Virus record (IMG/VR): IMGVR_UViG_3300029258_003221
Coordinates: 62,001 to 126,000 of that record
Direction: 5' to 3' (one strand)
DNA: 64,000 nucleotides
The notes below the pieces were generated by a model. The model saw only the letters and a list, made by a program, of their open reading frames with translations. It was not told the DNA's origin and searched no databases. The position numbers were made by a program, and so were the translations under genes. This document shows positions 1 through 64,000 of the stretch, one piece after another. Position 1 is the stretch's first letter, and each line of letters begins with the position of its first letter.

Positions 1-99
1 CACAGACACTCCTACAACTTCTACGGACTTTCCGTTGTGAAGATCATATCTTTGATCACGTGTCAGACGAATGTTGTGATGAATTGTTAGTGAAAGCAT
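1..99 (-). CDS. partial hypothetical protein running off the window start (MLSLTIHHNIRLTRDQRYDLHNGKSVEVVGVSV...)
   Basis: Open minus-strand frame from ATG at 99 to the window edge; not in the ORF track. Confidence 0.4.
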   Translation of the reverse strand, partial: MLSLTIHHNIRLTRDQRYDLHNGKSVEVVGVSV

Positions 100-111
100 T
101 TGTTTTGTGTT

Positions 112-119
112 CATACATA
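112..119 (+). promoter_or_regulatory. putative late-promoter octamer CATACATA
   Basis: Same or related octamer recurs upstream of eight genes; resembles the T4 late promoter TATAAATA. Confidence 0.5.
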
Positions 120-146
120 CCTTTAGGTCTTAACTGGAGTGTAACC

Positions 147-1106
147 ATGCAAGGAATTCGTGTAAAGTACATTTTGTATCCGATGTCAATCATAATGAGC
201 ATAGTCATGTTAATTGGCATCAGTATAAGAGTGCAAAGAGCAAACGTTCTGGAAATATCTGTTGATAACTCTAATCCAGAATTGACGATGCCTATCGTTG
301 AAAATGACCCTTATGCACACTTGGCTGCAAATGTAGCTCCTGTTCCCAAAAGAGGAATTGAGTATCGAAAATGGTTGCAGGCTTCTGTTAGAATTCGAGT
401 ATCTTATGCATCAGGTTCAGGCACTATTGTCTATTACGATGATAAAACAGGTTGGGCATACATTCAGACATGTGGCCATCTTTGGGGTGGCATGAAAAGC
501 AACATGTCAGCCGAAGAAGGTAAACGAAGAAAAGAAAAATGTCGTATCAATGTTTTTTATCACAACGAAAAGAAACTTGATCAACCAAAAACATACAGTG
601 CAGATGTGTTGTATTACAATAACAGAGGTGGTCCCGGTGGTGGACACGATTGTGCGTTAATTCGATTTAAGCCCGATTGGAAACCAAATTATTTTCCTAT
701 TGCACCTTCAGATTATCGATATAAACCGGGCTCAATGTTACATTCAACTGGATGCGATGGCGCAACAGAAGCTGCACATTATGATGTGCGTGTCATTGGG
801 TTTTCTAATTCTTCTCAGTTTCCAAGTTTGGTCACTACAGAAAACAGTCCAAGACCCGGACGTTCGGGTGGAGGATTGATGAATGACAGTTATTTTGTGG
901 CTATTTGCTGGGGCACTTCAGATCGTTCTGGTAATGGTAACGGGTTCTTTACACCATTGAGTACAGTACGATATTACAACGAAAAAAATGGATTTGGTTG
1001 GCTTAATGATGTTGGAAGTAGTTTGGCAAGACAAATCCCAATTAAAGACAGAAACAACCCTCAAAGAAGGTATGAACCAGATTACATTCCATTGCCGGGA
1101 CGTTAA
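147..1106 (+). CDS. membrane-anchored trypsin-like serine protease
   Basis: GSGT..TCGH, HDCALI and GRSGGG give the His/Asp/Ser triad; N-terminal hydrophobic helix; GGAG before ATG147. Confidence 0.85.
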   Translation: MQGIRVKYILYPMSIIMSIVMLIGISIRVQRANVLEISVDNSNPELTMPIVENDPYAHLAANVAPVPKRGIEYRKWLQASVRIRVSYASGSGTIVYYDDKTGWAYIQTCGHLWGGMKSNMSAEEGKRRKEKCRINVFYHNEKKLDQPKTYSADVLYYNNRGGPGGGHDCALIRFKPDWKPNYFPIAPSDYRYKPGSMLHSTGCDGATEAAHYDVRVIGFSNSSQFPSLVTTENSPRPGRSGGGLMNDSYFVAICWGTSDRSGNGNGFFTPLSTVRYYNEKNGFGWLNDVGSSLARQIPIKDRNNPQRRYEPDYIPLPGR

Positions 1107-1468
1107 ACGTTGTCTCTCCAAGCTTTACCGAGTTCGCCGATGTGATCAGAATGTACAACAGTATCAAAATCCTGTTGTGCTAGTTGGAGCAATTGTCTCG
1201 CATATCCTTGTCGCCTAACATCTGGCATTGTGTAAACATTGGCAATTTGGGCATTAGTTCCATCTCTTGATACAACCTGAAGGGCACTAACAGCCTGCCC
1301 ATCAACCATGTAAATGTATCGATAAGAACCATGCGGTGAGACATACTTCACCGCACCATTCTTAGTGTCACCGCCCAAATTTTCTTCTGGGCCAATCTGA
1401 CTGGTTTGACCTGCTGGACTCAGAAGGTATTGCAGCATTTCATTTTCTAACCAAAGTTTAAACTTCAT
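1103..1468 (-). CDS. GNAT acetyltransferase with capsid-targeting-like N-terminus
   Basis: IANVYTMPDVRRQGYARQLL = acetyl-CoA-binding motif A; starts MKFKLWLENE. Confidence 0.85.
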   Translation of the reverse strand: MKFKLWLENEMLQYLLSPAGQTSQIGPEENLGGDTKNGAVKYVSPHGSYRYIYMVDGQAVSALQVVSRDGTNAQIANVYTMPDVRRQGYARQLLQLAQQDFDTVVHSDHIGELGKAWRDNV

Positions 1469-1480
1469 GCCTTATGTATG

Positions 1481-2287
1481 TCACAAGTTACTCATATCTC
1501 CATCCCATCCAGATTGCTGCGTGGAAAGAGGTTTGTAAAAAGGGCATTTGACACGAAAATCACATCTTTTACAGTGATGACCAACATTTCCCCAAACTTT
1601 ATCCGGGTCAGATTGTTCAATTCTTTTGAATGTCTTCAAAAGCTCTTGTTCAACTTTTATTAATGTTGATTCTGTGAAAGTCGCCGCTACTAAACTTCCA
1701 CCATCCACGTAATACAAACCTGCTTTAATGTTTTCAGGTTCAATTTCAAACTCTCGTTGTACCGCTCTTGCATAAACACACAATTGAAGATCCTGTGTGA
1801 TGGTTTTTCTTGTTTTTCTCCATCGACCTTTCTTGGTTGTTTTGTAATCTATGATCCAAGCTTTGTTGCCTTTAATGATCAAGCGGTCGATAAATCCTTT
1901 GACAAAACGTCCGTGAGGAGGATCAAGATCGTAGTAAATCTCATGTTCAACAATCCCATCTGTCCCCATGCTATCCATCAGTTTTTGAATGGATCTCAAA
2001 TCTTTGTTGAGTCGTCTTTGATATTCTGCTGGAAGCTTTTCAGGGGCTGTAACGCCTTTTTCCAGTTCAATTTTTCCTTTCAAAACATCAGTGGTTACAT
2101 CACCCAAAGGGATTTCTGCTTTGTGCTCAACAAAATGTTCAGCTATTTTGTGTATGATTTTTCCATACGTGAAGTAGAAAGGCTCTTCATCGTCTCTTTC
2201 TACTTTGAGATGATATTGATATTTGTACTTCTGTTGGCATTGATCGTAAGTATTTTTTCGGCTGACCGATATGTGATTGATATCCAT
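1481..2287 (-). CDS. PD-(D/E)XK exonuclease, Cas4/RecB-like (Fe-S)
   Basis: GFIDRL, IIDYKT and QLCVY motifs; N-terminal Cys plus C-terminal CxxCxxxxxC. Confidence 0.88.
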   Translation of the reverse strand: MDINHISVSRKNTYDQCQQKYKYQYHLKVERDDEEPFYFTYGKIIHKIAEHFVEHKAEIPLGDVTTDVLKGKIELEKGVTAPEKLPAEYQRRLNKDLRSIQKLMDSMGTDGIVEHEIYYDLDPPHGRFVKGFIDRLIIKGNKAWIIDYKTTKKGRWRKTRKTITQDLQLCVYARAVQREFEIEPENIKAGLYYVDGGSLVAATFTESTLIKVEQELLKTFKRIEQSDPDKVWGNVGHHCKRCDFRVKCPFYKPLSTQQSGWDGDMSNL

Positions 2288-2317
2288 AGAGTTTCCTAAT
2301 CTTTTTACGAGATGCTA

Positions 2318-2346
2318 TTGCAACATCTCTACGTCATCGATATTAT
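2318..2346 (+). promoter_or_regulatory. sigma70-type promoter for primase
   Basis: TTGCAA-17 nt-TATTAT. Confidence 0.5.
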
Positions 2347-2381
2347 CGTCAATCTTAGAAAAATACACAAGAGGAATTGTA

Positions 2382-3437
2382 ATGGCGGTCGATTATGACT
2401 CGTTTTTAAATTGGGCGACTGATCGCTTTGGGGAATCAAACATCAAATTCCGCAAAGGGGGACGAGAAATTTGCACCCACAGTTTCTTTGTAGACGGTCA
2501 TCCTGATTTTCCTGATGGTGATCACAAATTTAAACTCTGGATGAATCCAGACGGTGGGAAAAACGAGCTTGAAGGAGGAGCTTACCGTTGTTGGTATACA
2601 GATCATATGGGATCATTGATTTCCCTTGTCAGCATTGTTGATAAAGTTCCATATGATGTTGCGGCAGATATTATCTGTGACGAAATTCCCCTTCGAGCTT
2701 TGGAAAAAAAAGTTCATGATTTTTACAGCGTCAAACAAGATGATCCTCAAGAAACCATAGAAGAAATTAAACAAGAGCTGGAATTCCCACCAGACACATA
2801 TAAAATCGAAGAAGTTCGAGGTCATTGGATGGGAGCACGTGCGTTAGAATATCTTGCCAGTCGAAAAATTCCATCTCAGGGATTTTATGTTTGTATTGAC
2901 GGTGATTACAGAAATCGCCTTGTCATTCCATATTACAACAAAGCAGGTGAATTGTTTTATTACAATTGCCGAACATTAGATAAGAACCCAAAAACCTTGA
3001 GGTATATGAAGCCACCTCCTGAAGATGCAGATCAGGAAAATGTTCTTTATTTCCCTGAATGGCCTGCGGCAGGAAGCAAAATTTATATCACAGAAGGTGA
3101 ATTTGATGCTTTCACTTTATGGTTGTCTGGCTTTTATGGCGTTGCCTGTGGCGGAAAATTTCTTTCATCATCACAAATTGAAATGATTCGTGATTACAAA
3201 GTAGTTTTAGCATTTGATAGCGATGATGCAGGTGAACAGGCTTTGTTGAATATTGGTGAAACTTTGTTGGCTGATGGCTTTCAGGACATGCAGTATGTTA
3301 GACCACCTAAAGTTTTCAAAGACTGGAATAAGCTTTTAGAGCAAAGAAATATCGATACCCTAAAAGCTTATATCCAGCGTTTTGAAAAACCGTACAATAG
3401 TTGGACGGTCAATTCGTTGACTGCCAAAAGGCTTTAG
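2382..3437 (+). CDS. DNA primase (TOPRIM; DnaG/T4 gp61-like)
   Basis: YRNRLVIP, YITEGEFDA, FDSDDAG and KDWN motifs; GAGGA RBS before ATG2382. Confidence 0.9.
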   Translation: MAVDYDSFLNWATDRFGESNIKFRKGGREICTHSFFVDGHPDFPDGDHKFKLWMNPDGGKNELEGGAYRCWYTDHMGSLISLVSIVDKVPYDVAADIICDEIPLRALEKKVHDFYSVKQDDPQETIEEIKQELEFPPDTYKIEEVRGHWMGARALEYLASRKIPSQGFYVCIDGDYRNRLVIPYYNKAGELFYYNCRTLDKNPKTLRYMKPPPEDADQENVLYFPEWPAAGSKIYITEGEFDAFTLWLSGFYGVACGGKFLSSSQIEMIRDYKVVLAFDSDDAGEQALLNIGETLLADGFQDMQYVRPPKVFKDWNKLLEQRNIDTLKAYIQRFEKPYNSWTVNSLTAKRL

Positions 3438-3547
3438 CAAGTGCAGTTGTCGCACGAGCATCCATCACAGTGACAATCGACACAGCTACAAACTGTACAG
3501 TCGCCCGAAGTACAGCCTTCGCATTTACAAGTACATTCGTTATTCAT
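3434..3547 (-). CDS. metallothionein-like 37-aa peptide MNNECTCKCEGCTSGDCTVCSCVDCHCDGCSCDNCTC
   Basis: 13 Cys in 37 aa in CxC/CxxC pattern, no Phe/Tyr/Trp; AAGGAG RBS (3554-3559) and ACTAAATA (3566-3573) upstream; below the ORF-track cutoff. Confidence 0.85.
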   Translation of the reverse strand: MNNECTCKCEGCTSGDCTVCSCVDCHCDGCSCDNCTC

Positions 3548-3590
3548 GGGAATCTCCTTTAATCATATTTAGTCTTTACTCTGGTATATT

Positions 3591-4085
3591 ATGCATTCAA
3601 AAACAATAGAACAACTTCAATATTTTGTGGGAAAAGTTTGTACTGTTCTCACCTCACCTGTAAACCGTGAATTTGATGAGCTAAGAGCACGGGAGCATTT
3701 TGTGCTTCGTGTTGGGGCAATTAACCTTGATGGAATCTGGGGAACTCATCCCGGAAGTGGGATGACCAGCTTTTTTCAATGGTCGCCCAGTTTAATTGGG
3801 ATATGTGAAGAAATTGAGCTTGATCCAAATAATCCAGAACATGCTCAAATGATTGAACAATATGAGAAACAAACTGGACAGAAGATCAAAAGCGACATTT
3901 CTTCCCCGGTACCAACTAAGAAAAAAGAAAAAGATTTGGTGCAGCTAAAAGAGCCACCAAAAAAACAAACGGCACCTGATGAACAAGTGCCGTTTGTTGA
4001 CATTTCAAATTTAGAAAAGCTCGCTGCTCAAACTAAAATGCAATATGATCAATATGATTCAGTCAGAGATAAGCTTTCCCCTTAA
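3591..4085 (+). CDS. hypothetical protein
   Basis: 164-aa ORF filling the gap between neighbouring genes. Confidence 0.65.
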   Translation: MHSKTIEQLQYFVGKVCTVLTSPVNREFDELRAREHFVLRVGAINLDGIWGTHPGSGMTSFFQWSPSLIGICEEIELDPNNPEHAQMIEQYEKQTGQKIKSDISSPVPTKKKEKDLVQLKEPPKKQTAPDEQVPFVDISNLEKLAAQTKMQYDQYDSVRDKLSP

Positions 4086-6131
4086 ATCTTTCACTCTTTC
4101 TCCTATTGATTGCGTCCTTCTTCTGACTCGGTCACCTAAAGGGCTACTTGAAGATTGGGGCATTTGAGGAATTGATGATTGCGTTCCACCAACTTCTGAA
4201 GAAGTTTCTGGATCAGTTTCTGATCCGGTTTTTAGTTCTTCAATTTTCTTATCCACTTTGTCATTGATGGCCATTCTTGCTTCGGCATTTTCAAATTCAT
4301 CATATGATTCTTCTTCTAGGTCTTGTATTGCCATTAGAATTTCAAGTTCGAATTCAGGGTCCATTTCGACTCCAGCTTGTTCGAATTCTTCCATTGCACC
4401 TTTGAAGAGATCATGATTTTTGTATTTGCCCCATGGGGTATCATCTTCTTCAGGAGTTTCTTCAGGAACATCTTCTACAGGTTCATTTTCAGAACTTTCT
4501 GAATCTTGAGGCGTAGGCACGCTTTCAGTATCTCCTAAATCTTCAGAAGCTTTCTTTTGTTTTTGTGCTTCTTTTTCCTGATTCATCCTGTCAATTTGTT
4601 TTTCTAAATCGCTTTTTTCAGGCTCTTGTTCATTTGAATCTTCTGGAGCATTTACATTTGTAGTGTTTGCTACTTCTTCGCCTTTATCTTCACCTTTATC
4701 GATAGCTTGTTTTACTGCGACTTCTTCTGGCGTCTTTGCTTTTACATAAGGAATTTTAAACCCATACATTCCAGACACATGACCAAGTAAGCTTAATGCC
4801 CTTGCCTTGGCAGTTCCATTTGGCTCCCATCTCAGTTTATTTCTAGCCGCTTCATGATTTTCAAGTCCATAATGAGCAACTATTGCATCAAGAACAGCAT
4901 TGGTTACTTTGACCCAAGAGGTATTTGTTCCTGCAATAAAACCAGCGGCCCCTTGTTGGAATCTAGGATCATTTGGTGCTATTTTAGCACCAAATTGTTG
5001 AAGTATTTTGTCTACTGCTTGTTTGCTGGTTTTGCCTACAACATGCGGAGACCAATCATCATCGATATCACTTCCAGCCAAAGGTTCTTGAGGCAAATCA
5101 CCTTGTCCATCGCCTTCAATAGGTTCTTCCTCAGCAGCAACATTTATTTTGCTGGGCATAACAGTAGCTCCGGCACTGTCAATAGGTGGATCAACAGGTG
5201 AATCAGGGGAACCTTCAGGCGAAACAGGTGCTGGTGAATCAGGTGTTCCTTCTGGTGAAACAGGTGCTGGTGCATTTGGTGCAGAAGGTGTTGGTGTTGG
5301 TGAGCCAATACCGGCAACAAGCTTTGGCAGTTTTTTATTGACATAGGCAATGAGTGCTTTTTTGACCTTTTCAATTTCACCAACAATGCTGTTGTTTCTT
5401 TCTAACAGAACTTCATTGACGCTTTCCATTGTAGGATCGTCATGAATCAACCTTCTTGCACCACGAGCAATACCTTTGCCAATATTTTTAGCAGAAGCTA
5501 TTGGGTGAGTGAAAAGTTGCTTCCAAAAACTCTTTGCTGGAGTTGACCCTTTGCCAGTAGGACCACCCATTGGTGCAGGGCCTGTAGGCGCAGGGCTACC
5601 AGAGGGAGCTGATCCTCCAGAGGAGGTTGGTCCACCGCCCGTTGGTGCAGGACCAGATGGAGCTGACCCGCCACCCATTGGACTACCTCCAGAAGGTGCT
5701 GGGCCACTGCCCATTGGTCCACCAGATGGTGGAGCACCATAATTTCCCATAGCACTGGAAACTTTTTTGGCAAGATCGTCCATGTATTTTGCAATACGTC
5801 TGTTAAGCTTTTCTCCCCATTTATCGACTTTTGGATTACCTGTTCCGGCAGGAGCAGCATCTTCAAGAAGTGCAATAATGCCTGATCTATGTTCGTCTAT
5901 GATTGAGTAAACCAGATTCTTACATTCACTTTGCTCTTCTGCTAGAAACTTTTCCAAATAAAAATCAGGCAATTTATGTTCTGAAAGAATTGTATTTGGC
6001 AATCTTGTGTTTTCATAGATTTTCAACTTGAGCAAATCCAGATGCATATTAATAGCATCTTCTATACTTACGTTGTTTTGAACTATACTTTCAGAAAGTG
6101 TTTTTTGTCGATATTCAGATAAGCTTAACAT
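4059..6131 (-). CDS. Pro/Gly-rich, acidic low-complexity protein, possibly head core/internal protein
   Basis: GGxAPSG and PAPVSPEG repeats; many LxE-type sites; CATAAATA at 6157-6164. Confidence 0.6.
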   Translation of the reverse strand: MLSLSEYRQKTLSESIVQNNVSIEDAINMHLDLLKLKIYENTRLPNTILSEHKLPDFYLEKFLAEEQSECKNLVYSIIDEHRSGIIALLEDAAPAGTGNPKVDKWGEKLNRRIAKYMDDLAKKVSSAMGNYGAPPSGGPMGSGPAPSGGSPMGGGSAPSGPAPTGGGPTSSGGSAPSGSPAPTGPAPMGGPTGKGSTPAKSFWKQLFTHPIASAKNIGKGIARGARRLIHDDPTMESVNEVLLERNNSIVGEIEKVKKALIAYVNKKLPKLVAGIGSPTPTPSAPNAPAPVSPEGTPDSPAPVSPEGSPDSPVDPPIDSAGATVMPSKINVAAEEEPIEGDGQGDLPQEPLAGSDIDDDWSPHVVGKTSKQAVDKILQQFGAKIAPNDPRFQQGAAGFIAGTNTSWVKVTNAVLDAIVAHYGLENHEAARNKLRWEPNGTAKARALSLLGHVSGMYGFKIPYVKAKTPEEVAVKQAIDKGEDKGEEVANTTNVNAPEDSNEQEPEKSDLEKQIDRMNQEKEAQKQKKASEDLGDTESVPTPQDSESSENEPVEDVPEETPEEDDTPWGKYKNHDLFKGAMEEFEQAGVEMDPEFELEILMAIQDLEEESYDEFENAEARMAINDKVDKKIEELKTGSETDPETSSEVGGTQSSIPQMPQSSSSPLGDRVRRRTQSIGERVKDLRGKLISD

Positions 6132-6171
6132 GTGTTTCCATTCCCCTTTGGGTTTCTATTTATGTCTTTCA

Positions 6172-6654
6172 TTAAGACTTGGGAGGCATATACTCTCCGA
6201 TTTTCTTCAATGCCATTAAATTTGAATCATAAGATTGAAACTGACTAGGCAAGTATTGATATGAAAGCCTGTCAAAAACCTCAGATTTATCCTCTGGCAC
6301 ATCAAAATAAACATGCCTTCCTCTTTTGCCAATTACTTTCAACCCTATGGCGTTTGGTCGATATTCGTGCATGAGAAGATAAGCAGCCACACCAAGATCA
6401 GAAACAACTTTGTTGTTCTCATTTTCTGGTGGTTCACATTCATTGATTTTCTTCAAAAACATCAAGCAGGAATCAAAGGTATAGAATTCATTAGGTGGCT
6501 GGTACTCCAGCACCAAATTGTCAAATTCTACCATTTCTTCTTCACTTGAGCATTCAAAGTAAATCGATCTGCCTTTTTTCCCTATAACGACATATCCATG
6601 CATAAGGATGTACGCTGCCACCCCTAAATCATTCACGAATTTATGTCTTGCCAT
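6172..6654 (-). CDS. protein with two tandem DUF5659-like (putative winged-helix) domains
   Basis: Internal duplication VxDLGVAAYxLMH...VIGKxGRxxYF...FxxxDSxLMxLKKI. Confidence 0.6.
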   Translation of the reverse strand: MARHKFVNDLGVAAYILMHGYVVIGKKGRSIYFECSSEEEMVEFDNLVLEYQPPNEFYTFDSCLMFLKKINECEPPENENNKVVSDLGVAAYLLMHEYRPNAIGLKVIGKRGRHVYFDVPEDKSEVFDRLSYQYLPSQFQSYDSNLMALKKIGEYMPPKS

Positions 6655-6675
6655 TCTTTCCCCTCTTTCTTCTAT

Positions 6676-8802
6676 TCATTCTATTGGCTGACAGTTTTCA
6701 GCAGCAATCAAACAACCTTTTGCCACTGAATAAACTGGATCTTTAGGTCTGATGACACTGCCGATTTCAATTGGAAGATCAGCGTTTTTGAGAACATCTC
6801 TAAACATATCATCAAAACCCGGAGGACTTGATGTGCCACCAGCAACAACAATGTCAACTGGATGATCAAGTCTGGCTTTTTTCTCATGTTCAATTAAACC
6901 CTGTTTGATTCCAGCAACAGTCTTTTGAATCATGAGTTCGTATTGTGTTTTAATTGCTCTTTCGACAAGAGAAACAGGCTCTTTCGATAAATCAATTTTT
7001 GTTTTTTCTTTGTTAATGAAGGCAATTGTTTCACCAGTTGCCTTAGCAGATTGTTTATCAATCCAGTCGCCACTGTTGACAATGGCAAAGGTAAAGACTT
7101 CTGCACCATAAAGTCCGAACGCAACATTAACCATTCCTGCTCCGCAGTTGTGAATAGTCAGTTGTGGACCAGAGAAAGAATGATCTCCCGGAACTTGTAA
7201 ATCGTAAACTTTACCCTCGTATTCTTCGTGTTCAATTGCTTGAACTCTACCGCAGCAAAATCCGTCTTCAAGGAAAATTGATTCTTTGAAACAACCGTTG
7301 TCGCAATTTGTTTCATTCATATTTTGGACAAGTGAAGAACAAATTTTCTTACCAGCAACACTGACCGTCCACTCCATCTTTTTTCCAAAAATGATCCTAT
7401 TTTCTTGTTTAAGAATATGTTCTCTAGGTTCTCTCCAACCGACACTAGATGCAAAACCAATTCTGGAAAATAATTGTTTAGCCAGAAGTATGAGCTTTGT
7501 GTTTGTGTTTCCGAATACGATTTGATCTTCGGAGATCGTTCCATCCGCTCGAACCATTCCACACAGAAGGTTGAAGCATTCTGAGTTTGTCAATCTGTCG
7601 ATTGTCCATGGGTAATGCTTTTCTCCGCTGTCATCGTAACAGTGGTTTTTCATCCAGTTAACCAAGCCTTGACTGTAACACTTCAATCTTGTGACAGACT
7701 CTCCCTTGCTTGTTTCTGTGGAGTTTTTACCAAATCGTTTCGATAAGATTTCTTTGGCATCCTGCACGTAATCTGTTTCGTGTGCTCCAAAGTCAATTTG
7801 AATACAACCTTCTTTTTCACTGATACTTCCATCTCCCATAAAGTATCCCATGAATCTTTGTAGATTTGGCGTAGATTCAATTCTTTTCTTGTTCCATTTC
7901 TTAGAACAAGTTGTTCTTTCGCAGAGATTGATTGAAGGTCTTGTGGCGTTTCTATTTTGCCCAATAATTGGTTCACCAACTATATCTCCAATTTCTATTT
8001 CTTCACAACCAACCCAATTCCATTTCCCGTTTCTTTTGACATACAATTCATGATTATCCACAAATTTGTACTCTTCTGTGTTGTTTGAATAACCTGCGAT
8101 TTGAATTTTTGTCATAATTCCATCAAAAGGCTTGACTATGACTTTGTTAATTTCACTCCATCGACCTTTGTGTGTAATAACCTTATCGCCTTCCTTGACT
8201 TTTTCAATTTCAACAATGCCTTTATCAGTGTATATTTTAGTGCCCGGACATAAACATGAAATGCCGATGCCCGTAAACATCTTTTCTGATAATTCAGAAT
8301 AAACCAGAGCCATTCCTTCATTCAAAGGACGTGCATCTAGTGTCAGCCCTTCTGGTGATTTGTAGGCTTTGAATACAGCTTCAAGAACCTTTGAGTGATA
8401 ATCTGCATCTGTTTCAGCATTGATGGCATTTGCCGGAACGCTGTAGTAGACAAGTTCTTTATCGTTTGTGACATTATCTAACAAACTGTGCATCATGATG
8501 CTCATGATTTGAAAAGCATCGCTTTCGGCTGGGTTAACACAACCGTCTTTCATTGGGCGACTTAGTTCAAGCTGAGTCATTGTGTAAGCCATGTTTATGG
8601 CAGCTTCACCCAATGCATAAGCAGTATTTGCATCTTCTCGTTGAATCAGCGGCACGCCAGCCTTTTTCATCATATTAAAGACAAATGGATTGTCTAATGA
8701 AAACTTCAAAAAGGCATTGACTTCTTTTTTGAAGACAAGATCTTTTTCGTCATTCCTTTTGCAGCTAATCAAATTGTATGTTCCACAATCAAACCCTATC
8801 AA
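6676..8802 (-). CDS. actin-fold ATPase (volactin-like) interrupted by an intein
   Basis: Phosphate-1 GFDCGTYN, connect NEGMALVYSEL, phosphate-2 GIS|CGAG, adenosine VAGGTS, connect-2 YSVAKG; spliced length 338 aa. Confidence 0.88.
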   Translation of the reverse strand: MIGFDCGTYNLISCKRNDEKDLVFKKEVNAFLKFSLDNPFVFNMMKKAGVPLIQREDANTAYALGEAAINMAYTMTQLELSRPMKDGCVNPAESDAFQIMSIMMHSLLDNVTNDKELVYYSVPANAINAETDADYHSKVLEAVFKAYKSPEGLTLDARPLNEGMALVYSELSEKMFTGIGISCLCPGTKIYTDKGIVEIEKVKEGDKVITHKGRWSEINKVIVKPFDGIMTKIQIAGYSNNTEEYKFVDNHELYVKRNGKWNWVGCEEIEIGDIVGEPIIGQNRNATRPSINLCERTTCSKKWNKKRIESTPNLQRFMGYFMGDGSISEKEGCIQIDFGAHETDYVQDAKEILSKRFGKNSTETSKGESVTRLKCYSQGLVNWMKNHCYDDSGEKHYPWTIDRLTNSECFNLLCGMVRADGTISEDQIVFGNTNTKLILLAKQLFSRIGFASSVGWREPREHILKQENRIIFGKKMEWTVSVAGKKICSSLVQNMNETNCDNGCFKESIFLEDGFCCGRVQAIEHEEYEGKVYDLQVPGDHSFSGPQLTIHNCGAGMVNVAFGLYGAEVFTFAIVNSGDWIDKQSAKATGETIAFINKEKTKIDLSKEPVSLVERAIKTQYELMIQKTVAGIKQGLIEHEKKARLDHPVDIVVAGGTSSPPGFDDMFRDVLKNADLPIEIGSVIRPKDPVYSVAKGCLIAAENCQPIE
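7147..8256 (-). mobile_element. 370-aa intein with LAGLIDADG homing endonuclease
   Basis: N-terminus CLCPGT, block B VDNHEL, YFMGDGS and GMVRADGT motifs, VYDLQV...IHN followed by +1 Cys. Confidence 0.95.
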
Positions 8803-9044
8803 TTTTCCTCCTTAACCTCTTTGCCAAAGTTCAAAGTTCCACCTGATATGAAATTAGGAATAATTGGTTTTACCTCTTCATCATCAAGAAATGAGGTCTT
8901 TTTCGTTTCTTTTTGAGTTGTTTCAGCAGAAGCGACAACAAGACCGTCAGCATTGACATTAATTGTAATATCAAGTGAAATTTCTATTTCTCCCTCTTTT
9001 GGGACCACTTTGATCTTTGTGGCTGGTGTATATCTTTGAACCAT
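8799..9044 (-). CDS. small hypothetical protein translationally coupled to the actin gene
   Basis: Stop overlaps the actin start; ACTAAATA (9053-9060) lies 8 nt upstream of ATG9044. Confidence 0.65.
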   Translation of the reverse strand: MVQRYTPATKIKVVPKEGEIEISLDITINVNADGLVVASAETTQKETKKTSFLDDEEVKPIIPNFISGGTLNFGKEVKEEN

Positions 9045-9051
9045 AGTGTAG

Positions 9052-10047
9052 TTATTTAGTTGTATCAGGCCATCTTTCAAACATTTTGTCTACTTGAGTT
9101 AATATCATTTCGCTTGTAATTTCTGTCAGACAGGGTTTTGGGTTCTTTTTCGTCTTAGGGCAATTTCCCCAACTGTAACATGGCCCACACGTCCACGTAG
9201 GATCATCATCTCTGTGTCTTTGAACAAGGAAGAAATCATACCACTCCCCATATTTTTTTCCGTCAGCGAAAGTAAAAATTCCTGTAAGCGGCTTGCCCAT
9301 TCCCCCAGAACAGTGAAATGCCGCCGTGTCCACACTGACCACATAATCAGCTTCATGCAACACAGCCATCCATAAACGCAACTGATGTTGAGTTCCCACG
9401 GTAGGAACATTATTTTGCTCAAGAATCTCTATTGGGAAATAATGAAGACCCAAAGCATAGCAGTTTCTCTCATGCAGTCCGTCAATTAGTCCCATCAACT
9501 GATGATCCAGCAGGTTTTTATTAAACATTGCAGAAACCGGGCAAACAACAACGCAAGGCCCTTCTCGATCACGATATTCTTCGATTAATTCTCTCCCTTT
9601 TGCCTTTTCGTCTTCTGTGAGCTTAATGTGCATGTTGTGCCTTGTCAGCTTCATGCCACAGTGTTCAGACCAGATATCACTTCGGTTAGGTGCGGGAAAA
9701 GGAGCAAGTTTCATTTCCATTCTGCCACAAGCAGTGGTTGTATTGTAATGTGCTATATAATTTCTTCGATCAACCTGTGCACAGTCCAGCACTTTATCAA
9801 TAAAAGGGTGATCTTTAACCGCTGGGTGGTACATGGCGGGACAAGCGAAGTGTATTTCACAATCCGGCATTAACAACTTAATGTCCTCAAACATCATTCG
9901 ATGCATAAAAATATCACCAAGGCCACCTACATTTCTTGTGATCAGAATTCTATTTCGCTTTTCATAAAAATCAAATAAGTTTAGTGTTCGTTTGATTTTG
10001 TCTGGCCGACGACGTTCAACACGTTGACTGATTATTTTTCTTGGCAT
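9052..10047 (-). CDS. GT9 (heptosyltransferase-like) glycosyltransferase
   Basis: GGLGDIF, VVSVDTAAFHCSGGMGKP, C-terminal CxPC...C...C. Confidence 0.85.
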   Translation of the reverse strand: MPRKIISQRVERRRPDKIKRTLNLFDFYEKRNRILITRNVGGLGDIFMHRMMFEDIKLLMPDCEIHFACPAMYHPAVKDHPFIDKVLDCAQVDRRNYIAHYNTTTACGRMEMKLAPFPAPNRSDIWSEHCGMKLTRHNMHIKLTEDEKAKGRELIEEYRDREGPCVVVCPVSAMFNKNLLDHQLMGLIDGLHERNCYALGLHYFPIEILEQNNVPTVGTQHQLRLWMAVLHEADYVVSVDTAAFHCSGGMGKPLTGIFTFADGKKYGEWYDFFLVQRHRDDDPTWTCGPCYSWGNCPKTKKNPKPCLTEITSEMILTQVDKMFERWPDTTK

Positions 10048-10067
10048 GCCCTAATAAGAGTGTGTCA

Positions 10068-10109
10068 ATAAAAAAAGCCGCACAAGTTTAACCTTGTACG
10101 GCTTTGTTT
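10068..10109 (-). terminator. intrinsic terminator
   Basis: AAAGCCGCACAAG/CTTGTACGGCTTT stem with a T-tract on the minus strand. Confidence 0.7.
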
Positions 10110-10123
10110 CATTTGAGTTTCTG

Positions 10124-10732
10124 TTAGCTATTGCAGACAGATCGCACGGATGCGATGACAGTTGCGGTTGCTCCAGAACCCTTGAGTCGAATTTGAGTGA
10201 TGCTGAGGTCACCAGAGTTGAACACCTGAGTTTCGCCGTCAGCAAGTGTGAAGACAACATCAGTGTCGCCGTTCAATTCACCTGTTACTGTAGCACCAGA
10301 AGCCTGAATTTGCAGGAACTTAGCTGGGCCACCATGAGTTGTGACGAAGTCAATTGTGTTAGCAGTTGTGTAACCGGCTGCCAAGGTGTAAGAACCACCA
10401 ACAGCAAACGTGTTTTCTTCAGGAATGTCACTGTAGACAGATCCGTCATCAGTTACAGTTTCGATGAATGCGAATTCACGAGCAACCTGTGGGTAAGCGA
10501 ATCGCTTCCAGTAGTTGCAGTCAGTGAATGTAGCACCATCCACCAGAAGGCGGTTGATCTTACCCGGTCCCATAACATAAACCTGACGCTGCTTTGAATA
10601 GTCGCCAGAGTTAGGGTTGTGAGTACCAAACGCTTCACCAAGAGCACCGTATGTGCTGCTTGAATTGGTTGATGGGTCAAGGTCCAACTGTCCCTGATCA
10701 ATGTTGTTGAGATTTACTCTAAATACAGACAT
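10124..10732 (-). CDS. hypothetical beta-rich protein, probably virion-associated
   Basis: GGAG RBS, CATACATA at 10774-10781, own terminator, T/G/A-rich. Confidence 0.6.
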   Translation of the reverse strand: MSVFRVNLNNIDQGQLDLDPSTNSSSTYGALGEAFGTHNPNSGDYSKQRQVYVMGPGKINRLLVDGATFTDCNYWKRFAYPQVAREFAFIETVTDDGSVYSDIPEENTFAVGGSYTLAAGYTTANTIDFVTTHGGPAKFLQIQASGATVTGELNGDTDVVFTLADGETQVFNSGDLSITQIRLKGSGATATVIASVRSVCNS

Positions 10733-10783
10733 AAATTTCTCCAAAATTTTTAGTCGTTAAGGTCCGTCTTTTTTATGTATGCA

Positions 10784-11395
10784 CTAAAGTTTAATTACAT
10801 CAGAGTTTGGGAACATATTGCGGTATAATCGTTCACCAAGTCCTGTAGGTACTAAAGTTGTTTGTATTCCAAGGCTTGCCGCTTCATAAAGTTTAGTGCT
10901 TTCAACTCCCATCACTAAACCTGCATTGTCTATGCTAATATCCACTTCAGGAACATATCCTTTTTCCCTTGCTATTCTTTTGAGGGTTTCAATTTGCTTT
11001 TGCAAAAGTGGTCTAACTGGGTAAACGCTTTCACTGAGAATCACGCATTGTTCTGTGTGATCTTCTTTGTATGGCACAGGGACTGCGTAACTACTGATTT
11101 GACATTCTTTCATTAGTTTTTCTAAGGGATGTTCTTTGCCATCAAATCTAAGTTCTCTAATGTGTGCAAATTCTGTTTTTCTTTTTCTCATTTCAGAAAT
11201 GGGAATAACATTGTCGCAATCTCGTAAATACTCCATGGATTCATCTTTGCAGCCTAAGTAAATGTTTAATCCGGGAAATTTACGTTCCATAAAGGGCCTG
11301 AGTAGTTTCAACTGTATAAGGTGCTCATTTGCGTTGCCAAAATAGCCTATACAGTAATTATTTTTAATGGATGCGTAATGTTCTAAACCAATCAT
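10784..11395 (-). CDS. degenerate GT9-fold-like protein
   Basis: VMGVESTKLYEAASLGIQT resembles the GT9 xSVDTxxxHxA motif. Confidence 0.5.
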   Translation of the reverse strand: MIGLEHYASIKNNYCIGYFGNANEHLIQLKLLRPFMERKFPGLNIYLGCKDESMEYLRDCDNVIPISEMRKRKTEFAHIRELRFDGKEHPLEKLMKECQISSYAVPVPYKEDHTEQCVILSESVYPVRPLLQKQIETLKRIAREKGYVPEVDISIDNAGLVMGVESTKLYEAASLGIQTTLVPTGLGERLYRNMFPNSDVIKL

Positions 11396-11424
11396 AGGCT
11401 AATAGAGAAAGAATAGACTATATT

Positions 11425-11619
11425 ATGACAAGTGAACGGGAAAAAGCAGAGCTTGGAGCAGCGACACTTCAAACTTTTTTAGAGCAATTTGGCAATGATG
11501 CACATGCTCAAATTGTGCTTGAAATTCTGTTCGAGGAGCTAATGAATGAGAAGACTGTATCTATACTTAGCCAGCAGGAGCAAGAAGGGGATCAAGCTGA
11601 TAACGATACTCCAGAGTAA
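11425..11619 (+). CDS. small hypothetical protein
   Basis: ORF directly after ACTATATT; overlaps the next gene. Confidence 0.35.
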   Translation: MTSEREKAELGAATLQTFLEQFGNDAHAQIVLEILFEELMNEKTVSILSQQEQEGDQADNDTPE

Positions 11620-11911
11620 TGAATCTGTTGCCAGATCTTCAATTACAGATTTGAGAACTTTTGATTTACCTCCAGTTTGGCAAAGAGAAATTCAGCAAAT
11701 CATCCATGATAATCGCATGTTATATGAGCCGATTATGGAATCGGCCAATAATTACAATGAACTTCGTGAAAGACTAAAAGTTCGTGGGTATACGAACTTG
11801 CCAATGGGCGCATCCCAAATGATCAATGTGTTGAAATACGGGCGTCCACCCAGTGCCAATGTCAGTAGTGTAAAATCAAGAAAAATAATGCTGCAAAAAA
11901 GAAAGAATTGA
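11546..11911 (+). CDS. basic hypothetical protein
   Basis: GAGGAG RBS; abuts the GT2-GT9 gene. Confidence 0.7.
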   Translation: MRRLYLYLASRSKKGIKLITILQSNESVARSSITDLRTFDLPPVWQREIQQIIHDNRMLYEPIMESANNYNELRERLKVRGYTNLPMGASQMINVLKYGRPPSANVSSVKSRKIMLQKRKN

Positions 11912-13633
11912 ATGGAACAGGTTCTTTATCCAATACCCGGAAAATACAACTTAAATGACCCCGTTGATGTCTCTGTCATCATTCCTTTGTACAACAGCAG
12001 AAATGTCGTTAAAGATCAAATTCTGAGATGGGTCTCAGATTATGATTTGAAAGTTGAGATCATTTATGTTGATGACAAATGCCCCAAGCAATCAAAAAAT
12101 GCTGTCTATGAATCTTGGAACAAGCGACGTGACAAACATCAATATTTAGTCAAACTTGTTTGCTCTCATGTAAACCGAGGCTATGGCGGTGCCAATAATT
12201 TAGGTGCTCATTTTGCTAAAGGCAAGTATTTGATCTTTTTAAATTCAGATACTGTTGTTACGCCAAACTGGATCAAACCTATGATCGATGTTTTGGAAGA
12301 TGAGTCAGTAGGTATTGTAGGTAACTTGCAGCTCAAAGAAGGTGGACAATGGCACGGCACAATTGACAGTGCTGGTTCTGAGTGGTCTTGGGACCATATG
12401 AATTTCATGCACATTGGTCGTCATATTTACTATGGCAAATTGCTCAAGAGACCAATTGACATCAACAAATGTCCTCCAAAAATTCTTCAACTCGAAGAAC
12501 GAGAAATGGTAACTGGTTGTTGCTTTGGAATTAGAAAAGAACTTTATGATTATATTGGAGGATTCAATCTCAATTACCGAGTAGGTTACTGGGAGGACAG
12601 TGAAATCTGTCTAACAGTTCGATCTCTTGGTTACAAGGTTATGTTCCAGCCAAATTCAGTCATCTATCACAAGCTCCACCATTCAGAATCTGGCGGTCAT
12701 GACTTCCATGATTTCAACAAACAATACTTCTTCAACAAATGGGTGGATACCGGCGAGATCGACAAATACGTGGAGGCCAAACGTCAACTCAAACAAACCA
12801 AGGTCTCCAAGATACTTGTTCAAAGAAAAGGAGCTAATGGAGATGTGTTAGTGGCAACATCAATTCTGCCGGGCTTGAGAGAGAAATACCCTGATGCCAA
12901 AATCGATTTTCACACTGTTTGCCCCAAGGTTTTGATAGACAACCCATACATCGATGAAGTCGTATCAAAAACAAAAGCTGATGCGACCTCCTATCACCTG
13001 AGATATAACCTTGATTATGCCTACGAGAGAATGCCTTTGGTTAACATCAGAGAATCTTATGGCATTGAATCAAACATCGAACCACAAGACCCATTCATTG
13101 GTTATTCTGCTGTTGAAGGTTTGCCTGATGATCCTTATGTGGTTATACACGCAGGAAAAACTGCTTGGGTTGGACGTAACTGGAGTGAAGGGGTTGGGTT
13201 CATCCCTTTATCATCTATGATTGAAAAACAACTAGGATACAAAATTGTTTGGGTTGGAGTCGAAGGAGACAATGGCCTTCATGGTCTATATGATTTTCGA
13301 GGGAAGACGACATTTCAACAATTGGCAACAATCATGAAAAATGCTGCTTTGTTTGTTGGAATTGATTCATTCCCATTTCATGTTGCACAAGCTGTGAATA
13401 CACCGGGAGTGACGTTCTTTGGTTCAATCCTTCCCGAAACAAGAATTTACAGAGAGAACATGAATGCAGTTACTGCTGAGAGCTTGAAATGTTTAGGTTG
13501 TCACCACAGAAAAGTAGCACCAGCCACTGTAACAGATGAATGTGAAACAGGAACTTTAGAATGTGAAACTATGGTTACTCTTTCAAAGTTCTACGGAAAG
13601 ATAAAGGAGAAATTATGCAGCCTGAATGTTTAG
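11912..13633 (+). CDS. GT2-GT9 fusion glycosyltransferase
   Basis: VSVIIPLYN, YVDD, FLNSD, YWEDSE (GT2); GANGDVL, FVGIDSFPFHVA (GT9). Confidence 0.9.
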   Translation: MEQVLYPIPGKYNLNDPVDVSVIIPLYNSRNVVKDQILRWVSDYDLKVEIIYVDDKCPKQSKNAVYESWNKRRDKHQYLVKLVCSHVNRGYGGANNLGAHFAKGKYLIFLNSDTVVTPNWIKPMIDVLEDESVGIVGNLQLKEGGQWHGTIDSAGSEWSWDHMNFMHIGRHIYYGKLLKRPIDINKCPPKILQLEEREMVTGCCFGIRKELYDYIGGFNLNYRVGYWEDSEICLTVRSLGYKVMFQPNSVIYHKLHHSESGGHDFHDFNKQYFFNKWVDTGEIDKYVEAKRQLKQTKVSKILVQRKGANGDVLVATSILPGLREKYPDAKIDFHTVCPKVLIDNPYIDEVVSKTKADATSYHLRYNLDYAYERMPLVNIRESYGIESNIEPQDPFIGYSAVEGLPDDPYVVIHAGKTAWVGRNWSEGVGFIPLSSMIEKQLGYKIVWVGVEGDNGLHGLYDFRGKTTFQQLATIMKNAALFVGIDSFPFHVAQAVNTPGVTFFGSILPETRIYRENMNAVTAESLKCLGCHHRKVAPATVTDECETGTLECETMVTLSKFYGKIKEKLCSLNV

Positions 13634-14466
13634 ACAGATTAAGCCATCCAAAGATGGAATATTATAGAGACACCTATCAAGACAGTGAAAGGTGGAATGG
13701 TGATGATTCACTTGATGGTAAAACTGTTATCGTTTATTGCGAACAGGGCTTTGGTGACAATATTCAGTTTGCCCGTTATATCCCAAGGCTAAAAGAAGAA
13801 AATTGCAAAGTAATTTTGCATTGCTCTTCTTTTCTACATCGATTGTTTGAACAGCTTGAAGTAGATCAAATGATTGATCGTGATAACCCACATATTCCCG
13901 ATCACGATTATCACATTCCTTCAATGAGCCTGCCTTTTCATTTTGATAATCCAGAAGTTAATTTCCCTTACATCTCAGTTCCTGATGTCACGGATTTATC
14001 TGATCTGAATTTGCCAGAAGATTGTTTCAAAGTTGGAATCGGATGGGAAGGCAACCCGGAACATTCTAATAATGATGAGCGATGTTGTTGTCTTAGATTT
14101 TTCAAAGAAAAATTCGCTGACTGGCCTCAGATCAAGCCTTTTGTCCTGCAAAAGACAATTCATGACAAAGAATTGATCTATGGTTGTGAAGATATGGAGC
14201 TTTACGGTAGTGAAATTCAAGATTTTTATGATACTGCCAAAATCATAAATGCTATGGATTTGATCATATCTGTAGACACGTCAATTCTTCATTTGGCGGG
14301 AGCTATGAGCAAGAAATCTATTGGTCTTTTGTCGTTTCGATGCGATCCGAGATGGGAAGTCACAGGAATTGATTGGTATCCAAGTGTTATTTTCTACAGA
14401 CAAAAATATGATGGAGATTGGCAATCGGTGTTTGATGCTATTGACCTCAAAATTGCTTTAAATTAG
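13615..14466 (+). CDS. GT9-like glycosyltransferase (domain usually found C-terminal to TPR repeats)
   Basis: EQGFGDNIQFARY, GIGWEGNP, ISVDTSILHLAGA, WYPS..YRQ...GDW. Confidence 0.85.
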   Translation: MQPECLDRLSHPKMEYYRDTYQDSERWNGDDSLDGKTVIVYCEQGFGDNIQFARYIPRLKEENCKVILHCSSFLHRLFEQLEVDQMIDRDNPHIPDHDYHIPSMSLPFHFDNPEVNFPYISVPDVTDLSDLNLPEDCFKVGIGWEGNPEHSNNDERCCCLRFFKEKFADWPQIKPFVLQKTIHDKELIYGCEDMELYGSEIQDFYDTAKIINAMDLIISVDTSILHLAGAMSKKSIGLLSFRCDPRWEVTGIDWYPSVIFYRQKYDGDWQSVFDAIDLKIALN

Positions 14467-14469
14467 AAT
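14441..14469 (+). promoter_or_regulatory. sigma70-type promoter for ALDH
   Basis: TTGACC-17 nt-TAGAAT. Confidence 0.6.
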
Positions 14470-14490
14470 TAAATAAACCTAAGAAAGGAA

Positions 14491-15975
14491 ATGTCCATGT
14501 ATCAAGGTAAACACTTCATTTCAGGACTTTTTAGCCAAGAATCAGCGAATGCATTTGTTCGTGCACAAAATCCAGCGAATAAAGAAGAGTATGGCCTTTT
14601 TCCCAAGGCAGAAAAACATACAGTTGAAAAAGCTGTTAAAGCTGCAAGAGACGCCTTTCCAGAGTGGAGAAAGTTAAGCCGAGTGAAACGTGCCGAACTC
14701 TTTGATACTTTGGCACAATTGGTTAAGAGAGACCACGACATTCTCAAGAGAATGATCTCCGATGAAACTGGTAAGAATCTCAATGAATCTCACGCTGAAG
14801 TTATTGAGGCTTTGCATATGTGCCAAGTAGCTGCGGCGTCGGGTCGCCAGCCATATGGTGAGTGTATCGCATCTGAAATCAGCGAAAAAGACGCTCGTGT
14901 CATTAGAAAGCCTAAAGGGGTTGTTGCTGTCATTTCCCCTTGGAACTTCCCTTTAGCAATTGGGTCATTTTGGTCTTCTGCACCAGCTTTAGTTGAAGGA
15001 AACACTGTTGTTCATAAGCCTTCTGAACTTACCCCAATGATTGCTCAAAAAATGGCAGAACTTTATGATGAAGCAGGTTTTCCTCCGGGTGTGTTCAATC
15101 TTGTGCATGGAGATGGAGAGACTGGCGATCACTTAGTTAGAGCTGATGTAGAAGTCATTCTATTCACGGGAAGTGCAGAAGTAGGTCAATTGATTCGACA
15201 ACATTGTGCAACCACTTGGAATAAAACATGCAGTACAGAATGTGGATCAAAATCTGCTGTTATTGTGTTTGATGATGCAGATCAAGAATTGGCTTTGAAT
15301 GCTTGTCTTGCGAGTGCTTTTAAACTTTCTGGGCAAAGATGTGTATCTGGCAGTAGAATTCTTGTTCAAAGAGGAATTTTGGATACCTTTGCTAAAAAGT
15401 TTGTAGACAAAGTTAGAATAGAAGCAACAACCGGAGCACCAACTGAAAATAATCCTCCGATGTACGGACCATTGATTAGTGCTGAACAAAAAGACAAAGT
15501 TTTGTTTTATAATAAAATGGTTCGAGATGACGAGGATGCTCAGGTTTTGTATGATGGAAATGAAGCTGGCTCACCTGTAGAAGGTCATTTTTTGAGACCA
15601 TTTGTTTTTCAATGTGAATGGGGCGACAAAAGATTTTTCAAAGAAGAAGTATTTGGACCACATGCTGCAATTATCCCATTTGATTCAGTAGATGATGCTA
15701 TTCGTATTTACAATGATACGGATTTTGGTTTGGCATTAGGTATAATCACAAACGATTACAGAATTCACAGGAAATGTGAACAGGAATGTACGACAGGCAT
15801 GCTGTATATTAATGGCTCTTCAATTGGGGCAGAATCTCATTTGCCGTTTTCTTCATGGAAGAAAAGTGGAAATTCAGCAAGTGCTTCAGCAACATGGAAG
15901 GCAGTTACGCACACAACAGCTATTACAACAAATTATGAAAAAGGAATTACCTTTGCTCAAGGAATGACCATGTAG
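14491..15975 (+). CDS. NAD(P)-dependent aldehyde dehydrogenase
   Basis: PWNFP, KPSE, FTGS, catalytic E (TECGSKS), catalytic C (SGQRC), EEVFGP. Confidence 0.95.
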   Translation: MSMYQGKHFISGLFSQESANAFVRAQNPANKEEYGLFPKAEKHTVEKAVKAARDAFPEWRKLSRVKRAELFDTLAQLVKRDHDILKRMISDETGKNLNESHAEVIEALHMCQVAAASGRQPYGECIASEISEKDARVIRKPKGVVAVISPWNFPLAIGSFWSSAPALVEGNTVVHKPSELTPMIAQKMAELYDEAGFPPGVFNLVHGDGETGDHLVRADVEVILFTGSAEVGQLIRQHCATTWNKTCSTECGSKSAVIVFDDADQELALNACLASAFKLSGQRCVSGSRILVQRGILDTFAKKFVDKVRIEATTGAPTENNPPMYGPLISAEQKDKVLFYNKMVRDDEDAQVLYDGNEAGSPVEGHFLRPFVFQCEWGDKRFFKEEVFGPHAAIIPFDSVDDAIRIYNDTDFGLALGIITNDYRIHRKCEQECTTGMLYINGSSIGAESHLPFSSWKKSGNSASASATWKAVTHTTAITTNYEKGITFAQGMTM

Positions 15976-15990
15976 TAACGATAATAAACC

Positions 15991-16378
15991 ATGCCTTACA
16001 AAGACATTGAAAAACGACGTGAATCAGGTCGAAAATCTGCCAAAAAACGTATTACAAAAAATACATCTCTGATCCTAAAAACAGGCAAAAGAAAGCCGAA
16101 TACATTGGCAGAGTATGAATCTGATCCCGCTAAAATAGCAGCAAAATCTATTAGAAGTAAATTAAGTTACCAAAGAAACAAAGAAAAAGTTAGAATTAGA
16201 CAAAAGAATCGTCGTAAAGAACTACTTGATTTCATGCAACGAGTTGCTTTGCATTATGGTTGTCAAAACTGTTGTAGTGTGTAAAAATTGTCACGCAGAT
16301 ATTCATCATGGTGATGTAAAAGTCGATGAATCCATGCTGTGCAATGTATCTGAAAATTTAGAAATTATCAGGGGATGA
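15991..16378 (+). pseudogene. decayed HNH endonuclease (internal deletion plus frameshift)
   Basis: Basic N-terminus ending GCQNC; the +1 frame from 16271 reads VVVCKNCHADIHHG to TGA16378; the central HNH segment is missing. Confidence 0.7.
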
Positions 16379-16379
16379 A

Positions 16380-16616
16380 ATGAGAAATTATTGGCTAGAA
16401 CAAAGACTGAAGACGCATACTTTTTGGGCTGTAATGCCCAAAGATACCATTTCAAAGAATGATATTTGGATAGACACTTCCACTTCTACTTCTGTTTTTT
16501 CGACTACCAGTTGTTATAGCGACAGTTCAACTTATAGCGACAGTTCAACTTATAGCGACAGTTCATACTTCCCGTTTAATTTTGACGCAGAATCTGGGGA
16601 GCTGAAGAAGTCCTAA
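16380..16616 (+). CDS. small hypothetical protein with YSDSST repeats
   Basis: AGGGGA RBS; in-frame 18-bp repeat. Confidence 0.5.
   Translation: MRNYWLEQRLKTHTFWAVMPKDTISKNDIWIDTSTSTSVFSTTSCYSDSSTYSDSSTYSDSSYFPFNFDAESGELKKS
16514..16566 (+). repeat. 18-bp tandem repeat TTATAGCGACAGTTCAAC, about 3 copies
   Basis: Directly visible in the sequence. Confidence 0.9.
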
Positions 16617-16898
16617 ATCAGTTTCAATTGTAAGCATTTTGCCATTAACTGCTGTAATCACGCCACCGCAATCTGCAAACTCTTCAACCAAATCTTCTAT
16701 GAGAGCATCTTCTGAGATTGCTCTTTTTAGAAGTTTGCCACGACTGACTTTTGCACGAGCTTCTTTGCCGCAATATTCATGTGTTCTTTTATCATGTTTG
16801 GCAGTAATGTCAAAAAAGTCAGATAAATCCTGCTCTGACATCCAACCCTTAAACTCGTGAATTGAAAATGATTCTTCCTGATTATCATTTTGTGACAT
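16563..16898 (-). CDS. hypothetical protein
   Basis: AGGAG RBS; operonic with upstream genes. Confidence 0.7.
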   Translation of the reverse strand: MSQNDNQEESFSIHEFKGWMSEQDLSDFFDITAKHDKRTHEYCGKEARAKVSRGKLLKRAISEDALIEDLVEEFADCGGVITAVNGKMLTIETDLGLLQLPRFCVKIKREV

Positions 16899-16901
16899 TG
16901 T

Positions 16902-17756
16902 TTACTCCTGTGTATCCTCAAAGAAACTAATGATCTCAGTTTCTTTTTCTATATATTGAGCATTTGAATATTCTGCGCAACTAGAATGGTCAGCAATCTC
17001 AACATCTTCTCTTTGTTTATACCAAAATAGATTTGCATCTATGATTTTTTGGCTCTTCAATTGTTGTGGATAAGTCCACAATCCATTAGGAAGTTTTTCT
17101 GCTGCTGACCTTTCGTTTTCAAAAGAATCATCACAACAAAATAACATTAGTTTCTTGGTTTTAAATTGTGCAGCAATTCCTATCGCTGCACAAATGGGAT
17201 TTCTGTAGTCATCAATGTGATATTTTGCTGAATAAGGTGAGCCGAAATCTTTTTGTTGAGATGGTTCGTAAAAATAAGCCTGACCATGGTAATTGTCTAA
17301 AAACTCAGGGCAAGTTCTAATAGATGACACGCATACAGGGTAGTATCTTGTTAAGGAAGGGAGATATTTGGTGCATTCACTATAAGGATTGTTGACAATG
17401 TACAAATTAATTGGTTTAGGATCTTCTCCTAAATGCAAATTCCATTTCGCTAAAGCTCCATTTGTAGCAATTACCGCTACGTCTTGAGGGATCTTTCGAA
17501 GCATTTTGCTTTTGTTTTCAAAGTCATATCCATCAGAAACAATAATGATTTTGTTGAACCAAATCTCTTCTTCATCTATGTTTTGAAGATTTCTTGATCT
17601 ATTAGAAATTTCATTTTTAAGAAGCTTTTGGTATTCTTTTTCGCTGAACATTTTGTTGATGTCAATATGTGGAACACCCTTGTTGTTGAAGTTACGCACC
17701 CAAATTCCATCAGCGTTGATATACTCGTTTCTGTCTTTGCTTTTCTTAATTCTCAT
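16902..17756 (-). CDS. DUF115/Maf/MptE-like Rossmann-fold protein (putative sugar transferase)
   Basis: IIIVSDGYDF, IATNGAL, AAIGIAAQFKTKKLMLFCCD pattern. Confidence 0.55.
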   Translation of the reverse strand: MRIKKSKDRNEYINADGIWVRNFNNKGVPHIDINKMFSEKEYQKLLKNEISNRSRNLQNIDEEEIWFNKIIIVSDGYDFENKSKMLRKIPQDVAVIATNGALAKWNLHLGEDPKPINLYIVNNPYSECTKYLPSLTRYYPVCVSSIRTCPEFLDNYHGQAYFYEPSQQKDFGSPYSAKYHIDDYRNPICAAIGIAAQFKTKKLMLFCCDDSFENERSAAEKLPNGLWTYPQQLKSQKIIDANLFWYKQREDVEIADHSSCAEYSNAQYIEKETEIISFFEDTQE

Positions 17757-18718
17757 TCTTGTCTTTTCTTAAGTTGAAGTCTAATAGTGGATTTTGGAAT
17801 TCCCGTAACTTTAAATATTTCTGTAATGCTTTTTCCGCTATCAAATAGATCATAAATTTTTTGTCGATCAGCGTCTGTTATTTTTCTTCTCTTTTCACCT
17901 TTTCTTTTTCTAACAAATTTTTGAGTAATTCCATTTTGATGAAGTGCAAAACGACTTACTCCTACTTCTTTTTCGATATCTTCCCAATACATCCCTTTTT
18001 CCCGAAGTAGCTTAACCTTTTCAACTATTTCAGGAGTTACTGTTCGGTATGTTTCACGATTAACATTCCCGCCATATTTGTCATCGGCAATTTTAATTCC
18101 TGCTCTGGTTAATTGAGTTTCACTTACGCCAACTGCCTCAGAAATTTCGTTCCATGTCATTCCTTGCTCTCTAAGATTAACCGCTTTTTGTTTTGCCTTT
18201 TTAGTGAGTTTGACAATCTTTCCTTTGCCTTCGTTTTTGTGAAGACCGTTGTGTTCGAGATGTTTGTACACAGCATTTCTACTAACCCCCAACTTTTTTG
18301 CTATTGTGTTTTTGCCAACACCATTTTTTGCCAACTCAATAATTTCTTTGTCTTGTCCTGCCATGCAAATACTAGAACGTTTCCTTCTTGTTTCTTCACT
18401 GTAAACTGGCCTGCCCTCCACATAACGTACAAGATTGTAACCATGTTTTCGATTCCAAGATTTATAATGTTCTATCCAGTGTTCTTCTTTTTCTACAAGA
18501 TTAGACTCATTACATTCTTCTAGGATTTGAAAATCAAAGTTTTTTTCTCCATATTTGTTCCAAGCGTGTTGAAGGTGAGTGTTGTAATGTTCCCCTTTTT
18601 TTAATTGAGGAATATGGTTACTTCTCCACCTGTATTTTATTTGCTTAGAAGACCCTATGTAACGCTTTCCATTTGTCTTATTGATGATGGCATAGATGCC
18701 GCTAATTTTCTTTTTCAT
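17753..18718 (-). CDS. GIY-YIG homing endonuclease with tandem HTH domains
   Basis: GIYAIINKTNGKRYIGSS, HLQHAWNKYGE, GYNL; about four HTH repeats. Confidence 0.92.
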   Translation of the reverse strand: MKKKISGIYAIINKTNGKRYIGSSKQIKYRWRSNHIPQLKKGEHYNTHLQHAWNKYGEKNFDFQILEECNESNLVEKEEHWIEHYKSWNRKHGYNLVRYVEGRPVYSEETRRKRSSICMAGQDKEIIELAKNGVGKNTIAKKLGVSRNAVYKHLEHNGLHKNEGKGKIVKLTKKAKQKAVNLREQGMTWNEISEAVGVSETQLTRAGIKIADDKYGGNVNRETYRTVTPEIVEKVKLLREKGMYWEDIEKEVGVSRFALHQNGITQKFVRKRKGEKRRKITDADRQKIYDLFDSGKSITEIFKVTGIPKSTIRLQLKKRQE

Positions 18719-18754
18719 ACCTTACAGTAGTAAGGCAACGACATTTTTGCACTT

Positions 18755-20569
18755 TTATTTATTGCACGGAACGATCATCACACATTGGTTTCCATTGTCA
18801 TCTTTTGAAACCATTTCATCCATGCTTATCTTTAAGTCAATTGGACTGCCTCGATAGACCATTTCAACTGTTGGCATTTCTTCAGGGAAGATTAATGGAA
18901 TGCCAATGTCTTCTGGAATAACCAAATCAATTCCTTCAGGGAATCCCTGAACCTCAACTGTTGTAAACACATCAACTTTAATTGGATCTGGTTGTTCAAT
19001 TGGTATCTTTCCTTCAAATTCCAATTTGATTGACTGAGGGGTTTGTATTTCAACTTCAACAGGAATTGATTGCCCTTTATATACGAGTTCGATTTCATCA
19101 GGAATATCCTGTCCCACTAAATCAATTTGAGTCGGTATAGGAGATTCTGGCCCATGAATTTTGATGTCAGTTGGAATATTGGCTTCTGATGTATCAAGTT
19201 TGATGTCTTTGATCATATTCTCCAGACCTTTTGAGTCTATTTCGACTTTTGGCATTTTGTCTGGAGCTACGATTTGAATTTCTTCTGGCAAACCTACCGT
19301 TTCATATTCAATTTTGGATGTTTGTTGAGCTTCAAAAATGTCTGCAAACTCTTCACCAAATTCGCTTGCCTCAAAGTCATTGCTGGAAAACATACGAGGA
19401 GTTTCTACTGGTCGTACCATTGTCATTTGAACTTCCATCTGAGGAATTGACGCTGGATCAATTTGCAGCATAGGAAATTCAATATCATCGACATTCAAAG
19501 AAATTTGCGATTCCGGTGGAATAATCACAATCGTTGGTGGGATCGGTGGATCAATCACAATTGTTGGTGGAATTGGTGGATCAACTACAATAATAGAAGG
19601 AATTCCAGTAACAATAATCTGACTTGGGATATCTCCGGGAATGTCAGTGGTGATTTGATCTGGAATATTGATGTCTCCGATAGAGATGTTTACCCCTTCT
19701 GTTACATCAGCACAAGGCAATACAATTGGTGGAATTTGAATTTCTGGCTCAGGCACATCACATGGAACAAAAGTGAAATCTGGAACAAGGACAGGGTCTG
19801 GAAATGGAACTTCAAATTCATCATCAATAGGAGGTGGCGGTTCTGCTGGATTGTCTCTTTCAATTGGTGTTTGAATGATCTGACACTTGTCATTTGAGAC
19901 TGTTACCACTGGATCAATAGTGGCATTGATGGCATAAGTGTGCGTTCCAGATAATTCTGTTGTTGTAAATTCTCCATCGCCAAAATCGAGTCTAAAAGAC
20001 GTTGAAAGAGTTGTTGCACTGATTTCAACAATGTATGTCGCTAAAACACCTGCTTCATTGTCAATTTCAGTTGTGTTGAATGTGAAGTTGACATCTGGAC
20101 AGGAAAAGTCATCAAATATGATTGCCAGTTCTTCAAGGTTTCTAATCCGCCAATCAAGTGTTCTTTGTCGTTCATCAAAATTGATTCCTGTAAAATCCTC
20201 CATTTTCAGGATGGAGTCTACCAACTGATTGTGATGTTCAGCTACAACATAACTTCTAACCCAAGTTCCTTTCCTGTTCCATTTAGATGGACTGCCGCCT
20301 AATTCTCTGGCACAATCTTTGAGCTTATAGACCTTTCCATCAGAGTTCTTTTCAACTGAATCGTAATAAAACAATTCTCCATTGATGTTGCCAAAGCCAT
20401 TATCGGCCCAAATTTCAGGCTTGTCTGATTTGACAGGTATAATTTCAATTTCCTGAGACCATGCCGGATTTTCTACGCATATCTTTGTCTCTGTAGTGTT
20501 GTAGACAAGATACAAAGTTGAATCATCGTCAATTGCTTTTGGATATAATGGTACAGGAGGAAAAGCCAT
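18755..20569 (-). CDS. virion tail/baseplate-associated protein (HHN domain, PKD-like, PxIP repeats)
   Basis: VVAEHHNQL, LDFGDG, DPPIPPTIV repeats; paralogous to the two adjacent genes. Confidence 0.65.
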   Translation of the reverse strand: MAFPPVPLYPKAIDDDSTLYLVYNTTETKICVENPAWSQEIEIIPVKSDKPEIWADNGFGNINGELFYYDSVEKNSDGKVYKLKDCARELGGSPSKWNRKGTWVRSYVVAEHHNQLVDSILKMEDFTGINFDERQRTLDWRIRNLEELAIIFDDFSCPDVNFTFNTTEIDNEAGVLATYIVEISATTLSTSFRLDFGDGEFTTTELSGTHTYAINATIDPVVTVSNDKCQIIQTPIERDNPAEPPPPIDDEFEVPFPDPVLVPDFTFVPCDVPEPEIQIPPIVLPCADVTEGVNISIGDINIPDQITTDIPGDIPSQIIVTGIPSIIVVDPPIPPTIVIDPPIPPTIVIIPPESQISLNVDDIEFPMLQIDPASIPQMEVQMTMVRPVETPRMFSSNDFEASEFGEEFADIFEAQQTSKIEYETVGLPEEIQIVAPDKMPKVEIDSKGLENMIKDIKLDTSEANIPTDIKIHGPESPIPTQIDLVGQDIPDEIELVYKGQSIPVEVEIQTPQSIKLEFEGKIPIEQPDPIKVDVFTTVEVQGFPEGIDLVIPEDIGIPLIFPEEMPTVEMVYRGSPIDLKISMDEMVSKDDNGNQCVMIVPCNK

Positions 20570-20570
20570 A

Positions 20571-22859
20571 TCAATAAACACTCATAATAAATTGAGTTCC
20601 TTCAGGACGACTGCCCAGTGAAGAGAACGTTAAATCAATCTCACTAAACTTCAGAAAAGCTTCAGCACTGTAATCAAATGAAATGTATGCTCTACGATCA
20701 CCATCTGAGTCCAGCAATAAAGTGTTTGCTGGATCATCAAAGCCAGCTACTGTCGTGTCCTGAAGACTTCGATAAAGAACAGAATTCACGCCCGGACCAC
20801 CAGTACTCCAAGTCTCTGCACTATTGTTCCAAGCTGAAATTGAACCAGAGTTATTTATGAAGTAGATACCGGAAATCAAATCTGTGAATTCGCCCTCTTC
20901 TTTGGTCGGTCCTTGAATGTCCTGAAGCTTTCTAAATGTTTGAACTGTAGAGCCCAAAGTCCCTTCTGTTCTGTAAAAACTCTTCAGCCTAAAGAATGGT
21001 CCCACTCCGTCATTTCTACAGAAATAACCAGTGTTGTCCTGAGACGCAGAGCGATATGTGCTGAAGTGTCCGTAAGTTGAAACTCCATCATCGTCATAAG
21101 CCGATGGATTTTGTTTCAGCTCCGTTGCCCCACTTAGAAGATCGCTATCAGTTAAAGTGTCTGTTGTTACACTCAAAGAGGTTAAATTGACAGATTGACT
21201 AACTAAATTTGTTGGCGAAACACTTGGTGCAATAGCATCCGTTGTTCCTCCAAAAGCGAAATAAAGCTGTTGGTTAGAGTTAAAACTAACCCAGTTCCAT
21301 GGTCTTGAAATAGGGGACCGAGAAATATAAGTGCCACCAAATCCTTCGAATTCAGTAACTGTAATTTCTTCATCTGAAGCTGAGTCTGATCCAGATCTAC
21401 CAGAAGCCCAATACAAAAGAACACTTCCTTGTTTCCCGGAAGCAGTTGAGCCTCTCTGGGCATAGCCAGCATTCTTTCTGAACTCCTGCTTTTGCTTAGT
21501 TTCTTCTGCTACTCCATCCAAGAAAGAATCATCACGAGTTAATGTCAAAGTCGGAACAGTGGTTGTTTTGAAAGTTTCACTAATCAATCCATATTCATAG
21601 TGTCTTGTTGTTACAGAATCTGTATAGATCCACATCCACAGGTTCGTGTTTTCGATGATGTCTATCGAATCTTCATACGTTGTAATTCTGTAAGCTCCAA
21701 ATTCAGTATCTACTCTGAGCTTCAAATCGTAAATTCCACCAATGCTAAACAAAGCTTTTGTGAGTCTGCTGTTTTCGTGTTGTAGGTCATCGCTGATTCC
21801 CCAAATGTAACTCGTGATAGGATCAATGGCATTTCCGCTTTCATTTAAAGCTTCTCCTCCAAAGCTGATATTTGGAGTTGCTGCATTCTCACCTTCTGGC
21901 ACTTCGATATTGATGATTTCATTGATTGGAGATCTGATTTTGGGTGGAGTAGTAAAAGGCCCATCAGAAGGCACACCAGCTTCTTGAGATTGACTTGCTG
22001 TAATTGGAGTGTATCTGATAACGGCTTCATCTGGAGCTGTGACACGAGCTTTGATTAAATCTTCAAAGACCACAGTGTCTTCTCCAAAGTCGTTAGAAGC
22101 AGTTAATTTAACGGTGTACAAGCCCGGTGAATTGTAAGTTTTTTCAATTGAACCACCATCTTCATCCAAGACAAGAAAATTTTCATATCCATCTGGGACT
22201 TCATCTGTAGCACTGATGATAGAAACAAGAGATACAACAGAAGTGTCATTGTCTCCGAAGTCCCAAATCAAAGTAATATTTCCTGCTGTGCCATCTGTAC
22301 CCAGCCTGAAACTCATATCTGTAAATTCAACTGTCAAGGGAACTAATCCCACTCTTTTGTTCATTCTAAACCAAGCTCTTGGACGCAGTACTAATTGTCT
22401 TAGGAAATTGATTCTTCCTTCAAGAGTTGGTCCAAAAGGCTGAGTGTCTACTGTTCCCTCAATTCCCAAAAATTCCTGAATGGCAATCAAAGCATCTTTC
22501 AGATGGTTGTGGTGACGAGCCATTACGTTTTGAGTAACATTTGTTATTCTTTTAGGCTTAATCACATCAGTGAAATTAGGAAGTATTTCTAAACCTTCAA
22601 ATTTGAAGTCTTCTTGATTTACACTTGAGTAATAGAACGATATGGCACGATCTTCTACGTCGCTACATTGTTCTGTGAGCGTTATAATTCCAGTTTCGGG
22701 AAAACGACTTAAAACTAAAGCATCTCCAGTAACTGTGATTGATGTATCTCCGGGATTATAATCTTCTGCCAAAGTCATTCTAAGACCATCATGAACAACA
22801 AAAAGATTGTCATCGGTATCGAATGCTTCTGGGTAGTTTGAGCTTGTGGGGACCGCCAT
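20571..22859 (-). CDS. PKD-domain tail/baseplate protein
   Basis: VMARHHNHLKDAL, WDFGD, YTVKLTASN; structural-gene context. Confidence 0.75.
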   Translation of the reverse strand: MAVPTSSNYPEAFDTDDNLFVVHDGLRMTLAEDYNPGDTSITVTGDALVLSRFPETGIITLTEQCSDVEDRAISFYYSSVNQEDFKFEGLEILPNFTDVIKPKRITNVTQNVMARHHNHLKDALIAIQEFLGIEGTVDTQPFGPTLEGRINFLRQLVLRPRAWFRMNKRVGLVPLTVEFTDMSFRLGTDGTAGNITLIWDFGDNDTSVVSLVSIISATDEVPDGYENFLVLDEDGGSIEKTYNSPGLYTVKLTASNDFGEDTVVFEDLIKARVTAPDEAVIRYTPITASQSQEAGVPSDGPFTTPPKIRSPINEIINIEVPEGENAATPNISFGGEALNESGNAIDPITSYIWGISDDLQHENSRLTKALFSIGGIYDLKLRVDTEFGAYRITTYEDSIDIIENTNLWMWIYTDSVTTRHYEYGLISETFKTTTVPTLTLTRDDSFLDGVAEETKQKQEFRKNAGYAQRGSTASGKQGSVLLYWASGRSGSDSASDEEITVTEFEGFGGTYISRSPISRPWNWVSFNSNQQLYFAFGGTTDAIAPSVSPTNLVSQSVNLTSLSVTTDTLTDSDLLSGATELKQNPSAYDDDGVSTYGHFSTYRSASQDNTGYFCRNDGVGPFFRLKSFYRTEGTLGSTVQTFRKLQDIQGPTKEEGEFTDLISGIYFINNSGSISAWNNSAETWSTGGPGVNSVLYRSLQDTTVAGFDDPANTLLLDSDGDRRAYISFDYSAEAFLKFSEIDLTFSSLGSRPEGTQFIMSVY

Positions 22860-22869
22860 TTATAATCTC

Positions 22870-23910
22870 CTACAACACCGTCAAAAGATCGGTAAGTTCT
22901 ACTTTCTTTAATCGACCATCACTGAAAATAACCAACAGGGTTACAGTGTATTCACCCGGATTGGTAAAGATGTGAGACGTTTCATGTATGTCTGCATCTT
23001 CCTGAGTCTCACTTTCTCCGTCTCCAAAAACCCAGTTTCTTTGAACGATTTCACCATCAGTCTGATCTACAAAAACAAACTCTTTTGGAGAAGTAGGTGT
23101 TCCAGCAGCGGTTAATTCTGAGGCTGTTTTGACAGAGTAGGGGCTGCTGGTGCTTTCAACATAAAAGAATGGAATTGATTCATCATTATTTACTTCTATG
23201 TATTCAGTTTTTGTAGCTACACCCTGAGCACCAGTTGAGGTAATAACATTGAGTTTAACGGTGTATTTACCTTCTGTGTTATATTGATGAGTAGGACTGC
23301 GTTCTAGTGAAGTGCTTCCATCGCCAAAGTCCCAAAGATAACGAACAGCATGTCCTGTTGAAAAGTTTTGAAAACGAACTTTCATGGGAGCTGGTCCTTT
23401 GATTGGAAAAGCTCTGAATTGAGGTTTTGGTGCCAAGAATCTAACTTCCTGAGCTTTCAAAATTCCATTAAGAGACTCAGCTTCTGGGTTTTCTTCTAGG
23501 CCCGCATTGGTCTGCATGTTGATAATTGCATCTTTGATAGCATTATGATGTTCAGCAACAACTGAATTTGTGACAAAGTTCTCCTGACCAGCCCACATAT
23601 TTTGTCGTGAGCCCGCAAATCCTCTTTTGAGATTTTGGAAAGTGTGTGCTGTTTTCTTCTCATAAACTATGAGTTCAAAAGCTCCATCACCTTCTGGTGC
23701 ACCGCCAATTCTAATTTGACCTTTTTCAGGAAACCCTTCAGTTGATTCCACAACTACAATTTTGCCATTATATGGCAATGTTTGTTTTAATATGGTTTTA
23801 GAGTTATTTGTTGCTTCCCAGAGTGTCTCTTTGTCATCCAAAGCTTCTGGGAACAAAGATAGATCACCTGTGACGTAATCGTCATCTAAAGATGAAATTT
23901 TATCAATCAT
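22870..23910 (-). CDS. protein with two PKD domains, tail/baseplate-associated
   Basis: YLWDFGDG..SPTHQY..GKYTVKL; WVFGDG..HIFTNPGEYTVTL. Confidence 0.8.
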   Translation of the reverse strand: MIDKISSLDDDYVTGDLSLFPEALDDKETLWEATNNSKTILKQTLPYNGKIVVVESTEGFPEKGQIRIGGAPEGDGAFELIVYEKKTAHTFQNLKRGFAGSRQNMWAGQENFVTNSVVAEHHNAIKDAIINMQTNAGLEENPEAESLNGILKAQEVRFLAPKPQFRAFPIKGPAPMKVRFQNFSTGHAVRYLWDFGDGSTSLERSPTHQYNTEGKYTVKLNVITSTGAQGVATKTEYIEVNNDESIPFFYVESTSSPYSVKTASELTAAGTPTSPKEFVFVDQTDGEIVQRNWVFGDGESETQEDADIHETSHIFTNPGEYTVTLLVIFSDGRLKKVELTDLLTVL

Positions 23911-24647
23911 TTTTTATTCACCCTGCCTTGTGCTCTTCCTTCCAATTTGACCTTCGGCTTTAATTTCTCAAGCGCCTTTTCATTGTTTTCTATCATGCTG
24001 TGTTGTACTTTTTGTAACATAACAGAAAGGTGCTTTTTGACAGGTGAATTGTCATTTAACGCCATGATTGTTTTAACAAGTTCAGGATCAAGAGGTTTGC
24101 GAAGTAAAATTCTAAGATTGAATTCTTCAAGCAATTTTTCATTCCAATACTCAGCTTGTGCTTCAGAATCGTCCATTGGCTTTAATTTTTCAATCTTTTC
24201 TAATTCCTCAAACGCAGATAGAAAATATGCAGATTCCTCCTGAGTGAATTTGATTTTTTGCTTCACCTTTTCTGTGGATTCCTCTAAGTGTTTCTTTTCA
24301 CGTTCGAGCTTTCTCTTATTTATCTCAGCTTCCTTAATATTTAAAGGATCAAGGGATGTCTGATGCTCAAATACAGAATTTGATAGCTTTCCATTGATAA
24401 TACGATCCTGTCTTTCGATTTGAATATCCATGAGGTCCATGTTGTCAGCAGCATCTTCGAGCTGTTTTGTCAAGGATTCCACAGTTTCTTTTCTTGCTTT
24501 TAATTCTCTGACAATTTGCCAAAGTTGTCCTTGAACTGTGCATTCCTTGCCTATGATGAACTTTTTGATCTGAAAATAACTGTGTCTGTCCGGGAGTTCA
24601 GATCGTTCTAAGATTTCATCTGTTTTCGTAATAAGTTCTCTGGACAT
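23907..24647 (-). CDS. coiled-coil hypothetical protein
   Basis: AAGGAG RBS; heptad-rich sequence. Confidence 0.7.
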   Translation of the reverse strand: MSRELITKTDEILERSELPDRHSYFQIKKFIIGKECTVQGQLWQIVRELKARKETVESLTKQLEDAADNMDLMDIQIERQDRIINGKLSNSVFEHQTSLDPLNIKEAEINKRKLEREKKHLEESTEKVKQKIKFTQEESAYFLSAFEELEKIEKLKPMDDSEAQAEYWNEKLLEEFNLRILLRKPLDPELVKTIMALNDNSPVKKHLSVMLQKVQHSMIENNEKALEKLKPKVKLEGRAQGRVNKK

Positions 24648-24705
24648 CAATTTCTCCTTGTGATATTCTTGCTTTTTCTATTAGAGTAAAAAATGGAGCA
24701 GAATT

Positions 24706-25275
24706 ATGGGTAAGTTAGATGAAGCAACAGCGTATTTGAGTGGTCCAATGGAGTTTGTGGCTGACCATGGCGTTGCTTGGAGAAGAAAATTCATCAAGCT
24801 TTCAAATGCGGCTGGATTGAACATCCACTACATTGATCCCACTAATAAACCGGGTGGGCTTGAAATGCAAATTGGGGAAGACAAAGAAACACAAGTGAGG
24901 CTACAAAACGAAGGCCGCTTCGAAAAGCTCAGGTCTTATGTCGGGGATTATAGACGCTATGACCTTCGTTTCGTAGACCTCTCAGACTTCCTTGTTGCAG
25001 TCGTCGATCCATCTGTCCCCCAATGGGGAACTGCCAACGAGGTTTATGTTGCAGAAATGCAGCACAAACCCCGCTTCTGCATAATCGAAGGAGGAATGCA
25101 TAAACTCCCTCGATGGCTATTCGATGTCTTTTCTGATGAAGAAATCTTCGAATCAGTCGAAGATGTAATCTCTCACCTTGTTAAATTAGATTCGGGCGAG
25201 ATAGATCTTGACAAACGTTGGGTGTTGGTAAGGAAGTACATTCGCCTACAGCAGGAGAATTACAAGACTTCTTGA
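24706..25275 (+). CDS. nucleoside 2-deoxyribosyltransferase / dNMP N-glycosidase-like protein
   Basis: YLSGPM..WR..IDP..DLRFVDLSD..GTANE. Confidence 0.75.
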   Translation: MGKLDEATAYLSGPMEFVADHGVAWRRKFIKLSNAAGLNIHYIDPTNKPGGLEMQIGEDKETQVRLQNEGRFEKLRSYVGDYRRYDLRFVDLSDFLVAVVDPSVPQWGTANEVYVAEMQHKPRFCIIEGGMHKLPRWLFDVFSDEEIFESVEDVISHLVKLDSGEIDLDKRWVLVRKYIRLQQENYKTS

Positions 25276-26143
25276 CAACAATTTCAAGTGAACTCCAATC
25301 AATGTCTGCTCTTTCTTCATTTGTCAATTCACTCCAATGAGGAATTTTAGTAAGGGGACATATAATCTGTCCCCAAACCTCAAACATTCCATTCGATTCA
25401 CGCAATTCAAGCTTTTCAAACTTTCGAGGCTTAGGAGTCCAAGTTACTGGACTCTGGTAATTCACATCTTTCTTTTTCTTAGGATAAAGAGTCTCTTTGT
25501 CCTCTTTTGATTCTGGGTACAAATTAAAATCAAAGTTAAAGTTGTAGTTGAGTATTTCCCCAGTCTCTGTTTTTTCAGACACACGTTCATCAATTTTTTT
25601 GATAGCCATTTGAAATTCTGGGGATTCTATGAACTCTCGTTCTTCTTTTGTTCGCTCGCAATGACTTTTGTCGCTTTTCATAATTTCTTGCCTCTTATTT
25701 CTGATTTTGTCAATTAGGTCTGAGTCTCTTTTGTCAAATGATTTATCAAAATCTGCATAGCTTATTTTGATTTCAACTTTGGAAAACTTGTTTCCAGAGC
25801 TATCAAGTTTTCCAAAGTTAACTTCTTTTACACATGCCTCATTAAGAGTCCATCTTTCTATGAGATTGTGGCAACCATCATGTGAATTTAAAACTACACG
25901 GTTGATATCATAGAGCCTCTCAGGGAGGAGAATCTCATTTAATTTTGTGCATTCTAAATTAAAATAAGTGACAGTAAGTTCCTTATCTAAAAGATTTGGT
26001 CTATTGCTTAATTGCACAAAAGCTTTGGAGCAAACACGGTTACCTTCTTGATCAAACGCTTCGAATATCCATTGAAAACTGTTTACAAATTTAATTTTAT
26101 AGTTTTCAATTTTCCATATTCCCGTAATGGGTTTTTTGTTCAT
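25181..26143 (-). CDS. hypothetical protein with a tail-tube (gp19)-like N-terminal domain
   Basis: RWTLNEACVKEVNFGKLDSSG...VEIKISY resembles the tube-protein C-terminal motif. Confidence 0.5.
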   Translation of the reverse strand: MNKKPITGIWKIENYKIKFVNSFQWIFEAFDQEGNRVCSKAFVQLSNRPNLLDKELTVTYFNLECTKLNEILLPERLYDINRVVLNSHDGCHNLIERWTLNEACVKEVNFGKLDSSGNKFSKVEIKISYADFDKSFDKRDSDLIDKIRNKRQEIMKSDKSHCERTKEEREFIESPEFQMAIKKIDERVSEKTETGEILNYNFNFDFNLYPESKEDKETLYPKKKKDVNYQSPVTWTPKPRKFEKLELRESNGMFEVWGQIICPLTKIPHWSELTNEERADIDWSSLEIVVKKSCNSPAVGECTSLPTPNVCQDLSRPNLI

Positions 26144-26158
26144 TAATTCTCCTTGTGA

Positions 26159-26566
26159 TTAGAATCCATAAACCTTCCACGGAATGTTTTCAGGCTCTGG
26201 TTTTTGAAATATATGATGAGGGCTTTGATGTTCAGATTCGTCATAGGCCCAAGTGGCTTCGGTGATTATTGTGCCGGTGCTTGAGAGTGTATGTTGAAAA
26301 GATATAAGATTGGCTTCTCGATATGTATTACTTGCAGGTCCGACCTGAAGTATTATGTCAACTGGAGTTCTGTCATTTAAACATTGTTCTATGTCTTGCC
26401 GACCATGTTCACGACAGAATAAAATCTCTATTCTTAGAGAAATTGTTTCTCTTTGAACTCCATCTCCAAAATGAATGGGTGTCCGTTCAGAACGGGTGTG
26501 CCAATTTAACATTGGTATCCAATCGTAACCCGGTCTTTCTGGATTGATTAGTTTGAAATAATTCAC
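26159..26566 (-). CDS. hypothetical protein
   Basis: Operonic ORF, GTG start. Confidence 0.6.
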   Translation of the reverse strand: MNYFKLINPERPGYDWIPMLNWHTRSERTPIHFGDGVQRETISLRIEILFCREHGRQDIEQCLNDRTPVDIILQVGPASNTYREANLISFQHTLSSTGTIITEATWAYDESEHQSPHHIFQKPEPENIPWKVYGF

Positions 26567-27094
26567 TTAGCAAATTCTCATTCCAGCAATGGCTTTGAAG
26601 ACAGCTCCTTGTTCTAATGCTTTACAACTCCATAGAAACTTAGAGACTTCAAATTCATTGTACTCAGAGCGTTTAATGCAGGGGAATTCCCCTACTGAAT
26701 CAAAAAACTCTTTGTTCAATAATATACCATCACTGGAGCCTTCATCAAAGGTCGTTTTTCCATTGACAATAGGAAAAGCTATATCTTTTTCACTGTTGAT
26801 GAAGGAAGGAAGTTTTCGGTGAATATTTGTTTTGACTCTGCTGCCAGCGAATACTATGAAGCCCCATTTGTGCTTCAGTTTCTTCATGCCAGCATTAATT
26901 AGTGAAGTGATTGTGTCCTGCCCTTTGTAAACAGGACATATTTCTTTCATTGGCTTAGTCTCTTTGGGAGACGTGTCCTTGGCTACGATACAGATCGTAT
27001 CGTAATTTGCACAACAAAGTGTGTTTGTAGTAATCCTTAGCCCATCGAAATCTCTATCTGGGTTAAGAACTATAAATCCAATGTCTAAATCCAT
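26567..27094 (-). CDS. degenerate GT-A (GT2-like) fold protein
   Basis: IGFIVLN...SLINAGMKKLKHKWGFIVF...GILLNKEFFDSVGEF; no DxD motif. Confidence 0.5.
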   Translation of the reverse strand: MDLDIGFIVLNPDRDFDGLRITTNTLCCANYDTICIVAKDTSPKETKPMKEICPVYKGQDTITSLINAGMKKLKHKWGFIVFAGSRVKTNIHRKLPSFINSEKDIAFPIVNGKTTFDEGSSDGILLNKEFFDSVGEFPCIKRSEYNEFEVSKFLWSCKALEQGAVFKAIAGMRIC

Positions 27095-27096
27095 TG

Positions 27097-27876
27097 TTAA
27101 ACTAAAGATGTATCGAAATCAATTCTAATGACATCATCTTCTGAAATTGCTGCCGACAATGCGAATGTCCCACTGGCGGGGGTCGGCGTGAATTTAAGTA
27201 AACTCCAAGGATCATCTACTAAAGGTCCGGGCACATAAATAGACACATCTGAAAATATCCTGATTCCATTTACATAAACACGAAGAGACCCGCTAACAAA
27301 AGCAGTGGATGTTGAATTTACCTTGTAGTTAATATAGTCAGGTTCAACCAAATCTGAATGAACTGGTTCGAGACCATAGTAATGTCGATGAGCGGCTGCT
27401 GTATCAAATCCTAAATTGAACTTAACGATATTAGGAGATTCAAGCTCAACATCTACTGAAGATGTTGATTGAAATACCACTTCGCCACTGGTAAGATTCA
27501 CAGGATCGTCTTCGGTGTTGTCAATTTGAAGTGTGATATCACTAGCTTCATCAGCAATTAATGCTAATTTATCTGATTCAGCTTTGGTCATGCGAACATA
27601 ATCGTCTGAATCAGTGTGTTGTTCAATGCTATGAGCGGCATCATCGATAGCGGTCGATTTCAAACTGCCATCAGCCGATATTGATTGGTTTAATCTATTT
27701 GCCACAGACCCCTGTGTGCCAATAGCATCTCTCATCTCTTCAATTACATCATCCAATGCTAAATTAATTAGCTCTTGACGTGTCATCAAAGCCTGTAATG
27801 GAATATTATCATATTCGTAATGATAGGGGTCATTAGGACCAAAAAGCGGTACGTCAATTAATTCTACACGTGGAAT
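27097..27876 (-). CDS. putative tail/virion structural protein with apparent ATT start
   Basis: GGAGG 6 nt upstream of in-frame ATT27876; SLRVYVNGIR and DVIRIDF beta-sandwich motifs. Confidence 0.65.
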   Translation of the reverse strand: MPRVELIDVPLFGPNDPYHYEYDNIPLQALMTRQELINLALDDVIEEMRDAIGTQGSVANRLNQSISADGSLKSTAIDDAAHSIEQHTDSDDYVRMTKAESDKLALIADEASDITLQIDNTEDDPVNLTSGEVVFQSTSSVDVELESPNIVKFNLGFDTAAAHRHYYGLEPVHSDLVEPDYINYKVNSTSTAFVSGSLRVYVNGIRIFSDVSIYVPGPLVDDPWSLLKFTPTPASGTFALSAAISEDDVIRIDFDTSLV

Positions 27877-27901
27877 GATACACCTCCGGCCAATATTTTA
27901 A

Positions 27902-28375
27902 TTACACGAAATTTAAGCGCCAGTTGAAGGTGAGCTGCATGTCTGCTGTTTTACTTAAATCCGGGAATGTTGTCATGCTGTACAAATCACCACTTGCCAT
28001 TTTAAGTCCCATCTCGTTGATGGCAACTCCTACAAGTTCATCAAAGGCAACCACTGAAGTTAGAATAACCTGTTCTGGCACAGAACTATCTATGTTTGCC
28101 ACCACAGGCTTTGAAAGTCTTGTAACGCCAAAAAGACCAGTTCGTCCCGCATCTACAAATTTTTTGACCCCACCTTGTGTACCACCATCACCAAATTCTA
28201 TTCTGGTAATGTAGAAGTCAAATCCATCTCCAAGGTCATTGGCTAATGTTTTTGCTAAGGCTTGGCGACCCTTTCTTAATACGGTATTAGGGAAATCGAT
28301 AAACTCAATTTCACCATTTTTGTGCTCAACAATGATTTCCACGTCACCTTTAGTTTCAATGCTTGTTTGTATCAT
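27902..28375 (-). CDS. baseplate / tail-collar fibre attachment protein
   Basis: GRQALAK..ITRIEFGDGG..INEMGL..FPDLSKT..LTFNW pattern. Confidence 0.65.
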   Translation of the reverse strand: MIQTSIETKGDVEIIVEHKNGEIEFIDFPNTVLRKGRQALAKTLANDLGDGFDFYITRIEFGDGGTQGGVKKFVDAGRTGLFGVTRLSKPVVANIDSSVPEQVILTSVVAFDELVGVAINEMGLKMASGDLYSMTTFPDLSKTADMQLTFNWRLNFV

Positions 28376-31300
28376 AAATCGCCCTCTTCTGTTTCTCCAT
28401 TGCTCCATTCAACTGAGTAGGAGATGTTTTCTTCTTGTGTAACATGTTCTAATACTTGGCTTCCACTCCCGCCAGACTGCAATATATTAATAGCTACAGT
28501 CCCAGCGGCAGAATCCAAAATTTGACGTTCAACAATGTCATGTCCATCTCTATCGATTTGATCGAATGCATCGAATTTGATTTCGTAAGAATTCTTTTCA
28601 AAATGAAGAACATCATATGTAACGGCTGTTCCACCATTATCTGTGGTTGTCCAATCTTGGTGTTGACCTTCCAGAATTACTTCATCTCCGCTGATGAAAG
28701 CAATCTTGTAATAATCATCATCAATCTTAAACAAGTAATTCTGATAAAAGTTACTGTCATCTGTGATCAAATCTTCATCAGAAGGAGCATTATTTCCATT
28801 CAAAATGCCTAAACCAGATTCATGATCTGCTGCTGTTGTAAGCGTCAAGCCTCGATATCCAAAATATCCAACTTTGTTTCTAACAAGTCTTTTCCTGATA
28901 GATATGTCTGCCCCTGCTGCATCCCCATCAGAATAGCCAATAATGTAAATATTATTGCCATCAAATTCCGAAATTTCATACTCTTCATCGTCGTATTCAA
29001 TGTAATCGCCAATGTTAGCAACTTCAGCAATATCCAGCAAAAAAGCATCATTTAGGTTAATCAATGCACGATCTGTGACATCGAGTTCACCTGTTGTACT
29101 TGTTGCCACCGTTTCAGCATCATCATTTAAAAGCGTGTATGTAATTCCAGAAGCGTCACTTGATGGCAAAGTTCCATCATCTACTAAGAAAACTATGCCA
29201 TTTGGGTCAATTGATTCGATGTCATAAGTTGATCCATAAGCAGGGATATTTACAGTCCAAGCAGATCCTGTATAATCAGGAGTGTTGTCAACATCCCAAA
29301 TAGACTTGGCATTAAGGCCAGCAAAATCAACATTAGCATCTGTTAATTGAAACAGATTGCTTTGTGTGATTGTGGAGCTTGTGCTGGTGTATGTTACATT
29401 AGATAAATGAAATGTAAATTGCGATTGATTAATTGGTTCACTGATTGCTGAAATAATTCGTGCTGTGTTTTTATCAAACAAGTCAATTAAGTATGTTCCC
29501 GCATGAACATGTGGAGACAAAACTTCAAATATGTGATAGCTTGGTATTATTCCTAAATTATCAAAATTAACATCTGGAGCTACTACAGAAATATGTTGAT
29601 TGTATCCTGTACCACTCAAGCCACTTAAAACAGTTGTTTGTTCTGCCAAATCATCTCTGGCAACTTTAAACGCATCTAAAAGCCCATCTGGGATCACTCT
29701 ATGGAAGATTGGATTGAAGTTACCAGACAAAACTTTTTCTGTCATTGAAATCAAAACAAGAGTTTCTATTGTTTCTACAGGTGGTTGAATATATTCTGAT
29801 ACTTCTCCTGAGAAATTAATGGAATGAACAACGGAATGAAAAGGAGTGTATTCATCCAAAATCTCCTGCGTCTCTACCATTCGCTCATTTGATAACTCTT
29901 TGACAGAAACATCTACGGTAATTTTACTGCTGATGCAACTGCCACAAGGATCTCTGAATGATTTGTCGATGTAACACGGATCTGTAGAATCACGTGTAGA
30001 TCCATTGTATTCTTCCATGTTGTAAATATTTTCACTGTATGGAAACTCGGTTCTAATTTGACCGAAAATCAATGGTTCTTGAAATGGATGTCTTACTGGT
30101 ATGACGACATCGAACATTACATCATCTTCTTCAATCAATCTCACATTCCAGTTTTTTGGAGGATAGGTTTGGTCAGCTTCATCCCTTTGATCTGCAAGAG
30201 GCAGAGTCAAAATGTAATCTTCGATATTTTGCTCAAGACTACTTGGGACTTCTTTGTATTTGTACCTTACTCTAACAATGTCCCCTACAGCAAGGGCCAC
30301 AGGGTTTGCTGAAAGGTCTTCTCCGATCCAAGTCATAAACCAAGTACAATCATCTTCTGAAAAAGACACGTAGTCTTTTGAAAATTCAACATACTCATCT
30401 GTTCCATCATACCGAACATAAAGAGAAAAGTTCTCTTCATCAATTGGAGTGATTACATCTTTTTCTAATTCAAAGACAACGCTATCAGTAACCTCAAATG
30501 ATTCTTCCCAAGTATACTGAGAAACTACCTGCCAGTATTGAGTCAGCTTATCCAGTGTCATGCCTGCTTGAGAGAAAGCTTCACGCAATCCAGTGATTGT
30601 GCCTTTTCTTTTAAAGACAGGGACAGCACGTTTAATTTGCCTTCTCCACAAAGTGGAATCTGTTGATTTCAATTTAAGTGCAAACAGGTTTGACAGATAT
30701 ACAAGCAAAGATTGATGCAGTACATTTGCATCGTACAAATCGATGATTTGATTTGCCAAATCTTCTATAAGCGTAAATCCTTCTGCGACAGAAGCATTGA
30801 ATTTCTCAAGTGTATCCGGGGTCAAATCTCCATCGCAGAGAATTTGCTTGTACATTTCAGGAAGATATCGTTCCAGCAAAGTTGTATATTTATCATCCAC
30901 TGTCTGGTGTTTAGGTAAAGTTGATACTGATTTAGGATCAGTCCCAACGCTGAAAGAAATGTGGGATGATAATGTTCCGCCAGCGATATTTGGCGTCCAT
31001 GTCCAGCAAAGAAAATAATCACCTTCTTTTGCATCTCCATCAGGCGTCCAATCATAATTGAAAACACCCGTCATTTCATTGCCATCTTCATCCTCTGCTT
31101 TTGAAATTAAGGCATTTTCTGTATCAGTCGAAAGCCATGCAGGGAAAAGCTCAGTACCAATTACCTTCTGAGGGTATCTATCTTTGAAATAGAACGTATT
31201 TGTCTTTTTAGATGATTCCAGTTGTTCTCTTAATCTGGTGGCATTAAGGATGTTCTCATCAGTGGGACTTTGACAAACTAAAGCATCTGCTGCAATGCTG

Positions 31301-31503
31301 GAAGCCAATAATTCATCATCATAAGTTGTTTTATCGTAACTTCCATAATTAAGCTTCTGATAATCTCTTTCAACGAAGTAGATTACCAAGCTGTCAACTT
31401 TGTATGGATCGGCAACAAAACAACCGCTTGCATTCGGTGTTTCAATTTCAAATCGAATAGTGTCCGTAATTTTCGGACTTTCATTTATTGTTTTTAATGC
31501 CAT
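28372..31503 (-). CDS. baseplate wedge protein (T4 gp7 / P2 gpI-like)
   Basis: LLVYLSNLF...RRQIKRAVPVFKRKGTITGL; follows the gp6-like gene. Confidence 0.8.
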   Translation of the reverse strand: MALKTINESPKITDTIRFEIETPNASGCFVADPYKVDSLVIYFVERDYQKLNYGSYDKTTYDDELLASSIAADALVCQSPTDENILNATRLREQLESSKKTNTFYFKDRYPQKVIGTELFPAWLSTDTENALISKAEDEDGNEMTGVFNYDWTPDGDAKEGDYFLCWTWTPNIAGGTLSSHISFSVGTDPKSVSTLPKHQTVDDKYTTLLERYLPEMYKQILCDGDLTPDTLEKFNASVAEGFTLIEDLANQIIDLYDANVLHQSLLVYLSNLFALKLKSTDSTLWRRQIKRAVPVFKRKGTITGLREAFSQAGMTLDKLTQYWQVVSQYTWEESFEVTDSVVFELEKDVITPIDEENFSLYVRYDGTDEYVEFSKDYVSFSEDDCTWFMTWIGEDLSANPVALAVGDIVRVRYKYKEVPSSLEQNIEDYILTLPLADQRDEADQTYPPKNWNVRLIEEDDVMFDVVIPVRHPFQEPLIFGQIRTEFPYSENIYNMEEYNGSTRDSTDPCYIDKSFRDPCGSCISSKITVDVSVKELSNERMVETQEILDEYTPFHSVVHSINFSGEVSEYIQPPVETIETLVLISMTEKVLSGNFNPIFHRVIPDGLLDAFKVARDDLAEQTTVLSGLSGTGYNQHISVVAPDVNFDNLGIIPSYHIFEVLSPHVHAGTYLIDLFDKNTARIISAISEPINQSQFTFHLSNVTYTSTSSTITQSNLFQLTDANVDFAGLNAKSIWDVDNTPDYTGSAWTVNIPAYGSTYDIESIDPNGIVFLVDDGTLPSSDASGITYTLLNDDAETVATSTTGELDVTDRALINLNDAFLLDIAEVANIGDYIEYDDEEYEISEFDGNNIYIIGYSDGDAAGADISIRKRLVRNKVGYFGYRGLTLTTAADHESGLGILNGNNAPSDEDLITDDSNFYQNYLFKIDDDYYKIAFISGDEVILEGQHQDWTTTDNGGTAVTYDVLHFEKNSYEIKFDAFDQIDRDGHDIVERQILDSAAGTVAINILQSGGSGSQVLEHVTQEENISYSVEWSNGETEEGDL

Positions 31504-33059
31504 TATTCAAATATGAAGTTGATTGTAGTATTAGAAGGTCTAATGATTTCATAAAACTTAGCGACAACAAGTTCGCCAGAGTTATCTGCATCATCTGTTT
31601 CAAAGTCCACAGTCACACTTTTTATTTCCCTGATATCTGCCAGTGATGTAATTAAATCAACACTTTTTAAGTCTTTATTGTATTCCCAGTTATTGAGATT
31701 GTAGAATGAGTTCACTCTTCTTTGAATTCTTTCATCAAATTCATCCTTGAACTTTTTGTAAAACTTATCCATAATCACATCGATAGACGTGTCTACTTCA
31801 ATGACCACTCCATCTTTAATGCAAAGATAATCTGTGATCATTTTCTTAGTATCAAACATTTCCTGAAGAGCTACTTTCAATTGATCATTGGCTTCTATGA
31901 GATTGGTTTCGCCATCTCTGGCCAAAACATACAAATCGACAATGTTTGCTGCACATCCATAGTTTCTGAGAATCGCTGTCGATTTTCCAATTTGACCATT
32001 GAATTCAGTTGCAAACTGATCAGCAAGGGTTTTGTAATCTTCTCCAGCTACAGCTCTATCTTGTGTTCTTAAATACTGAGGTAATTTTCTTCTGATGTCA
32101 TCTATTGTATCGCCAGCATATCCAAATTCGCCTTTAGTGTAGTTGATAAAAGACACTGGGATTCGAAAATCAAATCCGGGCACCAAAAAGGTTCTTTGAA
32201 TTTCAACTGATCCTGTAACGATATTGCCTGCTGTTCCGCCGCCAGTTCGATAAGTAATTCTAATTTCTGCTCCATCGTATGGAATTAGCCCTGCCTTTGA
32301 TCCACCAAATAATACAAAACCATTGTAATCAGGATCAAAATCCACTCTAAATTCTCTGCGTTTTTCAGAGTCAGTGAAGTAATCTACTTTTTCCCATTCA
32401 ATTCCGTCAATGAAAACACGAACAGAGTTCCAAATTACCGGCCCATATGTCAATGGAACAATTTGACTTACTGCTCCACTTCCTTGTGTTGTTTGATCTC
32501 TGCTTCTTCCTTCAAGTCCGACAACGCTTGTGTTTACGAAGTTGCCAGCAGAAATTTCTATGTTGTCATCAAAAATAGGATTGTTGTCTGAATCGGCAGG
32601 ATACAACTCTATTGTTCTTGGCCCATCGTCTGTGGATATGTCAATTGTGACAGGCGTGGGAATAACCATGTCTGTTTCAAGCACATTGTTAATTGTAACC
32701 GACCATAAAGAACGTGCGGCAATTGGAGGTTGTGGAGTAAATCCTACCAACAAGCACAAGCGAAATGCATTATCTACTTCAGAAACTGTATCAATGAATA
32801 TTTCGTTAGCAATTTGGTCAATTTTGAATGACAATGTGTCAGCTATGAATGCCCAGTTTTCAATGAGCATAACAGCTAAATCAGATTCGACAAAGTCATT
32901 AAAGCTATCTGCAAAGTTTGTCTTAATGTAACCAACCAGTCTGCTTTTCATAGACCAAAAATCTTGGTTGGTATAATTAGTGTTAATCAAATTTGGCGTT
33001 CTAACTAAATTTGATTCATCAAAGGGGGTTACATCAAATGGACAATTTTCCAACGGCAT
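31503..33059 (-). CDS. baseplate wedge protein (T4 gp6 / baseplate J-like)
   Basis: YTNQDF, FNDFVESD, YRTGGGTAGN, QDRAVAGEDY. Confidence 0.9.
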   Translation of the reverse strand: MPLENCPFDVTPFDESNLVRTPNLINTNYTNQDFWSMKSRLVGYIKTNFADSFNDFVESDLAVMLIENWAFIADTLSFKIDQIANEIFIDTVSEVDNAFRLCLLVGFTPQPPIAARSLWSVTINNVLETDMVIPTPVTIDISTDDGPRTIELYPADSDNNPIFDDNIEISAGNFVNTSVVGLEGRSRDQTTQGSGAVSQIVPLTYGPVIWNSVRVFIDGIEWEKVDYFTDSEKRREFRVDFDPDYNGFVLFGGSKAGLIPYDGAEIRITYRTGGGTAGNIVTGSVEIQRTFLVPGFDFRIPVSFINYTKGEFGYAGDTIDDIRRKLPQYLRTQDRAVAGEDYKTLADQFATEFNGQIGKSTAILRNYGCAANIVDLYVLARDGETNLIEANDQLKVALQEMFDTKKMITDYLCIKDGVVIEVDTSIDVIMDKFYKKFKDEFDERIQRRVNSFYNLNNWEYNKDLKSVDLITSLADIREIKSVTVDFETDDADNSGELVVAKFYEIIRPSNTTINFIFE

Positions 33060-33487
33060 TATACTGCTCCCAACGGCACTTCTAGTACTAGAGAATCTAT
33101 TTTGGTAATATCTTCTGGATCGACGATATCAATTTTGATGCCAAGAATAGCATCTAACTCATCTTGTGTATCATCTTTATTTAGATCATTTTTATTAAAG
33201 TTAGAAGTTACTTGAATTGCATCAACTACAACCCTTGGTTCCCATCTTTCGATAGATTCCACAATCATACCTCGTGCTTGCTGCTCAAGTGTAAAATCAT
33301 TAGGCTCAAAGATTAATCTCCTTAAAGGAGTGCCAAATTCCGGCAACATAACTCTTTCTCCGGGATTTGTTAGAAGTAATTGCAATAAATCAGCTTTGAT
33401 TTGATCAACACCGCTCTTTTGAGCCATGATTCCTCTTGGTGTTTTGACCAAGGGGTATTGCAAGCCTATGAATTTTTTATCTGCCAT
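33059..33487 (-). CDS. baseplate protein gp25 / GPW family
   Basis: LLLTNPGERVMLPEFG..LIFEP..IERWEPRV. Confidence 0.93.
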   Translation of the reverse strand: MADKKFIGLQYPLVKTPRGIMAQKSGVDQIKADLLQLLLTNPGERVMLPEFGTPLRRLIFEPNDFTLEQQARGMIVESIERWEPRVVVDAIQVTSNFNKNDLNKDDTQDELDAILGIKIDIVDPEDITKIDSLVLEVPLGAV

Positions 33488-33498
33488 TTAAATTACCT

Positions 33499-35697
33499 CT
33501 ATGACCCTGTTGCTGTTACAACACCGGCACCGGTGTCAATTTCTGTTTCTCCAAATTCATTGTCACATGGTGGACCTTCAGCACCCGCCATTGCTGACTC
33601 GTATTCACTGCAATCTCCCCCACTACAATCTGGTGGATCTTGACAAGGGTGATGACCTGAAGCAAAAACTCTTTCGCTAATAGCTTTTTCTGTCCAGTGT
33701 GTAATTCCTGTCAAAGGACAAATAACTGGACATCGAGCAATAATGACCGGATAAAGACAAGGGCCTTTGCAACGTTTGCCCTCTTGAGGTGGGCAGTCTC
33801 GACCAGCCATAAGCAAAATTTGTTTCTCTGCGAAGAATATATGTAGTTCTCCAGAATAACGAAAATGCACATCTTCTGTAGCTGTAATGAACATTTTTGA
33901 CACATACGTGAATTTGTCTGATGGGTTTTTCTCTTTGTCTCCAACTAAAACAATATCCATGTCATATGTGCTTCTGATAGAATGCCCACCAGCTCTTAAG
34001 AAAATTACACCCGGCTCTCCTTGTGGACGACCCTGAAATCTCATGAAGTGAGGCCCACGTTCAATATTTGCTTTTGGATCAGCTCCGCTTCTTGCTTGTT
34101 GTGGATGTAATATCTGAATGTACTGACGTTCTGTTTGTTCCTGAGAGTTATCATCATTCCAACGAGTCTCAAGACCATAACCGGAAATCAATTGAACATA
34201 AGCTTGAGTCGCTTTAGCGACTGGTGTTCCACCTTCTTTTCTTGGTGGGCTACACTGTTCATTTAATTCATCAACCATATGAATTTCGTGTTTGCTTGTG
34301 CTCTCAAGATGAATTCCTCTTCTTGGTCCGGCATAGCAACTGTCAGAAGATTCCCCAGCAGGCAAAACTGTTTCATCATTCATTTCAATTTTGTTGCCGG
34401 TTGCAGTCAAAAGTTCAATTTTGTTTTGAACGCCTCGAAGCTCTGTTTCTTCTTCAATGTCATTCATCTCGAACTTATGACCAGTAGCGGTCTTCATTTC
34501 AATTTTGCCCAAGAACTTATCATTACATCCGAAATCAAAAGACTCTAATGAACGTTCCCAAATTGGAGTTTTTCTGGGCTCTTCAACTGAATCATCCATC
34601 AGGAAGCTTTGACCGCTAATTGAAATAAACTGAATGCCTGTTTGTGGTAAATCCAATTTGTTGTTTTGTGGCGTACCCGGACCTTTCACAGGTCTACATT
34701 CGTTTTGGTGTTTAAAGAATGGGTTTGCTCCTGATTGTGACCCTTCGTATTTTGTTCCTTTAGGTGTTCTTGGGTGACCACCCAAAATTCTTTCACAACT
34801 TTCTCCAGACTGCTGTGCACAATTGGGCTTACAAAGCTGTTCTCCTTCAATTGGATTTCCATGAACATCGGTCAGATAAGGGAATTGCCCACTGTGTTCT
34901 GAACATTGATTTACATCTCCACCAACACCACAATTTGGATGAGCCCATTGACCACCGTAATGCATGTGGTCATCTTTGAAAATCATGTAGTTTCCACGAC
35001 TTGATTGAATTTCCAATCGTTTCCAGCGACGATTACATTTCGCATTGCCATCAACCATTTTCAACATATGTTTTTCTGGCGTTTTGAAACCATAGATGTT
35101 TGGATACGTTGTTCTTTTTTGTTCATTTGGGTCCAGAATAAATTCTGTAGTTGTATCGATGTCTCTACCATTATAACTCTCAGTATTCCATGGAGGATAA
35201 ACTTGAGATTCGTCATTTGGGCCTACGGCATAACCTTTTCTGTGCCCTTGATAAACAGCTTCATATTCTCTGTTAGGAAACTGATTTAAGAGATCCCTAC
35301 CACCCGGACCTCTGTCTCTGTGCCAAGTGGTGCCCAGATAATAAGGGGCATCTCTGTTGCCGTTGTCAAATATAATGCACAAAGTGCTTCCGGCAGGTGG
35401 CACCCAGTTTAAACCACTGTCATCAAAACCACCCATGGGATTGATTGGTGTAGCAAAAGGCAAAGAGAGAAAATTAGTTTCTGGATCATGTAATTTGGGA
35501 TGATAGAACCTAACTCTGTTTTCTTTCCAAGGATCAATTGTTTCAATACAAAGAGCACGAGTCATTCCATCCAGACTTACAGTTTGAGTCTTTGATGGAA
35601 AAGCCCTTCGTTTTGTTTCTTGCAAAGTGGTCCCAAGATGAGTAACCATCATCTCAAGTTCTTCTATTCTTTTTTGTAACTGTTCAAGTACATTCAT
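33499..35697 (-). CDS. baseplate central spike (gp5/VgrG-like, OB-fold)
   Basis: DPWKENRVRF..WVPPAGS..FDNGNRDAPYYLG; TATGHKFEMND-type beta repeats; Cys-rich. Confidence 0.85.
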   Translation of the reverse strand: MNVLEQLQKRIEELEMMVTHLGTTLQETKRRAFPSKTQTVSLDGMTRALCIETIDPWKENRVRFYHPKLHDPETNFLSLPFATPINPMGGFDDSGLNWVPPAGSTLCIIFDNGNRDAPYYLGTTWHRDRGPGGRDLLNQFPNREYEAVYQGHRKGYAVGPNDESQVYPPWNTESYNGRDIDTTTEFILDPNEQKRTTYPNIYGFKTPEKHMLKMVDGNAKCNRRWKRLEIQSSRGNYMIFKDDHMHYGGQWAHPNCGVGGDVNQCSEHSGQFPYLTDVHGNPIEGEQLCKPNCAQQSGESCERILGGHPRTPKGTKYEGSQSGANPFFKHQNECRPVKGPGTPQNNKLDLPQTGIQFISISGQSFLMDDSVEEPRKTPIWERSLESFDFGCNDKFLGKIEMKTATGHKFEMNDIEEETELRGVQNKIELLTATGNKIEMNDETVLPAGESSDSCYAGPRRGIHLESTSKHEIHMVDELNEQCSPPRKEGGTPVAKATQAYVQLISGYGLETRWNDDNSQEQTERQYIQILHPQQARSGADPKANIERGPHFMRFQGRPQGEPGVIFLRAGGHSIRSTYDMDIVLVGDKEKNPSDKFTYVSKMFITATEDVHFRYSGELHIFFAEKQILLMAGRDCPPQEGKRCKGPCLYPVIIARCPVICPLTGITHWTEKAISERVFASGHHPCQDPPDCSGGDCSEYESAMAGAEGPPCDNEFGETEIDTGAGVVTATGS

Positions 35698-35707
35698 GTT
35701 CTATTCC

Positions 35708-37216
35708 TCACGGACAAGGTGGGGGCTGCCATGCACAAGGGTCTCCACCAAGTGTATTATCGATATCCAAATCTGTTCCCGGCATTGGTAGAAACAGGGA
35801 AAATGTTGTTGTGTAATTCCCATCTTCAATCTTGTGGGTAACCGCTTCTATCTCCCATGATCTATTAGTTAAAATTTCATTTCTTACATCTGGTTTCACT
35901 GTCCAATCACCACATTCGCCTCCATCTGATGGCAATAAGTGGAATGGATTTATGAAAACTATGCTTATGGTTTTATTATAGACTGAATTTTTTGGTCTTA
36001 CATCCGGCTTTCCTATCACCACTAAATCTGCCTTGATAGGTTCAAAATTTAATTTCATAGCACGTAATTGTTCTGCTTGTGCCTCTGATGCTCTCTTTTC
36101 AGCTTCATCAGGATGTCTATCATTCAAATTTCTATCAGCAGCAGCAGACATTTCAGAACCTGCTTGTTTGTAAGGCTTATTTTCTCTTTTAAATGTTTTT
36201 GACCTTTTAACTCCGGGGTTTTTACCCTGAGTATCCTTAAGACCACCATCTATAGTTCTTCCCCCTTGTTGACCACCAGCAATTCCCAAAGAGAGAAAGT
36301 TTGATTTGATAGATGGGTTAAATTGTATTACAGCACTTTCTTTGCCGCCATTAACAATATACGTTCCTATACATCTTGTGTTTACGTTTTCCTGTTTATC
36401 TGAAGGGTGAGGTTTTGGGTCTTCCCAAAAGATGATTTCACCGCCTTCTATTCCACATGAATTATGTTGAGGAATCCATCCGTGTCCATTTTCTGTTGGG
36501 AATTTAACGAGCCAATCTTTAGCTGTGTTAAGTTTATCACGCAGATTCCCTTCCCAAACACCTCTAGGGCCTTTGAATTTATCTCCGTCATGATCCTCGA
36601 AACCAACAGGGCTAATTGTTTCTCCGTTGCTTTTTAAAAAGCTAACTGTTGACACATTAGGTGGGTATCTTGGATCAGTTAACAGTGTTCTAATTGCATC
36701 TGTGAGAAACATGCTGTTATTTCCATCTTCACCTTTAATTTCTTCAACTTGACCAGAGTTGGATATCATTGTGTGTCCAGTGTCCAAAGCTGTTATGGTA
36801 TACATGAATTTACCGCCATCAAAGTTAGTTTCAACTTCAATGGGCGTCATGTAATATGTGCAACTTTCCAAAGGAATGCCGCCTGATTGACAAACTGAAT
36901 TAACCCAGCCGAATTCAACAGACATAGAAGCTTGAGCCGCAGCACAAGCCAAGTCTTTCAACAAATTCTCCATGAAGATGGTGAAGTTACTCCCTTTTTG
37001 ATCGTGAATGGCAATTCTACATTCATGACCATCAGAAAAACCAAATTCAAAAGACTTGATGACGGCTGTATTATCGGGTGGAGAAGATTGATTTCCAACT
37101 GTAATTGTTTTACCACCAGACAACAGTTCAATTCTAACCCATGGAGAAAGAACTTCTCCATCAGGTGGTTTGATAACAGCACATTTTCCTACATCTTCAC
37201 AACCTACAAGTGGCAT
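35708..37216 (-). CDS. baseplate hub (gp27 / late control D-like)
   Basis: Lies between the gp53-like and gp5-like genes; ADLVVIGKP..WEIEAVTHKIEDGNYTT. Confidence 0.7.
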   Translation of the reverse strand: MPLVGCEDVGKCAVIKPPDGEVLSPWVRIELLSGGKTITVGNQSSPPDNTAVIKSFEFGFSDGHECRIAIHDQKGSNFTIFMENLLKDLACAAAQASMSVEFGWVNSVCQSGGIPLESCTYYMTPIEVETNFDGGKFMYTITALDTGHTMISNSGQVEEIKGEDGNNSMFLTDAIRTLLTDPRYPPNVSTVSFLKSNGETISPVGFEDHDGDKFKGPRGVWEGNLRDKLNTAKDWLVKFPTENGHGWIPQHNSCGIEGGEIIFWEDPKPHPSDKQENVNTRCIGTYIVNGGKESAVIQFNPSIKSNFLSLGIAGGQQGGRTIDGGLKDTQGKNPGVKRSKTFKRENKPYKQAGSEMSAAADRNLNDRHPDEAEKRASEAQAEQLRAMKLNFEPIKADLVVIGKPDVRPKNSVYNKTISIVFINPFHLLPSDGGECGDWTVKPDVRNEILTNRSWEIEAVTHKIEDGNYTTTFSLFLPMPGTDLDIDNTLGGDPCAWQPPPCP

Positions 37217-37539
37217 TAGATGAACTCCTCTGGCAGAATGATTGTACGACCTGTTTCAAAGTCCATAATATCAAACATGCCATTGACTTCTAATATTTTC
37301 CACCAAAGATCAGGAGAGCCATAAACATCGTATGAAACTAAATCAGGACGATATTCTACACCTTTGGTGATTACCATGGATTTTTCATCACCTGATACAA
37401 CATAAGGTGCTCTAAGATAAGTGTCGAACGTCAGTATTCTTTGCTCGCCATAATATATTGGAGTTTGCTTTCTGTATCGACTTAAGCCAGAAATGATTCT
37501 ATCTCTGGCAACAGAAGCTTCTTCTATAGGAACAGCCAA
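37216..37539 (-). CDS. baseplate wedge gp53-like (LysM-like) protein
   Basis: YRPDLVSYDVYGSPDLWWKILEVNG. Confidence 0.88.
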   Translation of the reverse strand: MAVPIEEASVARDRIISGLSRYRKQTPIYYGEQRILTFDTYLRAPYVVSGDEKSMVITKGVEYRPDLVSYDVYGSPDLWWKILEVNGMFDIMDFETGRTIILPEEFI

Positions 37540-37540
37540 G

Positions 37541-38080
37541 TTACCTCCCTGATTTTATTATTTGATCTTGATTAGGCAGCCTGTCACTTGTGTAAACAAC
37601 AAGCCAATTTGTATCTACATCAAATCTGTAGGGACAATATGTTTCTTCGTCCCAAGCAACATCGGTGGGAAACTTAACTGAGTATTGTTGTAACACCATA
37701 CACAAAGGGCCATCTGCCAAAAGCTGCCTGCATTCAAATTTACAAATAACAGGTGGTTTGAAAGGAGCACCACCTTCTTCACCTTCTCTTGGATAAACGG
37801 CACTTTGTATTTTTCTAAGATCGTTTAAGTTTTCTGTTGCATCTTCTTTCTTTGTTACAAAGAAGTGAAATTGAATATTGATACTTCTATCATTAGAGTA
37901 ATGATAAGTGTATAAAGGAAAAGAACGACCCATAATTGCTTCATTGTTATAAACAGCCGATTTAGAGTCGCTTATTTCAGGTAAGTTGTTTAAAGTAATG
38001 GTTCCTGCATTGGGAATGATCAATTCACAATTTTCAATAGGATTTAAATCACCAGTTCTGGGATTAGTTGAAAGTGTCAT
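37541..38080 (-). CDS. tail tube initiator (gp48/gp54-like)
   Basis: ISDSKSAVY..IMGRSFP..RSINIQF..YPR..PPVI; follows the tape measure gene. Confidence 0.75.
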   Translation of the reverse strand: MTLSTNPRTGDLNPIENCELIIPNAGTITLNNLPEISDSKSAVYNNEAIMGRSFPLYTYHYSNDRSINIQFHFFVTKKEDATENLNDLRKIQSAVYPREGEEGGAPFKPPVICKFECRQLLADGPLCMVLQQYSVKFPTDVAWDEETYCPYRFDVDTNWLVVYTSDRLPNQDQIIKSGR

Positions 38081-41000
38081 TATTTCCTCCTGCCGTCACC
38101 AGTCACATTTCCTTGTGAGTAAGCACCCGGTTGAAGCTCCCAGTTGCCCACTAGGTTACCACGAGCAATTCGTTTCAACATAGTTCTTTGTCGCAAAGGT
38201 GAACCAGCTTCTGGTGGATTGACTGAATTATTTGATCCACCAATTCCATCTGATCGAATTCCAACAAGTTCTTCTATGATTCTGTCAAGCTTTTCACTTT
38301 GTGTTCCTATCAGATAATCTGAAATAGAAGCCATGCTTGGCACAACAGACGTTTGGCCACTTTCAGAACCGTATTTTTCTCTTTCCATATATGTTTCGGC
38401 ATCATCTTGAGAATACATTGCTGGAGAAACAAAAGCAGATGCTTTCTCTTCGTAGTCCATTTGATTTGGAATGATTGCTGTTTGTTCTTTTTTCTTTTCT
38501 CCTCTTGCATCCAACATAGCTCTGGCTTGTGTGTCTAATGCTTTTGCAGCCTGTAATCCATCAAACAAACCTTCATTAGATAAACTCATCCTAGCTGCAA
38601 CTTCTGCACTGGCTGGAGCAACAGAATCTTCCTGTTGTTCTTTCAACATTCTTTCATAGTTGGCTTTGTCTTTGGGGGTAGCTGTTCCTGCATCTATCTT
38701 TCTCTTTAAGCCATGTAAGCCGATGTCGTATCCGAGATCTTTATGTTTGTCTTTGACCTTCTTGAGTTCTTCATCAACTTTACCCATGTTGCCCAACACA
38801 TAATCTTTAACATAAGTGTAAGCATTACCAATGCCTTCTCCAACTTTTTCACCAGCCCAACTAAATATGCCACTAAGATAAGTAAAGCCTTTTGTCAATT
38901 TACCATCTGGCCCAAGACCAATTGCTTCAGTTAGACTAAAGTTGTAAAGCCAATCCGGCACTTGCATGCCAGTCAATGTTTCAAAACCCCAAACTCCTAA
39001 ATCTTTCACAGCATCAACTAAATCTGTTGACAATCCAGCTACAGCTCCTGCAAAAAAGTTTGCACCTCTTGCTCCACCTTTTTGTGCTTCTGTCATTTCG
39101 TTCCAAGATTTACCATATACAGAAGCCATTCTATCAAGCTGCTCTGCATCTTGTGTAAAGCCTCTTGTTATACCTCCGAGAGCAGCAGCCAATGGACGAA
39201 TGGCTTTGCCTGCCATTTGACCCGCTGCCGCTAATTTTGAAAAACCTAAAGCTTTGCCTCCAATACCCGCCACATCCGTCATTACAGCACCAGTTAAAGC
39301 TGCACCTAAGCCAGCTTCCGCAGCACCAACAGCATTTTCTGCTGTTGTTGGTGCCGCAGCAGGTGGTCCATCTGTATAATTTCCTGCTGCCGTTGCTGCC
39401 GTACCACCTCCACCAGTAGCAAGAGCGGCAACGTCTCCTCCAAGACAACGACACAAATCTTCCCAGTTAACAACGAAAACTGGCGTTGCATCTCCTTCCA
39501 TTGGTAAATCATCGCCGCCACCACTAAACTTTGAGCTAAGCCAAGCTCCTGCTCCAGCAGCTAATCCTAATCCAGCAGCCAATGCACCAAATCGACCTCT
39601 TGCTCGTGGGGCTCTTCTGGGTGCCCTTGGTGCTCTTCTTGGTCCAGATCTACCTGTGGCTTGTCTCCATCTTCTTCTTCCCATTGTACCGGCTCTTCTT
39701 CGCCAGCCTCCACGAGCACGGCCAGCAGCACCAGCGGCACCTGCCCCTGCACCAGCACCTCCCAAGAAGCCACCGCCACCGCCACCGCCACCGCCACCAA
39801 ACATTCCACGAACAGCACCGATTGCTCTAAGTGCCGCAATTGCCGTTAGAATGGAAGCAAGTAAAGTTGCAGCCAATTCAACGCCTATCAAAATTTGCAA
39901 ACCTTTCTCAGTTAACCAAGCTCTAATTTGCGTGAGTATTTCATGGATTTTTCCATTCCATTTCTGTATTTCAAAAATAGCATCCGTTACAGGGTCTTCA
40001 GCTTTCTTTTCTGCTGTGGCCAATTGTTGCTGAATTTCCTGAAGTGCTATATTGGCAGCTTCATCTCCTTTTGACAAAGCATCTTTAAATTGATCAACGC
40101 TATCAAAACCTTTACCTTTCAACATGTCGGCAAAGCTTTCACCGGATTCTGTGGCTTTCTGAGAGAACAACTGAAGCATTGTGTCCAATTGACCTTCTAT
40201 GCCAGCTCCTCTAAATTGCTTTGCAAAATCTTCACCGTATTTTGCAGTCAGTTCTTTATCCCAAAGCTCCATAGATTTTTTAGTCATGCCTCCACCGTCT
40301 TTTACGATTTGAGACAAAGAACTAAATGAATCCATCAAAGCTGTTTCTTGATATTCTCTTAGACGTTTGTTGGCTTCTTTTGCAGCGTCCGTACCTCTTC
40401 CTTGAGCATCAAGTCCACCTGCTGCTTTTATTTCATCTTGAATTGCTTTTACATTTTCTTCGTAAGTTCTGGATGATGCTTGGAATCCTTGAATTACCCT
40501 TGCCATTTCACCCGGTTTCATTCCATAAAACTGACCAAACAAAGTATCAAGTCGAGCAGCTTTATCTCTATCTGCTGCATCACCTGCTCTCAACCTTTGA
40601 ATTAATGTATCAATGTTGGCAATATCAAATCCTCCTTTGATTCCATACTGCGATTCAATTACTTGATCTGTAAGACCCATGCTTGCAAACATCTTCTTCA
40701 TTTGATTTGCAGCATTGTCGGCAAACATTCTTGTGTCTTGTCTTGTGTCAAGCAATGTACCCTGATAAAGTTTTCTTTGTATGTCAGGATTAGTTGAACT
40801 ACCTGCAAGTAATGTCAATAACTTAATTGTTTTAGGGTCAGCAGAAAAGAATTCAGATCGACCTGACATGGCTTGAATTAATGGTGAAGCAGCATCTCCT
40901 ACTCCAAGTTTTTCCATAGATGCAGAAATAGCAATAAGGTTGTTGGCTGCTTCGGCTGTCAAGGCACCCGAGTCACGCATGAGTTTCAAATACTTTTCTG

Positions 41001-42210
41001 CATTTTTAACAGCATGCTCAAGAGCCTTACCTGTTACCCCAGTAGCTCTGGCGGTTTGTTGCATTCCACGACTTATTTTGCCAAGTTCAATGGCTGAAAG
41101 ACCTAATTCCAAATGCCAATCCATAAACATGTCACCCATAACCTCAGCATTCATGCTAAGTTGATGAGCGGTATGTAAAGCAGTAACAGCAATTGCTTTT
41201 TGTCTTTTGTGTCTTAACTTATATCTTCTATCTTCAAGCTCCTGCCTTTTCTGCATTGTTTTGGCATTTTTTAAATTTTCTTTATGCAAAAGTCTTTGAG
41301 CTTTAGTTTCTGCTTCAAAGCCTCTTTGCACATTTTTCATGTGCTGTTTTTCATATTCAGTAGCCCACAAACCAGTCATTTCTACTACGTCTGATAAATC
41401 TAACCATTCTTTTTCCATGGCTTTATTCAACTTGCCATGACCTTGAACTTCAAAAAGAGTGGCTCGTATATTTCGAACAAAAGTATCTGGACCTGTAATG
41501 GCATCTCGGAATATATCTGTGAAATTAATTCCTACTGCTGAACGTATTCCTCCTAGAAAATCACCTATCCAACTTAAAGCACTTGCGGCAAAAGCAGTTC
41601 CATAAGCACCCAGTGGGTTTCCTCCAGAAGGTGCACCACCCCCACCAGAACCTCCCATGCCTCTACCACCACCGCCACCTACTGGTGGCAATTTACTTCG
41701 TCCAGCAATTGGTGCAATTGGTGGTGCACTTACTTTTGTGTCTCTTGCACAACACTGTCTTACAATTGTTTCGTTTAACATTGTTGCCATTTGATGCATG
41801 GCTTTGTTGTCAAACTTAGACAGACCGACCCAAATGGTGTTTTTGCTTTTTGCTTCAGCAAGAAGTGTTGATGTTGAATCGGCAATTACTTTGAGAAGCT
41901 TACCTTCAACGCTTCCTGATTTGCCGCCACCTTTGACTTTTTGATTTTTGGATTTTCTTTTTCCTTCTATGTCTTTTTTAACATCAACGACTTTTTTGGT
42001 CCATTCTTTTGTGGATTTCAACATAGAATCCAAAGACATGTTTTCTATTTTATCGGACAATGCATCAACGCTGTCACGTATTTGAGCCATGGCATCAGTT
42101 TGCTGTGAATCTGAAACCTGCATGACAACATTGTTTGAGTTTGACAGCATTCCCTGAGAGAGAGCCTCAGCAGAAATGCCTTGTGATGATCTTCCGAATA
42201 GGTCTGCCAT
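38080..42210 (-). CDS. tail tape measure protein
   Basis: 1376-aa A/G-rich helical protein with hydrophobic segments in the canonical position. Confidence 0.85.
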   Translation of the reverse strand: MADLFGRSSQGISAEALSQGMLSNSNNVVMQVSDSQQTDAMAQIRDSVDALSDKIENMSLDSMLKSTKEWTKKVVDVKKDIEGKRKSKNQKVKGGGKSGSVEGKLLKVIADSTSTLLAEAKSKNTIWVGLSKFDNKAMHQMATMLNETIVRQCCARDTKVSAPPIAPIAGRSKLPPVGGGGGRGMGGSGGGGAPSGGNPLGAYGTAFAASALSWIGDFLGGIRSAVGINFTDIFRDAITGPDTFVRNIRATLFEVQGHGKLNKAMEKEWLDLSDVVEMTGLWATEYEKQHMKNVQRGFEAETKAQRLLHKENLKNAKTMQKRQELEDRRYKLRHKRQKAIAVTALHTAHQLSMNAEVMGDMFMDWHLELGLSAIELGKISRGMQQTARATGVTGKALEHAVKNAEKYLKLMRDSGALTAEAANNLIAISASMEKLGVGDAASPLIQAMSGRSEFFSADPKTIKLLTLLAGSSTNPDIQRKLYQGTLLDTRQDTRMFADNAANQMKKMFASMGLTDQVIESQYGIKGGFDIANIDTLIQRLRAGDAADRDKAARLDTLFGQFYGMKPGEMARVIQGFQASSRTYEENVKAIQDEIKAAGGLDAQGRGTDAAKEANKRLREYQETALMDSFSSLSQIVKDGGGMTKKSMELWDKELTAKYGEDFAKQFRGAGIEGQLDTMLQLFSQKATESGESFADMLKGKGFDSVDQFKDALSKGDEAANIALQEIQQQLATAEKKAEDPVTDAIFEIQKWNGKIHEILTQIRAWLTEKGLQILIGVELAATLLASILTAIAALRAIGAVRGMFGGGGGGGGGGFLGGAGAGAGAAGAAGRARGGWRRRAGTMGRRRWRQATGRSGPRRAPRAPRRAPRARGRFGALAAGLGLAAGAGAWLSSKFSGGGDDLPMEGDATPVFVVNWEDLCRCLGGDVAALATGGGGTAATAAGNYTDGPPAAAPTTAENAVGAAEAGLGAALTGAVMTDVAGIGGKALGFSKLAAAGQMAGKAIRPLAAALGGITRGFTQDAEQLDRMASVYGKSWNEMTEAQKGGARGANFFAGAVAGLSTDLVDAVKDLGVWGFETLTGMQVPDWLYNFSLTEAIGLGPDGKLTKGFTYLSGIFSWAGEKVGEGIGNAYTYVKDYVLGNMGKVDEELKKVKDKHKDLGYDIGLHGLKRKIDAGTATPKDKANYERMLKEQQEDSVAPASAEVAARMSLSNEGLFDGLQAAKALDTQARAMLDARGEKKKEQTAIIPNQMDYEEKASAFVSPAMYSQDDAETYMEREKYGSESGQTSVVPSMASISDYLIGTQSEKLDRIIEELVGIRSDGIGGSNNSVNPPEAGSPLRQRTMLKRIARGNLVGNWELQPGAYSQGNVTGDGRRK

Positions 42211-42839
42211 TATTCTATGCTATTTGAATTTGGTTGTATTAAATTTCGATCCACTCCTCCCTGAATGATATCTTGGGCACCTTGGACCTTTCTGTCCAAA
42301 CTTATCTGTTGCCCTTTAAGCAAAGCATTTCTGAAATCTTCATAAGAAGTAAGTTCTTCAGCTTTAGCTTGTAATCTTGATTGTATTTGTGCTCGTATTT
42401 GATCTTGTAATTTTTGTAGTTCACTTTCAGAAAAGGATCGGACAGCTCCCATGACCTGAAGCAACCAATCACAATCCATTCTTTTTACTCGTCGCATACC
42501 CATTCGATTATACATTCGAAAAGATCCGGCAACGTACTTGTCAGACTTGATACTAGAGTAGGAAAAACCTGTATTATCACAATGTGCTTGTAATAATCTT
42601 TTGATGAATGGAAATGTCAAATAGTGTAAATTGACGCCACGAACAAAAGTTGGCCAAATATCAGTGACAATTACCATAGGGTAAGGATCATGTATGATGT
42701 TTGGTGTTCGCTTGGCATAAGAAATAGGATAATTAAAAGCAATTAAAGAACCACGTGCAATTTTCTTAACACTTGGCCCATATTGATTGGCAGCAAGTTG
42801 GTTTACAGGATCAAAATCTTTGAACAAACCTTCTGCCAT
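42210..42839 (-). CDS. DNA end protector (T4 gp2-like)
   Basis: DPYPMVIV..RGVNLHYL motif. Confidence 0.7.
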   Translation of the reverse strand: MAEGLFKDFDPVNQLAANQYGPSVKKIARGSLIAFNYPISYAKRTPNIIHDPYPMVIVTDIWPTFVRGVNLHYLTFPFIKRLLQAHCDNTGFSYSSIKSDKYVAGSFRMYNRMGMRRVKRMDCDWLLQVMGAVRSFSESELQKLQDQIRAQIQSRLQAKAEELTSYEDFRNALLKGQQISLDRKVQGAQDIIQGGVDRNLIQPNSNSIE

Positions 42840-42854
42840 GCCTTTCCTTATTTT

Positions 42855-43361
42855 TTATGATTTGCTATGAACAAGTGAGCTGTAATCAGTCCCTGTTGTT
42901 CTCACCAGAACATTACCAGCGTGCTCAGGATCACCTTCAACAGTTGCTTTTCTTTCGTCTCGTTCAGCATCAATACTTTTCTCAAAGAATTTTTTGACTT
43001 CCTTGCCAACCATTTCTATGACTCTTTCACCAGCTTTTTTCTGATCTACATTTTCATCGCTGAGAAGGTCATGAAACATTTCTTCGACATTTAAAGGATA
43101 TGCTGTGCCATAAGGGTGGGTTTGGCTTTCTTTCTGAATACGAAAGGCGAGACGATCTCCAACTCTATATATGCGGATGCCGTCAAAACTCGCTCCTCCC
43201 ATTGGGTTAAGACAAAAAATGTAAGGATCATCTTTTTCATCTGTTTCAAGATGACTCTCTACTTTCATTCCATTGCGTTCAAAAAGTTTCTTCAACAAAC
43301 CTAGTTGTTTCAAAGTATCTCTTTGTTTCTTGTCTATGAAATCTCCAAATGTTTTACGCAT
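42855..43361 (-). CDS. hypothetical protein
   Basis: GAGG RBS; starts MRKTFGDFID. Confidence 0.7.
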   Translation of the reverse strand: MRKTFGDFIDKKQRDTLKQLGLLKKLFERNGMKVESHLETDEKDDPYIFCLNPMGGASFDGIRIYRVGDRLAFRIQKESQTHPYGTAYPLNVEEMFHDLLSDENVDQKKAGERVIEMVGKEVKKFFEKSIDAERDERKATVEGDPEHAGNVLVRTTGTDYSSLVHSKS

Positions 43362-43368
43362 TATTACC

Positions 43369-44664
43369 TCAGCAGTTTCTCATAATCATTTCAGGAGTTG
43401 ATGGGACACACCGTTTGATTCTCAAAAGATCAGTTGGGTTTCCATTGTATGGAGCTTCTTGAACAATCATTCCCTGTAAAGACATAGATGCCTCTTTGAT
43501 CAAAGACAATTGTGCTGAAAGATACAATACGCCATCTCTATGATCGATAAATTCCAGTTCTTCTGTGTTTGGTCTCCCTTCAATGTCAATTTCCCCATCT
43601 TCCTTGACATAATAAATACTCATATTAGGAATTGGAATGATTGAACCCTGTTCATCAATAAATGCCTCTTTGGCATCTGAGTTTTTAGATCGAACAACCA
43701 ATTTTCCATCTAAGTAAGCACTTTTGAGAGATGTCCCTAAATCCCAACCCAGATGTTGAACTGTACCATCACTTCCAACAACATTAATGATGAAGGCTCT
43801 TTCTCTGAAGTGTTCAGCAATTGATTCAATCACAACACGCCTGCGAAGAACATCTTTTTCTTCAGGGCTTCCATTTTCCAAACGTTCGAGTTCAGCTTCT
43901 TTGAGATACCGTTCAGGATCATCTTCTTTCAAAAACCAACGTCCCAAATTAACATCGCCCCACTTAGACAAAAATCTAGTAGACATTCGGATGGAATAAT
44001 CAGACTCTTCAAATACAAGGTCTTCATTAACGCCACCACTACCGACTTGAACAGAACCTGTTAAAGCTCCAATGAACTTTCTGTGTTGATCCATTTTGCC
44101 GCCACCCAAGCCGGAAATTTTGATGAAAACATCATTCATCATTGGGTTTTGTTCTAAGACCTGAACAATGTGAGCCAATACAGATGTTGCTGGATTGGTT
44201 CTGTCCAAATCTTTTTTGATCAATTTTCGAATTTCATTTGATGATTGAAACACATTTGAGTTTTGTCTCACAAAGTTAATTTGAAGATTGTCTTCAACAA
44301 ACTTGCGAGGATTTGGCTCTAAATCACGATCTCGAATTTCTCCAATCATAGAGATCAACTTTTCCGGGTCTCCTTTGATTGATTCCTGAATGTATTTGAC
44401 TTTCCAGATTTCGAAATCATCTTCCTCGTTTTCTTCGGGCATGTCCGGGTATTGAGGATCATCTGTAATATCATCAAGTCCCTGTTGGTCAACAGACATT
44501 TGATTTGGATCTGGTGGCATAGCCGATTGATCTCCCGTGCCCATTGGGTCACCGGGACCACCCGGTTGACTCATAGGCGGTCCACCAGCACCCATGTCTG
44601 GTTGACCACCAGCAGGTGGGATGTCAAATTCAACTAGCCAATCTTCAAGGTTTCTATTTCCCAT
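43369..44664 (-). CDS. hypothetical morphogenesis-region protein with P/G/M/Q-rich N-terminus
   Basis: 431-aa operonic ORF. Confidence 0.7.
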   Translation of the reverse strand: MGNRNLEDWLVEFDIPPAGGQPDMGAGGPPMSQPGGPGDPMGTGDQSAMPPDPNQMSVDQQGLDDITDDPQYPDMPEENEEDDFEIWKVKYIQESIKGDPEKLISMIGEIRDRDLEPNPRKFVEDNLQINFVRQNSNVFQSSNEIRKLIKKDLDRTNPATSVLAHIVQVLEQNPMMNDVFIKISGLGGGKMDQHRKFIGALTGSVQVGSGGVNEDLVFEESDYSIRMSTRFLSKWGDVNLGRWFLKEDDPERYLKEAELERLENGSPEEKDVLRRRVVIESIAEHFRERAFIINVVGSDGTVQHLGWDLGTSLKSAYLDGKLVVRSKNSDAKEAFIDEQGSIIPIPNMSIYYVKEDGEIDIEGRPNTEELEFIDHRDGVLYLSAQLSLIKEASMSLQGMIVQEAPYNGNPTDLLRIKRCVPSTPEMIMRNC

Positions 44665-45181
44665 TGTTTTTCGCCTTTTCCTCCAACTGCTTCAAAAAAT
44701 CCCTTTTGCCGCTGCCATCAAATACAATTTTGTTGTTCTGCTGGGATGCTAGGTATCTAGGGAATGTATCTCGTTCCTTCAACTTGATGCGTGTCATTAA
44801 ATCAGCGATCTTGGTCATTTTGTCAGAGATGTCTGATTTAACCTTCATAAGATTCACAATTGCTTCTTTGCTCGCAGATGAACTTTCTCCGTCATTTAAC
44901 ACCATGTTGACAAAATTCGCCAAAAGATCATCTGATTGTTCTCTGTCATTACGAGCGTTTTCTAATATCTCTTCATAGAGACCTACGAGTACTTCATCTC
45001 CTACAATACACTCCTGAGTATCGTCAGGAGCACATTTCACTTCCATTTTTGGAACAAGATCTTCAATCTCAATGTCTATTTCCTCAGCAGTTTCTGCTGT
45101 GTCTTCAATTTCAGGATTGACTTCTTCTTGTTCCTCATTTGGAACATTTACATCTTCTGGATTGTTCTTTTCTTCTGTCAT
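44654..45181 (-). CDS. acidic helical protein (possibly terminase small subunit-like)
   Basis: CATATATA 5 nt upstream; helical core; function is a guess. Confidence 0.55.
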   Translation of the reverse strand: MTEEKNNPEDVNVPNEEQEEVNPEIEDTAETAEEIDIEIEDLVPKMEVKCAPDDTQECIVGDEVLVGLYEEILENARNDREQSDDLLANFVNMVLNDGESSSASKEAIVNLMKVKSDISDKMTKIADLMTRIKLKERDTFPRYLASQQNNKIVFDGSGKRDFLKQLEEKAKNNGK

Positions 45182-45225
45182 GATGGTATATATGAGTGAA
45201 AGCCCGGAATAATAAGGAATAGAGC

Positions 45226-45615
45226 ATGGGAGAAGATCTTTCAGTACAAATACTATCTCAGACTTCTGACAACATCCAAAAGTTATTCGATCTTAGTACT
45301 CGAATTGACGAACGGGTGAAATCCATGCAGAACAAACAGCGGGATTTAAACACTAGAATAGACAATATTGTGAATGCTCATAATGAATTGATGCAATCAG
45401 TTGCTGTTCTTAAATCCAGTGCAAATACTGTCAGTATAGAAGAGTGCAAAAGGCAAATTGTGGATTTGGATAAAAGGCTGTCCAGTGTTGAGCAAAAGTC
45501 TGAAGGTATGGAAAATAGATGGACAAGTATCTTTAAGTTCATCGTTCAGATTATTTGGCTCGTTGTTGGAGCTTGGATATTGTTCAAATTAGGGCTCACA
45601 CCTCCTCCATTGTAA
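45226..45615 (+). CDS. coiled-coil protein with C-terminal transmembrane helix (holin/XhlA-like)
   Basis: Heptads followed by FIVQIIWLVVGAWILF. Confidence 0.6.
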   Translation: MGEDLSVQILSQTSDNIQKLFDLSTRIDERVKSMQNKQRDLNTRIDNIVNAHNELMQSVAVLKSSANTVSIEECKRQIVDLDKRLSSVEQKSEGMENRWTSIFKFIVQIIWLVVGAWILFKLGLTPPPL

Positions 45616-45682
45616 GCTTTTTGTTTCTTAATTATTCAAGACTATTGCTATAGATATAGGCAAGCTAATAGTGGAGATGCAA

Positions 45683-47137
45683 ATGAAAAAGTTTCATGAA
45701 TACATTGAACTCAAAGAAGCAACTGAGGAAAAGAAGTCATCTGGACCTGATCCTTTGAATGCAAAAATAACACTTGGTGATGGCAATGACTATGAGCCAT
45801 TTACAGTAAGTGATGATCCAAATAGTGAAAACTACGGAAAAAACAGAGGTCTTGCCCCAATTATTCGTGCTTTCAAAAAGGGCGGAAACTGGGGTTGGAG
45901 CAAGGATGACAAAACTGGAGAAGACAAACCAGTTAAAATCAGCGGTAAGAAGCTTTACCTGACAGGCGGTGCTGTTCGTGACCACCTTGCAGGCAAGACT
46001 CCCAGAAACATAGAACTCGCCACTAACGCATCTCCTGACGAGGTCTATCATATTCTGAAACAAAACAACTTCACGTTCTCAGATGGTGAAACTAAAGGCA
46101 AGAAAACAAACCAGTTCTCTGTAAAGTCAAAAGATCCAAATGGAAGACCATTTGCATTTGAAATTAATGTTGGTGATGACACATATGAACTGGAAATCTT
46201 CACCAAAACTCCAAAAGGAAGCGAAGAGCCAGAACCCGGCACACAATCGGATGATGCCGCAGGTCGTGATTTCACCATGAATGCTATGTCGATTCTTCTG
46301 TCAACTGACAATGGTGACAACAAAGAACTTCATGATTTCTATGGTGGTATGCACCATTTAGCCAATGGTAAAGTTCAAACGATTGGTGATATGGAAACCA
46401 GTTTTTCTGATGATCCAAAGCGAATGCTGAGATTCGGTAGAATGGTTTCTGGATATGGCGATCCAGCGAAAATTACTGATGATGAAAAAGCAACTGTTCA
46501 AAAACTTGCTTCTTTGATTTCAAAACTTGATCCAAATGATGTTATGGATGATTTTGATAAAGGCATGAAAAAAGATGATTGTGATCCTCGTAAACACCTT
46601 CAGATTTTTGGTGACCTTGGACTTTTAGGTGCAATTTTCCCGGATATGTCCGTAGATGAATCTTTCCCCAAAGAACTCACAGAACTTGGTGACAGAAACA
46701 TGGCTCTTGCTTGGATGTTGCGACACAACCACCCAGCAAGACTTAATGAAATTGGACTCGGTCCAGATGATGAAAAGATTGCTTTCTTGGTTCGCTCTTT
46801 GAATCTTGGGTTGGGACTTGATGAACATATGCTCGATCAGGCAACCACAAGCTTCACTCGATCAGGTGTGTCAGCCAGAAAATTAAAGAAATGGCTGACT
46901 GTTATGGGCAAAGTTGATGAAGGAACAGTCGATGCATTTTTGAAGCATGCTACTTCACCACGAGTCAAAGTTTATGTAATGAAGGATGATGGCTCAGAGG
47001 GTGTTCGAGAAGAGTTTGAAGATCTGTTTGATCCATTCACGGGACAACCGACTAACCATCAAATGCTTGAAAACCGCAAACGTGAAATGGAGTACAAGAA
47101 CTATCTGAAACACGTTGAGTTCTGTAAACCTGCTTAG
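45683..47137 (+). CDS. class II tRNA nucleotidyltransferase (CCA/polyA) homolog with altered catalytic residues
   Basis: YLTGGAVRD, RDFTMNA, DFYGG, DDPKRMLR; the DxD motif reads NIE. Confidence 0.85.
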   Translation: MKKFHEYIELKEATEEKKSSGPDPLNAKITLGDGNDYEPFTVSDDPNSENYGKNRGLAPIIRAFKKGGNWGWSKDDKTGEDKPVKISGKKLYLTGGAVRDHLAGKTPRNIELATNASPDEVYHILKQNNFTFSDGETKGKKTNQFSVKSKDPNGRPFAFEINVGDDTYELEIFTKTPKGSEEPEPGTQSDDAAGRDFTMNAMSILLSTDNGDNKELHDFYGGMHHLANGKVQTIGDMETSFSDDPKRMLRFGRMVSGYGDPAKITDDEKATVQKLASLISKLDPNDVMDDFDKGMKKDDCDPRKHLQIFGDLGLLGAIFPDMSVDESFPKELTELGDRNMALAWMLRHNHPARLNEIGLGPDDEKIAFLVRSLNLGLGLDEHMLDQATTSFTRSGVSARKLKKWLTVMGKVDEGTVDAFLKHATSPRVKVYVMKDDGSEGVREEFEDLFDPFTGQPTNHQMLENRKREMEYKNYLKHVEFCKPA

Positions 47138-47145
47138 GAGAATTG

Positions 47146-47445
47146 ATGAAAACATTTGAACAATGGTTTGAATCAAAACAACGACAATATGAAAGCAAGC
47201 CTTTTCAAAACTTGCGACATTTTTATGGCTTCATGGAAAAATTCTTTCCTGATCTTGATGCAAAAAGCATTGATTTTCATAGGAATCTGCCTGATTTAGA
47301 ACACATGCACGGAGTGTTGAATGGTCCCTTTGGTAGAAAGTGGATCAATTCTGCTCGAAATAAACTGTTTGGAATGGGAGCACGACAGAAAGTAACAGGT
47401 GCCAATGTAGGAAACATAGAATTAGGGCCGAAAGTAATACGATAA
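47146..47445 (+). CDS. small protein with capsid-targeting-like N-terminus
   Basis: Starts MKTFEQWFES; AGGAG RBS. Confidence 0.7.
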   Translation: MKTFEQWFESKQRQYESKPFQNLRHFYGFMEKFFPDLDAKSIDFHRNLPDLEHMHGVLNGPFGRKWINSARNKLFGMGARQKVTGANVGNIELGPKVIR

Positions 47446-47457
47446 AAATCTCAGTCT

Positions 47458-47940
47458 ATGAATTTTAAGAAATGGATAGAATCTGTTTGGTATCACGGCA
47501 CGCAGAGTGGAAATGAAATTCGCCAGTCTGGTCAAATTGATATTTCAACTTCTGGTGGCGGGCAACGTGGTTTAAAAGGCGTTTGGCTCACAAGAGATCC
47601 ATCTTACGCTAATCTTTACGCCAAAGCATCAAGAGAAAATCCCAGACAACCTGAAATTTTACAAGTTGAAGTTCCCGACAACCTCAACATTGCCGATTTT
47701 TATGCTATTCAAAATTCTCTTGGCATAAATGATGCAGAAAGAGCTATGTGGAAATTTGTCGGGTTTGATGTTGATGATTTTGCATCCATGCAACCTGTGC
47801 GTGATATGCAGCCATTTGCTATGACTAAATTACTTCAACAACAAGGGTATGATGGGGCTTTAATTCCAAATACCATACAAAAAGGCGGGGAACCTGAATT
47901 GGTTATTTTTAACCCCGGAAATGTTCGATTGATTGCATAA
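47458..47940 (+). CDS. ADP-ribosyltransferase-like protein (ART-PolyVal type)
   Basis: WYHGT, GVWLT..YA..YA, GYDG, ELVIFNP; starts MNFKKWIES. Confidence 0.7.
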   Translation: MNFKKWIESVWYHGTQSGNEIRQSGQIDISTSGGGQRGLKGVWLTRDPSYANLYAKASRENPRQPEILQVEVPDNLNIADFYAIQNSLGINDAERAMWKFVGFDVDDFASMQPVRDMQPFAMTKLLQQQGYDGALIPNTIQKGGEPELVIFNPGNVRLIA

Positions 47941-47972
47941 AAAAAACCTCGATAAGAAAACTTATCGAGGTT
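47939..47972 (-). terminator. intrinsic terminator between convergent genes
   Basis: Perfect 12-bp stem AACCTCGATAAG/CTTATCGAGGTT with adjacent A/T tract. Confidence 0.8.
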
Positions 47973-47992
47973 ACGATTCTTGCCACAAAAGC

Positions 47993-48418
47993 TTAGCGGA
48001 CAGGTGCTGGAGCTTCGTTGATGTTTGCTTCGGCTGGTTCACTTGCCGGTGCTGGTGCCACTTTCACTGCATTAACAGATTCACTGACTGGTCCAGCAAC
48101 AGATTCTCTGACTGGAGCAGGGGCAGATTCTCTAACTACAGTGTTAGATTTCACAGTTTCTGTTGATCCCGCTGGTGGAAAACAAATTCCATTCTTGCAG
48201 TTCGGTCGAACAACAGGTTTTGACTGGATGACACGTGAGCTTATCACACGTGGCTGGTGATAAATGATTCTGGATGGCTGACACCTGTAATAGGTGCGAC
48301 AGCTATTGTATGTGTAGCAACTGTTAGATCGATAACAGGAGCTAGGACAATTTCCAGCTTCAGCGAACGAAGGCAGCGCAAACAACATCGCTGCCGCCAT
48401 GGTAATTCCAAATTTCAT
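47993..48418 (-). CDS. secreted Cys/Pro/Ala-rich small protein
   Basis: GGAGG RBS, signal peptide ending AEA, CKNGIC motif. Confidence 0.7.
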   Translation of the reverse strand: MKFGITMAAAMLFALPSFAEAGNCPSSCYRSNSCYTYNSCRTYYRCQPSRIIYHQPRVISSRVIQSKPVVRPNCKNGICFPPAGSTETVKSNTVVRESAPAPVRESVAGPVSESVNAVKVAPAPASEPAEANINEAPAPVR

Positions 48419-48616
48419 GTTTTCCTCCGTGGGAGTTTTTGACAAAGAGCCTTTTGCTCTCAACTGTAGTTAGTGGTTCTTAAACAAGAAACCACACGTC
48501 AGTTCAATTTAGTTTGTCCTTTGAGGCACGACAACCCTTCAGCATTGAAATTTTTGATTTATCTGGTAACTTACTCTAAAGAAGATGTGTCTTTAAAAGA
48601 CAATCAGGAGAACACA

Positions 48617-49258
48617 ATGCAAAAATTGCAAATTTTCGATTTTGACGGCACCCTTGTCTTCACGCCTACCGATAACGCAAAAACTCGGAAATTGTTTGAA
48701 GATGAAACTGGCATTCCATGGGTAATTGACAAAAAACTTGCCAGAAAGCTTACAAATCGACTGGGAAGACCCATCACAATGCGTAAGGGATGGTTTGGGC
48801 GCAAAGAAACCCTTGAACCACCACTTGTTCCCAATCCAACACCAGATGAAATGATCAATCGAAGTGTTTGTGATCTTTTTCTACAGTCAAAACAAGACGA
48901 AAATGCTCTAACTGTCATGATGACTGGTCGTCATGAAGGTTTGCGATCTCACGTTCTTCGTATTTTGAATGATGTTGGATTGGTTGACGTAAAATATGAA
49001 GATGGCAAAGCAATTCAAACTGATTCCGATGTCGTTTGCTATTTAAATGGCAATAATGGTCCAGCTCCAGAGATCGTTGGACAAAAGCCGCATGAAACAC
49101 ATCCATGGAAAATCTGGATTCTCGAACAGCTCATTCATGTTGGAAATTATGATTTGATTGAGATTTGGGAAGATCGTAAGAAGTATATCAAACCATTTGA
49201 AGAATTTGGTGAAAGTATTGAAGAGGACTTTGTCGTTCACTTTGTGGAGGGAAATTGA
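48617..49258 (+). CDS. HAD phosphatase, Swiss-Army-Knife RNA-repair type (HAD_SAK_1-like)
   Basis: FDFDGTL, MTGR, K, IWEDR; AGGAG RBS. Confidence 0.8.
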   Translation: MQKLQIFDFDGTLVFTPTDNAKTRKLFEDETGIPWVIDKKLARKLTNRLGRPITMRKGWFGRKETLEPPLVPNPTPDEMINRSVCDLFLQSKQDENALTVMMTGRHEGLRSHVLRILNDVGLVDVKYEDGKAIQTDSDVVCYLNGNNGPAPEIVGQKPHETHPWKIWILEQLIHVGNYDLIEIWEDRKKYIKPFEEFGESIEEDFVVHFVEGN

Positions 49259-49566
49259 GAAACGATTGGTTAAAACGAAGTTGGAAATTACATTGTTGGA
49301 CAGATAGACTTGTTTTACACATTTGCAAAGGTCCATATAGATATTCAGTGCCTGTTGATTCATTGCGGCATCTTAGAAATCAATTTGGCCTTAGTCCTAT
49401 AATTGAACTTGCATATACTGCAAAAACACAACTTATTGGAGGTTCATTTGGGCTTCCTTCAAGGGCAAGTGTTTCAAAAGAAGAATTTCAAAAGATCATT
49501 AAAGTCATTCATTCATTTAATGAAACGGTTGATGGGAAAATTATTCCCTGTCCACAATGGCCTTAA
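49255..49566 (+). CDS. hypothetical protein
   Basis: Coupled start (TTGA overlap) after GGAGG. Confidence 0.55.
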   Translation: MRNDWLKRSWKLHCWTDRLVLHICKGPYRYSVPVDSLRHLRNQFGLSPIIELAYTAKTQLIGGSFGLPSRASVSKEEFQKIIKVIHSFNETVDGKIIPCPQWP

Positions 49567-50084
49567 TCATCCCATGGCATTTTCGAACGCCGGATTTGAT
49601 CTGGCGTTATATCACTTTGCCAACGCTGAAACATATTTTGAATTGCATCTTTTGGTACGCCATGTTTATTGCGTTGTGCTAAAACTTCAGCAGCCGAATC
49701 TAAGGCCGATTGATCCTTTCTGCTCATTGCATCTTTGATGTTGTTCCAAATATCACTTTGTGGTTCTTGGATTCTAATATCATAGTCAAATTTGTCAGCA
49801 AGTAAAACATAGGGTTTTGCTTCCCAAGCTTCGATATTTGTATTGTCTACAATAATTGGAGAAACGCTTTTCTTCATAGCTTCTGCGACACGATTCACAT
49901 TCCATTGATGAGCTTCAGGTAATTTTTCTGGATCAAAGTTATATTCTTTTCCAAAAAAATCATCAGTGGAAAAAGATTGCCCACCTAAAGTTTGAGAGAT
50001 CGTTGACTTTCCTGTGCCACTCGGGCCACGAATGATGTAAACGATCTTCTCAACATCTTCTAACCATGTACGGAATGAGTTCAT
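49563..50084 (-). CDS. N4BP2/CNPase-like P-loop polynucleotide kinase (AAA_33)
   Basis: IRGPSGTGKST, STDDFF, IVDNTN..WE..PY, RNKHGVP; starts MNSFRTWLED. Confidence 0.88.
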   Translation of the reverse strand: MNSFRTWLEDVEKIVYIIRGPSGTGKSTISQTLGGQSFSTDDFFGKEYNFDPEKLPEAHQWNVNRVAEAMKKSVSPIIVDNTNIEAWEAKPYVLLADKFDYDIRIQEPQSDIWNNIKDAMSRKDQSALDSAAEVLAQRNKHGVPKDAIQNMFQRWQSDITPDQIRRSKMPWDD

Positions 50085-50347
50085 TTGCCCACAGGTGCTA
50101 CAGGTTTACAGTTTTTCTTCGATGCTGTGACTTTGAATGGCCAGACAGTTCCCATATGACCGCAAGGATCTTTGTAGTCATCGCTCATATCCTTACGGAC
50201 ATCACGAGCACCCGCAAATTTCTCTTTGTGATTGATCTTTTTCTTTTTGTCACCACAGTCACTTTCATTTACCTTCCAAGCCACTGTGCCATCTTCTGAA
50301 ATGTCAATCAAATCCTTCTCTTCACACCAGTTTACGAAATCTCGCAT
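50081..50347 (-). CDS. small protein with capsid-targeting-like N-terminus
   Basis: Starts MRDFVNWCEE; AGGAGG RBS; TCTATATA upstream. Confidence 0.65.
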   Translation of the reverse strand: MRDFVNWCEEKDLIDISEDGTVAWKVNESDCGDKKKKINHKEKFAGARDVRKDMSDDYKDPCGHMGTVWPFKVTASKKNCKPVAPVGK

Positions 50348-50393
50348 TGTTAATTTCCTCCTGCTTTATATAGAGTGAAATCACTGTTTTTGC

Positions 50394-50422
50394 TTTACAG
50401 TCCACGTTTTTCAACGTAGAAT
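50394..50422 (+). promoter_or_regulatory. sigma70-type promoter
   Basis: TTTACA-17 nt-TAGAAT. Confidence 0.6.
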
Positions 50423-50463
50423 CATGATGAATCAATTGAAAGGCAATTTGCCAAGGAATCATC

Positions 50464-53460
50464 ATGGAACCCGGATACTACCGATACATCAAACCTCTCA
50501 ATGAGCTAGAAGAAGATGGCTGTGAAATTGGGCAACTTTGGTATTTGCTCAATGTTTATGGGGATGTTGTGGAAGCAGTCCGTGGCTCTTCAACATGGGA
50601 ATTCAATTTTGAAGACTTTGAGGATTGCTTTGAATTCGCCCCAGAAGGACTCATGGAACGACAAAATGAGTTCGTGCAGGCCACAAACGAAATGCATCAG
50701 ATCGGCAGCAAAGCCGATACACTACGCATTGCCACAAGCCATGTTCCGGCTATCGAAATGCATTCTGAAAAACCTGAAGATGTTGAGTTTTCAACTGAAA
50801 CTCAGGAACCTATTGATCCCGGCACGGAAATCTCAGTGCCTAATACAAAAGATCTTGCAACCGTAAAGACAAACATCAAACGGTCAAAGTCTCTTGCCGC
50901 CAGAGTAAAAAAGCAAGTTGCCAAAAAACAAACCGCCCTCAAAGAGTTCATGGAAGAACAGGCGATTATTCTTAGAGCTAAGACTCATGCTCTGTCTAAG
51001 GTCGTAAAACAAGCTGAACAAGCCATCTACGTCCTCAATGCCTATCTGGGACAGGATGAAGAGATTATTCAGATTGCTGATGGCGAGCCTGCACCTGCTG
51101 ATACAAAAATTGTAATGCGGCAGCTTGTTCTGTTTATGGATGAAGAATGTGCTGCTGCCAACAATCTTGCCAAAAGAGGTGGTATTGATTTTCAAAACAT
51201 CAATGAGTTTGGTGAATGGGTTTGTAACCCCGATCACCTCAAACAAGTCTTGCCTGAAGAAAAAGGTGTCGTTGCTATTAAGCCAAGACGCAATGAAAAG
51301 TTTTATTCAGACAACCCTTTAGAAAATCAGGCACTTAACAGAGAAAATAAATGCCTTTATATTCTGATTCGCAACGGTGAAAAATTGTTTCGAATTTACA
51401 CAACCCTTTGGCTTCAGGATGTGTTCTTCCCACGGAAAGATGAGTTTGAACATCACTTCTATGATCGTTGGGATCGTGACAAAAAGTATCGCCCCGGTTC
51501 TAAAGCTTACATGCAGGCCATGGAAGCTGTTGAGGATGACCAACGTCGTTACTATACCGTTCTAATCCTTCTTCAGGGTCTTTTGGATCGAACTAAAGTC
51601 TTTGAGCCAATTCCTGAAACGGCTGCACGAATCAATCTGCTCAACCTTCATGAGTCAGAAAAACATGTGACGTTTCTGTATGATGCAGAGATGATCCTTG
51701 GTGATGGTCGCCCTTCATACTCAGATTGGCACGAAGAAGCCAATTCAACTATTGATATTGGTTGTCGGGTCATCCTTGAAGATGCACCTTATCCAAGTGA
51801 ACACGACCGCAAAAGAATATATCCGAAATACGCACGCCGACCAGACCTTCTGGCCCTTCATAGAATTGAAAAAAGAGATGATGAAGAAGGGTGGTTCAAA
51901 TTCTATTACTCCCGAGAAGGAGAAACTGTGTATCATGGTTGGGGTGATTTCGAAGGGCAACCTGCTAAAAACAGAGCTAGTTATCTTATAGATGTCAATG
52001 ACCCATTTGTGCTCAATTTTGATGCTGTGACTATTGAGGAAATGGAATACTACCTCAATAGTCGCCTGCACCGACATGAGTATGAAAACATGGTGCCCTT
52101 GATGAAAAGGGCCATTGAACTCAAGAAAGAAGAAGCCAAAGCTGAAGCTCCGTTTTGTCAGTTGCTTATTGGCGAAATTATCAAGAAACATAAAGTTTCT
52201 ATTGATGAAGCAGAGACCAGAATCGATGAACTCATCAAATGGTGGAAGTTCAAGAATCGTAACCACCGAGCACTCAGTGAAGATGATGCCAAGGCAATCC
52301 GTATGATTGTCTCCGAATTCGGAAAAAGACAAAAGTTAGACGAAGCCAGTGACCGTTTACAGAAACTGCACGACGATATTGTTGAACAACTTCGGGACAG
52401 TGAACCAAACTCTCTTTCGATCTGGCACAAAAAAGACAATCAGTATGCTGTCTATCTTTGGCACAATGACCGCAATGTCTTTGTGACTGAGGAGATTTGG
52501 GAACTCAAAAAACATCAACTTTCATGTGTCTCACAGAAAGAGTGGAAAGTCGTTGATGCTCGACATGAAGGGTGGAATTGCCTTTGGAAGCATGATCGAT
52601 GGGATGAATGGGAAATTGGTGCCCTTGCCAATGACCATCTCACCGATCCTGAATTGGTTGAAGCATTCGACTTTGGACTGAAGGCTGTTGCAGACCTCCA
52701 GTTTTATGAAAACAACAGAGACAAGAAAGGTCGTCTCTGGCGTGTACCGCTTTGTGCCATGTTGAACACATCAGGCAATGTCAAAATCTATTTCCTGAAA
52801 CGACATGCTTATATCCCCAAAAAGAACATTCTTTCAGACAGCGCCAATACTGCAAGCATTGGTATGCTTCAAGTCAATTGGGAAAAGAAACGAACTGGCG
52901 TTACTCATCGAATCAAAAACCAGAGTAACCATGTAATTGAATGGGGAAATTTGCCTTGGTCAGAAGATTTCGATGATCGGTATCGTCGTGGTGAACCTCT
53001 GTATGTTCACAAAGTCTATGAAAAGAACATCGAAAAAGCCAGAGCCGAAAATGAAAAGGTGATGGAGTTTCGCCGTGAAGTTAGGAAACTCACAGAACCA
53101 CTGAGAAACCTTAATTCTCAGGTGCGTGAAGCTATGATTGAAGTGTTTTACAGAGAAGAGAAGGAAAAGTTTGACGAACAATACTTTGATGAAGATGGTG
53201 ATCTCTGGGAAGATCATAAAGAAGAACTCAAGAAACCTGAATACCCCAGATGGGTAAATGATGCGGCTGCTCTTCTTGTGGAGCGTAACATTGATGTCAA
53301 TGGTATGTCTCTTGAAGAAATGGTTTCAAAAGCCAAAAAGTTTGAATTTGAGTTTAGATCTGATTTCGAGGAAGACTGGTTTAATAAAGTCAAAGATTTT
53401 GTTTTGGAGGTTAATCCTGTTGACATCGACGACGATGATGACTTCGATGAAGATTGGTAA
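50464..53460 (+). CDS. 998-aa hypothetical protein (coiled coils, acidic C-terminus)
   Basis: Long ORF with AAGGA RBS; no recognised catalytic motif. Confidence 0.8.
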   Translation: MEPGYYRYIKPLNELEEDGCEIGQLWYLLNVYGDVVEAVRGSSTWEFNFEDFEDCFEFAPEGLMERQNEFVQATNEMHQIGSKADTLRIATSHVPAIEMHSEKPEDVEFSTETQEPIDPGTEISVPNTKDLATVKTNIKRSKSLAARVKKQVAKKQTALKEFMEEQAIILRAKTHALSKVVKQAEQAIYVLNAYLGQDEEIIQIADGEPAPADTKIVMRQLVLFMDEECAAANNLAKRGGIDFQNINEFGEWVCNPDHLKQVLPEEKGVVAIKPRRNEKFYSDNPLENQALNRENKCLYILIRNGEKLFRIYTTLWLQDVFFPRKDEFEHHFYDRWDRDKKYRPGSKAYMQAMEAVEDDQRRYYTVLILLQGLLDRTKVFEPIPETAARINLLNLHESEKHVTFLYDAEMILGDGRPSYSDWHEEANSTIDIGCRVILEDAPYPSEHDRKRIYPKYARRPDLLALHRIEKRDDEEGWFKFYYSREGETVYHGWGDFEGQPAKNRASYLIDVNDPFVLNFDAVTIEEMEYYLNSRLHRHEYENMVPLMKRAIELKKEEAKAEAPFCQLLIGEIIKKHKVSIDEAETRIDELIKWWKFKNRNHRALSEDDAKAIRMIVSEFGKRQKLDEASDRLQKLHDDIVEQLRDSEPNSLSIWHKKDNQYAVYLWHNDRNVFVTEEIWELKKHQLSCVSQKEWKVVDARHEGWNCLWKHDRWDEWEIGALANDHLTDPELVEAFDFGLKAVADLQFYENNRDKKGRLWRVPLCAMLNTSGNVKIYFLKRHAYIPKKNILSDSANTASIGMLQVNWEKKRTGVTHRIKNQSNHVIEWGNLPWSEDFDDRYRRGEPLYVHKVYEKNIEKARAENEKVMEFRREVRKLTEPLRNLNSQVREAMIEVFYREEKEKFDEQYFDEDGDLWEDHKEELKKPEYPRWVNDAAALLVERNIDVNGMSLEEMVSKAKKFEFEFRSDFEEDWFNKVKDFVLEVNPVDIDDDDDFDEDW

Positions 53461-53509
53461 ACTTTACGCTATTACCATGTAGATAAAATAGCTTGTAAGG
53501 AGAAAAGCT

Positions 53510-54229
53510 ATGCGAAAAGCTGCATTGTATGTTCACGGACGTGTTGTTGTCGCTGATAGTCATCTGGCAGCATTTCAAGCACTAACCATCGAAGAACGTC
53601 GTGAATACATAGTATCAGGATTTATTGATGATGAAACGGGTGAGTTCGACAGCGATCTTGCCCGTGATCATTTTTACAATAAGGAAATTTATCTTGTTAG
53701 ACATGGCGAGGTAGAAAACAAAGATGCTCCTGATCCTCCTATTACAGAAATAGGAATCGAACAAGCAGAATGTGTAGCTGAAGAATTAACAGATGTAGAT
53801 CTTTCTGGGTTTACCTGTCGCACAAGTCCTTATCTTCGTTGTCTTCAAACAGCACAGGTTTTCTCAAGAATTTGCAATCTTGAATTTACGGTTGATCTTT
53901 CTTTGATGGAAACTCCTATGTTCCTTTCAAATAATCAATCTTTCAGATTGAAGAATCGCCACAAAGAATTCCCTCAGTTCAATTGGCCCACTAACCATGA
54001 TTGGCTGATTCCTTTTGAGGGAAAAAACAAATTCGCTGTTCGTGTCAAAAACGTATTGCAGGATTTGCCTATCCATAGCATTCTAATATCACATTTTGGC
54101 GTAATCACAAATATGGCCAGCATGGCTTTGTGTGACGAAAAGGCAATGGAATATGGCGTTCCAACTGCATCTCTCACACACATAGACAATCAAGAAGTTA
54201 AATGTCTGGGTTGGACTTGCAAAAATTGA
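53510..54229 (+). CDS. histidine phosphatase family protein
   Basis: YLVRHGE, TSPYLRCLQTA, ISHFGVI. Confidence 0.88.
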   Translation: MRKAALYVHGRVVVADSHLAAFQALTIEERREYIVSGFIDDETGEFDSDLARDHFYNKEIYLVRHGEVENKDAPDPPITEIGIEQAECVAEELTDVDLSGFTCRTSPYLRCLQTAQVFSRICNLEFTVDLSLMETPMFLSNNQSFRLKNRHKEFPQFNWPTNHDWLIPFEGKNKFAVRVKNVLQDLPIHSILISHFGVITNMASMALCDEKAMEYGVPTASLTHIDNQEVKCLGWTCKN

Positions 54230-54236
54230 GATGCAG

Positions 54237-54265
54237 TTGACTTTTACCTCAAAATTTTTTACTCT
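54237..54265 (+). promoter_or_regulatory. sigma70-type promoter
   Basis: TTGACT-17 nt-TACTCT. Confidence 0.6.
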
Positions 54266-54271
54266 GTTGTC

Positions 54272-54399
54272 AATGAGTGGCCGGTGGTGAAAAACCCTGA
54301 TCCAGCTCGCAGTGGGGAAGGTCCACAACGAATACCGGGACGGGCGAGTACGAGCATCAATAACATACGTTGTTGGGGTGCTGGGTCAATTTACTCATT
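54272..54399 (+). ncRNA. candidate structured RNA or 5' leader, family not recognised
   Basis: GC-rich island with nested helices and a possible pseudoknot, starting at the predicted TSS. Confidence 0.5.
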
Positions 54400-54423
54400 T
54401 TCAATTACTTTATGGATGGTGAC

Positions 54424-54714
54424 ATGAACGACACAAACAGCCTGATAGGAATGATTCCTTTTTTGATCATCATTGGATTGATGCTCATTTTAGTCTTCAA
54501 AAAAACTTCAGATTATCTTCGTGAAAGAAAATCACGAAATACATTTTTGAAACACTACAAAGAATCAGGCGGCTTGCCTTACATCAGCAAAATAAGATGG
54601 AGCAACAAAGAAGACACTGAATCTTCTTGGGAAGACCGACAACAAAAAAACGAGAATTGTCGCAACACAGCAAGATATAAAACAAAGTCTGAAATTGGCT
54701 ATTGTTATGAGTAA
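54424..54714 (+). CDS. small membrane protein
   Basis: N-terminal transmembrane helix. Confidence 0.6.
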   Translation: MNDTNSLIGMIPFLIIIGLMLILVFKKTSDYLRERKSRNTFLKHYKESGGLPYISKIRWSNKEDTESSWEDRQQKNENCRNTARYKTKSEIGYCYE

Positions 54715-55018
54715 AAAACAATTCTACGACCCTCATCCGGGACTTCTTGGTTGCATTGAACCTCTCCCTGAAGCCGTTAGACTCAAAGCAGCAGATATGG
54801 ATGGCAATTTCTTCACTGTCGATGAAGCAATTGCCATGATCAAAGAAGTCGCACCTGAAGATTATGAAGTCAAAGCACATGACAGCTTCATATCTCTGAG
54901 TGGTGGTGAATTCATTGATGTGCCAACAAAGCCGCCAATGCAAACAAGATCATTCAATTGGCGTGTTTTGCGATTTCGTGAAGTTGAATCCAAAAATTGT
55001 TCTGGAGATGAAAAATGA
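54707..55018 (+). CDS. hypothetical protein
   Basis: Operonic ORF. Confidence 0.65.
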   Translation: MSKKQFYDPHPGLLGCIEPLPEAVRLKAADMDGNFFTVDEAIAMIKEVAPEDYEVKAHDSFISLSGGEFIDVPTKPPMQTRSFNWRVLRFREVESKNCSGDEK

Positions 55019-55389
55019 AACGTCGAGAGGCATTGAAGATCATAGGTGCCACTGTCGTTGTCAGCAATTTTTTGCCTGAAGTTCAAGGTTCACAAGAAAA
55101 ACCTTTGAGCCCTTTAAGGCCCATAATGATGCATATTGATCGTGACAGGTCATGGAGAATTCATGGTGAATATCATATGGCATCAATTGGACCTAGCCCT
55201 CGATCTGATTGTTTAGAATCTCTCAAAATCATTACCAATGATGGAAGAACCTTTGAGTTTCATACCAAAGATACAGATGGGTTTAGTTTCCGAGAATCAG
55301 TTGATGATGGATTACTGAAGCTCAATTATATTGATACCGGTCATTTCTCTGTCATGATCATTCCAAGATACAGATGGAAGCAACTATGA
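55015..55389 (+). CDS. protein with twin-arginine (Tat)-like leader
   Basis: MKRREALKIIGATVV. Confidence 0.6.
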   Translation: MKRREALKIIGATVVVSNFLPEVQGSQEKPLSPLRPIMMHIDRDRSWRIHGEYHMASIGPSPRSDCLESLKIITNDGRTFEFHTKDTDGFSFRESVDDGLLKLNYIDTGHFSVMIIPRYRWKQL

Positions 55390-55772
55390 ATAACAAACAG
55401 AAACAAAATTGGTCTAATCTAACGAATGATTGGAAGAATCAAAACGTCCGAAGCTCTTGGCAACACAGGAAAAACCGACCAATTGAGCCCATACCAATGA
55501 GCTTCTTCTATTGGTTCTTTGGACTGATTTTCTTTTTCATTATCTTGTCTGCATTAAGCTCTGCTTTCCCTTTGATTGCGGGCATTGTGTTTGCAACAGG
55601 CATTGGATTAACTTTTATTATCCTGCCAACCATGATGTTTTTTGGTTACATGCAGGAAAGAAGAGAAAATAAATTGTGGGTGCCGTGCAGCATCATAACC
55701 ATCATGGATTTATCTTCCTTTGTCTGGAAGAAAAAATGGCATGATGACAACGAGATAGGCCCTACCAAATAA
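55386..55772 (+). CDS. membrane protein (2 TM)
   Basis: Two hydrophobic segments. Confidence 0.65.
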   Translation: MNNKQKQNWSNLTNDWKNQNVRSSWQHRKNRPIEPIPMSFFYWFFGLIFFFIILSALSSAFPLIAGIVFATGIGLTFIILPTMMFFGYMQERRENKLWVPCSIITIMDLSSFVWKKKWHDDNEIGPTK

Positions 55773-55935
55773 CACTTGCTGTATTTGGACCATCAGCCTC
55801 TTCAATTGGAGGCTCTGTAAACTCAGTGTCGTAATCATCCTGTTGATCAAAAGCTTTTTTGCTTTGATATCCCGCAACATTAACGATTGCCATTAACACT
55901 AAAAGCAATAAAATCCAAAGATGCTTTATTTTCAC
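55762..55935 (-). CDS. small exported/membrane peptide
   Basis: AGGAGG before GTG55935; hydrophobic leader. Confidence 0.5.
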   Translation of the reverse strand: MKIKHLWILLLLVLMAIVNVAGYQSKKAFDQQDDYDTEFTEPPIEEADGPNTASVIW

Positions 55936-56015
55936 TCTCGCCTCCTTTCTTATTGGGCTAATAACCATTGATTATTTACTACTGTAGTTAGTAAATTTTT
56001 AGCCCGAGGTGAGAT

Positions 56016-56204
56016 ATGTTTGAAAAGTACACATTCCCTATCAGCACAGTCTATAATTGTCGTGTTAAAGAAGGCGGCGTTTCATGTGGAGGAAACGCCG
56101 AAAATGAAGTTATTGCCAAGAGAACTTCTGAAATTATCAACAAGGGTGTTCACGAATGGCATGCAAATGTCAAATCAAAACAACTTGTGGAAATTTCTGA
56201 CTAA
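56016..56204 (+). CDS. small hypothetical protein
   Basis: GAGGT RBS. Confidence 0.45.
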   Translation: MFEKYTFPISTVYNCRVKEGGVSCGGNAENEVIAKRTSEIINKGVHEWHANVKSKQLVEISD

Positions 56205-56287
56205 AACACTACACATTCAGCTTTACAACCAAACTTCAAAACATAAAATCAAAACTCAGTCTTTTAATTCCCAAATGGAGAGTGGCT

Positions 56288-56980
56288 ATGAGCTGGGCGC
56301 TTTTGATTGCAGCAGTTGAAGCAATTAATTGGTGGTATGTTTTGACAGTGTTGTTTGGCATAGGAGGTGCCAGTGGTATTTTACACGCATTTCACAATCA
56401 TACAAAAAGCTTACCGCCAGAAACTGACCTTGAAAAAAGTCAAGGTTGGAAGCGTGGAAAATTAGATGTAGTTGTTAGTGGAAATCAAACTCAATCAGAA
56501 ATTGATTGGGATGATTGGATGGATGCTCATTGGCATACATTCAAAGGAATGAAATACAAATACCTTAAAGGTGGCAAGCCCACAGACACAAGACAAATAC
56601 ACGTCAACCCACACGCTATTCGCACAAATGCAATTCACGGAACTGACTATCCAACAATTATCGTTGTAGAAAATGGAGTTGAATCTCAATACCACGCAGT
56701 CAAATGTCACGGTTCATCACAAATGACATATCACAGTGATCCTGATGTTAAAGCAAATGTTTACATGGAAACACTTGAGGATATCTCTGTGTACAGAAAT
56801 CCTAATTCTCCACAATTTCACCCTCGTCATCCAATGAATTCCGGCTCATTGACAAAGTCCACCAAAATATTTCTCGAAGCTGTATTTGTGAGCCCTGTAA
56901 AAAGAGTTTTGGCTGGATTTGGATTTGTTGCCAGAAAAACGCCACTGCTTTCTTGCGTAATTTATGGCGAACAACATTGA
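56288..56980 (+). CDS. membrane-anchored hypothetical protein
   Basis: GGAG RBS, N-terminal transmembrane helix. Confidence 0.65.
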   Translation: MSWALLIAAVEAINWWYVLTVLFGIGGASGILHAFHNHTKSLPPETDLEKSQGWKRGKLDVVVSGNQTQSEIDWDDWMDAHWHTFKGMKYKYLKGGKPTDTRQIHVNPHAIRTNAIHGTDYPTIIVVENGVESQYHAVKCHGSSQMTYHSDPDVKANVYMETLEDISVYRNPNSPQFHPRHPMNSGSLTKSTKIFLEAVFVSPVKRVLAGFGFVARKTPLLSCVIYGEQH

Positions 56981-57043
56981 TCCGCAAAACAACATTGCTC
57001 GTTCTAAAGAGTATTCTGAATTGCTTTTGAACGGAGAAATAAA

Positions 57044-57370
57044 ATGCCAAGAGACGTTGAATTTGAAGTAAATTCCAAATTCTCAGAAGAATTCATCATG
57101 CACCGACTCGCACAAATTGTGCGTGGTCGAGCAAATCGTCACTTCGACGAAAATTTCAATGAGAAGAAGGAAGAAGACCAGAGCAACAGCGATGTGCCTT
57201 GGAAAAAAGAAAACGATTCTTGGCAGCTTGATCATGGCAATGATTGGTTTGGCCTCCGGTTGGAAGTTGGCGGCGGCATTCTGAAAAAGAAAGCAAGATA
57301 CCGCTTGTCACATCGATATAATGCACCTGTTGAAGGTCTCAAAGAGTTTCTCGAATACATGTTCGATTGA
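57044..57370 (+). CDS. hypothetical protein
   Basis: GGAG RBS; followed by a terminator. Confidence 0.7.
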   Translation: MPRDVEFEVNSKFSEEFIMHRLAQIVRGRANRHFDENFNEKKEEDQSNSDVPWKKENDSWQLDHGNDWFGLRLEVGGGILKKKARYRLSHRYNAPVEGLKEFLEYMFD

Positions 57371-57371
57371 C

Positions 57372-57407
57372 AAAAAACCAGTCTCAAAAACTGAGACTGG
57401 TTTTTTT
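57372..57407 (+). terminator. intrinsic terminator
   Basis: AAAAAACCAGTCTCA/TGAGACTGGTTTTTTT. Confidence 0.85.
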
Positions 57408-57438
57408 GTTTACACACTACATCATATTGGAGAATATC

Positions 57439-58002
57439 ATGAGACTAGATCATATCGCTTTTCGTGTCAGCGACAGGCAAAAAGCTGCACAATTCTGGAT
57501 TGATGCTTTCGGATATAAAGTTCAAACCACATTTAAACCTAAATTTCCCGATGGAACTTCGCAAGGTGTAAAATGCATTGCCTTAGAACCACCAGAAAAA
57601 ATTGAAAATGCTCCATGGGATCATGTTATGCTTCCTGACAGAGACCTCATTGGAGTTCAGGAAGTTACTGAATATCACATGGCCCCTGAAATTTTCATCT
57701 CTGATGGTCCACCTGAATCCATTGTTGGCAAATGGGTTGCTGAACGTAATGGAACAGGTGGTATTCATCACATGGCTTACCAAGTTGATGATGTTCAGAA
57801 AACAATGGATTTGTGGATGGAAAAAGGGTGGGCAGAATTCCTAAGTAATAAACCACTCACCTGTCCCGGATTGACACAGGTGTTCACGAAACCAAATCAT
57901 CTTGGTGTCATCTTTGAATTTATCGAACGTGAAAAACACGGCTTCTGTGAAGACAACGTCGGGGCACTTATGGAATCAACAAAGGATATCAATGGAAGTT
58001 AA
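57439..58002 (+). CDS. VOC/glyoxalase-fold protein resembling the HPPD C-terminal domain
   Basis: LDHIA, GGIHHMAY, TQVFT, FEFIER..GF..N..AL.ES. Confidence 0.8.
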   Translation: MRLDHIAFRVSDRQKAAQFWIDAFGYKVQTTFKPKFPDGTSQGVKCIALEPPEKIENAPWDHVMLPDRDLIGVQEVTEYHMAPEIFISDGPPESIVGKWVAERNGTGGIHHMAYQVDDVQKTMDLWMEKGWAEFLSNKPLTCPGLTQVFTKPNHLGVIFEFIEREKHGFCEDNVGALMESTKDINGS

Positions 58003-58243
58003 ACAAGCAGCGACACTCGCTTTCAAAAACAGAGAAGCACTTGAAGAAGTTAATTTTTGTAGCTGTTACCAGTGTGCTAAAAAATTCACAATTGAAGACA
58101 TCAAAGAATGGACAGACGGAAATGTCACAGCCATCTGTCCGCATTGTGGAGTTGATTCTGTGTTGCCGGGAAACATAACAGATGAAACTCTTAAACAAAT
58201 GAAAGAGTATTGGTTTGGTAACGCAGATAAACAGAACGTTTAA
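57992..58243 (+). CDS. small zinc-ribbon protein
   Basis: CSCYQC...TAICPHCGVDSVL. Confidence 0.75.
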   Translation: MEVKQAATLAFKNREALEEVNFCSCYQCAKKFTIEDIKEWTDGNVTAICPHCGVDSVLPGNITDETLKQMKEYWFGNADKQNV

Positions 58244-58337
58244 GCTCAAAAGCTGAAGGGTTTCGCTTGTGATTGATTGCTATTTATGGTAAAAGAAGCG
58301 ATCAATCAATCTCAGGAGGTAAATGTTAAAAATCTGT

Positions 58338-58360
58338 GCCCGATTTGTCGGGCGTTTTTT
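58338..58360 (+). terminator. intrinsic terminator
   Basis: GCCCGA-TTTG-TCGGGC followed by TTTTTT. Confidence 0.6.
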
Positions 58361-58414
58361 ATTTGCTCTTGGAGATTTTTTTTACAAACATCAAACTGGA
58401 AAGGGATCATTCCA

Positions 58415-58795
58415 ATGAGTGACCACACAGAGCTGAAGCGACTTCAGGTTCAACTTTCAAGAGAAAGAGATAGCCTCGATTCAGTTAAAAAAGATATTAA
58501 TGAAGCCAAGCAAAAAATCTCACAACACGAAAACAGAATCAATTCACTCAAAAAGAACATATCAAGAATCACAGAGGGAGAGAAAAAAGTTATTGTCAGC
58601 GAACATGCCATTTTGAGATACTTCGAAAGAGTTCTGGGTTTTGACATTAATGACATCAAAAAATTTGTTCTCCCGGAAGATGTTCAAAAGGCAGTTATTG
58701 AACTTGGAGGAAAAGGGAGATTCCCTGTTAAAAACCAAAATGGAAAACAACACACCTTGATTATTGAAAATCATGTTGTTAAAAGTGTGACATAA
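58415..58795 (+). CDS. coiled coil plus a putative RelE/BECR-fold domain
   Basis: VSEHAILRYFER...VVKSV. Confidence 0.55.
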   Translation: MSDHTELKRLQVQLSRERDSLDSVKKDINEAKQKISQHENRINSLKKNISRITEGEKKVIVSEHAILRYFERVLGFDINDIKKFVLPEDVQKAVIELGGKGRFPVKNQNGKQHTLIIENHVVKSVT

Positions 58796-59068
58796 GTGTT
58801 CTGCAAACTATTTACAGCAATCAAAAACATGATTACAATCCCATGTGATTACCGTCACCCACAAGGGACATACTGTAAAGATGGCCAAGTCCTGATTTAC
58901 GGTGAAATGGGCGGGCGACTTCCTGAAACAATTGTCTGCCCAAAGTGTCAAGGTGAAAACTATATTCAAACTGAAAGATCAATGATCGAAGAAATGATCA
59001 AAGATCTTGAAGAAGAAAGAGATGAAATTTCAGAAGAGATTGCCCGACTGAAATCTTATCTGACCTAG
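58796..59068 (+). CDS. small zinc-finger plus coiled-coil protein
   Basis: C...C..G...CPKCQG. Confidence 0.6.
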   Translation: MFCKLFTAIKNMITIPCDYRHPQGTYCKDGQVLIYGEMGGRLPETIVCPKCQGENYIQTERSMIEEMIKDLEEERDEISEEIARLKSYLT

Positions 59069-59079
59069 AATGGATTCAA

Positions 59080-59328
59080 ATGTGTCTTGGGAATTGTTTG
59101 TGTTGGTCAGTGATTATGTGGTTTATCCACGGTGGAAAGATCATGACCACTGAGCATGAACTGGGAGAACAAGGTAGGAACATACGACATTTTGTCCTCA
59201 AAGATCGAACAGGAAAGTTGAGACACTTCAAGAGAGTGTTTGACTTCCTACCTCCACCTTTGTGTTACCTTGTCTTCATCGGGAAATTTGAAACGTCTGG
59301 GAACAAAGGCCGAAAGAGACATGTTTAA
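59080..59328 (+). CDS. hypothetical protein
   Basis: Operonic ORF. Confidence 0.55.
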   Translation: MCLGNCLCWSVIMWFIHGGKIMTTEHELGEQGRNIRHFVLKDRTGKLRHFKRVFDFLPPPLCYLVFIGKFETSGNKGRKRHV

Positions 59329-59560
59329 TCTGAAACCAACTGATCTTGTAGAAGATCGTCGAATAAAGAAGGTCTTCCCAAAAGTTGGTGACACAGAGAG
59401 ATACTCTGGTATTTTCGGTGAGGTCATTAAAGTCACCAAAACAGGATTCAGAGTTCAGTGGTTTGATGATTATGAAATGGGATACAGTTGGGGGGTTTTT
59501 GGCAATGATGCCATAGCAAAGGTTGAAGCACGAAGAAGGGCGAGTAGCTCAGTTGGTTAG
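59321..59560 (+). CDS. small SH3-like hypothetical protein whose 3' end overlaps the tRNA
   Basis: KVGD..GEVIKV..RVQW; TAG stop lies in the tRNA D-arm. Confidence 0.55.
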   Translation: MFNLKPTDLVEDRRIKKVFPKVGDTERYSGIFGEVIKVTKTGFRVQWFDDYEMGYSWGVFGNDAIAKVEARRRASSSVG

Positions 59561-59851
59561 AGCAGAGAACTTAAAGGAAAAAAGATCTAAACATCTTTTT
59601 GTATGATCTTTTTTCGTTGGGTTGCCTTTGGTTTTCAATTGGAGACCTTTGGTAGAATTCGTCAAATTCGGGGAAGGCTAAACTCAAATGAGCATGCTAA
59701 TCCCGAGCCAAGCCCGAAAGGGAAGGTGTAGAGGCCAGACGGCGAACCCGAAAGGGAAGGGATGGTCCAGACTACAAACCCGAAAGGGGCAGCGAAAGCT
59801 GTAGTAGTAAGCATAATTCTTTGGTCGGGGGTTCGAGTCCCTCCTCGCCCA
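59538..59851 (+). tRNA. tRNA with CAT anticodon (Ile2 or elongator Met), intron-split; exons 59538-59571 and 59812-59851
   Basis: Acceptor GGGCGAG/CTCGCCC, D-arm GCTC/GAGC, anticodon arm GAGAA-CT|CATAA-TTCTT, T-loop TTCGAGT, discriminator A, no encoded CCA. Confidence 0.92.
59572..59811 (+). ncRNA. 240-nt group I self-splicing intron (IC3-like, no ORF)
   Basis: Follows U33 and ends in G; P (AAATTCGGGGA), Q (AATCCCGAG), R (TAGAGGCCA), S (AAGGGATGGTCC); GAAA tetraloop hairpins; guide GGTT pairs with exon AACT. Confidence 0.9.
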
Positions 59852-59915
59852 TTTTGGACTTGATATTGCAAAATCAACAAAGTAAACTTTGGCTTTACAA
59901 TTGAAAGGAGTCAAC

Positions 59916-60014
59916 ATGTGGAGTTTGGAAATCCTCATTGCTTTGAATGAAAAGCAAGCAAGAAAAGAACAAGAAAAGAAACGCAAAGAAGAGAAGAAAC
60001 AAGCAGTTGCCTGA
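59916..60014 (+). CDS. 32-aa charged peptide MWSLEILIALNEKQARKEQEKKRKEEKKQAVA
   Basis: GAAAGGAG RBS; TTGATA-17 nt-TAAACT upstream; not in the ORF track. Confidence 0.6.
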   Translation: MWSLEILIALNEKQARKEQEKKRKEEKKQAVA

Positions 60015-60025
60015 AAGGAATTAAA

Positions 60026-60583
60026 ATGAACACCGCTCTTGCAATAATCGTGAGTGGGTGGATAGGGCAATTTCCTGTCTACGAATACTGCCCTCCTGTC
60101 ATTGTGTGTCCTCCCGTTGTTGAAACCATACCGCCAGCTCCAGAAATTCGGTGGCGTTTTCATATGAAGAAAAGTGATGTCTTTGAAGCAACAAAAATTG
60201 ACATCATCACCCCTCATGGAGAAGTCTATCAAGATGTTTGGGTGCTCAATGGATACCTCCCCCAAATCACCACCGAAAAAGACAAATGGGGAAGACCAAA
60301 AGTAAGACACTTTTGGTATGGAGCAAAAAGAAAACACAACGGAAAGAAAGTGGTTAGGTATTATCACGCCAAAGAACAAAGCATTGTCCGTGATTATCCA
60401 AAGCCTGACAGTTTCGCACCCGCACCATCACGTGACACAAGTTCCAGAAAAGCTCCACCTGTGGAAAGGGATTTGCCCCCATTGCCACCAGAACACAGGC
60501 CAGCACCAGCATTGATTCTTCCTTCTGAAGAACAAGTTCCGTCCGAAGATGATTCTCACCTGTTTCGTGACTTAGACGAATAA
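60026..60583 (+). CDS. Pro-rich hypothetical protein, probably exported
   Basis: AAGGA RBS; short hydrophobic leader. Confidence 0.65.
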   Translation: MNTALAIIVSGWIGQFPVYEYCPPVIVCPPVVETIPPAPEIRWRFHMKKSDVFEATKIDIITPHGEVYQDVWVLNGYLPQITTEKDKWGRPKVRHFWYGAKRKHNGKKVVRYYHAKEQSIVRDYPKPDSFAPAPSRDTSSRKAPPVERDLPPLPPEHRPAPALILPSEEQVPSEDDSHLFRDLDE

Positions 60584-60614
60584 TCCTCTTTCGAACCATT
60601 AATGGAGTAATCAA

Positions 60615-61070
60615 ATGTCCATAGAAAGAAAAATGGACTTTTACTTTGGTGGCCTTCTTGTGTTTATAGCGATCAACATGTTTGTGGTTGGTTGTGGTAC
60701 GCCACCTGAAGAAAATGGCAAAGTCCCATTGAATCGTGTGAGTTTCAAGCTTGAAATTTCACCTGAGAACCATTCAGGATGGGTTGCTTTTAGAAATTTC
60801 AAAGTAAATCCAGAAGGTGTCCTCTTTGTTAAAAATGACGCTATTCTGAATATCGATTTACAAGAGAAATCTCTTCTTGTTGAAAAGACAGAGGAAGGTT
60901 TGAATGTTTATGTCCCCAATGAATATGACATGAGATGGGGGCAAGTAGAAGAAAATCAAGAACTCACTGAATACACAAAAGTTACAGGATACCATGAAGT
61001 TAAAGCTAGTCAGAATGGAATTGATCAAGCACGACGTGAAGGTATCATCGATCAACTCGTCAACTTTTAA
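60615..61070 (+). CDS. putative lipoprotein, paralog 1
   Basis: Lipobox-like VVGC; C-terminal GIDQARREG. Confidence 0.7.
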   Translation: MSIERKMDFYFGGLLVFIAINMFVVGCGTPPEENGKVPLNRVSFKLEISPENHSGWVAFRNFKVNPEGVLFVKNDAILNIDLQEKSLLVEKTEEGLNVYVPNEYDMRWGQVEENQELTEYTKVTGYHEVKASQNGIDQARREGIIDQLVNF

Positions 61071-61091
61071 GCTTCACAAAGGAGTGAACCT

Positions 61092-61601
61092 ATGAAAAAA
61101 CTTTTAGAAAACATCCTTGAAATGTCAACGGATGCAATCGTTGTTTTGATGCCTCTGTCAGTGGTGATAGCAACAACTGTATGTTCTGGTTGTGCCGTTG
61201 AAGGAATTCAAGCACCTCTCGATCAGGTTATTTACACAGCAAAAAATGCACCCGATGGATATGAAGGGTGGATGGAAGGCACGTGTTTCAAAGCAAGCAA
61301 CCAAGGGGTTTTTTGTGTTGAGAAATCAGCGACCATTCATCCTTTCTCAGAAGACTTTAAAGCACCTGTCTTTGTAAGAAAAATAGGTGATGAATTTGGT
61401 ACACTTCAAGTCTTTAGTCCACAGGAAGCACACAATGTTACTTGGGTTGCTAGTGGGCATTTAACTGAAGATTCGCATGTTGGCGTTTCGGAATATACCA
61501 AAGTTGACATGGAAGCCAAAGGACTGGATCAAGCTATGAGAGAAGGCATCACAGAAACAGAATTGGCCTCTCTTGAACTTATTCAGGAGAAGAATCAGTG
61601 A
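61092..61601 (+). CDS. putative lipoprotein, paralog 2
   Basis: CSGC; C-terminal GLDQAMREG. Confidence 0.7.
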   Translation: MKKLLENILEMSTDAIVVLMPLSVVIATTVCSGCAVEGIQAPLDQVIYTAKNAPDGYEGWMEGTCFKASNQGVFCVEKSATIHPFSEDFKAPVFVRKIGDEFGTLQVFSPQEAHNVTWVASGHLTEDSHVGVSEYTKVDMEAKGLDQAMREGITETELASLELIQEKNQ

Positions 61602-62179
61602 TTGAAAAAACAATTTCATTGATCCCCAAAGTAATTATAGCATTCGTCTGCATTGCATTATTTGTATTTTGTTCTCTTTGTTTTGCTGCATTTTTTAATG
61701 CTCTTTTTAATGCTCTTTTTACACCTCGTGGTGGAGTCAATGTAGAAAATAAAATCTACAAAGAGCCATGGATTAAAAAGATCATGCACTCTGAAGAAGA
61801 AGACCAAGGTTGGACTCATTTAAGTGCGTTTTGTGCCAGCAAATTCAATGAACTGATCGTTGATGAAACTAAGTTCTTCTTTGAAAAACGTGGAGAAGAC
61901 AATGTTTTGATTTACAAAGAAGATGGCAAATATAAAATCATCATGCCATCAAATCTTGAAAATCATCAATGGACCAGTTATGAAAAAGTTAACAACTTCT
62001 CAAATGCAAAATTTGATCCCGTTGTAGCTTTGCATTGCTCTATTTTGAATGAGGCTGAATTGGATCGAGCCTTTAAGGAAGGATTGAAAGCATCGGAGAT
62101 CATTTCATCTGAAGTGAACCTTGCCCAGAGATATGTGTCTGATCAAACACTGGCTTTAATTCAACATACAGGAGATTAG
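61598..62179 (+). CDS. membrane-anchored protein, paralog 3
   Basis: N-terminal transmembrane helix; ELDRAFKEG. Confidence 0.65.
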   Translation: MIEKTISLIPKVIIAFVCIALFVFCSLCFAAFFNALFNALFTPRGGVNVENKIYKEPWIKKIMHSEEEDQGWTHLSAFCASKFNELIVDETKFFFEKRGEDNVLIYKEDGKYKIIMPSNLENHQWTSYEKVNNFSNAKFDPVVALHCSILNEAELDRAFKEGLKASEIISSEVNLAQRYVSDQTLALIQHTGD

Positions 62180-62184
62180 AAAAA

Positions 62185-62823
62185 ATGAAACGACGTGATG
62201 CACTCAAAACATTGGGATTTTTTCCTCTGGCTGGAAGCCCTCTAGCGGCCCTCGGCCAAACCTCGTCTATTAACGAAGACCCCAAGCCAAAGTCGATTTG
62301 GGATTATCAGGTCAAACACTTCCTGATCGATGCCCACCATGAATTCCTCTTCATCAAACACAATGACAGCAAAGCCGTTGCCTTCCTTGAAGAAGATACC
62401 GGTGACCTGATTGTGGCTCGAAATCGAGACAAACTCTCTGAATGCAGACCTGAACGATTCTCTCCAAAAGAAGCCAGAATCGTCAAAGAAAATGAGACAA
62501 TGCTCCTGCACCTTGAACAAGGGTCTTATTCTGTCTCAATTGGCCGATCTGAACTCGCCCTCCCAAGAGTTGAATACCGCAAGATCAATGACCAATACTT
62601 CTGGCGGTTGACAATAAACAGAGCAGGAGTGGAATTCGAACCTTGTGAAATCCCAGAGTTTGCACATATCTCCTACAAAGGGCCTTCCTACGGAACCCGT
62701 GAATACAATGAGTGGGGGTTTAATTTCACAAACCACAAAACAACCAGAAATCTTCCCTTCGAACTTCAGGTTTGTCAGGGGCATTTACCACGTGATAAAT
62801 TTTTTCATAATCTACCCATTTAA
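62185..62823 (+). CDS. protein with twin-arginine (Tat)-like leader
   Basis: MKRRDALKTLG...PLAALG. Confidence 0.65.
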   Translation: MKRRDALKTLGFFPLAGSPLAALGQTSSINEDPKPKSIWDYQVKHFLIDAHHEFLFIKHNDSKAVAFLEEDTGDLIVARNRDKLSECRPERFSPKEARIVKENETMLLHLEQGSYSVSIGRSELALPRVEYRKINDQYFWRLTINRAGVEFEPCEIPEFAHISYKGPSYGTREYNEWGFNFTNHKTTRNLPFELQVCQGHLPRDKFFHNLPI

Positions 62824-62835
62824 AGGATTGGAATA

Positions 62836-64000
62836 ATGAATTTAATTGAACTACTTTCGGTTGGAGGTGTACTTTACTTTACCAATCAGGCAATGAATTC
62901 TTACTTTGCTTCTCGTGGCAAAAATATATCTAAACGTCCTGAATTTTCTGAAAGCCAAAAGAACGAATACCTACAAGCCATTGGCAGAAATCGACGACCG
63001 CTGACCGAAAAGGAAAAGAAGTCCCTCGACAATCTGAAAAGCATGTGGGAAAAAGAGATGAAGGATCATCTTGCTGCTCCCCAATACCCAACAACACAAT
63101 CATTCCAATTCCAACTCAGCTCAGAACATTTAACAGAGAAAATTAACGCCTTCAGAAATCGTTACAAGACCACTGAAAACTATACCCATGGCGTTCTTCC
63201 CGGCACTGTCGAAGAGAAGTGTTCTCCTTTTTCTCTAACCAGAGAAGAGAGAGACTCCGGGATCGTTGAAATCTGGAGGAACAAGGAAGGACAATACCAC
63301 CGAGAAGATGGTCCTGCGGTCATCTATGCCAGTGGAGCAGAAGAATGGTATTGGGAAGACAAATTCACACCCGGTCCTACAGAAAGACATGACAACAAAC
63401 TCGTCTGGAGAGACGACAAAGGCGATTGTCATCGAGAATATGGTCCCGCCATTCTCTACAAGAATGGGAAGAGAACTTGGTGCCAGAACGGTGAATTTCA
63501 TCGGGTAGATGGTCCTGCTATCATTCACAGAGATAGATCGGAAGAATGGTGGTGGGAAGGCACACGAACTCCTGCTCCAGAAACTAAAGATTCCGCTCTA
63601 GTTTGGAAAGACGCCAATGGTGATTATCACCGAAACCATGGACCTGCTATCATTTCCAAAGATGGAAATCTTAGATGGTATAAACACGGAAAACGCCATC
63701 GTGTGAATGGACCTGCTGTTGTTTACTCCAGTGGAATTGAATTTTGGTATTGGGAAGGCAATAAAACGCCTGCTCCCATTCGTGAAAATAATCGCTACAT
63801 TTGGGAAAATGAAAACGGTCAATTCCATCGTGAACATGGGCCTGCTATTGTTTACAACAATGGCAAATTAGTTTGGTATAAAAACAACAAACGTCATCGG
63901 GTAGATGGACCTGCTGTTATTTATGCCGATGGCGAAGAAAAATGGTATTGGGAAGGTAATCAAACCCCTACTCCTGTTCGTGAAGGTAATCGTTACGTCT
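62836..64000 (+). CDS. partial HRxDGPA-repeat (MORN/YwqK-like) protein, truncated by the window end
   Basis: Open frame from ATG62836 to the end with seven HRxxGPA repeats; missing from the ORF track because it has no stop. Confidence 0.85.
   Translation, partial: MNLIELLSVGGVLYFTNQAMNSYFASRGKNISKRPEFSESQKNEYLQAIGRNRRPLTEKEKKSLDNLKSMWEKEMKDHLAAPQYPTTQSFQFQLSSEHLTEKINAFRNRYKTTENYTHGVLPGTVEEKCSPFSLTREERDSGIVEIWRNKEGQYHREDGPAVIYASGAEEWYWEDKFTPGPTERHDNKLVWRDDKGDCHREYGPAILYKNGKRTWCQNGEFHRVDGPAIIHRDRSEEWWWEGTRTPAPETKDSALVWKDANGDYHRNHGPAIISKDGNLRWYKHGKRHRVNGPAVVYSSGIEFWYWEGNKTPAPIRENNRYIWENENGQFHREHGPAIVYNNGKLVWYKNNKRHRVDGPAVIYADGEEKWYWEGNQTPTPVREGNRYV

What the first reader, a model, noticed from the sequence alone, without database searches (positions are those of the whole stretch)
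1103..50347. Unrelated enzymes share a T4 capsid-targeting-like N-terminal tag: a candidate injected enzyme payload
Seen: six unrelated ORFs start M-x(1-2)-F-x-x-[WY]-[LIFC]-E. They are GNAT (MKFKLWLENE, 1468), the CCA-like NTase (MKKFHEYIE, 45683), MKTFEQWFES (47146), the ART-like protein (MNFKKWIES, 47458), the polynucleotide kinase (MNSFRTWLED, 50084) and MRDFVNWCEE (50347). Looser variants occur at 43361, 44664 and 6131. All six lie in units preceded by the TATAAATA-like octamer, while genes behind sigma70-type promoters lack the tag. Known: T4 internal proteins carry the capsid-targeting sequence MKTYQEFIAE, cleaved after E by the gp21 protease, and T4 packages the ADP-ribosyltransferase Alt. 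Inference: this phage uses a portable tag to load acetyltransferase, ART, kinase and NTase-fold cargo into the head so they act at injection, for counter-defence or host takeover.
Basis: partly seen in the sequence, partly recalled or inferred. Interest (0 to 1): 0.88.

Follow-up and report, generated by a model that had tools for sequence, protein, structure and literature searches.

The report
Capsid-targeting-like tag on phage enzymes
An uncultivated 235-kb T4-like phage puts the same short N-terminal peptide, which resembles the T4 signal that loads proteins into the phage head, on unrelated enzymes, so its probable injected enzyme cargo can be read from sequence, although packaging itself has not been shown.

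Summary
The core motif F-x-x-[WY]-[LIFC]-E occurs six times in about 19,900 residues of the window. All six sit at residue 3 or 4 of a protein (shuffle expectation 0.005).

Evidence for a T4-type capsid-targeting sequence:
- **Carriers.** They are a GNAT, a CCA-type nucleotidyltransferase, an ART-fold protein, a P-loop kinase and two small unknowns.
- **Add-on.** In the three families tested (kinase, ART, GNAT), close orthologs keep the tag. Distant kinase and GNAT homologs start directly at the fold; distant ART homologs carry a different N-terminus.
- **T4-type head genes.** The source genome (234,631 bp) encodes a Portal_T4 portal, a gp21-family (S77) prohead protease, a scaffold-like protein and a gp23 capsid protein. 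Tagged small proteins lie among them.
- **Relative.** In a 595-kb relative (capsid protein 75.6% identical), 43 of 1,093 N-termini carry the tag. Of these, 65% have a T4-late-promoter-like TA[N]ATA motif 2-9 nt before the ATG (p=4e-25), as structural genes do.
- **T4 cross-check.** A matrix trained on that relative ranks T4's three internal proteins in the top 1% of T4 start positions.

Packaging, cleavage and injection are inferred, not shown. I classify this as a new variant of a known kind.

The parts
1103..1468 (-). GNAT acetyltransferase, 121 aa; tag MKFKLWLE is encoded at 1445-1468
   Evidence: Pfam Acetyltransf_1. Tag matrix score 13.3 bits. Close orthologs keep the tag and distant ones start at the core L-x-Y-L-x-P-G.
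1469..1480 (-). Late-promoter-like motif CATACATAAGGC directly before the GNAT ATG (TACATA ends 4 nt upstream; no Shine-Dalgarno)
   Evidence: The arrangement matches CATATATAAGGT-ATG and similar sites before tagged genes in LR756511.
42855..43361 (-). 168-aa protein inside the structural operon; tag with one extra residue (MRKTFGDFID, 43332-43361)
   Evidence: Matrix score 8.4 bits. Ortholog of the LR756511 164-aa protein, which has the canonical tag MLEFKEFIDKK (43% identity, E 2e-47). No Pfam, PHROG or PDB match.
45182..45194 (-). Late-promoter-like motif CATATATACCATC directly before the 175-aa gene that heads the minus-strand structural operon (45181 down to about 16563)
45648..45660 (+). 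Late-promoter-like motif CTATAGATATAGG; TAGATA ends 26 nt before the NTase ATG. It heads the NTase-orf99-ART unit.
45683..47137 (+). CCA-type nucleotidyltransferase, 484 aa; tag MKKFHEYIE at 45683-45709, followed by an extension of about 80 aa before the PolyA_pol head domain
   Evidence: Pfam PolyA_pol E 3e-17 from aa 91. PHROG tRNA nucleotidyltransferase. Matrix score 9.9 bits. Orthologs: L011 MKKFQEYLNL, LR756511 MRTTFLEFMGL.
47146..47445 (+). orf99, unknown function; tag MKTFEQWFE at 47146-47172
   Evidence: Matrix score 18.6 bits. No family match.
47458..47940 (+). ART-fold protein, 160 aa; tag MNFKKWIE at 47458-47481, followed after four residues by the invariant H13-G-T
   Evidence: - Pfam ART-PolyVal 29.7 bits against a cut-off of 31.2.
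- Family alignment has invariant H13, Y54 and E147, and the tag is kept in close orthologs.
- AlphaFold model has mean pLDDT 83, with residues 1-5 below 50.
- Foldseek hits are RES, MbcT, ParT, the anti-CRISPR entry 6kyf and PARP domains.
49563..50084 (-). P-loop kinase (AAA_33, polynucleotide-kinase-like), 173 aa; tag MNSFRTWLE at 50058-50084
   Evidence: - Pfam and PHROG matches.
- Orthologs down to 44% identity keep the tag, and distant homologs start at beta-1.
- In the model the tag is a separate short helix (residues 3-9). The first ten residues have mean pLDDT 51 against 90 overall.
50081..50347 (-). orf88, unknown function; tag MRDFVNWCE at 50321-50347
   Evidence: Matrix score 9.4 bits. 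No family match.
50365..50375 (-). Late-promoter-like motif CTCTATATAAA; TATATA ends 19 nt before the orf88 ATG. It heads the orf88-kinase unit.

Best explanation
The window comes from a 234,631-bp uncultivated T4-like myovirus. The peptide M-x(1-3)-F-x-x-[WYF]-[LIFCV]-[E] is a portable N-terminal address tag. It is the functional counterpart, and probably a diverged homolog, of the T4 internal-protein capsid targeting sequence.

Proposed mechanism, with each step marked as shown or inferred:
1. Tagged genes are transcribed from late-type TA[N]ATA promoters together with structural genes. The motif association is shown; the timing is inferred.
2. The tag forms a two-turn amphipathic helix in front of an otherwise complete enzyme fold. 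The models show this at low confidence.
3. The helix docks the protein onto the scaffolding core while the gp23-type shell assembles on the gp20-type portal (inferred by analogy with T4).
4. The gp21-family S77 protease degrades the scaffold and may trim the tag at a hydrophobic-x-E site (inferred; the site is uncertain).
5. The enzymes remain in the DNA-filled head and enter the next host cell with the DNA. There they act before any phage gene is expressed, for counter-defence or host takeover (inferred).

The proposed cargo in this phage is the GNAT, the ART-fold protein, the kinase, the CCA-type NTase and the small unknown proteins.
For: **Real, N-terminus-specific signal acting at the protein level**
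- There are 6 hits against 0.005 expected, and none is internal.
- An independently trained matrix finds 10 of 208 N-termini against 1 of 822 internal Met positions in the source phage (p=9e-7). In LR756511 it finds 43 of 1,093 against 7 of 3,211 (p=2e-19).
- Synonymous codons and the Met-to-F spacing vary.

**Add-on to unrelated folds**
- The carriers fall in four different Pfam families.
- The tag is kept in close orthologs of all three families tested.
- Distant kinase and GNAT homologs lack it and start at the fold. Distant ART homologs carry a different N-terminus (M-N-W-...).
- The models place it outside the fold.

**T4-type head machinery in the same genome**
- Portal_T4, Peptidase_S77, a 302-aa acidic coiled-coil protein at the scaffold position, and Gp23 are present.
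- The protease matches phrog_207 at 3e-47 and is about 33% identical to T4 gp21.
- The capsid protein is 28% identical to T4 gp23, E 8e-38.

**Tagged proteins inside head and structural operons**
- An 85-aa protein (MQSFQEYCEN) lies downstream of the portal gene and upstream of the protease gene. A 117-aa protein (MRTFAAYAQE) lies next to the protease gene.
- The 85-aa family keeps M1, F4, Y7 and E9 invariant.
- The 168-aa protein lies in the neck/tail operon.
- In LR756511 a tagged NADAR, a 486-aa protein with a Pribosyltran domain and tag-like N-terminus MDFKEWYF, and a tagged 1,076-aa protein lie just downstream of the capsid gene on the same strand.

**Late-type promoter link**
- TA[N]ATA ends 2-9 nt before the ATG in 28 of 43 tagged genes against 45 of 1,050 others (p=4e-25).
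- The untagged genes with this arrangement include tape-measure-like, gp2-like and baseplate genes.
- All tagged units in the window are headed by such a motif.

**Resemblance to the authentic T4 signal**
- The T4 record shows aromatic 4, aromatic 7 and aliphatic 8 in IPI-III.
- The matrix trained on LR756511 ranks IPI, IPIII and IPII 7th, 12th and 15th of 1,580 T4 Met positions.

**Literature**
- ART and GNAT domains occur in injected polyvalent proteins (PMC7824862).
Against: - There are no virion data of any kind, and no cultured relative is closer than 30% in the capsid protein.
- The T4 cleavage consensus [LI]-x-E is not enriched after the tag: 18 of 43 tagged proteins against 31% of all genes within the first 30 residues.
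- T4's IPs rank high but score only 1-5 bits, below the threshold I used to call tags. The best T4 hit is gp61.1, which is not known to be packaged.
- BLAST finds no gp22, gp67, gp68, gp55 or gp33 homolog. The scaffold is inferred from position and composition, and the late sigma factor is unverified.
- T4's ip genes have no TATAAATA within 90 nt, so late-only expression is not a defining trait.
- The kinase, the NTase and the neighbouring untagged HAD phosphatase look like an RNA-repair set that could equally be needed in the cytoplasm.
- In the relative, 4% of the proteome would be cargo, which is a large load.
Confidence: 0.6

Rival explanations
1. The tag is a docking peptide for some other hub that acts late in infection. 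Candidates are a chaperone, the cell membrane, or a phage-built compartment or cytoskeleton (the phage encodes an actin-like protein). It would concentrate enzymes there without packaging them.
For: - The tag is a short amphipathic helix with F, W and L on one face, which is a generic binding or membrane motif.
- The kinase, the NTase and the neighbouring HAD phosphatase resemble a cytoplasmic RNA-repair set. In cultured Vibrio phages the homologous kinase sits in a phosphoesterase-RNA ligase-kinase cassette.
- No cleavage consensus follows the tag.
- A second tag type (M-x-W-Y-K) occurs on contig L022, whose head type is unknown.
Against: - It does not explain why the pattern matches the proven T4 capsid signal.
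- It does not explain why tagged genes sit in head operons next to the portal, protease and capsid genes.
- It does not explain why a counter-defence-type enzyme such as NADAR would be co-oriented with the capsid gene behind a late-type motif.
Confidence: 0.2
2. The tag is an N-terminal degron or processing signal that times the destruction or activation of these enzymes by a protease. Candidates are host Clp or Lon, the phage Trypsin_2 protease at 147-1106, or the S77 protease acting outside the head.
For: - A Trypsin_2 protease gene is convergent with the GNAT gene.
- A relative encodes a ClpP-like protease 7 kb from its tagged kinase.
- N-terminal recognition signals of about this length are known for ClpXP (own knowledge).
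Against: - Nothing links tag and protease genes across genomes.
- The late-promoter and head-operon associations are not predicted by this idea.
- The match to the T4 capsid signal is unexplained.
Confidence: 0.07
3. The shared N-terminus is a by-product of a nucleotide-level signal. This could be a 5' coding requirement of leaderless late mRNAs, or a promoter-plus-start cassette spread by recombination.
For: 65% of tagged genes in LR756511 have the promoter-like motif 2-9 nt (mostly 4-5 nt) before the ATG, and tagged genes have Shine-Dalgarno-like sequences less often than other genes (14 of 43 against 528 of 1,050), so their mRNAs may be leaderless.
Against: - Forty-five untagged genes with the same leaderless-type arrangement, including structural genes, have ordinary N-termini.
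- Tagged genes with a clear Shine-Dalgarno and no adjacent motif exist, such as orf99, the kinase and orf88.
- The conserved positions swap W, F and Y, which share chemistry rather than codons, and synonymous sites vary.
- The Met-to-F spacing varies from 1 to 3 residues.
Confidence: 0.04
4. The motif is a chance or compositional coincidence, or comes from hidden paralogy of the six proteins.
Against: - Expectation is 0.005 against 6 observed.
- A matrix trained on a different genome recovers all six.
- The tag is conserved in orthologs at 44-80% identity in three families.
- The carriers have four unrelated Pfam folds.
Confidence: 0.01

Closest known systems
Capsid targeting sequence (CTS) of T4 internal proteins IPI, IPII and IPIII (Mullaney and Black 1996; reviewed in PMC3012670)
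   Same: - It is an N-terminal peptide of about 10 residues directly after Met, with aromatic residues at 4 and 7 and an aliphatic residue at 8 (T4 record).
- It is attached to otherwise unrelated proteins.
- The phage has a gp20 portal, a gp21-family protease and a gp23 capsid protein.
- T4 IPs fall in the top 1% of T4 start positions under the tag matrix.
   Different: - W is preferred at position 7, E sits at 9 rather than 10, and the Met-to-F spacing is 1-3 residues.
- There is no consistent [LI]-x-E site.
- The cargo are recognisable enzymes (GNAT, ART fold, kinase, NTase; NADAR, C39 peptidase and 2H phosphoesterase in the relative) rather than small basic or acidic proteins.
- The repertoire is about 10 proteins in 57% of this genome and 43 in a 595-kb relative, against three in T4.
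- There is no sequence homology to the IPs themselves.
- Packaging has not been demonstrated.
T4 Alt, a packaged ADP-ribosyltransferase
   Same: It is an ART-type enzyme made late (TATAAATA lies upstream of alt). The T4 record annotates it as carried in the head and entering the host with the DNA.
   Different: - Alt is 682 aa and does not begin with the IP-type tag.
- The window's ART-fold protein is 160 aa.
- It has no tblastn match (E <= 1e-3) in the GenBank phage collection, which includes T4.
- Its fold resembles RES, ParT and PARP-type ART domains.
Polyvalent proteins of phages and conjugative elements (Iyer et al. 2017; cited in PMC7824862)
   Same: ART and GNAT domains are delivered into the host together with the DNA. 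The window's ART matches the ART-PolyVal model.
   Different: In polyvalent proteins many effector domains are fused into one giant protein. Here each domain is a separate small protein with its own address tag.
N-terminal packaging signal of phage P1 DarB (PMC9024508)
   Same: An N-terminal peptide is sufficient to direct a heterologous protein into the capsid, and the cargo is an anti-restriction enzyme.
   Different: The P1 signal is 30 residues on a single 250-kDa protein and depends on other Dar proteins. The phage lineage is different, and no shared short motif across many proteins has been described.
Encapsulin cargo-loading peptides
   Same: A short portable peptide targets unrelated enzymes to the interior of an HK97-fold shell (own knowledge).
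   Different: Those peptides are usually C-terminal, the shell is a cellular nanocompartment rather than a virion, and there is no sequence resemblance. This is an analogy only.

Membership tests
T4-type capsid targeting sequence (CTS-tagged head cargo) | Short peptide at the extreme N-terminus, directly after the initiator Met | tested here: met
   All six core motifs start at residue 3-4 and none is internal. There are 0 hits in 898 internal Met controls.
T4-type capsid targeting sequence (CTS-tagged head cargo) | Sequence pattern of the T4 IP signal: aromatic at 4, aromatic at 7, aliphatic at 8, acidic at 9-10 | tested here: met
   N-termini from the T4 record compared with the window's tags. 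The matrix trained on LR756511 ranks IPI, IPIII and IPII 7th, 12th and 15th of 1,580 T4 positions, although at only 1-5 bits.
T4-type capsid targeting sequence (CTS-tagged head cargo) | Portable: attached to unrelated proteins and absent from their homologs elsewhere | tested here: met
   Four unrelated Pfam families carry it. It is absent from distant kinase and GNAT homologs, and distant ART homologs carry a different N-terminus.
T4-type capsid targeting sequence (CTS-tagged head cargo) | Same genome encodes the T4-type prohead: gp20 portal, gp21 (S77) protease, scaffolding core, gp23 shell | tested here: met
   Portal_T4, Peptidase_S77 and Gp23 are present. The scaffold is inferred only from position and acidic coiled-coil composition. 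There is no BLAST hit to gp22, gp67 or gp68.
T4-type capsid targeting sequence (CTS-tagged head cargo) | Removal by the prohead protease at a [LI]-x-E site after the tag | tested here: inconclusive
   [LI]-x-E is not enriched after the tag. The likely capsid-protein maturation site is [IF]-N-E in the two phages, so an aromatic-x-E site within the tag (W-L-E) is conceivable but untested.
T4-type capsid targeting sequence (CTS-tagged head cargo) | Tag-dependent presence of the protein in the mature virion and delivery into the host | not testable with these tools
   This needs virion proteomics or a reporter packaging assay, and there is no cultured relative.
T4 internal proteins IPI/IPII/IPIII (as protein families) | Sequence homology of the mature protein to an IP | tested here: not met
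   None of the tagged proteins has a PHROG or Pfam match to internal virion proteins. They belong to other folds.
ART-PolyVal / polyvalent proteins | ART-PolyVal domain at or above the Pfam gathering score | tested here: inconclusive
   The score is 29.7 bits against a cut-off of 31.2. The precomputed annotation lists PF18760 for most homologs. The fold search supports the ART superfamily.
ART-PolyVal / polyvalent proteins | Large multidomain 'polyvalent' architecture | tested here: not met
   The protein and all 14 homologs are stand-alone, 155-184 aa.

The most novel reading that the evidence does not exclude
A deep-branching clade of T4-like huge phages uses a sequence-readable address code to load dozens of separate enzymes into the head. 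That would be about 4-5% of the proteome: at least 10 proteins in 57% of this genome and 43 in a 595-kb relative. The whole injected effector set of an uncultivated phage could then be listed from its genome alone. The tags would come in lineage-specific dialects (F-x-x-W-L-E here; M-x-W-Y-K on unrelated contigs) that co-evolve with the scaffold. They would be coupled to late promoters placed 4-5 nt from the start codon, giving leaderless-type mRNAs.
Probability: 0.35. Interest if true: 0.85.

Novelty: new variant of a known kind. Interest (0 to 1): 0.68.

Why it matters
Proteins that travel inside the phage head act before any phage gene is transcribed. They are therefore a first line against restriction, ADP-ribosylating and nuclease-type defences. 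In T4 this class has only three small members, which were found by biochemistry.

If the tag described here is the same kind of signal, it would have three uses.
- It gives a simple sequence rule for predicting head cargo in huge phages that cannot be grown.
- It points to concrete candidate counter-defence enzymes: a GNAT, an ART-fold protein, a kinase and a CCA-type nucleotidyltransferase here, and a NADAR, a C39 peptidase and a 2H phosphoesterase in a relative.
- It suggests that separately tagged small enzymes are an alternative to the fused 'polyvalent' effector proteins.

It also offers new portable packaging tags for loading proteins into phage capsids. The link to promoter motifs 4-5 nt from the start codon is a separate lead on late gene expression in these phages.

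Tried and rejected
- **Exact T4 late promoter.** A search for exact TATAAATA gave 0 hits in the window, which first suggested the promoter claim was wrong. K-mer enrichment and distance analysis in LR756511 later showed degenerate TA[N]ATA variants.
- **Sigma70 and terminator scan of 45-50.7 kb.** Counts were not above shuffles, so it was uninformative.
- **Similarity to GenBank phages.** Megablast gave nothing, and blastn gave only one weak hit to LR756511. tblastn with the ART protein found nothing.
- **Identity of the 431-aa and 168-aa proteins.** PDB sequence searches found nothing useful. PHROGs gave nothing for orf88, orf99 or the 85-, 117- and 618-aa proteins. My early guess that the 431-aa and 168-aa proteins are sheath and tube is unsupported and I have dropped it.
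- **Late transcription and prohead core proteins.** Local tblastn with T4 gp55, gp33, gp45, gp22, gp67, gp68, gp2, gp3, gp13-15, gp18 and gp19 found no hits. Only gp21 and gp4 were found. The late sigma factor could not be confirmed.
- **RNA genes.** Rfam and ARAGORN found no RNA gene in the window.
- **DNA-level cassette or recombination idea.** Rejected because synonymous sites and spacing vary.
- **Shared 11-mer CTGTAAACCTG before orf99 and the kinase.** There are 3 matches at one mismatch or fewer against 0.84 expected, and 5 of 100 shuffles reach this. I do not consider it convincing.
- **Genome walk.** It covered only record positions 10,037-144,365 (57%). The remaining part was not read.

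Full report
**Origin of the window.** The window is positions 62,001-126,000, in the same orientation, of a 234,631-bp metagenomic contig. The contig is JGI 3300029258 Ga0309772_1000111, also held as IMGVR_UViG_3300029258_003221. No cultured phage is close. The only similar GenBank record is LR756511.1, an uncultured 595,163-bp phage whose major capsid protein is 75.6% identical. Cultured T4-like phages reach at most about 30%.

**The observation.**
- In a 77-gene set (19,891 aa) the core F..[WY][LIFC]E occurs exactly six times. Every occurrence is at residue 3 or 4 of a protein, and none is internal. Shuffling gives 0.005 N-terminal hits per proteome.
- Codons differ at synonymous sites, and one or two residues separate Met from F, so the constraint is on the peptide and not on the DNA.
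- Pfam confirms the GNAT, the PolyA_pol-head nucleotidyltransferase (domain from residue 91) and the AAA_33 kinase (P-loop from residue 16). ART-PolyVal scores just under its cut-off.
- For the ART protein, the family alignment has invariant H13, Y54 and E147. An AlphaFold model (mean pLDDT 83) matches RES, MbcT and ParT toxins, the anti-CRISPR entry 6kyf and PARP catalytic domains. It therefore belongs to the ART superfamily.

**The tag is an add-on.**
- Kinase: orthologs down to 44% identity keep M-x-x-F-[RK]-[TK]-[WF]-x-E. More distant homologs start directly at strand beta-1. These include homologs in cultured Vibrio phages, where the kinase sits in a phosphoesterase-RNA ligase-kinase cassette, and the homolog in LR756511.
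- ART family: these are stand-alone proteins of about 160 aa found only in metagenomes. Close members keep the tag; more distant members carry a different N-terminus (M-N-W-...).
- GNAT family: close orthologs score 10-20 bits on the tag matrix. Distant ones begin at the conserved core L-x-Y-L-x-P-G.
- In the kinase model (mean pLDDT 90) residues 3-9 form a short helix, the first ten residues have mean pLDDT 51, and beta-1 starts at residue 14.

**Head machinery.** Walking left of the window found the head module. Part of it was read from a 56-kb ENA contig that carries proteins identical to the source's. In order it contains:
- a Terminase_6 large terminase;
- a Portal_T4 portal that carries an intein;
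- a 287-aa protein;
- an 85-aa protein;
- a CTP_transf_3 protein (243 aa);
- a 220-aa protein;
- a 117-aa protein on the opposite strand;
- a 618-aa protein;
- a Peptidase_S77 protease;
- a 302-aa acidic coiled-coil protein at the scaffold position;
- a Gp23 capsid protein.

The protease matches the head-maturation family phrog_207 at 3e-47 and is about 33% identical to T4 gp21. The capsid protein is 28% identical to T4 gp23, E 8e-38. Within this module the 85-aa protein begins MQSFQEYCEN and the 117-aa protein begins MRTFAAYAQE. The 85-aa family has only three clusters among 1.84 billion representatives, and M1, F4, Y7 and E9 are invariant in it.

**Census in two genomes.**
- I read all of LR756511 in pieces, called 1,093 genes and trained a position matrix on its N-termini. 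The consensus is M-[LK]-[TN]-F-[RK]-[EQ]-W-[LFC]-E.
- Allowing F at positions 3-6, 43 of 1,093 N-termini reach 10 bits, against 7 of 3,211 internal Met positions (p=2e-19).
- The same matrix was not trained on the source phage. It finds 10 of 208 N-termini against 1 of 822 internal positions (p=9e-7).
It is the ortholog (43% identity, E 2e-47) of an LR756511 protein with a canonical tag. The other two looser variants, 44664 and 6131, score below zero.
- A block of about 40 small genes next to the window has no tagged member. These genes have a different upstream motif and a different ribosome-binding site.

**Cargo in the relative.** Most tagged LR756511 proteins have no Pfam family. Those that do include a NADAR domain, a Peptidase_C39-like protease, a 2H phosphoesterase (tRNA_lig_CPD), a SnoaL-like protein and an HTH protein. 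Downstream of the capsid gene, on the same strand and in close succession, lie the tagged NADAR, a 486-aa protein with a Pribosyltran domain and the tag-like N-terminus MDFKEWYF (not among the 43 matrix-called tags), and a tagged 1,076-aa protein.

**Promoter link.**
- Exact TATAAATA is absent from the window. In LR756511, however, the hexamers TAAATA and TATATA are enriched upstream of tagged genes (p=2e-8 and 5e-6).
- A TA[N]ATA motif ends 2-9 nt (mostly 4-5 nt) before the ATG in 28 of 43 tagged genes, against 45 of 1,050 others (p=4e-25). Tagged genes have a Shine-Dalgarno-like sequence less often than other genes (14 of 43 against 528 of 1,050).
- The untagged genes with this arrangement include the tape-measure-like 1,640-aa gene, the gp2-like gene and a baseplate gene. 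This looks like a T4-late-type promoter (TATAAATA in T4, established knowledge) placed so that the mRNA is nearly leaderless.
- In the source phage, 6 of 10 tagged genes have the motif within 40 nt. Every tagged gene in the window lies in a unit headed by one: TATAGATA before NTase-orf99-ART, TATATAAA before orf88-kinase, CATACATAAGGC directly before the GNAT ATG, and CATATATACC before the structural operon that holds the 168-aa protein.
The timing itself is inferred, and BLAST did not find a gp55-type sigma factor.

**Comparison with T4.**
All have aromatic residues at 4 and 7.
- I scanned all 1,580 Met positions in six frames of T4 that have at least 40 codons before a stop, using the matrix trained on LR756511. 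IPI ranks 7th, IPIII 12th and IPII 15th.
- Their absolute scores are low (1-5 bits). The top hit is gp61.1 (MKTFKEFIKE), which is not known to be packaged.
- T4 Alt lacks the tag. It has TATAAATA upstream, whereas the ip genes do not within 90 nt.
- The literature describes T-even internal proteins as diverse defence proteins that share only the capsid targeting sequence (PMC3012670). It describes a functionally analogous 30-residue signal in P1 DarB (PMC9024508). It also reports ART and GNAT domains in injected polyvalent proteins (PMC7824862). No paper in the library combines the capsid targeting sequence with jumbo or huge phages.

**What is shown and what is inferred.**
- Shown: a selected, portable, N-terminus-specific peptide on unrelated folds; T4-type head genes in the same genome; tagged genes inside head and structural operons; a strong association with a promoter-like motif shared with structural genes; and a pattern match to the authentic T4 signal.
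- Inferred: docking to the scaffold, packaging, trimming and injection.
- The cleavage step is the weakest. [LI]-x-E is not enriched after the tag. The probable capsid maturation site is I-N-E in the source phage and F-N-E in LR756511, so a hydrophobic-x-E site such as W-L-E is possible.

**Rival explanations.**
- A leaderless-translation artefact is rejected. Untagged genes share the promoter arrangement, and tagged genes with a normal Shine-Dalgarno exist.
- A recombining DNA cassette is rejected on codon variation.
- Chance and paralogy are rejected.
- A non-packaging docking peptide or a degron cannot be excluded.

**Verdict.** It is a new variant of a known kind. The principle is that of T4. 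The sequence variant, the enzyme cargo, the size of the repertoire and the occurrence in uncultivated huge phages are new.

Noticed in passing
L022:6925-13012 (Logan ERR14964778 contig, 17.7 kb) and L024:4483-6663: A second, different shared N-terminus occurs on other contigs. Five genes on L022 begin M-(x)-W-Y-K: a 165-aa protein, a 56-aa kinase fragment, the 155-aa kinase, and 222-aa and 440-aa proteins. On L024 an ART homolog begins MNWYKR and a 132-aa protein begins MNWLSK. Distant kinase and ART homologs share this 'dialect'. The head type of these contigs is unknown.
   Followed up: partly
LR756511 genome-wide (L032-L044); in the window 1469-1480(-) and 45182-45194(-): The late-promoter-like TA[N]ATA motif ends only 4-5 nt before the ATG, and tagged genes have Shine-Dalgarno-like sequences less often than others. 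It occurs before 73 genes of LR756511, structural genes included. This implies leaderless or near-leaderless late mRNAs.
   Followed up: partly
L031:85-16067 (source contig about 128.3-144.3 kb, just right of the window): A block of about 40 small same-strand genes has a repeated upstream motif GACACCCA[CG]TAAC, a CAACAAC-rich leader and an unusual ribosome-binding site GGGGAGAG. None of them carries the tag. It is probably an early gene block with its own promoter type.
   Followed up: partly
window 59561-60025: A 465-nt gap with no called gene contains a tRNA-like T-arm (GGTTCGAGTCC, followed by CTCCTCGCCCA). ARAGORN and Rfam report nothing there.
   Followed up: partly
window 6676-8802 (-) and L014:2695-5220 (-): Two genes are interrupted by inteins. 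One is an actin-like Volactin/MreB-type protein with Hint and LAGLIDADG domains. The other is the Portal_T4 portal, with Intein_splicing.
   Followed up: no
T4 record NC_000866, gene 61.1 (18966-19130, minus strand): The best T4 match to the tag matrix is the 54-aa hypothetical protein gp61.1, which begins MKTFKEFIKE. It is closer to the IP signal than any other T4 start, and it could be an unrecognised tagged protein.
   Followed up: no
window 47122-47132 (+) and 50101-50111 (-): The identical 11-mer CTGTAAACCTG lies about 15-20 nt before the ATG of orf99 and of the kinase, inside the 3' ends of the preceding genes. The significance is marginal: 3 matches at one mismatch or fewer against 0.84 expected.
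   Followed up: partly
L037:46543-46992 (LR756511 about 242.5-243.0 kb): LR756511 has a second, weaker gp21-like protease paralog (27% identity to T4 gp21, E 3e-6) far from the head module.
   Followed up: no
window 48617-49258 (+), 53510-54229 (+), 147-1106 (+): Untagged enzymes sit among or next to the tagged units. They are a HAD_SAK_1 phosphatase between the ART and kinase genes, a His_Phos_1 phosphatase, and a Trypsin_2 serine protease convergent with the GNAT gene.
   Followed up: no
window 55015-55389 (+) and 62185-62823 (+): Two proteins begin with twin-arginine-like signal peptides (MKRREALKIIGA..., MKRRDALKTLGF...), which suggests exported phage proteins.
   Followed up: no

Follow-up and report, generated by a model that had tools for sequence, protein, structure and literature searches.

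A stretch of 37 codons on the minus strand of a huge phage genome was found to be a genuine gene for a metallothionein-like cysteine-cluster mini-protein, for which metal binding is inferred from composition and context. It belongs to a widespread family that gene callers miss, found in huge phages and in marine Flavobacteriaceae, where it sits in what looks like a zinc/cadmium stress regulon. The DNA analysed, referred to here as the window, is a stretch of 64,000 nucleotides covering positions 62001-126000 of a 234,631-bp virus record that is about 44% complete. The features that bear on the gene are as follows, in window coordinates.

3434-3547, minus strand: 37-codon gene for the mini-protein with 13 Cys and one His, comprising the 11-Cys family module plus one extra C-x-C-x2 unit
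3554-3559, minus strand: Shine-Dalgarno site AAGGAG, 6 nt before the ATG at 3545-3547
3434-3437, no strand assigned: convergent overlap of two stop codons, the TAA of the Cys gene (3434-3436) and the TAG of the primase (3435-3437)
2379-3437, plus strand: DnaG-type primase (Toprim; Pfam and PHROG hits), the left border of a conserved slot
3591-4085, plus strand: conserved gene without a family hit in Pfam or PHROGs, divergent from the Cys gene, the right border of the slot
3964-3998, minus strand: terminator-like hairpin (15 pairs plus T-run) found by a consensus scan upstream of the Cys gene, which by inference would stop read-through from the 690-aa gene at 4059-6131

The observation made in the earlier note, that a short Cys-rich frame with its own ribosome site had been overlooked, was confirmed. 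Translation gave 37 residues and a TAA stop, with Cys at positions 5, 7, 9, 12, 17, 20, 22, 25, 27, 30, 32, 35 and 37, His at 26 and no Phe, Tyr or Trp. The phage does use Shine-Dalgarno sites, as G is enriched at -7 to -11 and AAGGAGA is about 6-fold enriched upstream of its ORFs. The frame is the top Cys outlier of the whole record, the next best being 10 Cys in off-frame readings of a repeat. Chance does not explain it: base composition predicts about 2e-5 windows with 13 or more Cys in 37 codons per genome, and twenty Markov-simulated genomes reached only 7-9. The ratio of TGT to TGC is 8:5, which matches the phage's own usage of 0.63:0.37. The DNA is identical in a second IMG/VR assembly and was present in sediment and seawater runs from several studies. 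Searches for tandem repeats, Rfam families and stable RNA folds found nothing that explains it; a near-perfect palindrome at 3322-3378 (AAGCTTTTAG ... CTAAAAGCTT), inside the 3' end of the primase gene, appeared only as weak miRNA-like Rfam hits. One element of the note, a late-type motif upstream of the gene, was not substantiated. The only recurrent upstream motif of this phage, TTGACACC(C), is absent here and no sigma-70-like promoter was found. The 7-mers of that recurrent motif are 5-7-fold enriched in the 80 nt upstream of ORFs (26-34 genes), making it a candidate phage promoter motif.

The plus strand is open in the same codon register (3401-3562, 53 codons), because antisense Cys codons read as Ala or Thr, and plus-strand transcription probably crosses the region. 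However, that frame has only a TTG start inside the primase gene and no ribosome site, and all 8 of its Thr codons would have to be ACA, against 40% usage in this genome (p about 6e-4). A strain 2.1% diverged, represented by a 105-kb contig, differs at two places inside the frame, 3461 and 3473, both of which are third-position synonymous changes on the minus strand (Gly29 and Cys25) and both of which would be non-synonymous in the plus frame. The flanking genes show the same purifying pattern, with 14 synonymous to 3 non-synonymous differences in the primase and 12 to 0 in the gene at 3591-4085.

Initial searches suggested an orphan. Pfam (at E up to 10), PHROGs, NCBIfam and PDB gave no match to the peptide, megablast of the region against phage records gave none, and tblastn of the peptide against phage records gave one chance hit. 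An exhaustive phmmer search of 1.84 billion representatives returned one spurious repeat protein and not even the query itself, so the frame is not in public gene calls. The closest deposited phage is a 595-kb uncultured huge phage with a primase 41% identical, and its equivalent gap holds other minus-strand ORFs. The first 14 IMG/VR primase relatives (L124-L137) had no Cys-rich frame within 5 kb, which looked like non-conservation until other relatives were found through the module itself. Language-model look-alikes with names were all metallothioneins, but with scores below 0.9, so this is a lead only.

The family was recognised through a 349-nt contig from a sediment metagenome, which is 87% identical to the 3' half of the gene over 60 nt (window 3426-3485) and then diverges, but keeps the spacing C-x4-C-x2-C-x-C with G-D before the second Cys. 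Pure Cys-period DNA patterns in viral contigs had returned almost only TGC/TGT simple repeats, as did a GD-anchored Cys-period pattern in metagenome contigs, whereas a degenerate pattern combining the G-D codons with the irregular spacing was specific and gave 14 viral stretches and 93 stretches in species-representative bacterial genomes. The consensus skeleton is C-x-C-x-C-x2-C-x4-C-x2-C-x-C-x2-C-x-C-x2-C-x-C (11 Cys, usually G-D before the fifth), all of which is present in the window peptide, including G15-D16, together with the extra unit. Seventy-seven of the hits are stand-alone frames of about 30-37 codons, nearly all in Flavobacteriaceae (Polaribacter, Tenacibaculum, Kaistella, Lacinutrix, Gillisia, Algibacter) and Saprospiraceae. 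In an alignment of 44 peptides the window peptide is 44-65% identical to the others, and the three Cys columns that the search pattern did not impose (the first, tenth and eleventh; C5, C30 and C32) are invariant or at least 90% conserved. A profile of that alignment found one copy each in 44 of 301 sampled Flavobacteriaceae species genomes (about 15%), always in a short open frame, and twelve of the weaker profile hits keep the full skeleton although G-D becomes G-N, G-Q, G-K and so on. Every Cys column uses both TGT and TGC across the family, so selection acts on the protein, while non-Cys positions are only 25-31% identical; this is the signature of selection on a Cys scaffold.

It also became clear that the family is unannotated. 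Seven exact peptides from RefSeq genomes and the window peptide are absent from a collection of 15 billion predicted proteins, and a word-based search of 5.8 billion clusters with a 41-residue Polaribacter version found no candidate. None of the 44 family members matched a Pfam family at E up to 1, and neither the sequence nor the profile matched a solved structure. Literature searches for the family, for phage metallothioneins and for DUF3008 found nothing relevant.

The earlier note had set conservation of the frame and of its position in related phages as a test, and the result was positive. The viral contigs L236 (from a 458,813-bp contig), L237, L238 and L240 are relatives of the window phage, with primases 44-51% identical and five or six neighbouring genes 47-58% identical. 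A PD-(D/E)XK exonuclease (window 1481-2287, minus strand) to the left of the primase is syntenic in the related phages. In each of them the module gene lies between the primase and the homologue of the gene at 3591-4085 (47-53% identical), on the opposite strand and convergent with the primase, exactly as in the window. The content of the slot varies. L238 and the window hold the module alone (37 aa each, slot about 152 nt), L236, L237 and L240 hold a DUF3008 (PF11450) domain, a linker and the module (107, 125 and 201 aa), and L125 holds a DUF3008 protein only (75 aa). The 595-kb phage has a 182-aa protein with a DUF3008-like N-terminus but no module, plus a 112-aa ORF, while L124 has an unrelated Lys-rich protein. 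In nine others, among the 14 primase relatives found first, the slot is empty (6-94 nt) or the neighbouring gene is inverted, so the gene is dispensable. Thirteen of the 120 best DUF3008 homologues end in the full module, all labelled hypothetical, and a Met just before the module in L240 and in many database fusions fits fusion and fission of two adjacent genes.

Other architectures were also found. The module lies after S78 prohead proteases (the viral contigs L232 and L239/241/243, and the prophage-like Acidobacteriaceae locus L296), after S49 proteases (L233, L234, L297) and between an S78 protease and an HK97-type capsid protein (L235). Gastranaerophilales MAGs encode signal-peptide proteins with two or three tandem modules, and a Saccharibacteria acetate-kinase-like protein ends in one module (L287:1466-1921, L293:1994-2461, L318:1479-2744). 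The module is thus a portable mini-domain, which argues against a modified-peptide precursor and for an autonomously folding metal-cluster unit.

In 34 of the 46 bacterial loci with enough flank a protein of about 179 aa lies directly downstream of the peptide gene on the same strand, with a median gap of 84 nt. It has sigma-70 regions 2 and 4, its best NCBIfam match is SigZ, although scores fall just under the cut-offs, and it ends in a Cys-rich tail. This resembles the CorE/CorE2/SigZ-type ECF sigma factors (ECF44 / ECF238), whose members sense metal through such tails and need no anti-sigma factor (PMC7826278; PMC6851896). Forty-six of 77 peptide genes are preceded by a promoter-like motif, TGCATC-N17-GTCT, ending about 25 nt before the ATG. 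Genome-wide the T-rich form of this motif is very rare, and in the Polaribacter genome G002 it occurs twice, before the peptide operon and 14 nt before a CDF exporter gene. The genomes G183, G113 and G107 show the same pairing, the motif lying 14-25 nt before the exporter genes across the four genomes. A DUF3703 gene often lies just upstream of the peptide gene (L344:1549-1884 and nine other bacterial loci), and in Tenacibaculum discolor the second site precedes a DUF3703 gene next to the peptide. CorE2 of Myxococcus xanthus, which responds to Cd and Zn, likewise controls a CDF exporter (PMC6851896). It is inferred that the motif is the sigma factor's own promoter, in which case the peptide, the sigma factor and the CDF exporter would form a small metal-stress regulon. 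The phage copy has no sigma neighbour, and an ECF-type promoter upstream of it was rejected, as TGCATA-N15-GACTA does not fit the fixed motif. The phage does encode a protein with sigma-70 region 2 (32 bits, above the Pfam cut-off) in a 298-aa frame far away, at 205156-205317 of the record.

The explanation favoured, with a probability of about 0.6, is that the product is a cytoplasmic mini-protein without a signal peptide whose 13 cysteines and one histidine most likely fold around a cluster of soft metal ions (Zn, Cd or Cu), as metallothionein domains do. In Flavobacteriaceae the stand-alone gene, the first of its operon, most likely buffers or hands over the metal that the regulon responds to, whereas in the phage lineage the module is an accessory gene in a variable slot beside the primase. 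The analysis itself established the gene, its family membership, the synteny, the bacterial operon and the shared motif, and we regard the first two as close to certain; metal binding, which metal is bound, the buffering role and what the phage gains are inferences, of which metal binding is likely and the role in the phage is the weakest step. The AlphaFold2 model is poor (pLDDT 61), no RNA run was listed for the region, and plus-strand transcripts would run antisense through the gene. The phage uses Shine-Dalgarno sites and the Flavobacteriaceae copies have none, so that the bacterial context may not be that of this phage's host, which may not be a member of Bacteroidota.

The interpretation in the earlier note, that of a late-expressed metallothionein-like metal buffer or chaperone, is therefore only partly supported. 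Metallothioneins are an operational class that includes the bacterial SmtA/BmtA and mycobacterial MymT families and the fungal and animal families, and in its low molecular weight (under about 10 kDa), its 35% Cys in C-x-C and C-x2-C motifs and its lack of aromatic residues the peptide fits that definition, while Cys positions are conserved as other residues drift. The invariant count of 11 Cys equals that of the four-metal cluster domain of mammalian metallothionein. A genomic context tied to metal homeostasis is inferred for the bacterial homologues, from the SigZ/CorE-like operon and the motif shared with CDF exporters in four genomes, and was not seen for the phage copy. As the note held, the peptide is unlike SmtA/BmtA, and indeed it is unrelated in sequence to any other Pfam metallothionein family. 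It differs further in having a fixed skeleton of its own, usually with a G-D pair, and in occurring as a portable module fused to DUF3008, prohead proteases, a capsid protein and an acetate-kinase-like enzyme. Late expression is not supported, as no promoter was recognised and the gene lies in the replication module, and there is no evidence for a service to Cys/His-rich tail proteins. The likeness to Cu-thioneins is not backed either, since the shared promoter motif points to CDF exporters, which typically carry Zn, Cd or Co.

Among the alternatives, it is possible but doubtful that in phages the module is only a structural zinc-cluster domain which stabilises or targets a partner protein, DUF3008 in the replication module or proteases and scaffolds in capsids, the stand-alone window gene being a fission product that works with a partner protein and has no role in metal homeostasis. 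The repeated fusions, which suggest that the module may be a general structural zinc domain and not a buffer, and the Met preceding the module in many of them speak for this, but no DUF3008 gene was found in the 234 kb of this phage's incomplete record, and stand-alone copies are the majority form in bacteria, where they are tied to a putative metal regulon. It is somewhat less likely that the module is a regulatory partner of CorE/SigZ-type sigma factors, a metal relay, co-sensor or small anti-sigma factor, with the phage copy tuning or silencing the host's metal or redox stress sigma factor and not buffering metal. The tight, conserved adjacency to the gene of a sigma factor with its own Cys-rich sensor tail favours this, and no other anti-sigma candidate was seen among the conserved neighbours. 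On the other hand, characterised CorE-like sigma factors need no anti-sigma factor (PMC6851896), described CorE-like systems are single-protein sensors with no small Cys-rich partner, and the module also occurs without a sigma neighbour in Kaistella, in phages and inside proteases. The H-x3-C-x2-C motif of zinc-binding anti-sigma (ZAS) factors is absent, the peptide is too short for their domain of about 90 residues and there was no Pfam anti-sigma hit; a complex prediction of a Tenacibaculum peptide with its sigma factor and zinc gave no answer, which is not evidence either way.

A precursor of a ribosomally made, post-translationally modified product, such as a radical-SAM-modified Cys-rich peptide, is very unlikely. 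The peptide is small and Cys-, Ser- and Thr-rich, but it has no leader peptide, none of the nine neighbour families scanned in the 46 bacterial loci and none of the window's neighbours is a maturase, protease or exporter, and the module occurs as an internal domain of enzymes and capsid proteins. A chance or antisense artefact of a non-coding spacer or of the plus-strand frame is already contradicted by the statistics, the ATG and strong ribosome site, the codon usage and strain differences, and the Cys skeleton and synteny kept in homologues. A more speculative possibility, considered unlikely, is that the module is a portable metal-sensing or metal-transfer unit that works with CorE/SigZ-type sigma factors as a two-protein metal switch, overlooked because the small gene is never annotated, and that phages captured it to control the host's metal-stress transcription or to load metal into capsids and replication proteins through fusions to proteases and DUF3008.

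If the peptide binds metal, this is a new metallothionein family, the first for Bacteroidota and for phages to our knowledge and in the library searched, and one that is invisible to current annotation. It adds a missing first gene to operons of SigZ/CorE-type sigma factors in abundant marine Flavobacteriaceae such as Polaribacter and Tenacibaculum and predicts their promoter and a small regulon, so that a metal-stress circuit becomes directly testable. For phage biology it shows a small accessory gene being shuffled between stand-alone, DUF3008-fused and capsid-protease-fused forms, and gives the first functional lead for DUF3008.

A different family of even smaller Cys peptides (19-20 aa) was found in marine viral contigs (L009:6849-6911, L110:3082-3141, L122:8424-9107), with the motif C-x-C-x2-C-x-C-x-V-C-x-C-T-C-C-x-C and the stop right after the last Cys, and two copies of a related motif sit in a 228-aa acidic-repeat protein of a giant-virus MAG. 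Elsewhere in the window, the left neighbours of the primase include, beside the exonuclease, a trypsin-like peptidase (60-1106, plus strand) and a GNAT acetyltransferase (1103-1468, minus strand). At 6676-8802 on the minus strand a 708-aa actin-like protein (Pfam Volactin, E 1e-59) is interrupted by an intein (Hint and intein-splicing domains) carrying a LAGLIDADG homing endonuclease.

What the first reader, a model, noticed from the sequence alone, without database searches (positions are those of the whole stretch)
6172..9060. Phage-encoded volactin-type actin in a three-gene late operon
Seen: after removing the intein, a 338-aa actin fold with RPMKDG, YYSVPANAI, DYH, NEGMALVYSEL, FTGIGISCGAGMVNV, GDWIDKQ, GGTSSPPGF and YSVAKG. 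From memory these motifs match haloarchaeal volactin better than MreB, ParM or FtsA. It is flanked by a coupled 81-aa gene and a duplicated putative winged-helix protein, under an ACTAAATA motif. Known: jumbo phages usually use the tubulin PhuZ, and phage actins (e.g. AlpC) are rare. Inference: an actin-based positioning or trafficking system (filament plus adaptors), or host-shape manipulation late in infection.
Basis: partly seen in the sequence, partly recalled or inferred. Interest (0 to 1): 0.8.

Follow-up and report, generated by a model that had tools for sequence, protein, structure and literature searches.

The report
Intein-split actin homologue in huge phage
A large marine phage carries a gene for an actin-like filament protein (the Volactin family), interrupted by a self-splicing mobile intein and always flanked by the same two small partner genes, which suggests that a whole clade of huge phages builds its own actin-type cytoskeleton, though what that cytoskeleton does is still unknown.

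Summary
ORF 6676-8802 (-) encodes a 708-aa precursor: a 338-aa actin-fold protein split in its phosphate-2 ATP-binding loop by a 370-aa intein (Hint domain plus LAGLIDADG endonuclease; 7147-8256). A 99%-identical strain in another seawater metagenome lacks exactly these 1110 nt.

The spliced protein matches Pfam Volactin (PF25216) at 203 bits; MreB_Mbl reaches 25 bits, below its cut-off. It keeps all 31 conserved family positions. A confident model of a 75%-identical orthologue is closest to the filament-forming MamK, MreB and BeeR.

The window is a tailed phage (baseplate genes). More than 50 related viral contigs carry the gene, some on contigs of 458-693 kb. The small acidic upstream protein is present in 50/51 loci and the downstream protein in 38/38, and both persist at 45% actin identity.

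Three details are not supported:
- ACTAAATA is only the end of the upstream gene.
- The downstream protein shows no winged-helix match.
- "Late" is untested, and the transcription unit looks like five genes.

My best reading is a phage-encoded polymerising actin with two dedicated partners that organises the infected cell. DNA partition and envelope or shape remodelling remain rivals. I found no paper describing it.

The parts
6676..8802 (-). Precursor ORF, 708 aa, TTG start: Volactin-family actin interrupted by an intein
   Evidence: PF25216 at 203.1 bits in two stretches, plus Hint/LAGLIDADG hits in the middle
8257..8802 (-). N-extein, aa 1-182. Holds the phosphate-1 motif GFDCGT (D5, G7, T8), catalytic-type E162, and ends GIGIS
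7147..8256 (-). Intein, 370 aa (precursor aa 183-552). Features: Cys1; His69 in the block-B region (assigned by eye); two LAGLIDADG motifs; block F VYDLQV..GDHSF; terminal HN
   Evidence: Precisely absent from a ~99%-identical strain. Sporadic on the extein tree
6676..7146 (-). C-extein, 156 aa plus stop. Holds +1 Cys, the rest of the phosphate-2 loop (CGAGMVN), SGDWID, the adenosine motif AGGTS, and YSVAKGCLIAAE
8799..9044 (-). Small acidic partner, 81 aa from ATG 9044, pI 4.8. Conserved N-terminal segment and C-terminal IPDF-x-SG-x-K-L-x-FGK motif. Its stop overlaps the actin start (TTGA)
   Evidence: HMM finds it in 50 of 51 related loci and in L067 at 45% actin identity. No known relatives; the ESM model is disordered
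6172..6654 (-). Downstream partner, 160 aa: tandem duplication of a ~75-aa beta-alpha-beta-beta-alpha-alpha domain, possibly DUF5659-like. Starts 21 nt after the actin stop
   Evidence: (pLDDT 94). Present in 38 of 38 loci. Single-copy in some relatives. No fold match. DUF5659 scores stay below cut-off
9052..10047 (-). GT9-like glycosyltransferase, 331 aa. First gene of the probable transcription unit and a conserved neighbour
   Evidence: A GT9 gene also lies next to the module in L067 and L066
4059..6131 (-). 690-aa acidic protein with Pro/Gly/Ser-rich low-complexity segments. Conserved neighbour and last gene of the probable unit
10074..10105 (-). Terminator-like hairpin (13-bp stem plus T run) between gene 10124-10744 and the GT9-like gene. 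Probable upstream boundary of the unit
3964..3998 (-). Terminator-like hairpin (15-bp stem plus T run) downstream of the 690-aa gene. Probable end of the unit

Best explanation
The gene encodes a precursor of a 338-aa actin-fold ATPase of the Volactin family. A class-1 intein carrying a LAGLIDADG homing endonuclease sits between Ser182 and Cys183 of the phosphate-2 nucleotide-binding loop. Protein splicing must remove it before the ATP site can form.

The mature protein most likely polymerises, ATP-dependently, into dynamic filaments inside cells infected by a large marine tailed phage. It works together with two dedicated partners:
- A small acidic, probably disordered protein, translationally coupled upstream. 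Its conserved C-terminal peptide is a candidate filament-binding motif.
- A downstream protein made of one or two copies of a small alpha/beta domain.

The module would act as a phage-encoded cytoskeleton that organises the infection, positioning replicating DNA, assembly sites or capsids, in the way PhuZ, AlpC/AlpA and ParMR do.

Shown: family membership, intein anatomy and mobility, conserved ATP-site residues, closest folds being filament formers, and conservation of the partners.

Inferred: splicing activity, polymerisation, partner binding and the cellular role.
For: Family and fold:
- PF25216 at 203 bits for the precursor, and 232 bits over the whole profile for an intein-less orthologue. 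MreB_Mbl stays below its cut-off.
- All 31 invariant or near-invariant columns of a 53-member family alignment are kept.
- AF2 model of a 75%-identical orthologue: pLDDT 94, pTM 0.91.
- Its best PDB matches are MamK filament, MreB and BeeR filament, then eukaryotic actin and ParM.

Intein:
- Splicing residues are intact.
- A precise intein-free allele exists in a ~99%-identical strain.
- Intein-bearing alleles are scattered on the extein tree.

Module and context:
- Gene order is conserved in more than 50 viral loci. The small partner is present in 50/51 and the domain partner in 38/38. Both persist in L067 at 45% actin identity.
- The small gene and the actin gene overlap by 4 nt.
- The window is a phage: baseplate genes, primase and exonuclease next door.
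- H. volcanii volactin forms dynamic filaments in vivo (PMC10869688). The prophage actin AlpC with its adaptor AlpA is needed for efficient phage replication (PMC4446434).
Against: - There is no experimental or transcript evidence; no RNA run holds the locus.
- The phosphate-2 loop reads S-x-G-x-G-x-x-N rather than the D-x-G-G-G-T of MreB or actin. ATPase chemistry is therefore assumed from family conservation only.
- Neither partner resembles a known filament adaptor.
- No cargo has been identified.
- The model is of an orthologue, not of the window's own spliced protein.
- The founding member HVO_2015 could not be fetched, so no rooted phylogeny was made.
Confidence: 0.6

Rival explanations
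1. ParMRC-type DNA partition. The actin pushes or pulls copies of the phage genome (an episomal or pseudolysogenic state, or replication foci). The downstream tandem-domain protein acts as a ParR/AlpA-like adaptor bound to a centromere-like site.
For: - The order actin then small downstream gene matches parM-parR.
- DNA primase and an exonuclease lie next to the module.
- Some Volactin-family clusters are fused to HU-type DNA-binding domains. One member has a weak ParB-HTH match.
- AlpC/AlpA is a precedent (PMC4446434).
Against: - No iterated centromere-like repeats occur near the module, and intergenic gaps are only 21-76 nt.
- Both partners are acidic, pI 5.4 and 4.8.
- No RHH, wHTH or other DNA-binding fold match was found.
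- No integrase or lysogeny genes were seen in the parts of the window that I scanned.
Confidence: 0.15
2. Envelope or cell-shape remodelling. An MreB-like scaffold organises the phage's glycosyltransferases or redirects host wall or LPS synthesis, for example to enlarge the cell or alter its surface.
For: - The module sits in a cluster of GT9-like and GT2 genes.
- The GT9 neighbour is conserved in more than 50 loci and recurs beside distant family members L067 and L066.
- Volactin affects the rod-to-disk transition in H. volcanii (PMC10869688).
- One family member is fused to Wzz/GNVR/ParA-like chain-length-determinant domains.
Against: - The protein starts directly at the phosphate-1 strand, with no N-terminal amphipathic helix.
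- Adjacency may be plain synteny.
- Some relatives (L032, L046) keep the actin and its downstream partner but have no GT9-like gene in the stretch recovered.
Confidence: 0.2
3. A non-polymerising ASKHA ATPase (chaperone-like, EutJ-like or kinase-like), or a gene inactivated by the insertion.
For: EutJ appears among the structural matches at rank 26. The phosphate-2 motif is atypical.
Against: - The top 25 structural matches are all MamK, MreB or BeeR entries, most of them filament or crystal structures.
- Pfam places it in Volactin.
- The frame is open across the intein, with all splicing residues present.
- The intein-bearing form recurs in several lineages.
Confidence: 0.05

Closest known systems
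Volactin (VolA, HVO_2015) of Haloferax volcanii; Pfam PF25216
   Same: Same Pfam family, far above the cut-off and over the full profile length. Same actin fold and similar size, about 330-340 aa.
   Different: - Encoded by a bacterial-type tailed phage (Shine-Dalgarno sites), not a haloarchaeal chromosome.
- Carries an intein.
- Has two phage-specific partner genes.
[quoted passage not shown]
MamK, MreB and BeeR (bacterial filament-forming actins)
   Same: Best structural matches: E about 1e-14 to 1e-15, TM 0.66-0.75.
   Different: - Only 15-19% identity.
- A sequence profile finds no PDB chain at E <= 1.
- MreB_Mbl is below the Pfam cut-off.
- The phosphate-2 motif differs.
AlpC/AlpA of Corynebacterium prophage CGP3
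   Same: A phage-borne actin-like protein co-transcribed with a small partner, needed for efficient phage replication (PMC4446434). This is the closest functional precedent.
   Different: No sequence relationship to AlpC or AlpA was detected or tested here. No DNA-binding partner or binding site was found.
ParM/ParR/parC type II plasmid partition
   Same: An actin-like ATPase followed by a small gene. ParM is among the structural matches (rank 48).
   Different: No centromere repeats, and the partner is acidic with no RHH-like fold match.
PhuZ tubulin spindle of nucleus-forming jumbo phages
   Same: A phage-encoded cytomotive filament in large phages; a possible functional analogue.
   Different: Tubulin fold, not actin. 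No chimallin or PhuZ gene was seen in the window ORFs that I scanned.

Membership tests
Volactin family (Pfam PF25216) | Sequence match to the family profile above the curated cut-off (35 bits) | tested here: met
   203.1 bits, E 1e-59, for the precursor in two stretches. 231.9 bits over profile positions 1-321 of 321 for the intein-less orthologue L005. 53 of 53 diverse relatives match.
Volactin family (Pfam PF25216) | Conserved family residues, including the nucleotide-binding motifs | tested here: met
   All 31 invariant or near-invariant columns are kept: D5 G7 T8, E162, S182/G184/G186/N189, G285 G286 T287.
Volactin family (Pfam PF25216) | Dynamic filaments in vivo, as shown for VolA | not testable with these tools
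   Needs microscopy or biochemistry. Basis for VolA: PMC10869688.
Volactin family (Pfam PF25216) | Phylogenetic grouping with HVO_2015 rather than with salactin, MamK, MreB or ParM | tested here: inconclusive
   Profile scores favour Volactin: Salactin hits 3 of 53, Actin 3 of 53, MreB_Mbl 25 of 53, all weak. Reference sequences could not be fetched, so no rooted tree was made.
Filament-forming actin superfamily (MreB/MamK/ParM/actin) | Actin/ASKHA fold, closest to known polymerising members | tested here: met
   AF2 model of the orthologue: pLDDT 94.1, pTM 0.91. Foldseek top 25 are MamK, MreB and BeeR entries.
Intein (class 1, with LAGLIDADG homing endonuclease) | Cys1, block-B His, penultimate His, terminal Asn, +1 Cys; Hint and LAGLIDADG domains; in frame | tested here: met
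   The block-B His69 assignment is by eye.
Intein (class 1, with LAGLIDADG homing endonuclease) | Presence/absence polymorphism at an exact site in otherwise near-identical alleles | tested here: met
   The run X6 contig skips exactly 1110 nt at ~99% flank identity. Sporadic on the tree.
Intein (class 1, with LAGLIDADG homing endonuclease) | Protein-splicing activity | not testable with these tools
   Needs expression of the precursor.
ParMRC-type partition system | Centromere-like iterated repeats next to the operon | tested here: not met
   No such repeats in 3400-12000. The only arrays lie in the coding low-complexity part of the 690-aa gene.
ParMRC-type partition system | Small DNA-binding adaptor (RHH/HTH) encoded with the actin | tested here: inconclusive
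   A conserved small partner exists, but it is acidic and has no significant fold match.
DUF5659 (PF18903), for the downstream partner | Profile match above the cut-off (23.6 bits) | tested here: not met
   Best score 18.7 bits (L067 unit), and no hit for the window protein. The Atlas gives only a weak lead.
Winged-helix DNA-binding domain, for the downstream partner | wHTH topology or a structural match | tested here: not met
   The model topology is b-a-b-b-a-a per repeat. Best PDB match E 0.08 with TM < 0.3. MarR-type hits are only at E 0.3-0.5.

The most novel reading that the evidence does not exclude
The Volactin family is mainly a phage family. A whole clade of huge phages (contigs up to about 690 kb) runs an actin-based cytoskeleton with two previously unknown partner proteins. 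This system traffics or positions phage DNA or capsids, an actin counterpart of the PhuZ spindle. Haloarchaeal volactin would then be one cellular offshoot of a largely viral radiation.
Probability: 0.25. Interest if true: 0.8.

Novelty: new variant of a known kind. Interest (0 to 1): 0.6.

Why it matters
Phage-built cytoskeletons are so far known mainly from the tubulin PhuZ of nucleus-forming jumbo phages and from a few actin-like proteins of prophages and plasmid-like phages. This gene belongs to a large family: 1072 representatives at 50% identity with E <= 0.001, and the nearest Atlas clusters are 92-100% viral. It is carried by uncultivated huge phages from seawater and sediment, always with the same two partners. 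A 2026 review of jumbo-phage biology does not mention actin homologues.

If the protein polymerises, it would show that large phages outside the nucleus-forming group also organise the host cytoplasm, and it would provide two new candidate filament regulators. The intein in the ATP loop, with a natural intein-free allele for comparison, gives a ready-made on/off pair for experiments.

Tried and rejected
- Megablast of the region against GenBank phages: no match. tblastn found only two uncultured huge phages.
- Profile of the phage actins against PDB sequences: no hit at E <= 1, so fold comparison was needed.
- Genome-contig scan with the diverse alignment failed because it had no conserved stretch. 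With the close alignment it returned only six MAG contigs assigned to six different phyla. Four of them keep the phage module, so they are probably mis-binned phage and not hosts.
- I tried to reach haloarchaeal volactin through an acidic family member (P0268). Its relatives are all unnamed metagenomic proteins on virus-like contigs, so there is no rooted tree against HVO_2015.
- Centromere-like repeats: none.
- Sigma-70-like promoters: not above the shuffled expectation, 16 against 19.3.
- ACTAAATA as a promoter motif: rejected.
- RNA evidence: only two wastewater metatranscriptomes, each holding 4% of the words. This is not evidence of expression.
- Downstream partner against PDB and BFVD: nothing significant.
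- Small partner in the ESM Atlas: nothing.
- PHROGs and Pfam on the two partners and the 690-aa neighbour, and on the two conserved upstream genes 10124-10744 and 10784-11395: no informative hits.
- The window's own spliced protein was not folded or searched as one piece, because only unaltered sequences could be submitted. A natural intein-less orthologue (75% identical) was used instead.
Full report
**1. What is in the sequence**

On the minus strand, 6676-8802 is a single open frame of 708 aa starting at TTG. AAGGAGG lies five nt upstream of the start. The start overlaps the stop of the preceding gene by four nt (TTGA).

Pfam splits the protein into three parts:
- Residues 2-182 match Volactin (PF25216). 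The whole protein scores 203.1 bits, E 1e-59, in two stretches, against a cut-off of 35.
- The middle matches Hint_2, Intein_splicing and LAGLIDADG_3.
- MreB_Mbl reaches only 24.8 bits, below its cut-off of 27.

The insert is aa 183-552, window 7147-8256, 370 aa. It begins Cys-Leu-Cys and ends His-Asn, followed by Cys. It has two LAGLIDADG-type motifs and a block-F-like VYDLQV..GDHSF; I assigned these and the block-B His69 by eye. Removing the insert gives 182 + 156 = 338 aa.

**2. The insert is a mobile intein**

I laid public metagenome contigs on 4059-10047.
- A sediment-metagenome contig of 42,755 nt is identical to the window and may be its source.
- A 105,651-nt contig from a different study's seawater run carries the same locus with 49 differing letters and two small indels over about 4.9 kb. 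It skips exactly 1110 nt (7144-8253).

Reading the junctions shows that the short allele encodes ...GIS-C-GAGMV.... This is the precise intein-free gene; the three-nt offset is only the choice between two Cys codons.

Among related viral contigs the intein occupies the same site in L014, L015, L019, L021, L023, L044 and L046, and is absent from the rest. On an extein tree the three complete, parsed intein-bearing alleles need three gains or losses.

In the wider family, inteins sit at three or more different positions. These are profile positions about 174 (this one), 179 and 197. The Atlas also holds a 57-member viral cluster of LAGLIDADG plus Volactin proteins.

The site lies between Ser182 and Cys183 of the invariant S-x-G-x-G-x-x-N loop. 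By position this is the phosphate-2 nucleotide-binding loop of the actin fold. The precursor therefore cannot have a complete ATP site before splicing.

**3. The extein is a Volactin-family actin**

- An intein-less orthologue (L005, 254/338 identical to the window's spliced protein) matches PF25216 over the entire profile at 231.9 bits. All 53 members of a diverse alignment match it.
- The window protein keeps all 31 invariant or near-invariant columns of that alignment. These include D5-x-G7-T8 (phosphate 1), E162 in PxNE (the position of the catalytic Glu/Gln of MreB/actin, by motif analogy), the phosphate-2 loop and G285-G286-T287 (adenosine motif).
- A sequence profile of the phage proteins finds nothing in the PDB at E <= 1.
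- The AlphaFold2 model of the orthologue is confident: pLDDT 94.1, pTM 0.91.
- Its best solved neighbours are the MamK filament (E 2.9e-15, TM 0.72-0.75), many MreB structures and the BeeR filament (TM 0.74). Eukaryotic actins and ParM follow. The first non-filament protein, EutJ, is at rank 26.

This is the pattern of a polymerising actin homologue, not of a sugar kinase or an Hsp70. The model is of an orthologue, because an edited (spliced) sequence could not be submitted.

**4. It is phage-borne and widespread**

- The window contains baseplate genes (Tail_P2_I, Phage_base_V) and PKD-domain proteins. It also holds a DNA primase, a PD-(D/E)XK exonuclease and a free-standing GIY-YIG endonuclease.
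- The window DNA equals IMG/VR contigs of 234,631 and 70,012 bp. It occurs in seawater and sediment metagenomes from six studies.
- tblastn against GenBank phages finds only two uncultured huge phages. These are LR756511.1 (595 kb, 58% identity, same synteny, no intein) and LR745208.1 (485 kb, 29%, different neighbours).
- IMG/VR gives 56 loci.
- The 5.8-billion-protein collection gives 1086 relatives, some on contigs of 458-693 kb.
- The 50%-identity library gives 1072 representatives at E <= 0.001 and 334 at E <= 1e-30.
- The nearest ESM Atlas clusters are named Volactin-domain proteins and are 92-100% viral.
- Six MAG contigs assigned to six different phyla carry close relatives, four of them with the same module. 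These are most simply mis-binned phage.
- Most orthologues have AGGAG-type ribosome-binding sites.

**5. The module**

Gene order in almost all related loci is: 203-aa gene, 206-aa gene, GT9-like gene, small protein, actin, (variable insert), domain protein, Pro-rich protein, then a convergent 164-aa gene and the primase.

HMMs built from the partners find the small upstream protein in 50 of 51 loci with enough upstream sequence. They find the downstream domain in 38 of 38 loci. These loci are not all independent. Both partners are also found beside a family member only 45% identical (L067), again next to a GT9 gene.

*Small protein.* It is 81 aa from ATG 9044, the start that matches the orthologues, and acidic (pI 4.8). 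It has a conserved N-terminal segment, a variable linker and a conserved C-terminal IPDF-x-SG-x-K-L-x-FGK peptide. It has no detectable relatives, and the Atlas model is disordered.

*Downstream protein.* It is a tandem duplication; the halves are 47.6% identical, E 1e-22. Some relatives have a single copy of about 75 aa. Its model is confident (pLDDT 94), with a beta-alpha-beta-beta-alpha-alpha topology per repeat. Neither the PDB nor BFVD gives a significant match. DUF5659 is a sub-threshold lead. It is acidic overall (pI 5.4). The winged-helix label is therefore not supported.

**6. Transcription and timing**

ACTAAATA at 9053-9060 is the end of the GT9-like gene and is not enriched. Sigma-70-like sites are no more frequent than in shuffles.

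Two strong terminator-like hairpins on the minus strand lie at 10105-10074 and 3998-3964. They bracket the GT9-like gene, the small protein, the actin, the domain protein and the 690-aa gene, which suggests a five-gene unit. No RNA data hold the locus. "Late" is therefore untested.

**7. How it most likely works**

Shown:
- A Volactin-family actin with intact family residues.
- Nearest structural neighbours that are cytomotive filaments.
- Two co-inherited partners.
- An intein that must be spliced out.

Inferred:
- After splicing, the protein polymerises with ATP.
- The small protein's conserved C-terminal peptide and the domain protein bind the filament as regulators or cargo adaptors.
- The system organises the infected cell.

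Precedents are volactin's dynamic filaments (PMC10869688), AlpC/AlpA (PMC4446434) and PhuZ.

I rank a general phage-cytoskeleton role first, at 0.6 including the identity claims. Two rivals follow.
- Envelope or shape remodelling, 0.2. It rests on the persistent GT9 neighbourhood and on one family member fused to Wzz/GNVR/ParA-like domains.
- ParMRC-like partition, 0.15. It fits the gene order, the replication-gene neighbours and the HU fusions elsewhere in the family. It is weakened by the absence of centromere repeats and by acidic partners with no DNA-binding fold.

**8. Comparison and novelty**

By sequence the protein is a member of the Volactin family. By structure it looks like MamK, MreB and BeeR. 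By context it resembles AlpC/AlpA or ParMR, but it fails the centromere test and the DNA-binding-adaptor test is inconclusive.

Databases already auto-label such proteins as Volactin-domain proteins. However, I found no paper describing actin homologues in huge or jumbo phages:
- The 17 papers that mention volactin concern haloarchaea or general reviews.
- Searches pairing phage terms with actin terms returned only AlpC and reviews that do not cover this family.
- A 2026 jumbo-phage review does not mention actin.

I therefore rate it a new variant of a known kind: a phage-specific actin module with new partners and an intein in the ATP loop.

**9. Limits**

- There is no rooted phylogeny against HVO_2015.
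- There is no multimer modelling.
- There is no host assignment.
- There are no expression data.

Noticed in passing
L009:9544-11229, L043:9048-10670, L015:7024-8556, L020:9450-10989. Shorter relatives: L001:7077-7766, L012:9072-9749, L025:3822-4769: In several related phages a 510-562-aa gene lies between the actin and its downstream partner. It has a T4-type terminase large-subunit ATPase domain (Terminase_6N, 30.4 bits, cut-off 22). Other loci keep only a 226-316-aa protein that matches a C-terminal stretch of it, and the window has none. It could be a decaying TerL paralogue or a hint of a link to DNA packaging.
   Followed up: partly
L017:7237-8001 and L010:7387-7990; window 17753-18718 (-): Free-standing GIY-YIG (+NUMOD3) homing-endonuclease genes are inserted between the small partner gene and the actin gene in some relatives. 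The window has its own GIY-YIG endonuclease gene elsewhere. Together with the intein, this makes the locus a hotspot for selfish elements.
   Followed up: partly
Proteins P0121-P0270: Volactin-family genes carry inteins at three or more different sites (profile positions about 174, 179 and 197), including a mini-intein-sized insert (P0128, 500 aa). Two representatives (P0131, P0179) are tandem double-actin fusions.
   Followed up: no
P0242 (1160 aa), P0181 (654 aa); Atlas cluster: Some family members are fused to other domains. These are Wzz/GNVR/ParA-like chain-length-determinant (BY-kinase-type) domains, a weak ParB-type HTH, and, in an Acidobacteriota cluster, an HU-type DNA-binding domain. 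The fusions point in different functional directions.
   Followed up: no
L028:4694-5149, L040:9094-9552, L056:9009-9464 (orthologues of window 6172-6654): One repeat unit of several orthologues matches positions about 72-138 of Pfam LidA_Long_CC (PF18641) at 30 bits, above its cut-off of 26.5. The window's own protein does not match. I do not know whether this is real homology to part of that profile or a profile artefact.
   Followed up: partly
window 9052-16000 and 10784-11395: A cluster of glycosylation-type genes surrounds the module. It comprises GT9-like 9052-10047, a GT2+GT9 fusion 11912-13633 (its C-terminal half is paralogous to the 331-aa gene) and GT9-like 13615-14466. An aldehyde dehydrogenase lies at 14491-15975 (423 bits). 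By eye only, the 203-aa gene 10784-11395 also has a GT-B-like C-terminal motif.
   Followed up: partly
window 4059-6131 (-), especially 5190-5740: The 690-aa neighbour has Pro/Gly/Ser-rich segments encoded by imperfect 36-nt periodic repeats, and a very acidic C-terminal half (pI 4.8). The near-identical strain in run X6 differs by a 6-nt deletion inside the repeats (at 5290) and by a 4-nt insertion in the actin-partner spacer (after 6663).
   Followed up: no
L059-L064 (genome contigs): Close relatives of the module lie on MAG contigs assigned to six different phyla, one of them a 546-kb contig labelled Bacteriovoracaceae. These are probably huge-phage contigs binned with bacterial genomes.
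   Followed up: partly
window 45671-47137 (+), 48473-49258 (+), 53510-54229 (+): The window also encodes a tRNA nucleotidyltransferase-like protein, a HAD domain of the RNA-repair 'Swiss Army Knife' type, and a histidine phosphatase. No tRNA genes were found in the window.
   Followed up: no
window 10124-10744 (-) with hairpin 10074-10105: The conserved 206-aa gene of unknown function is followed by a strong terminator-like hairpin. This suggests a separately terminated, possibly highly expressed transcript just upstream of the actin unit.
   Followed up: no
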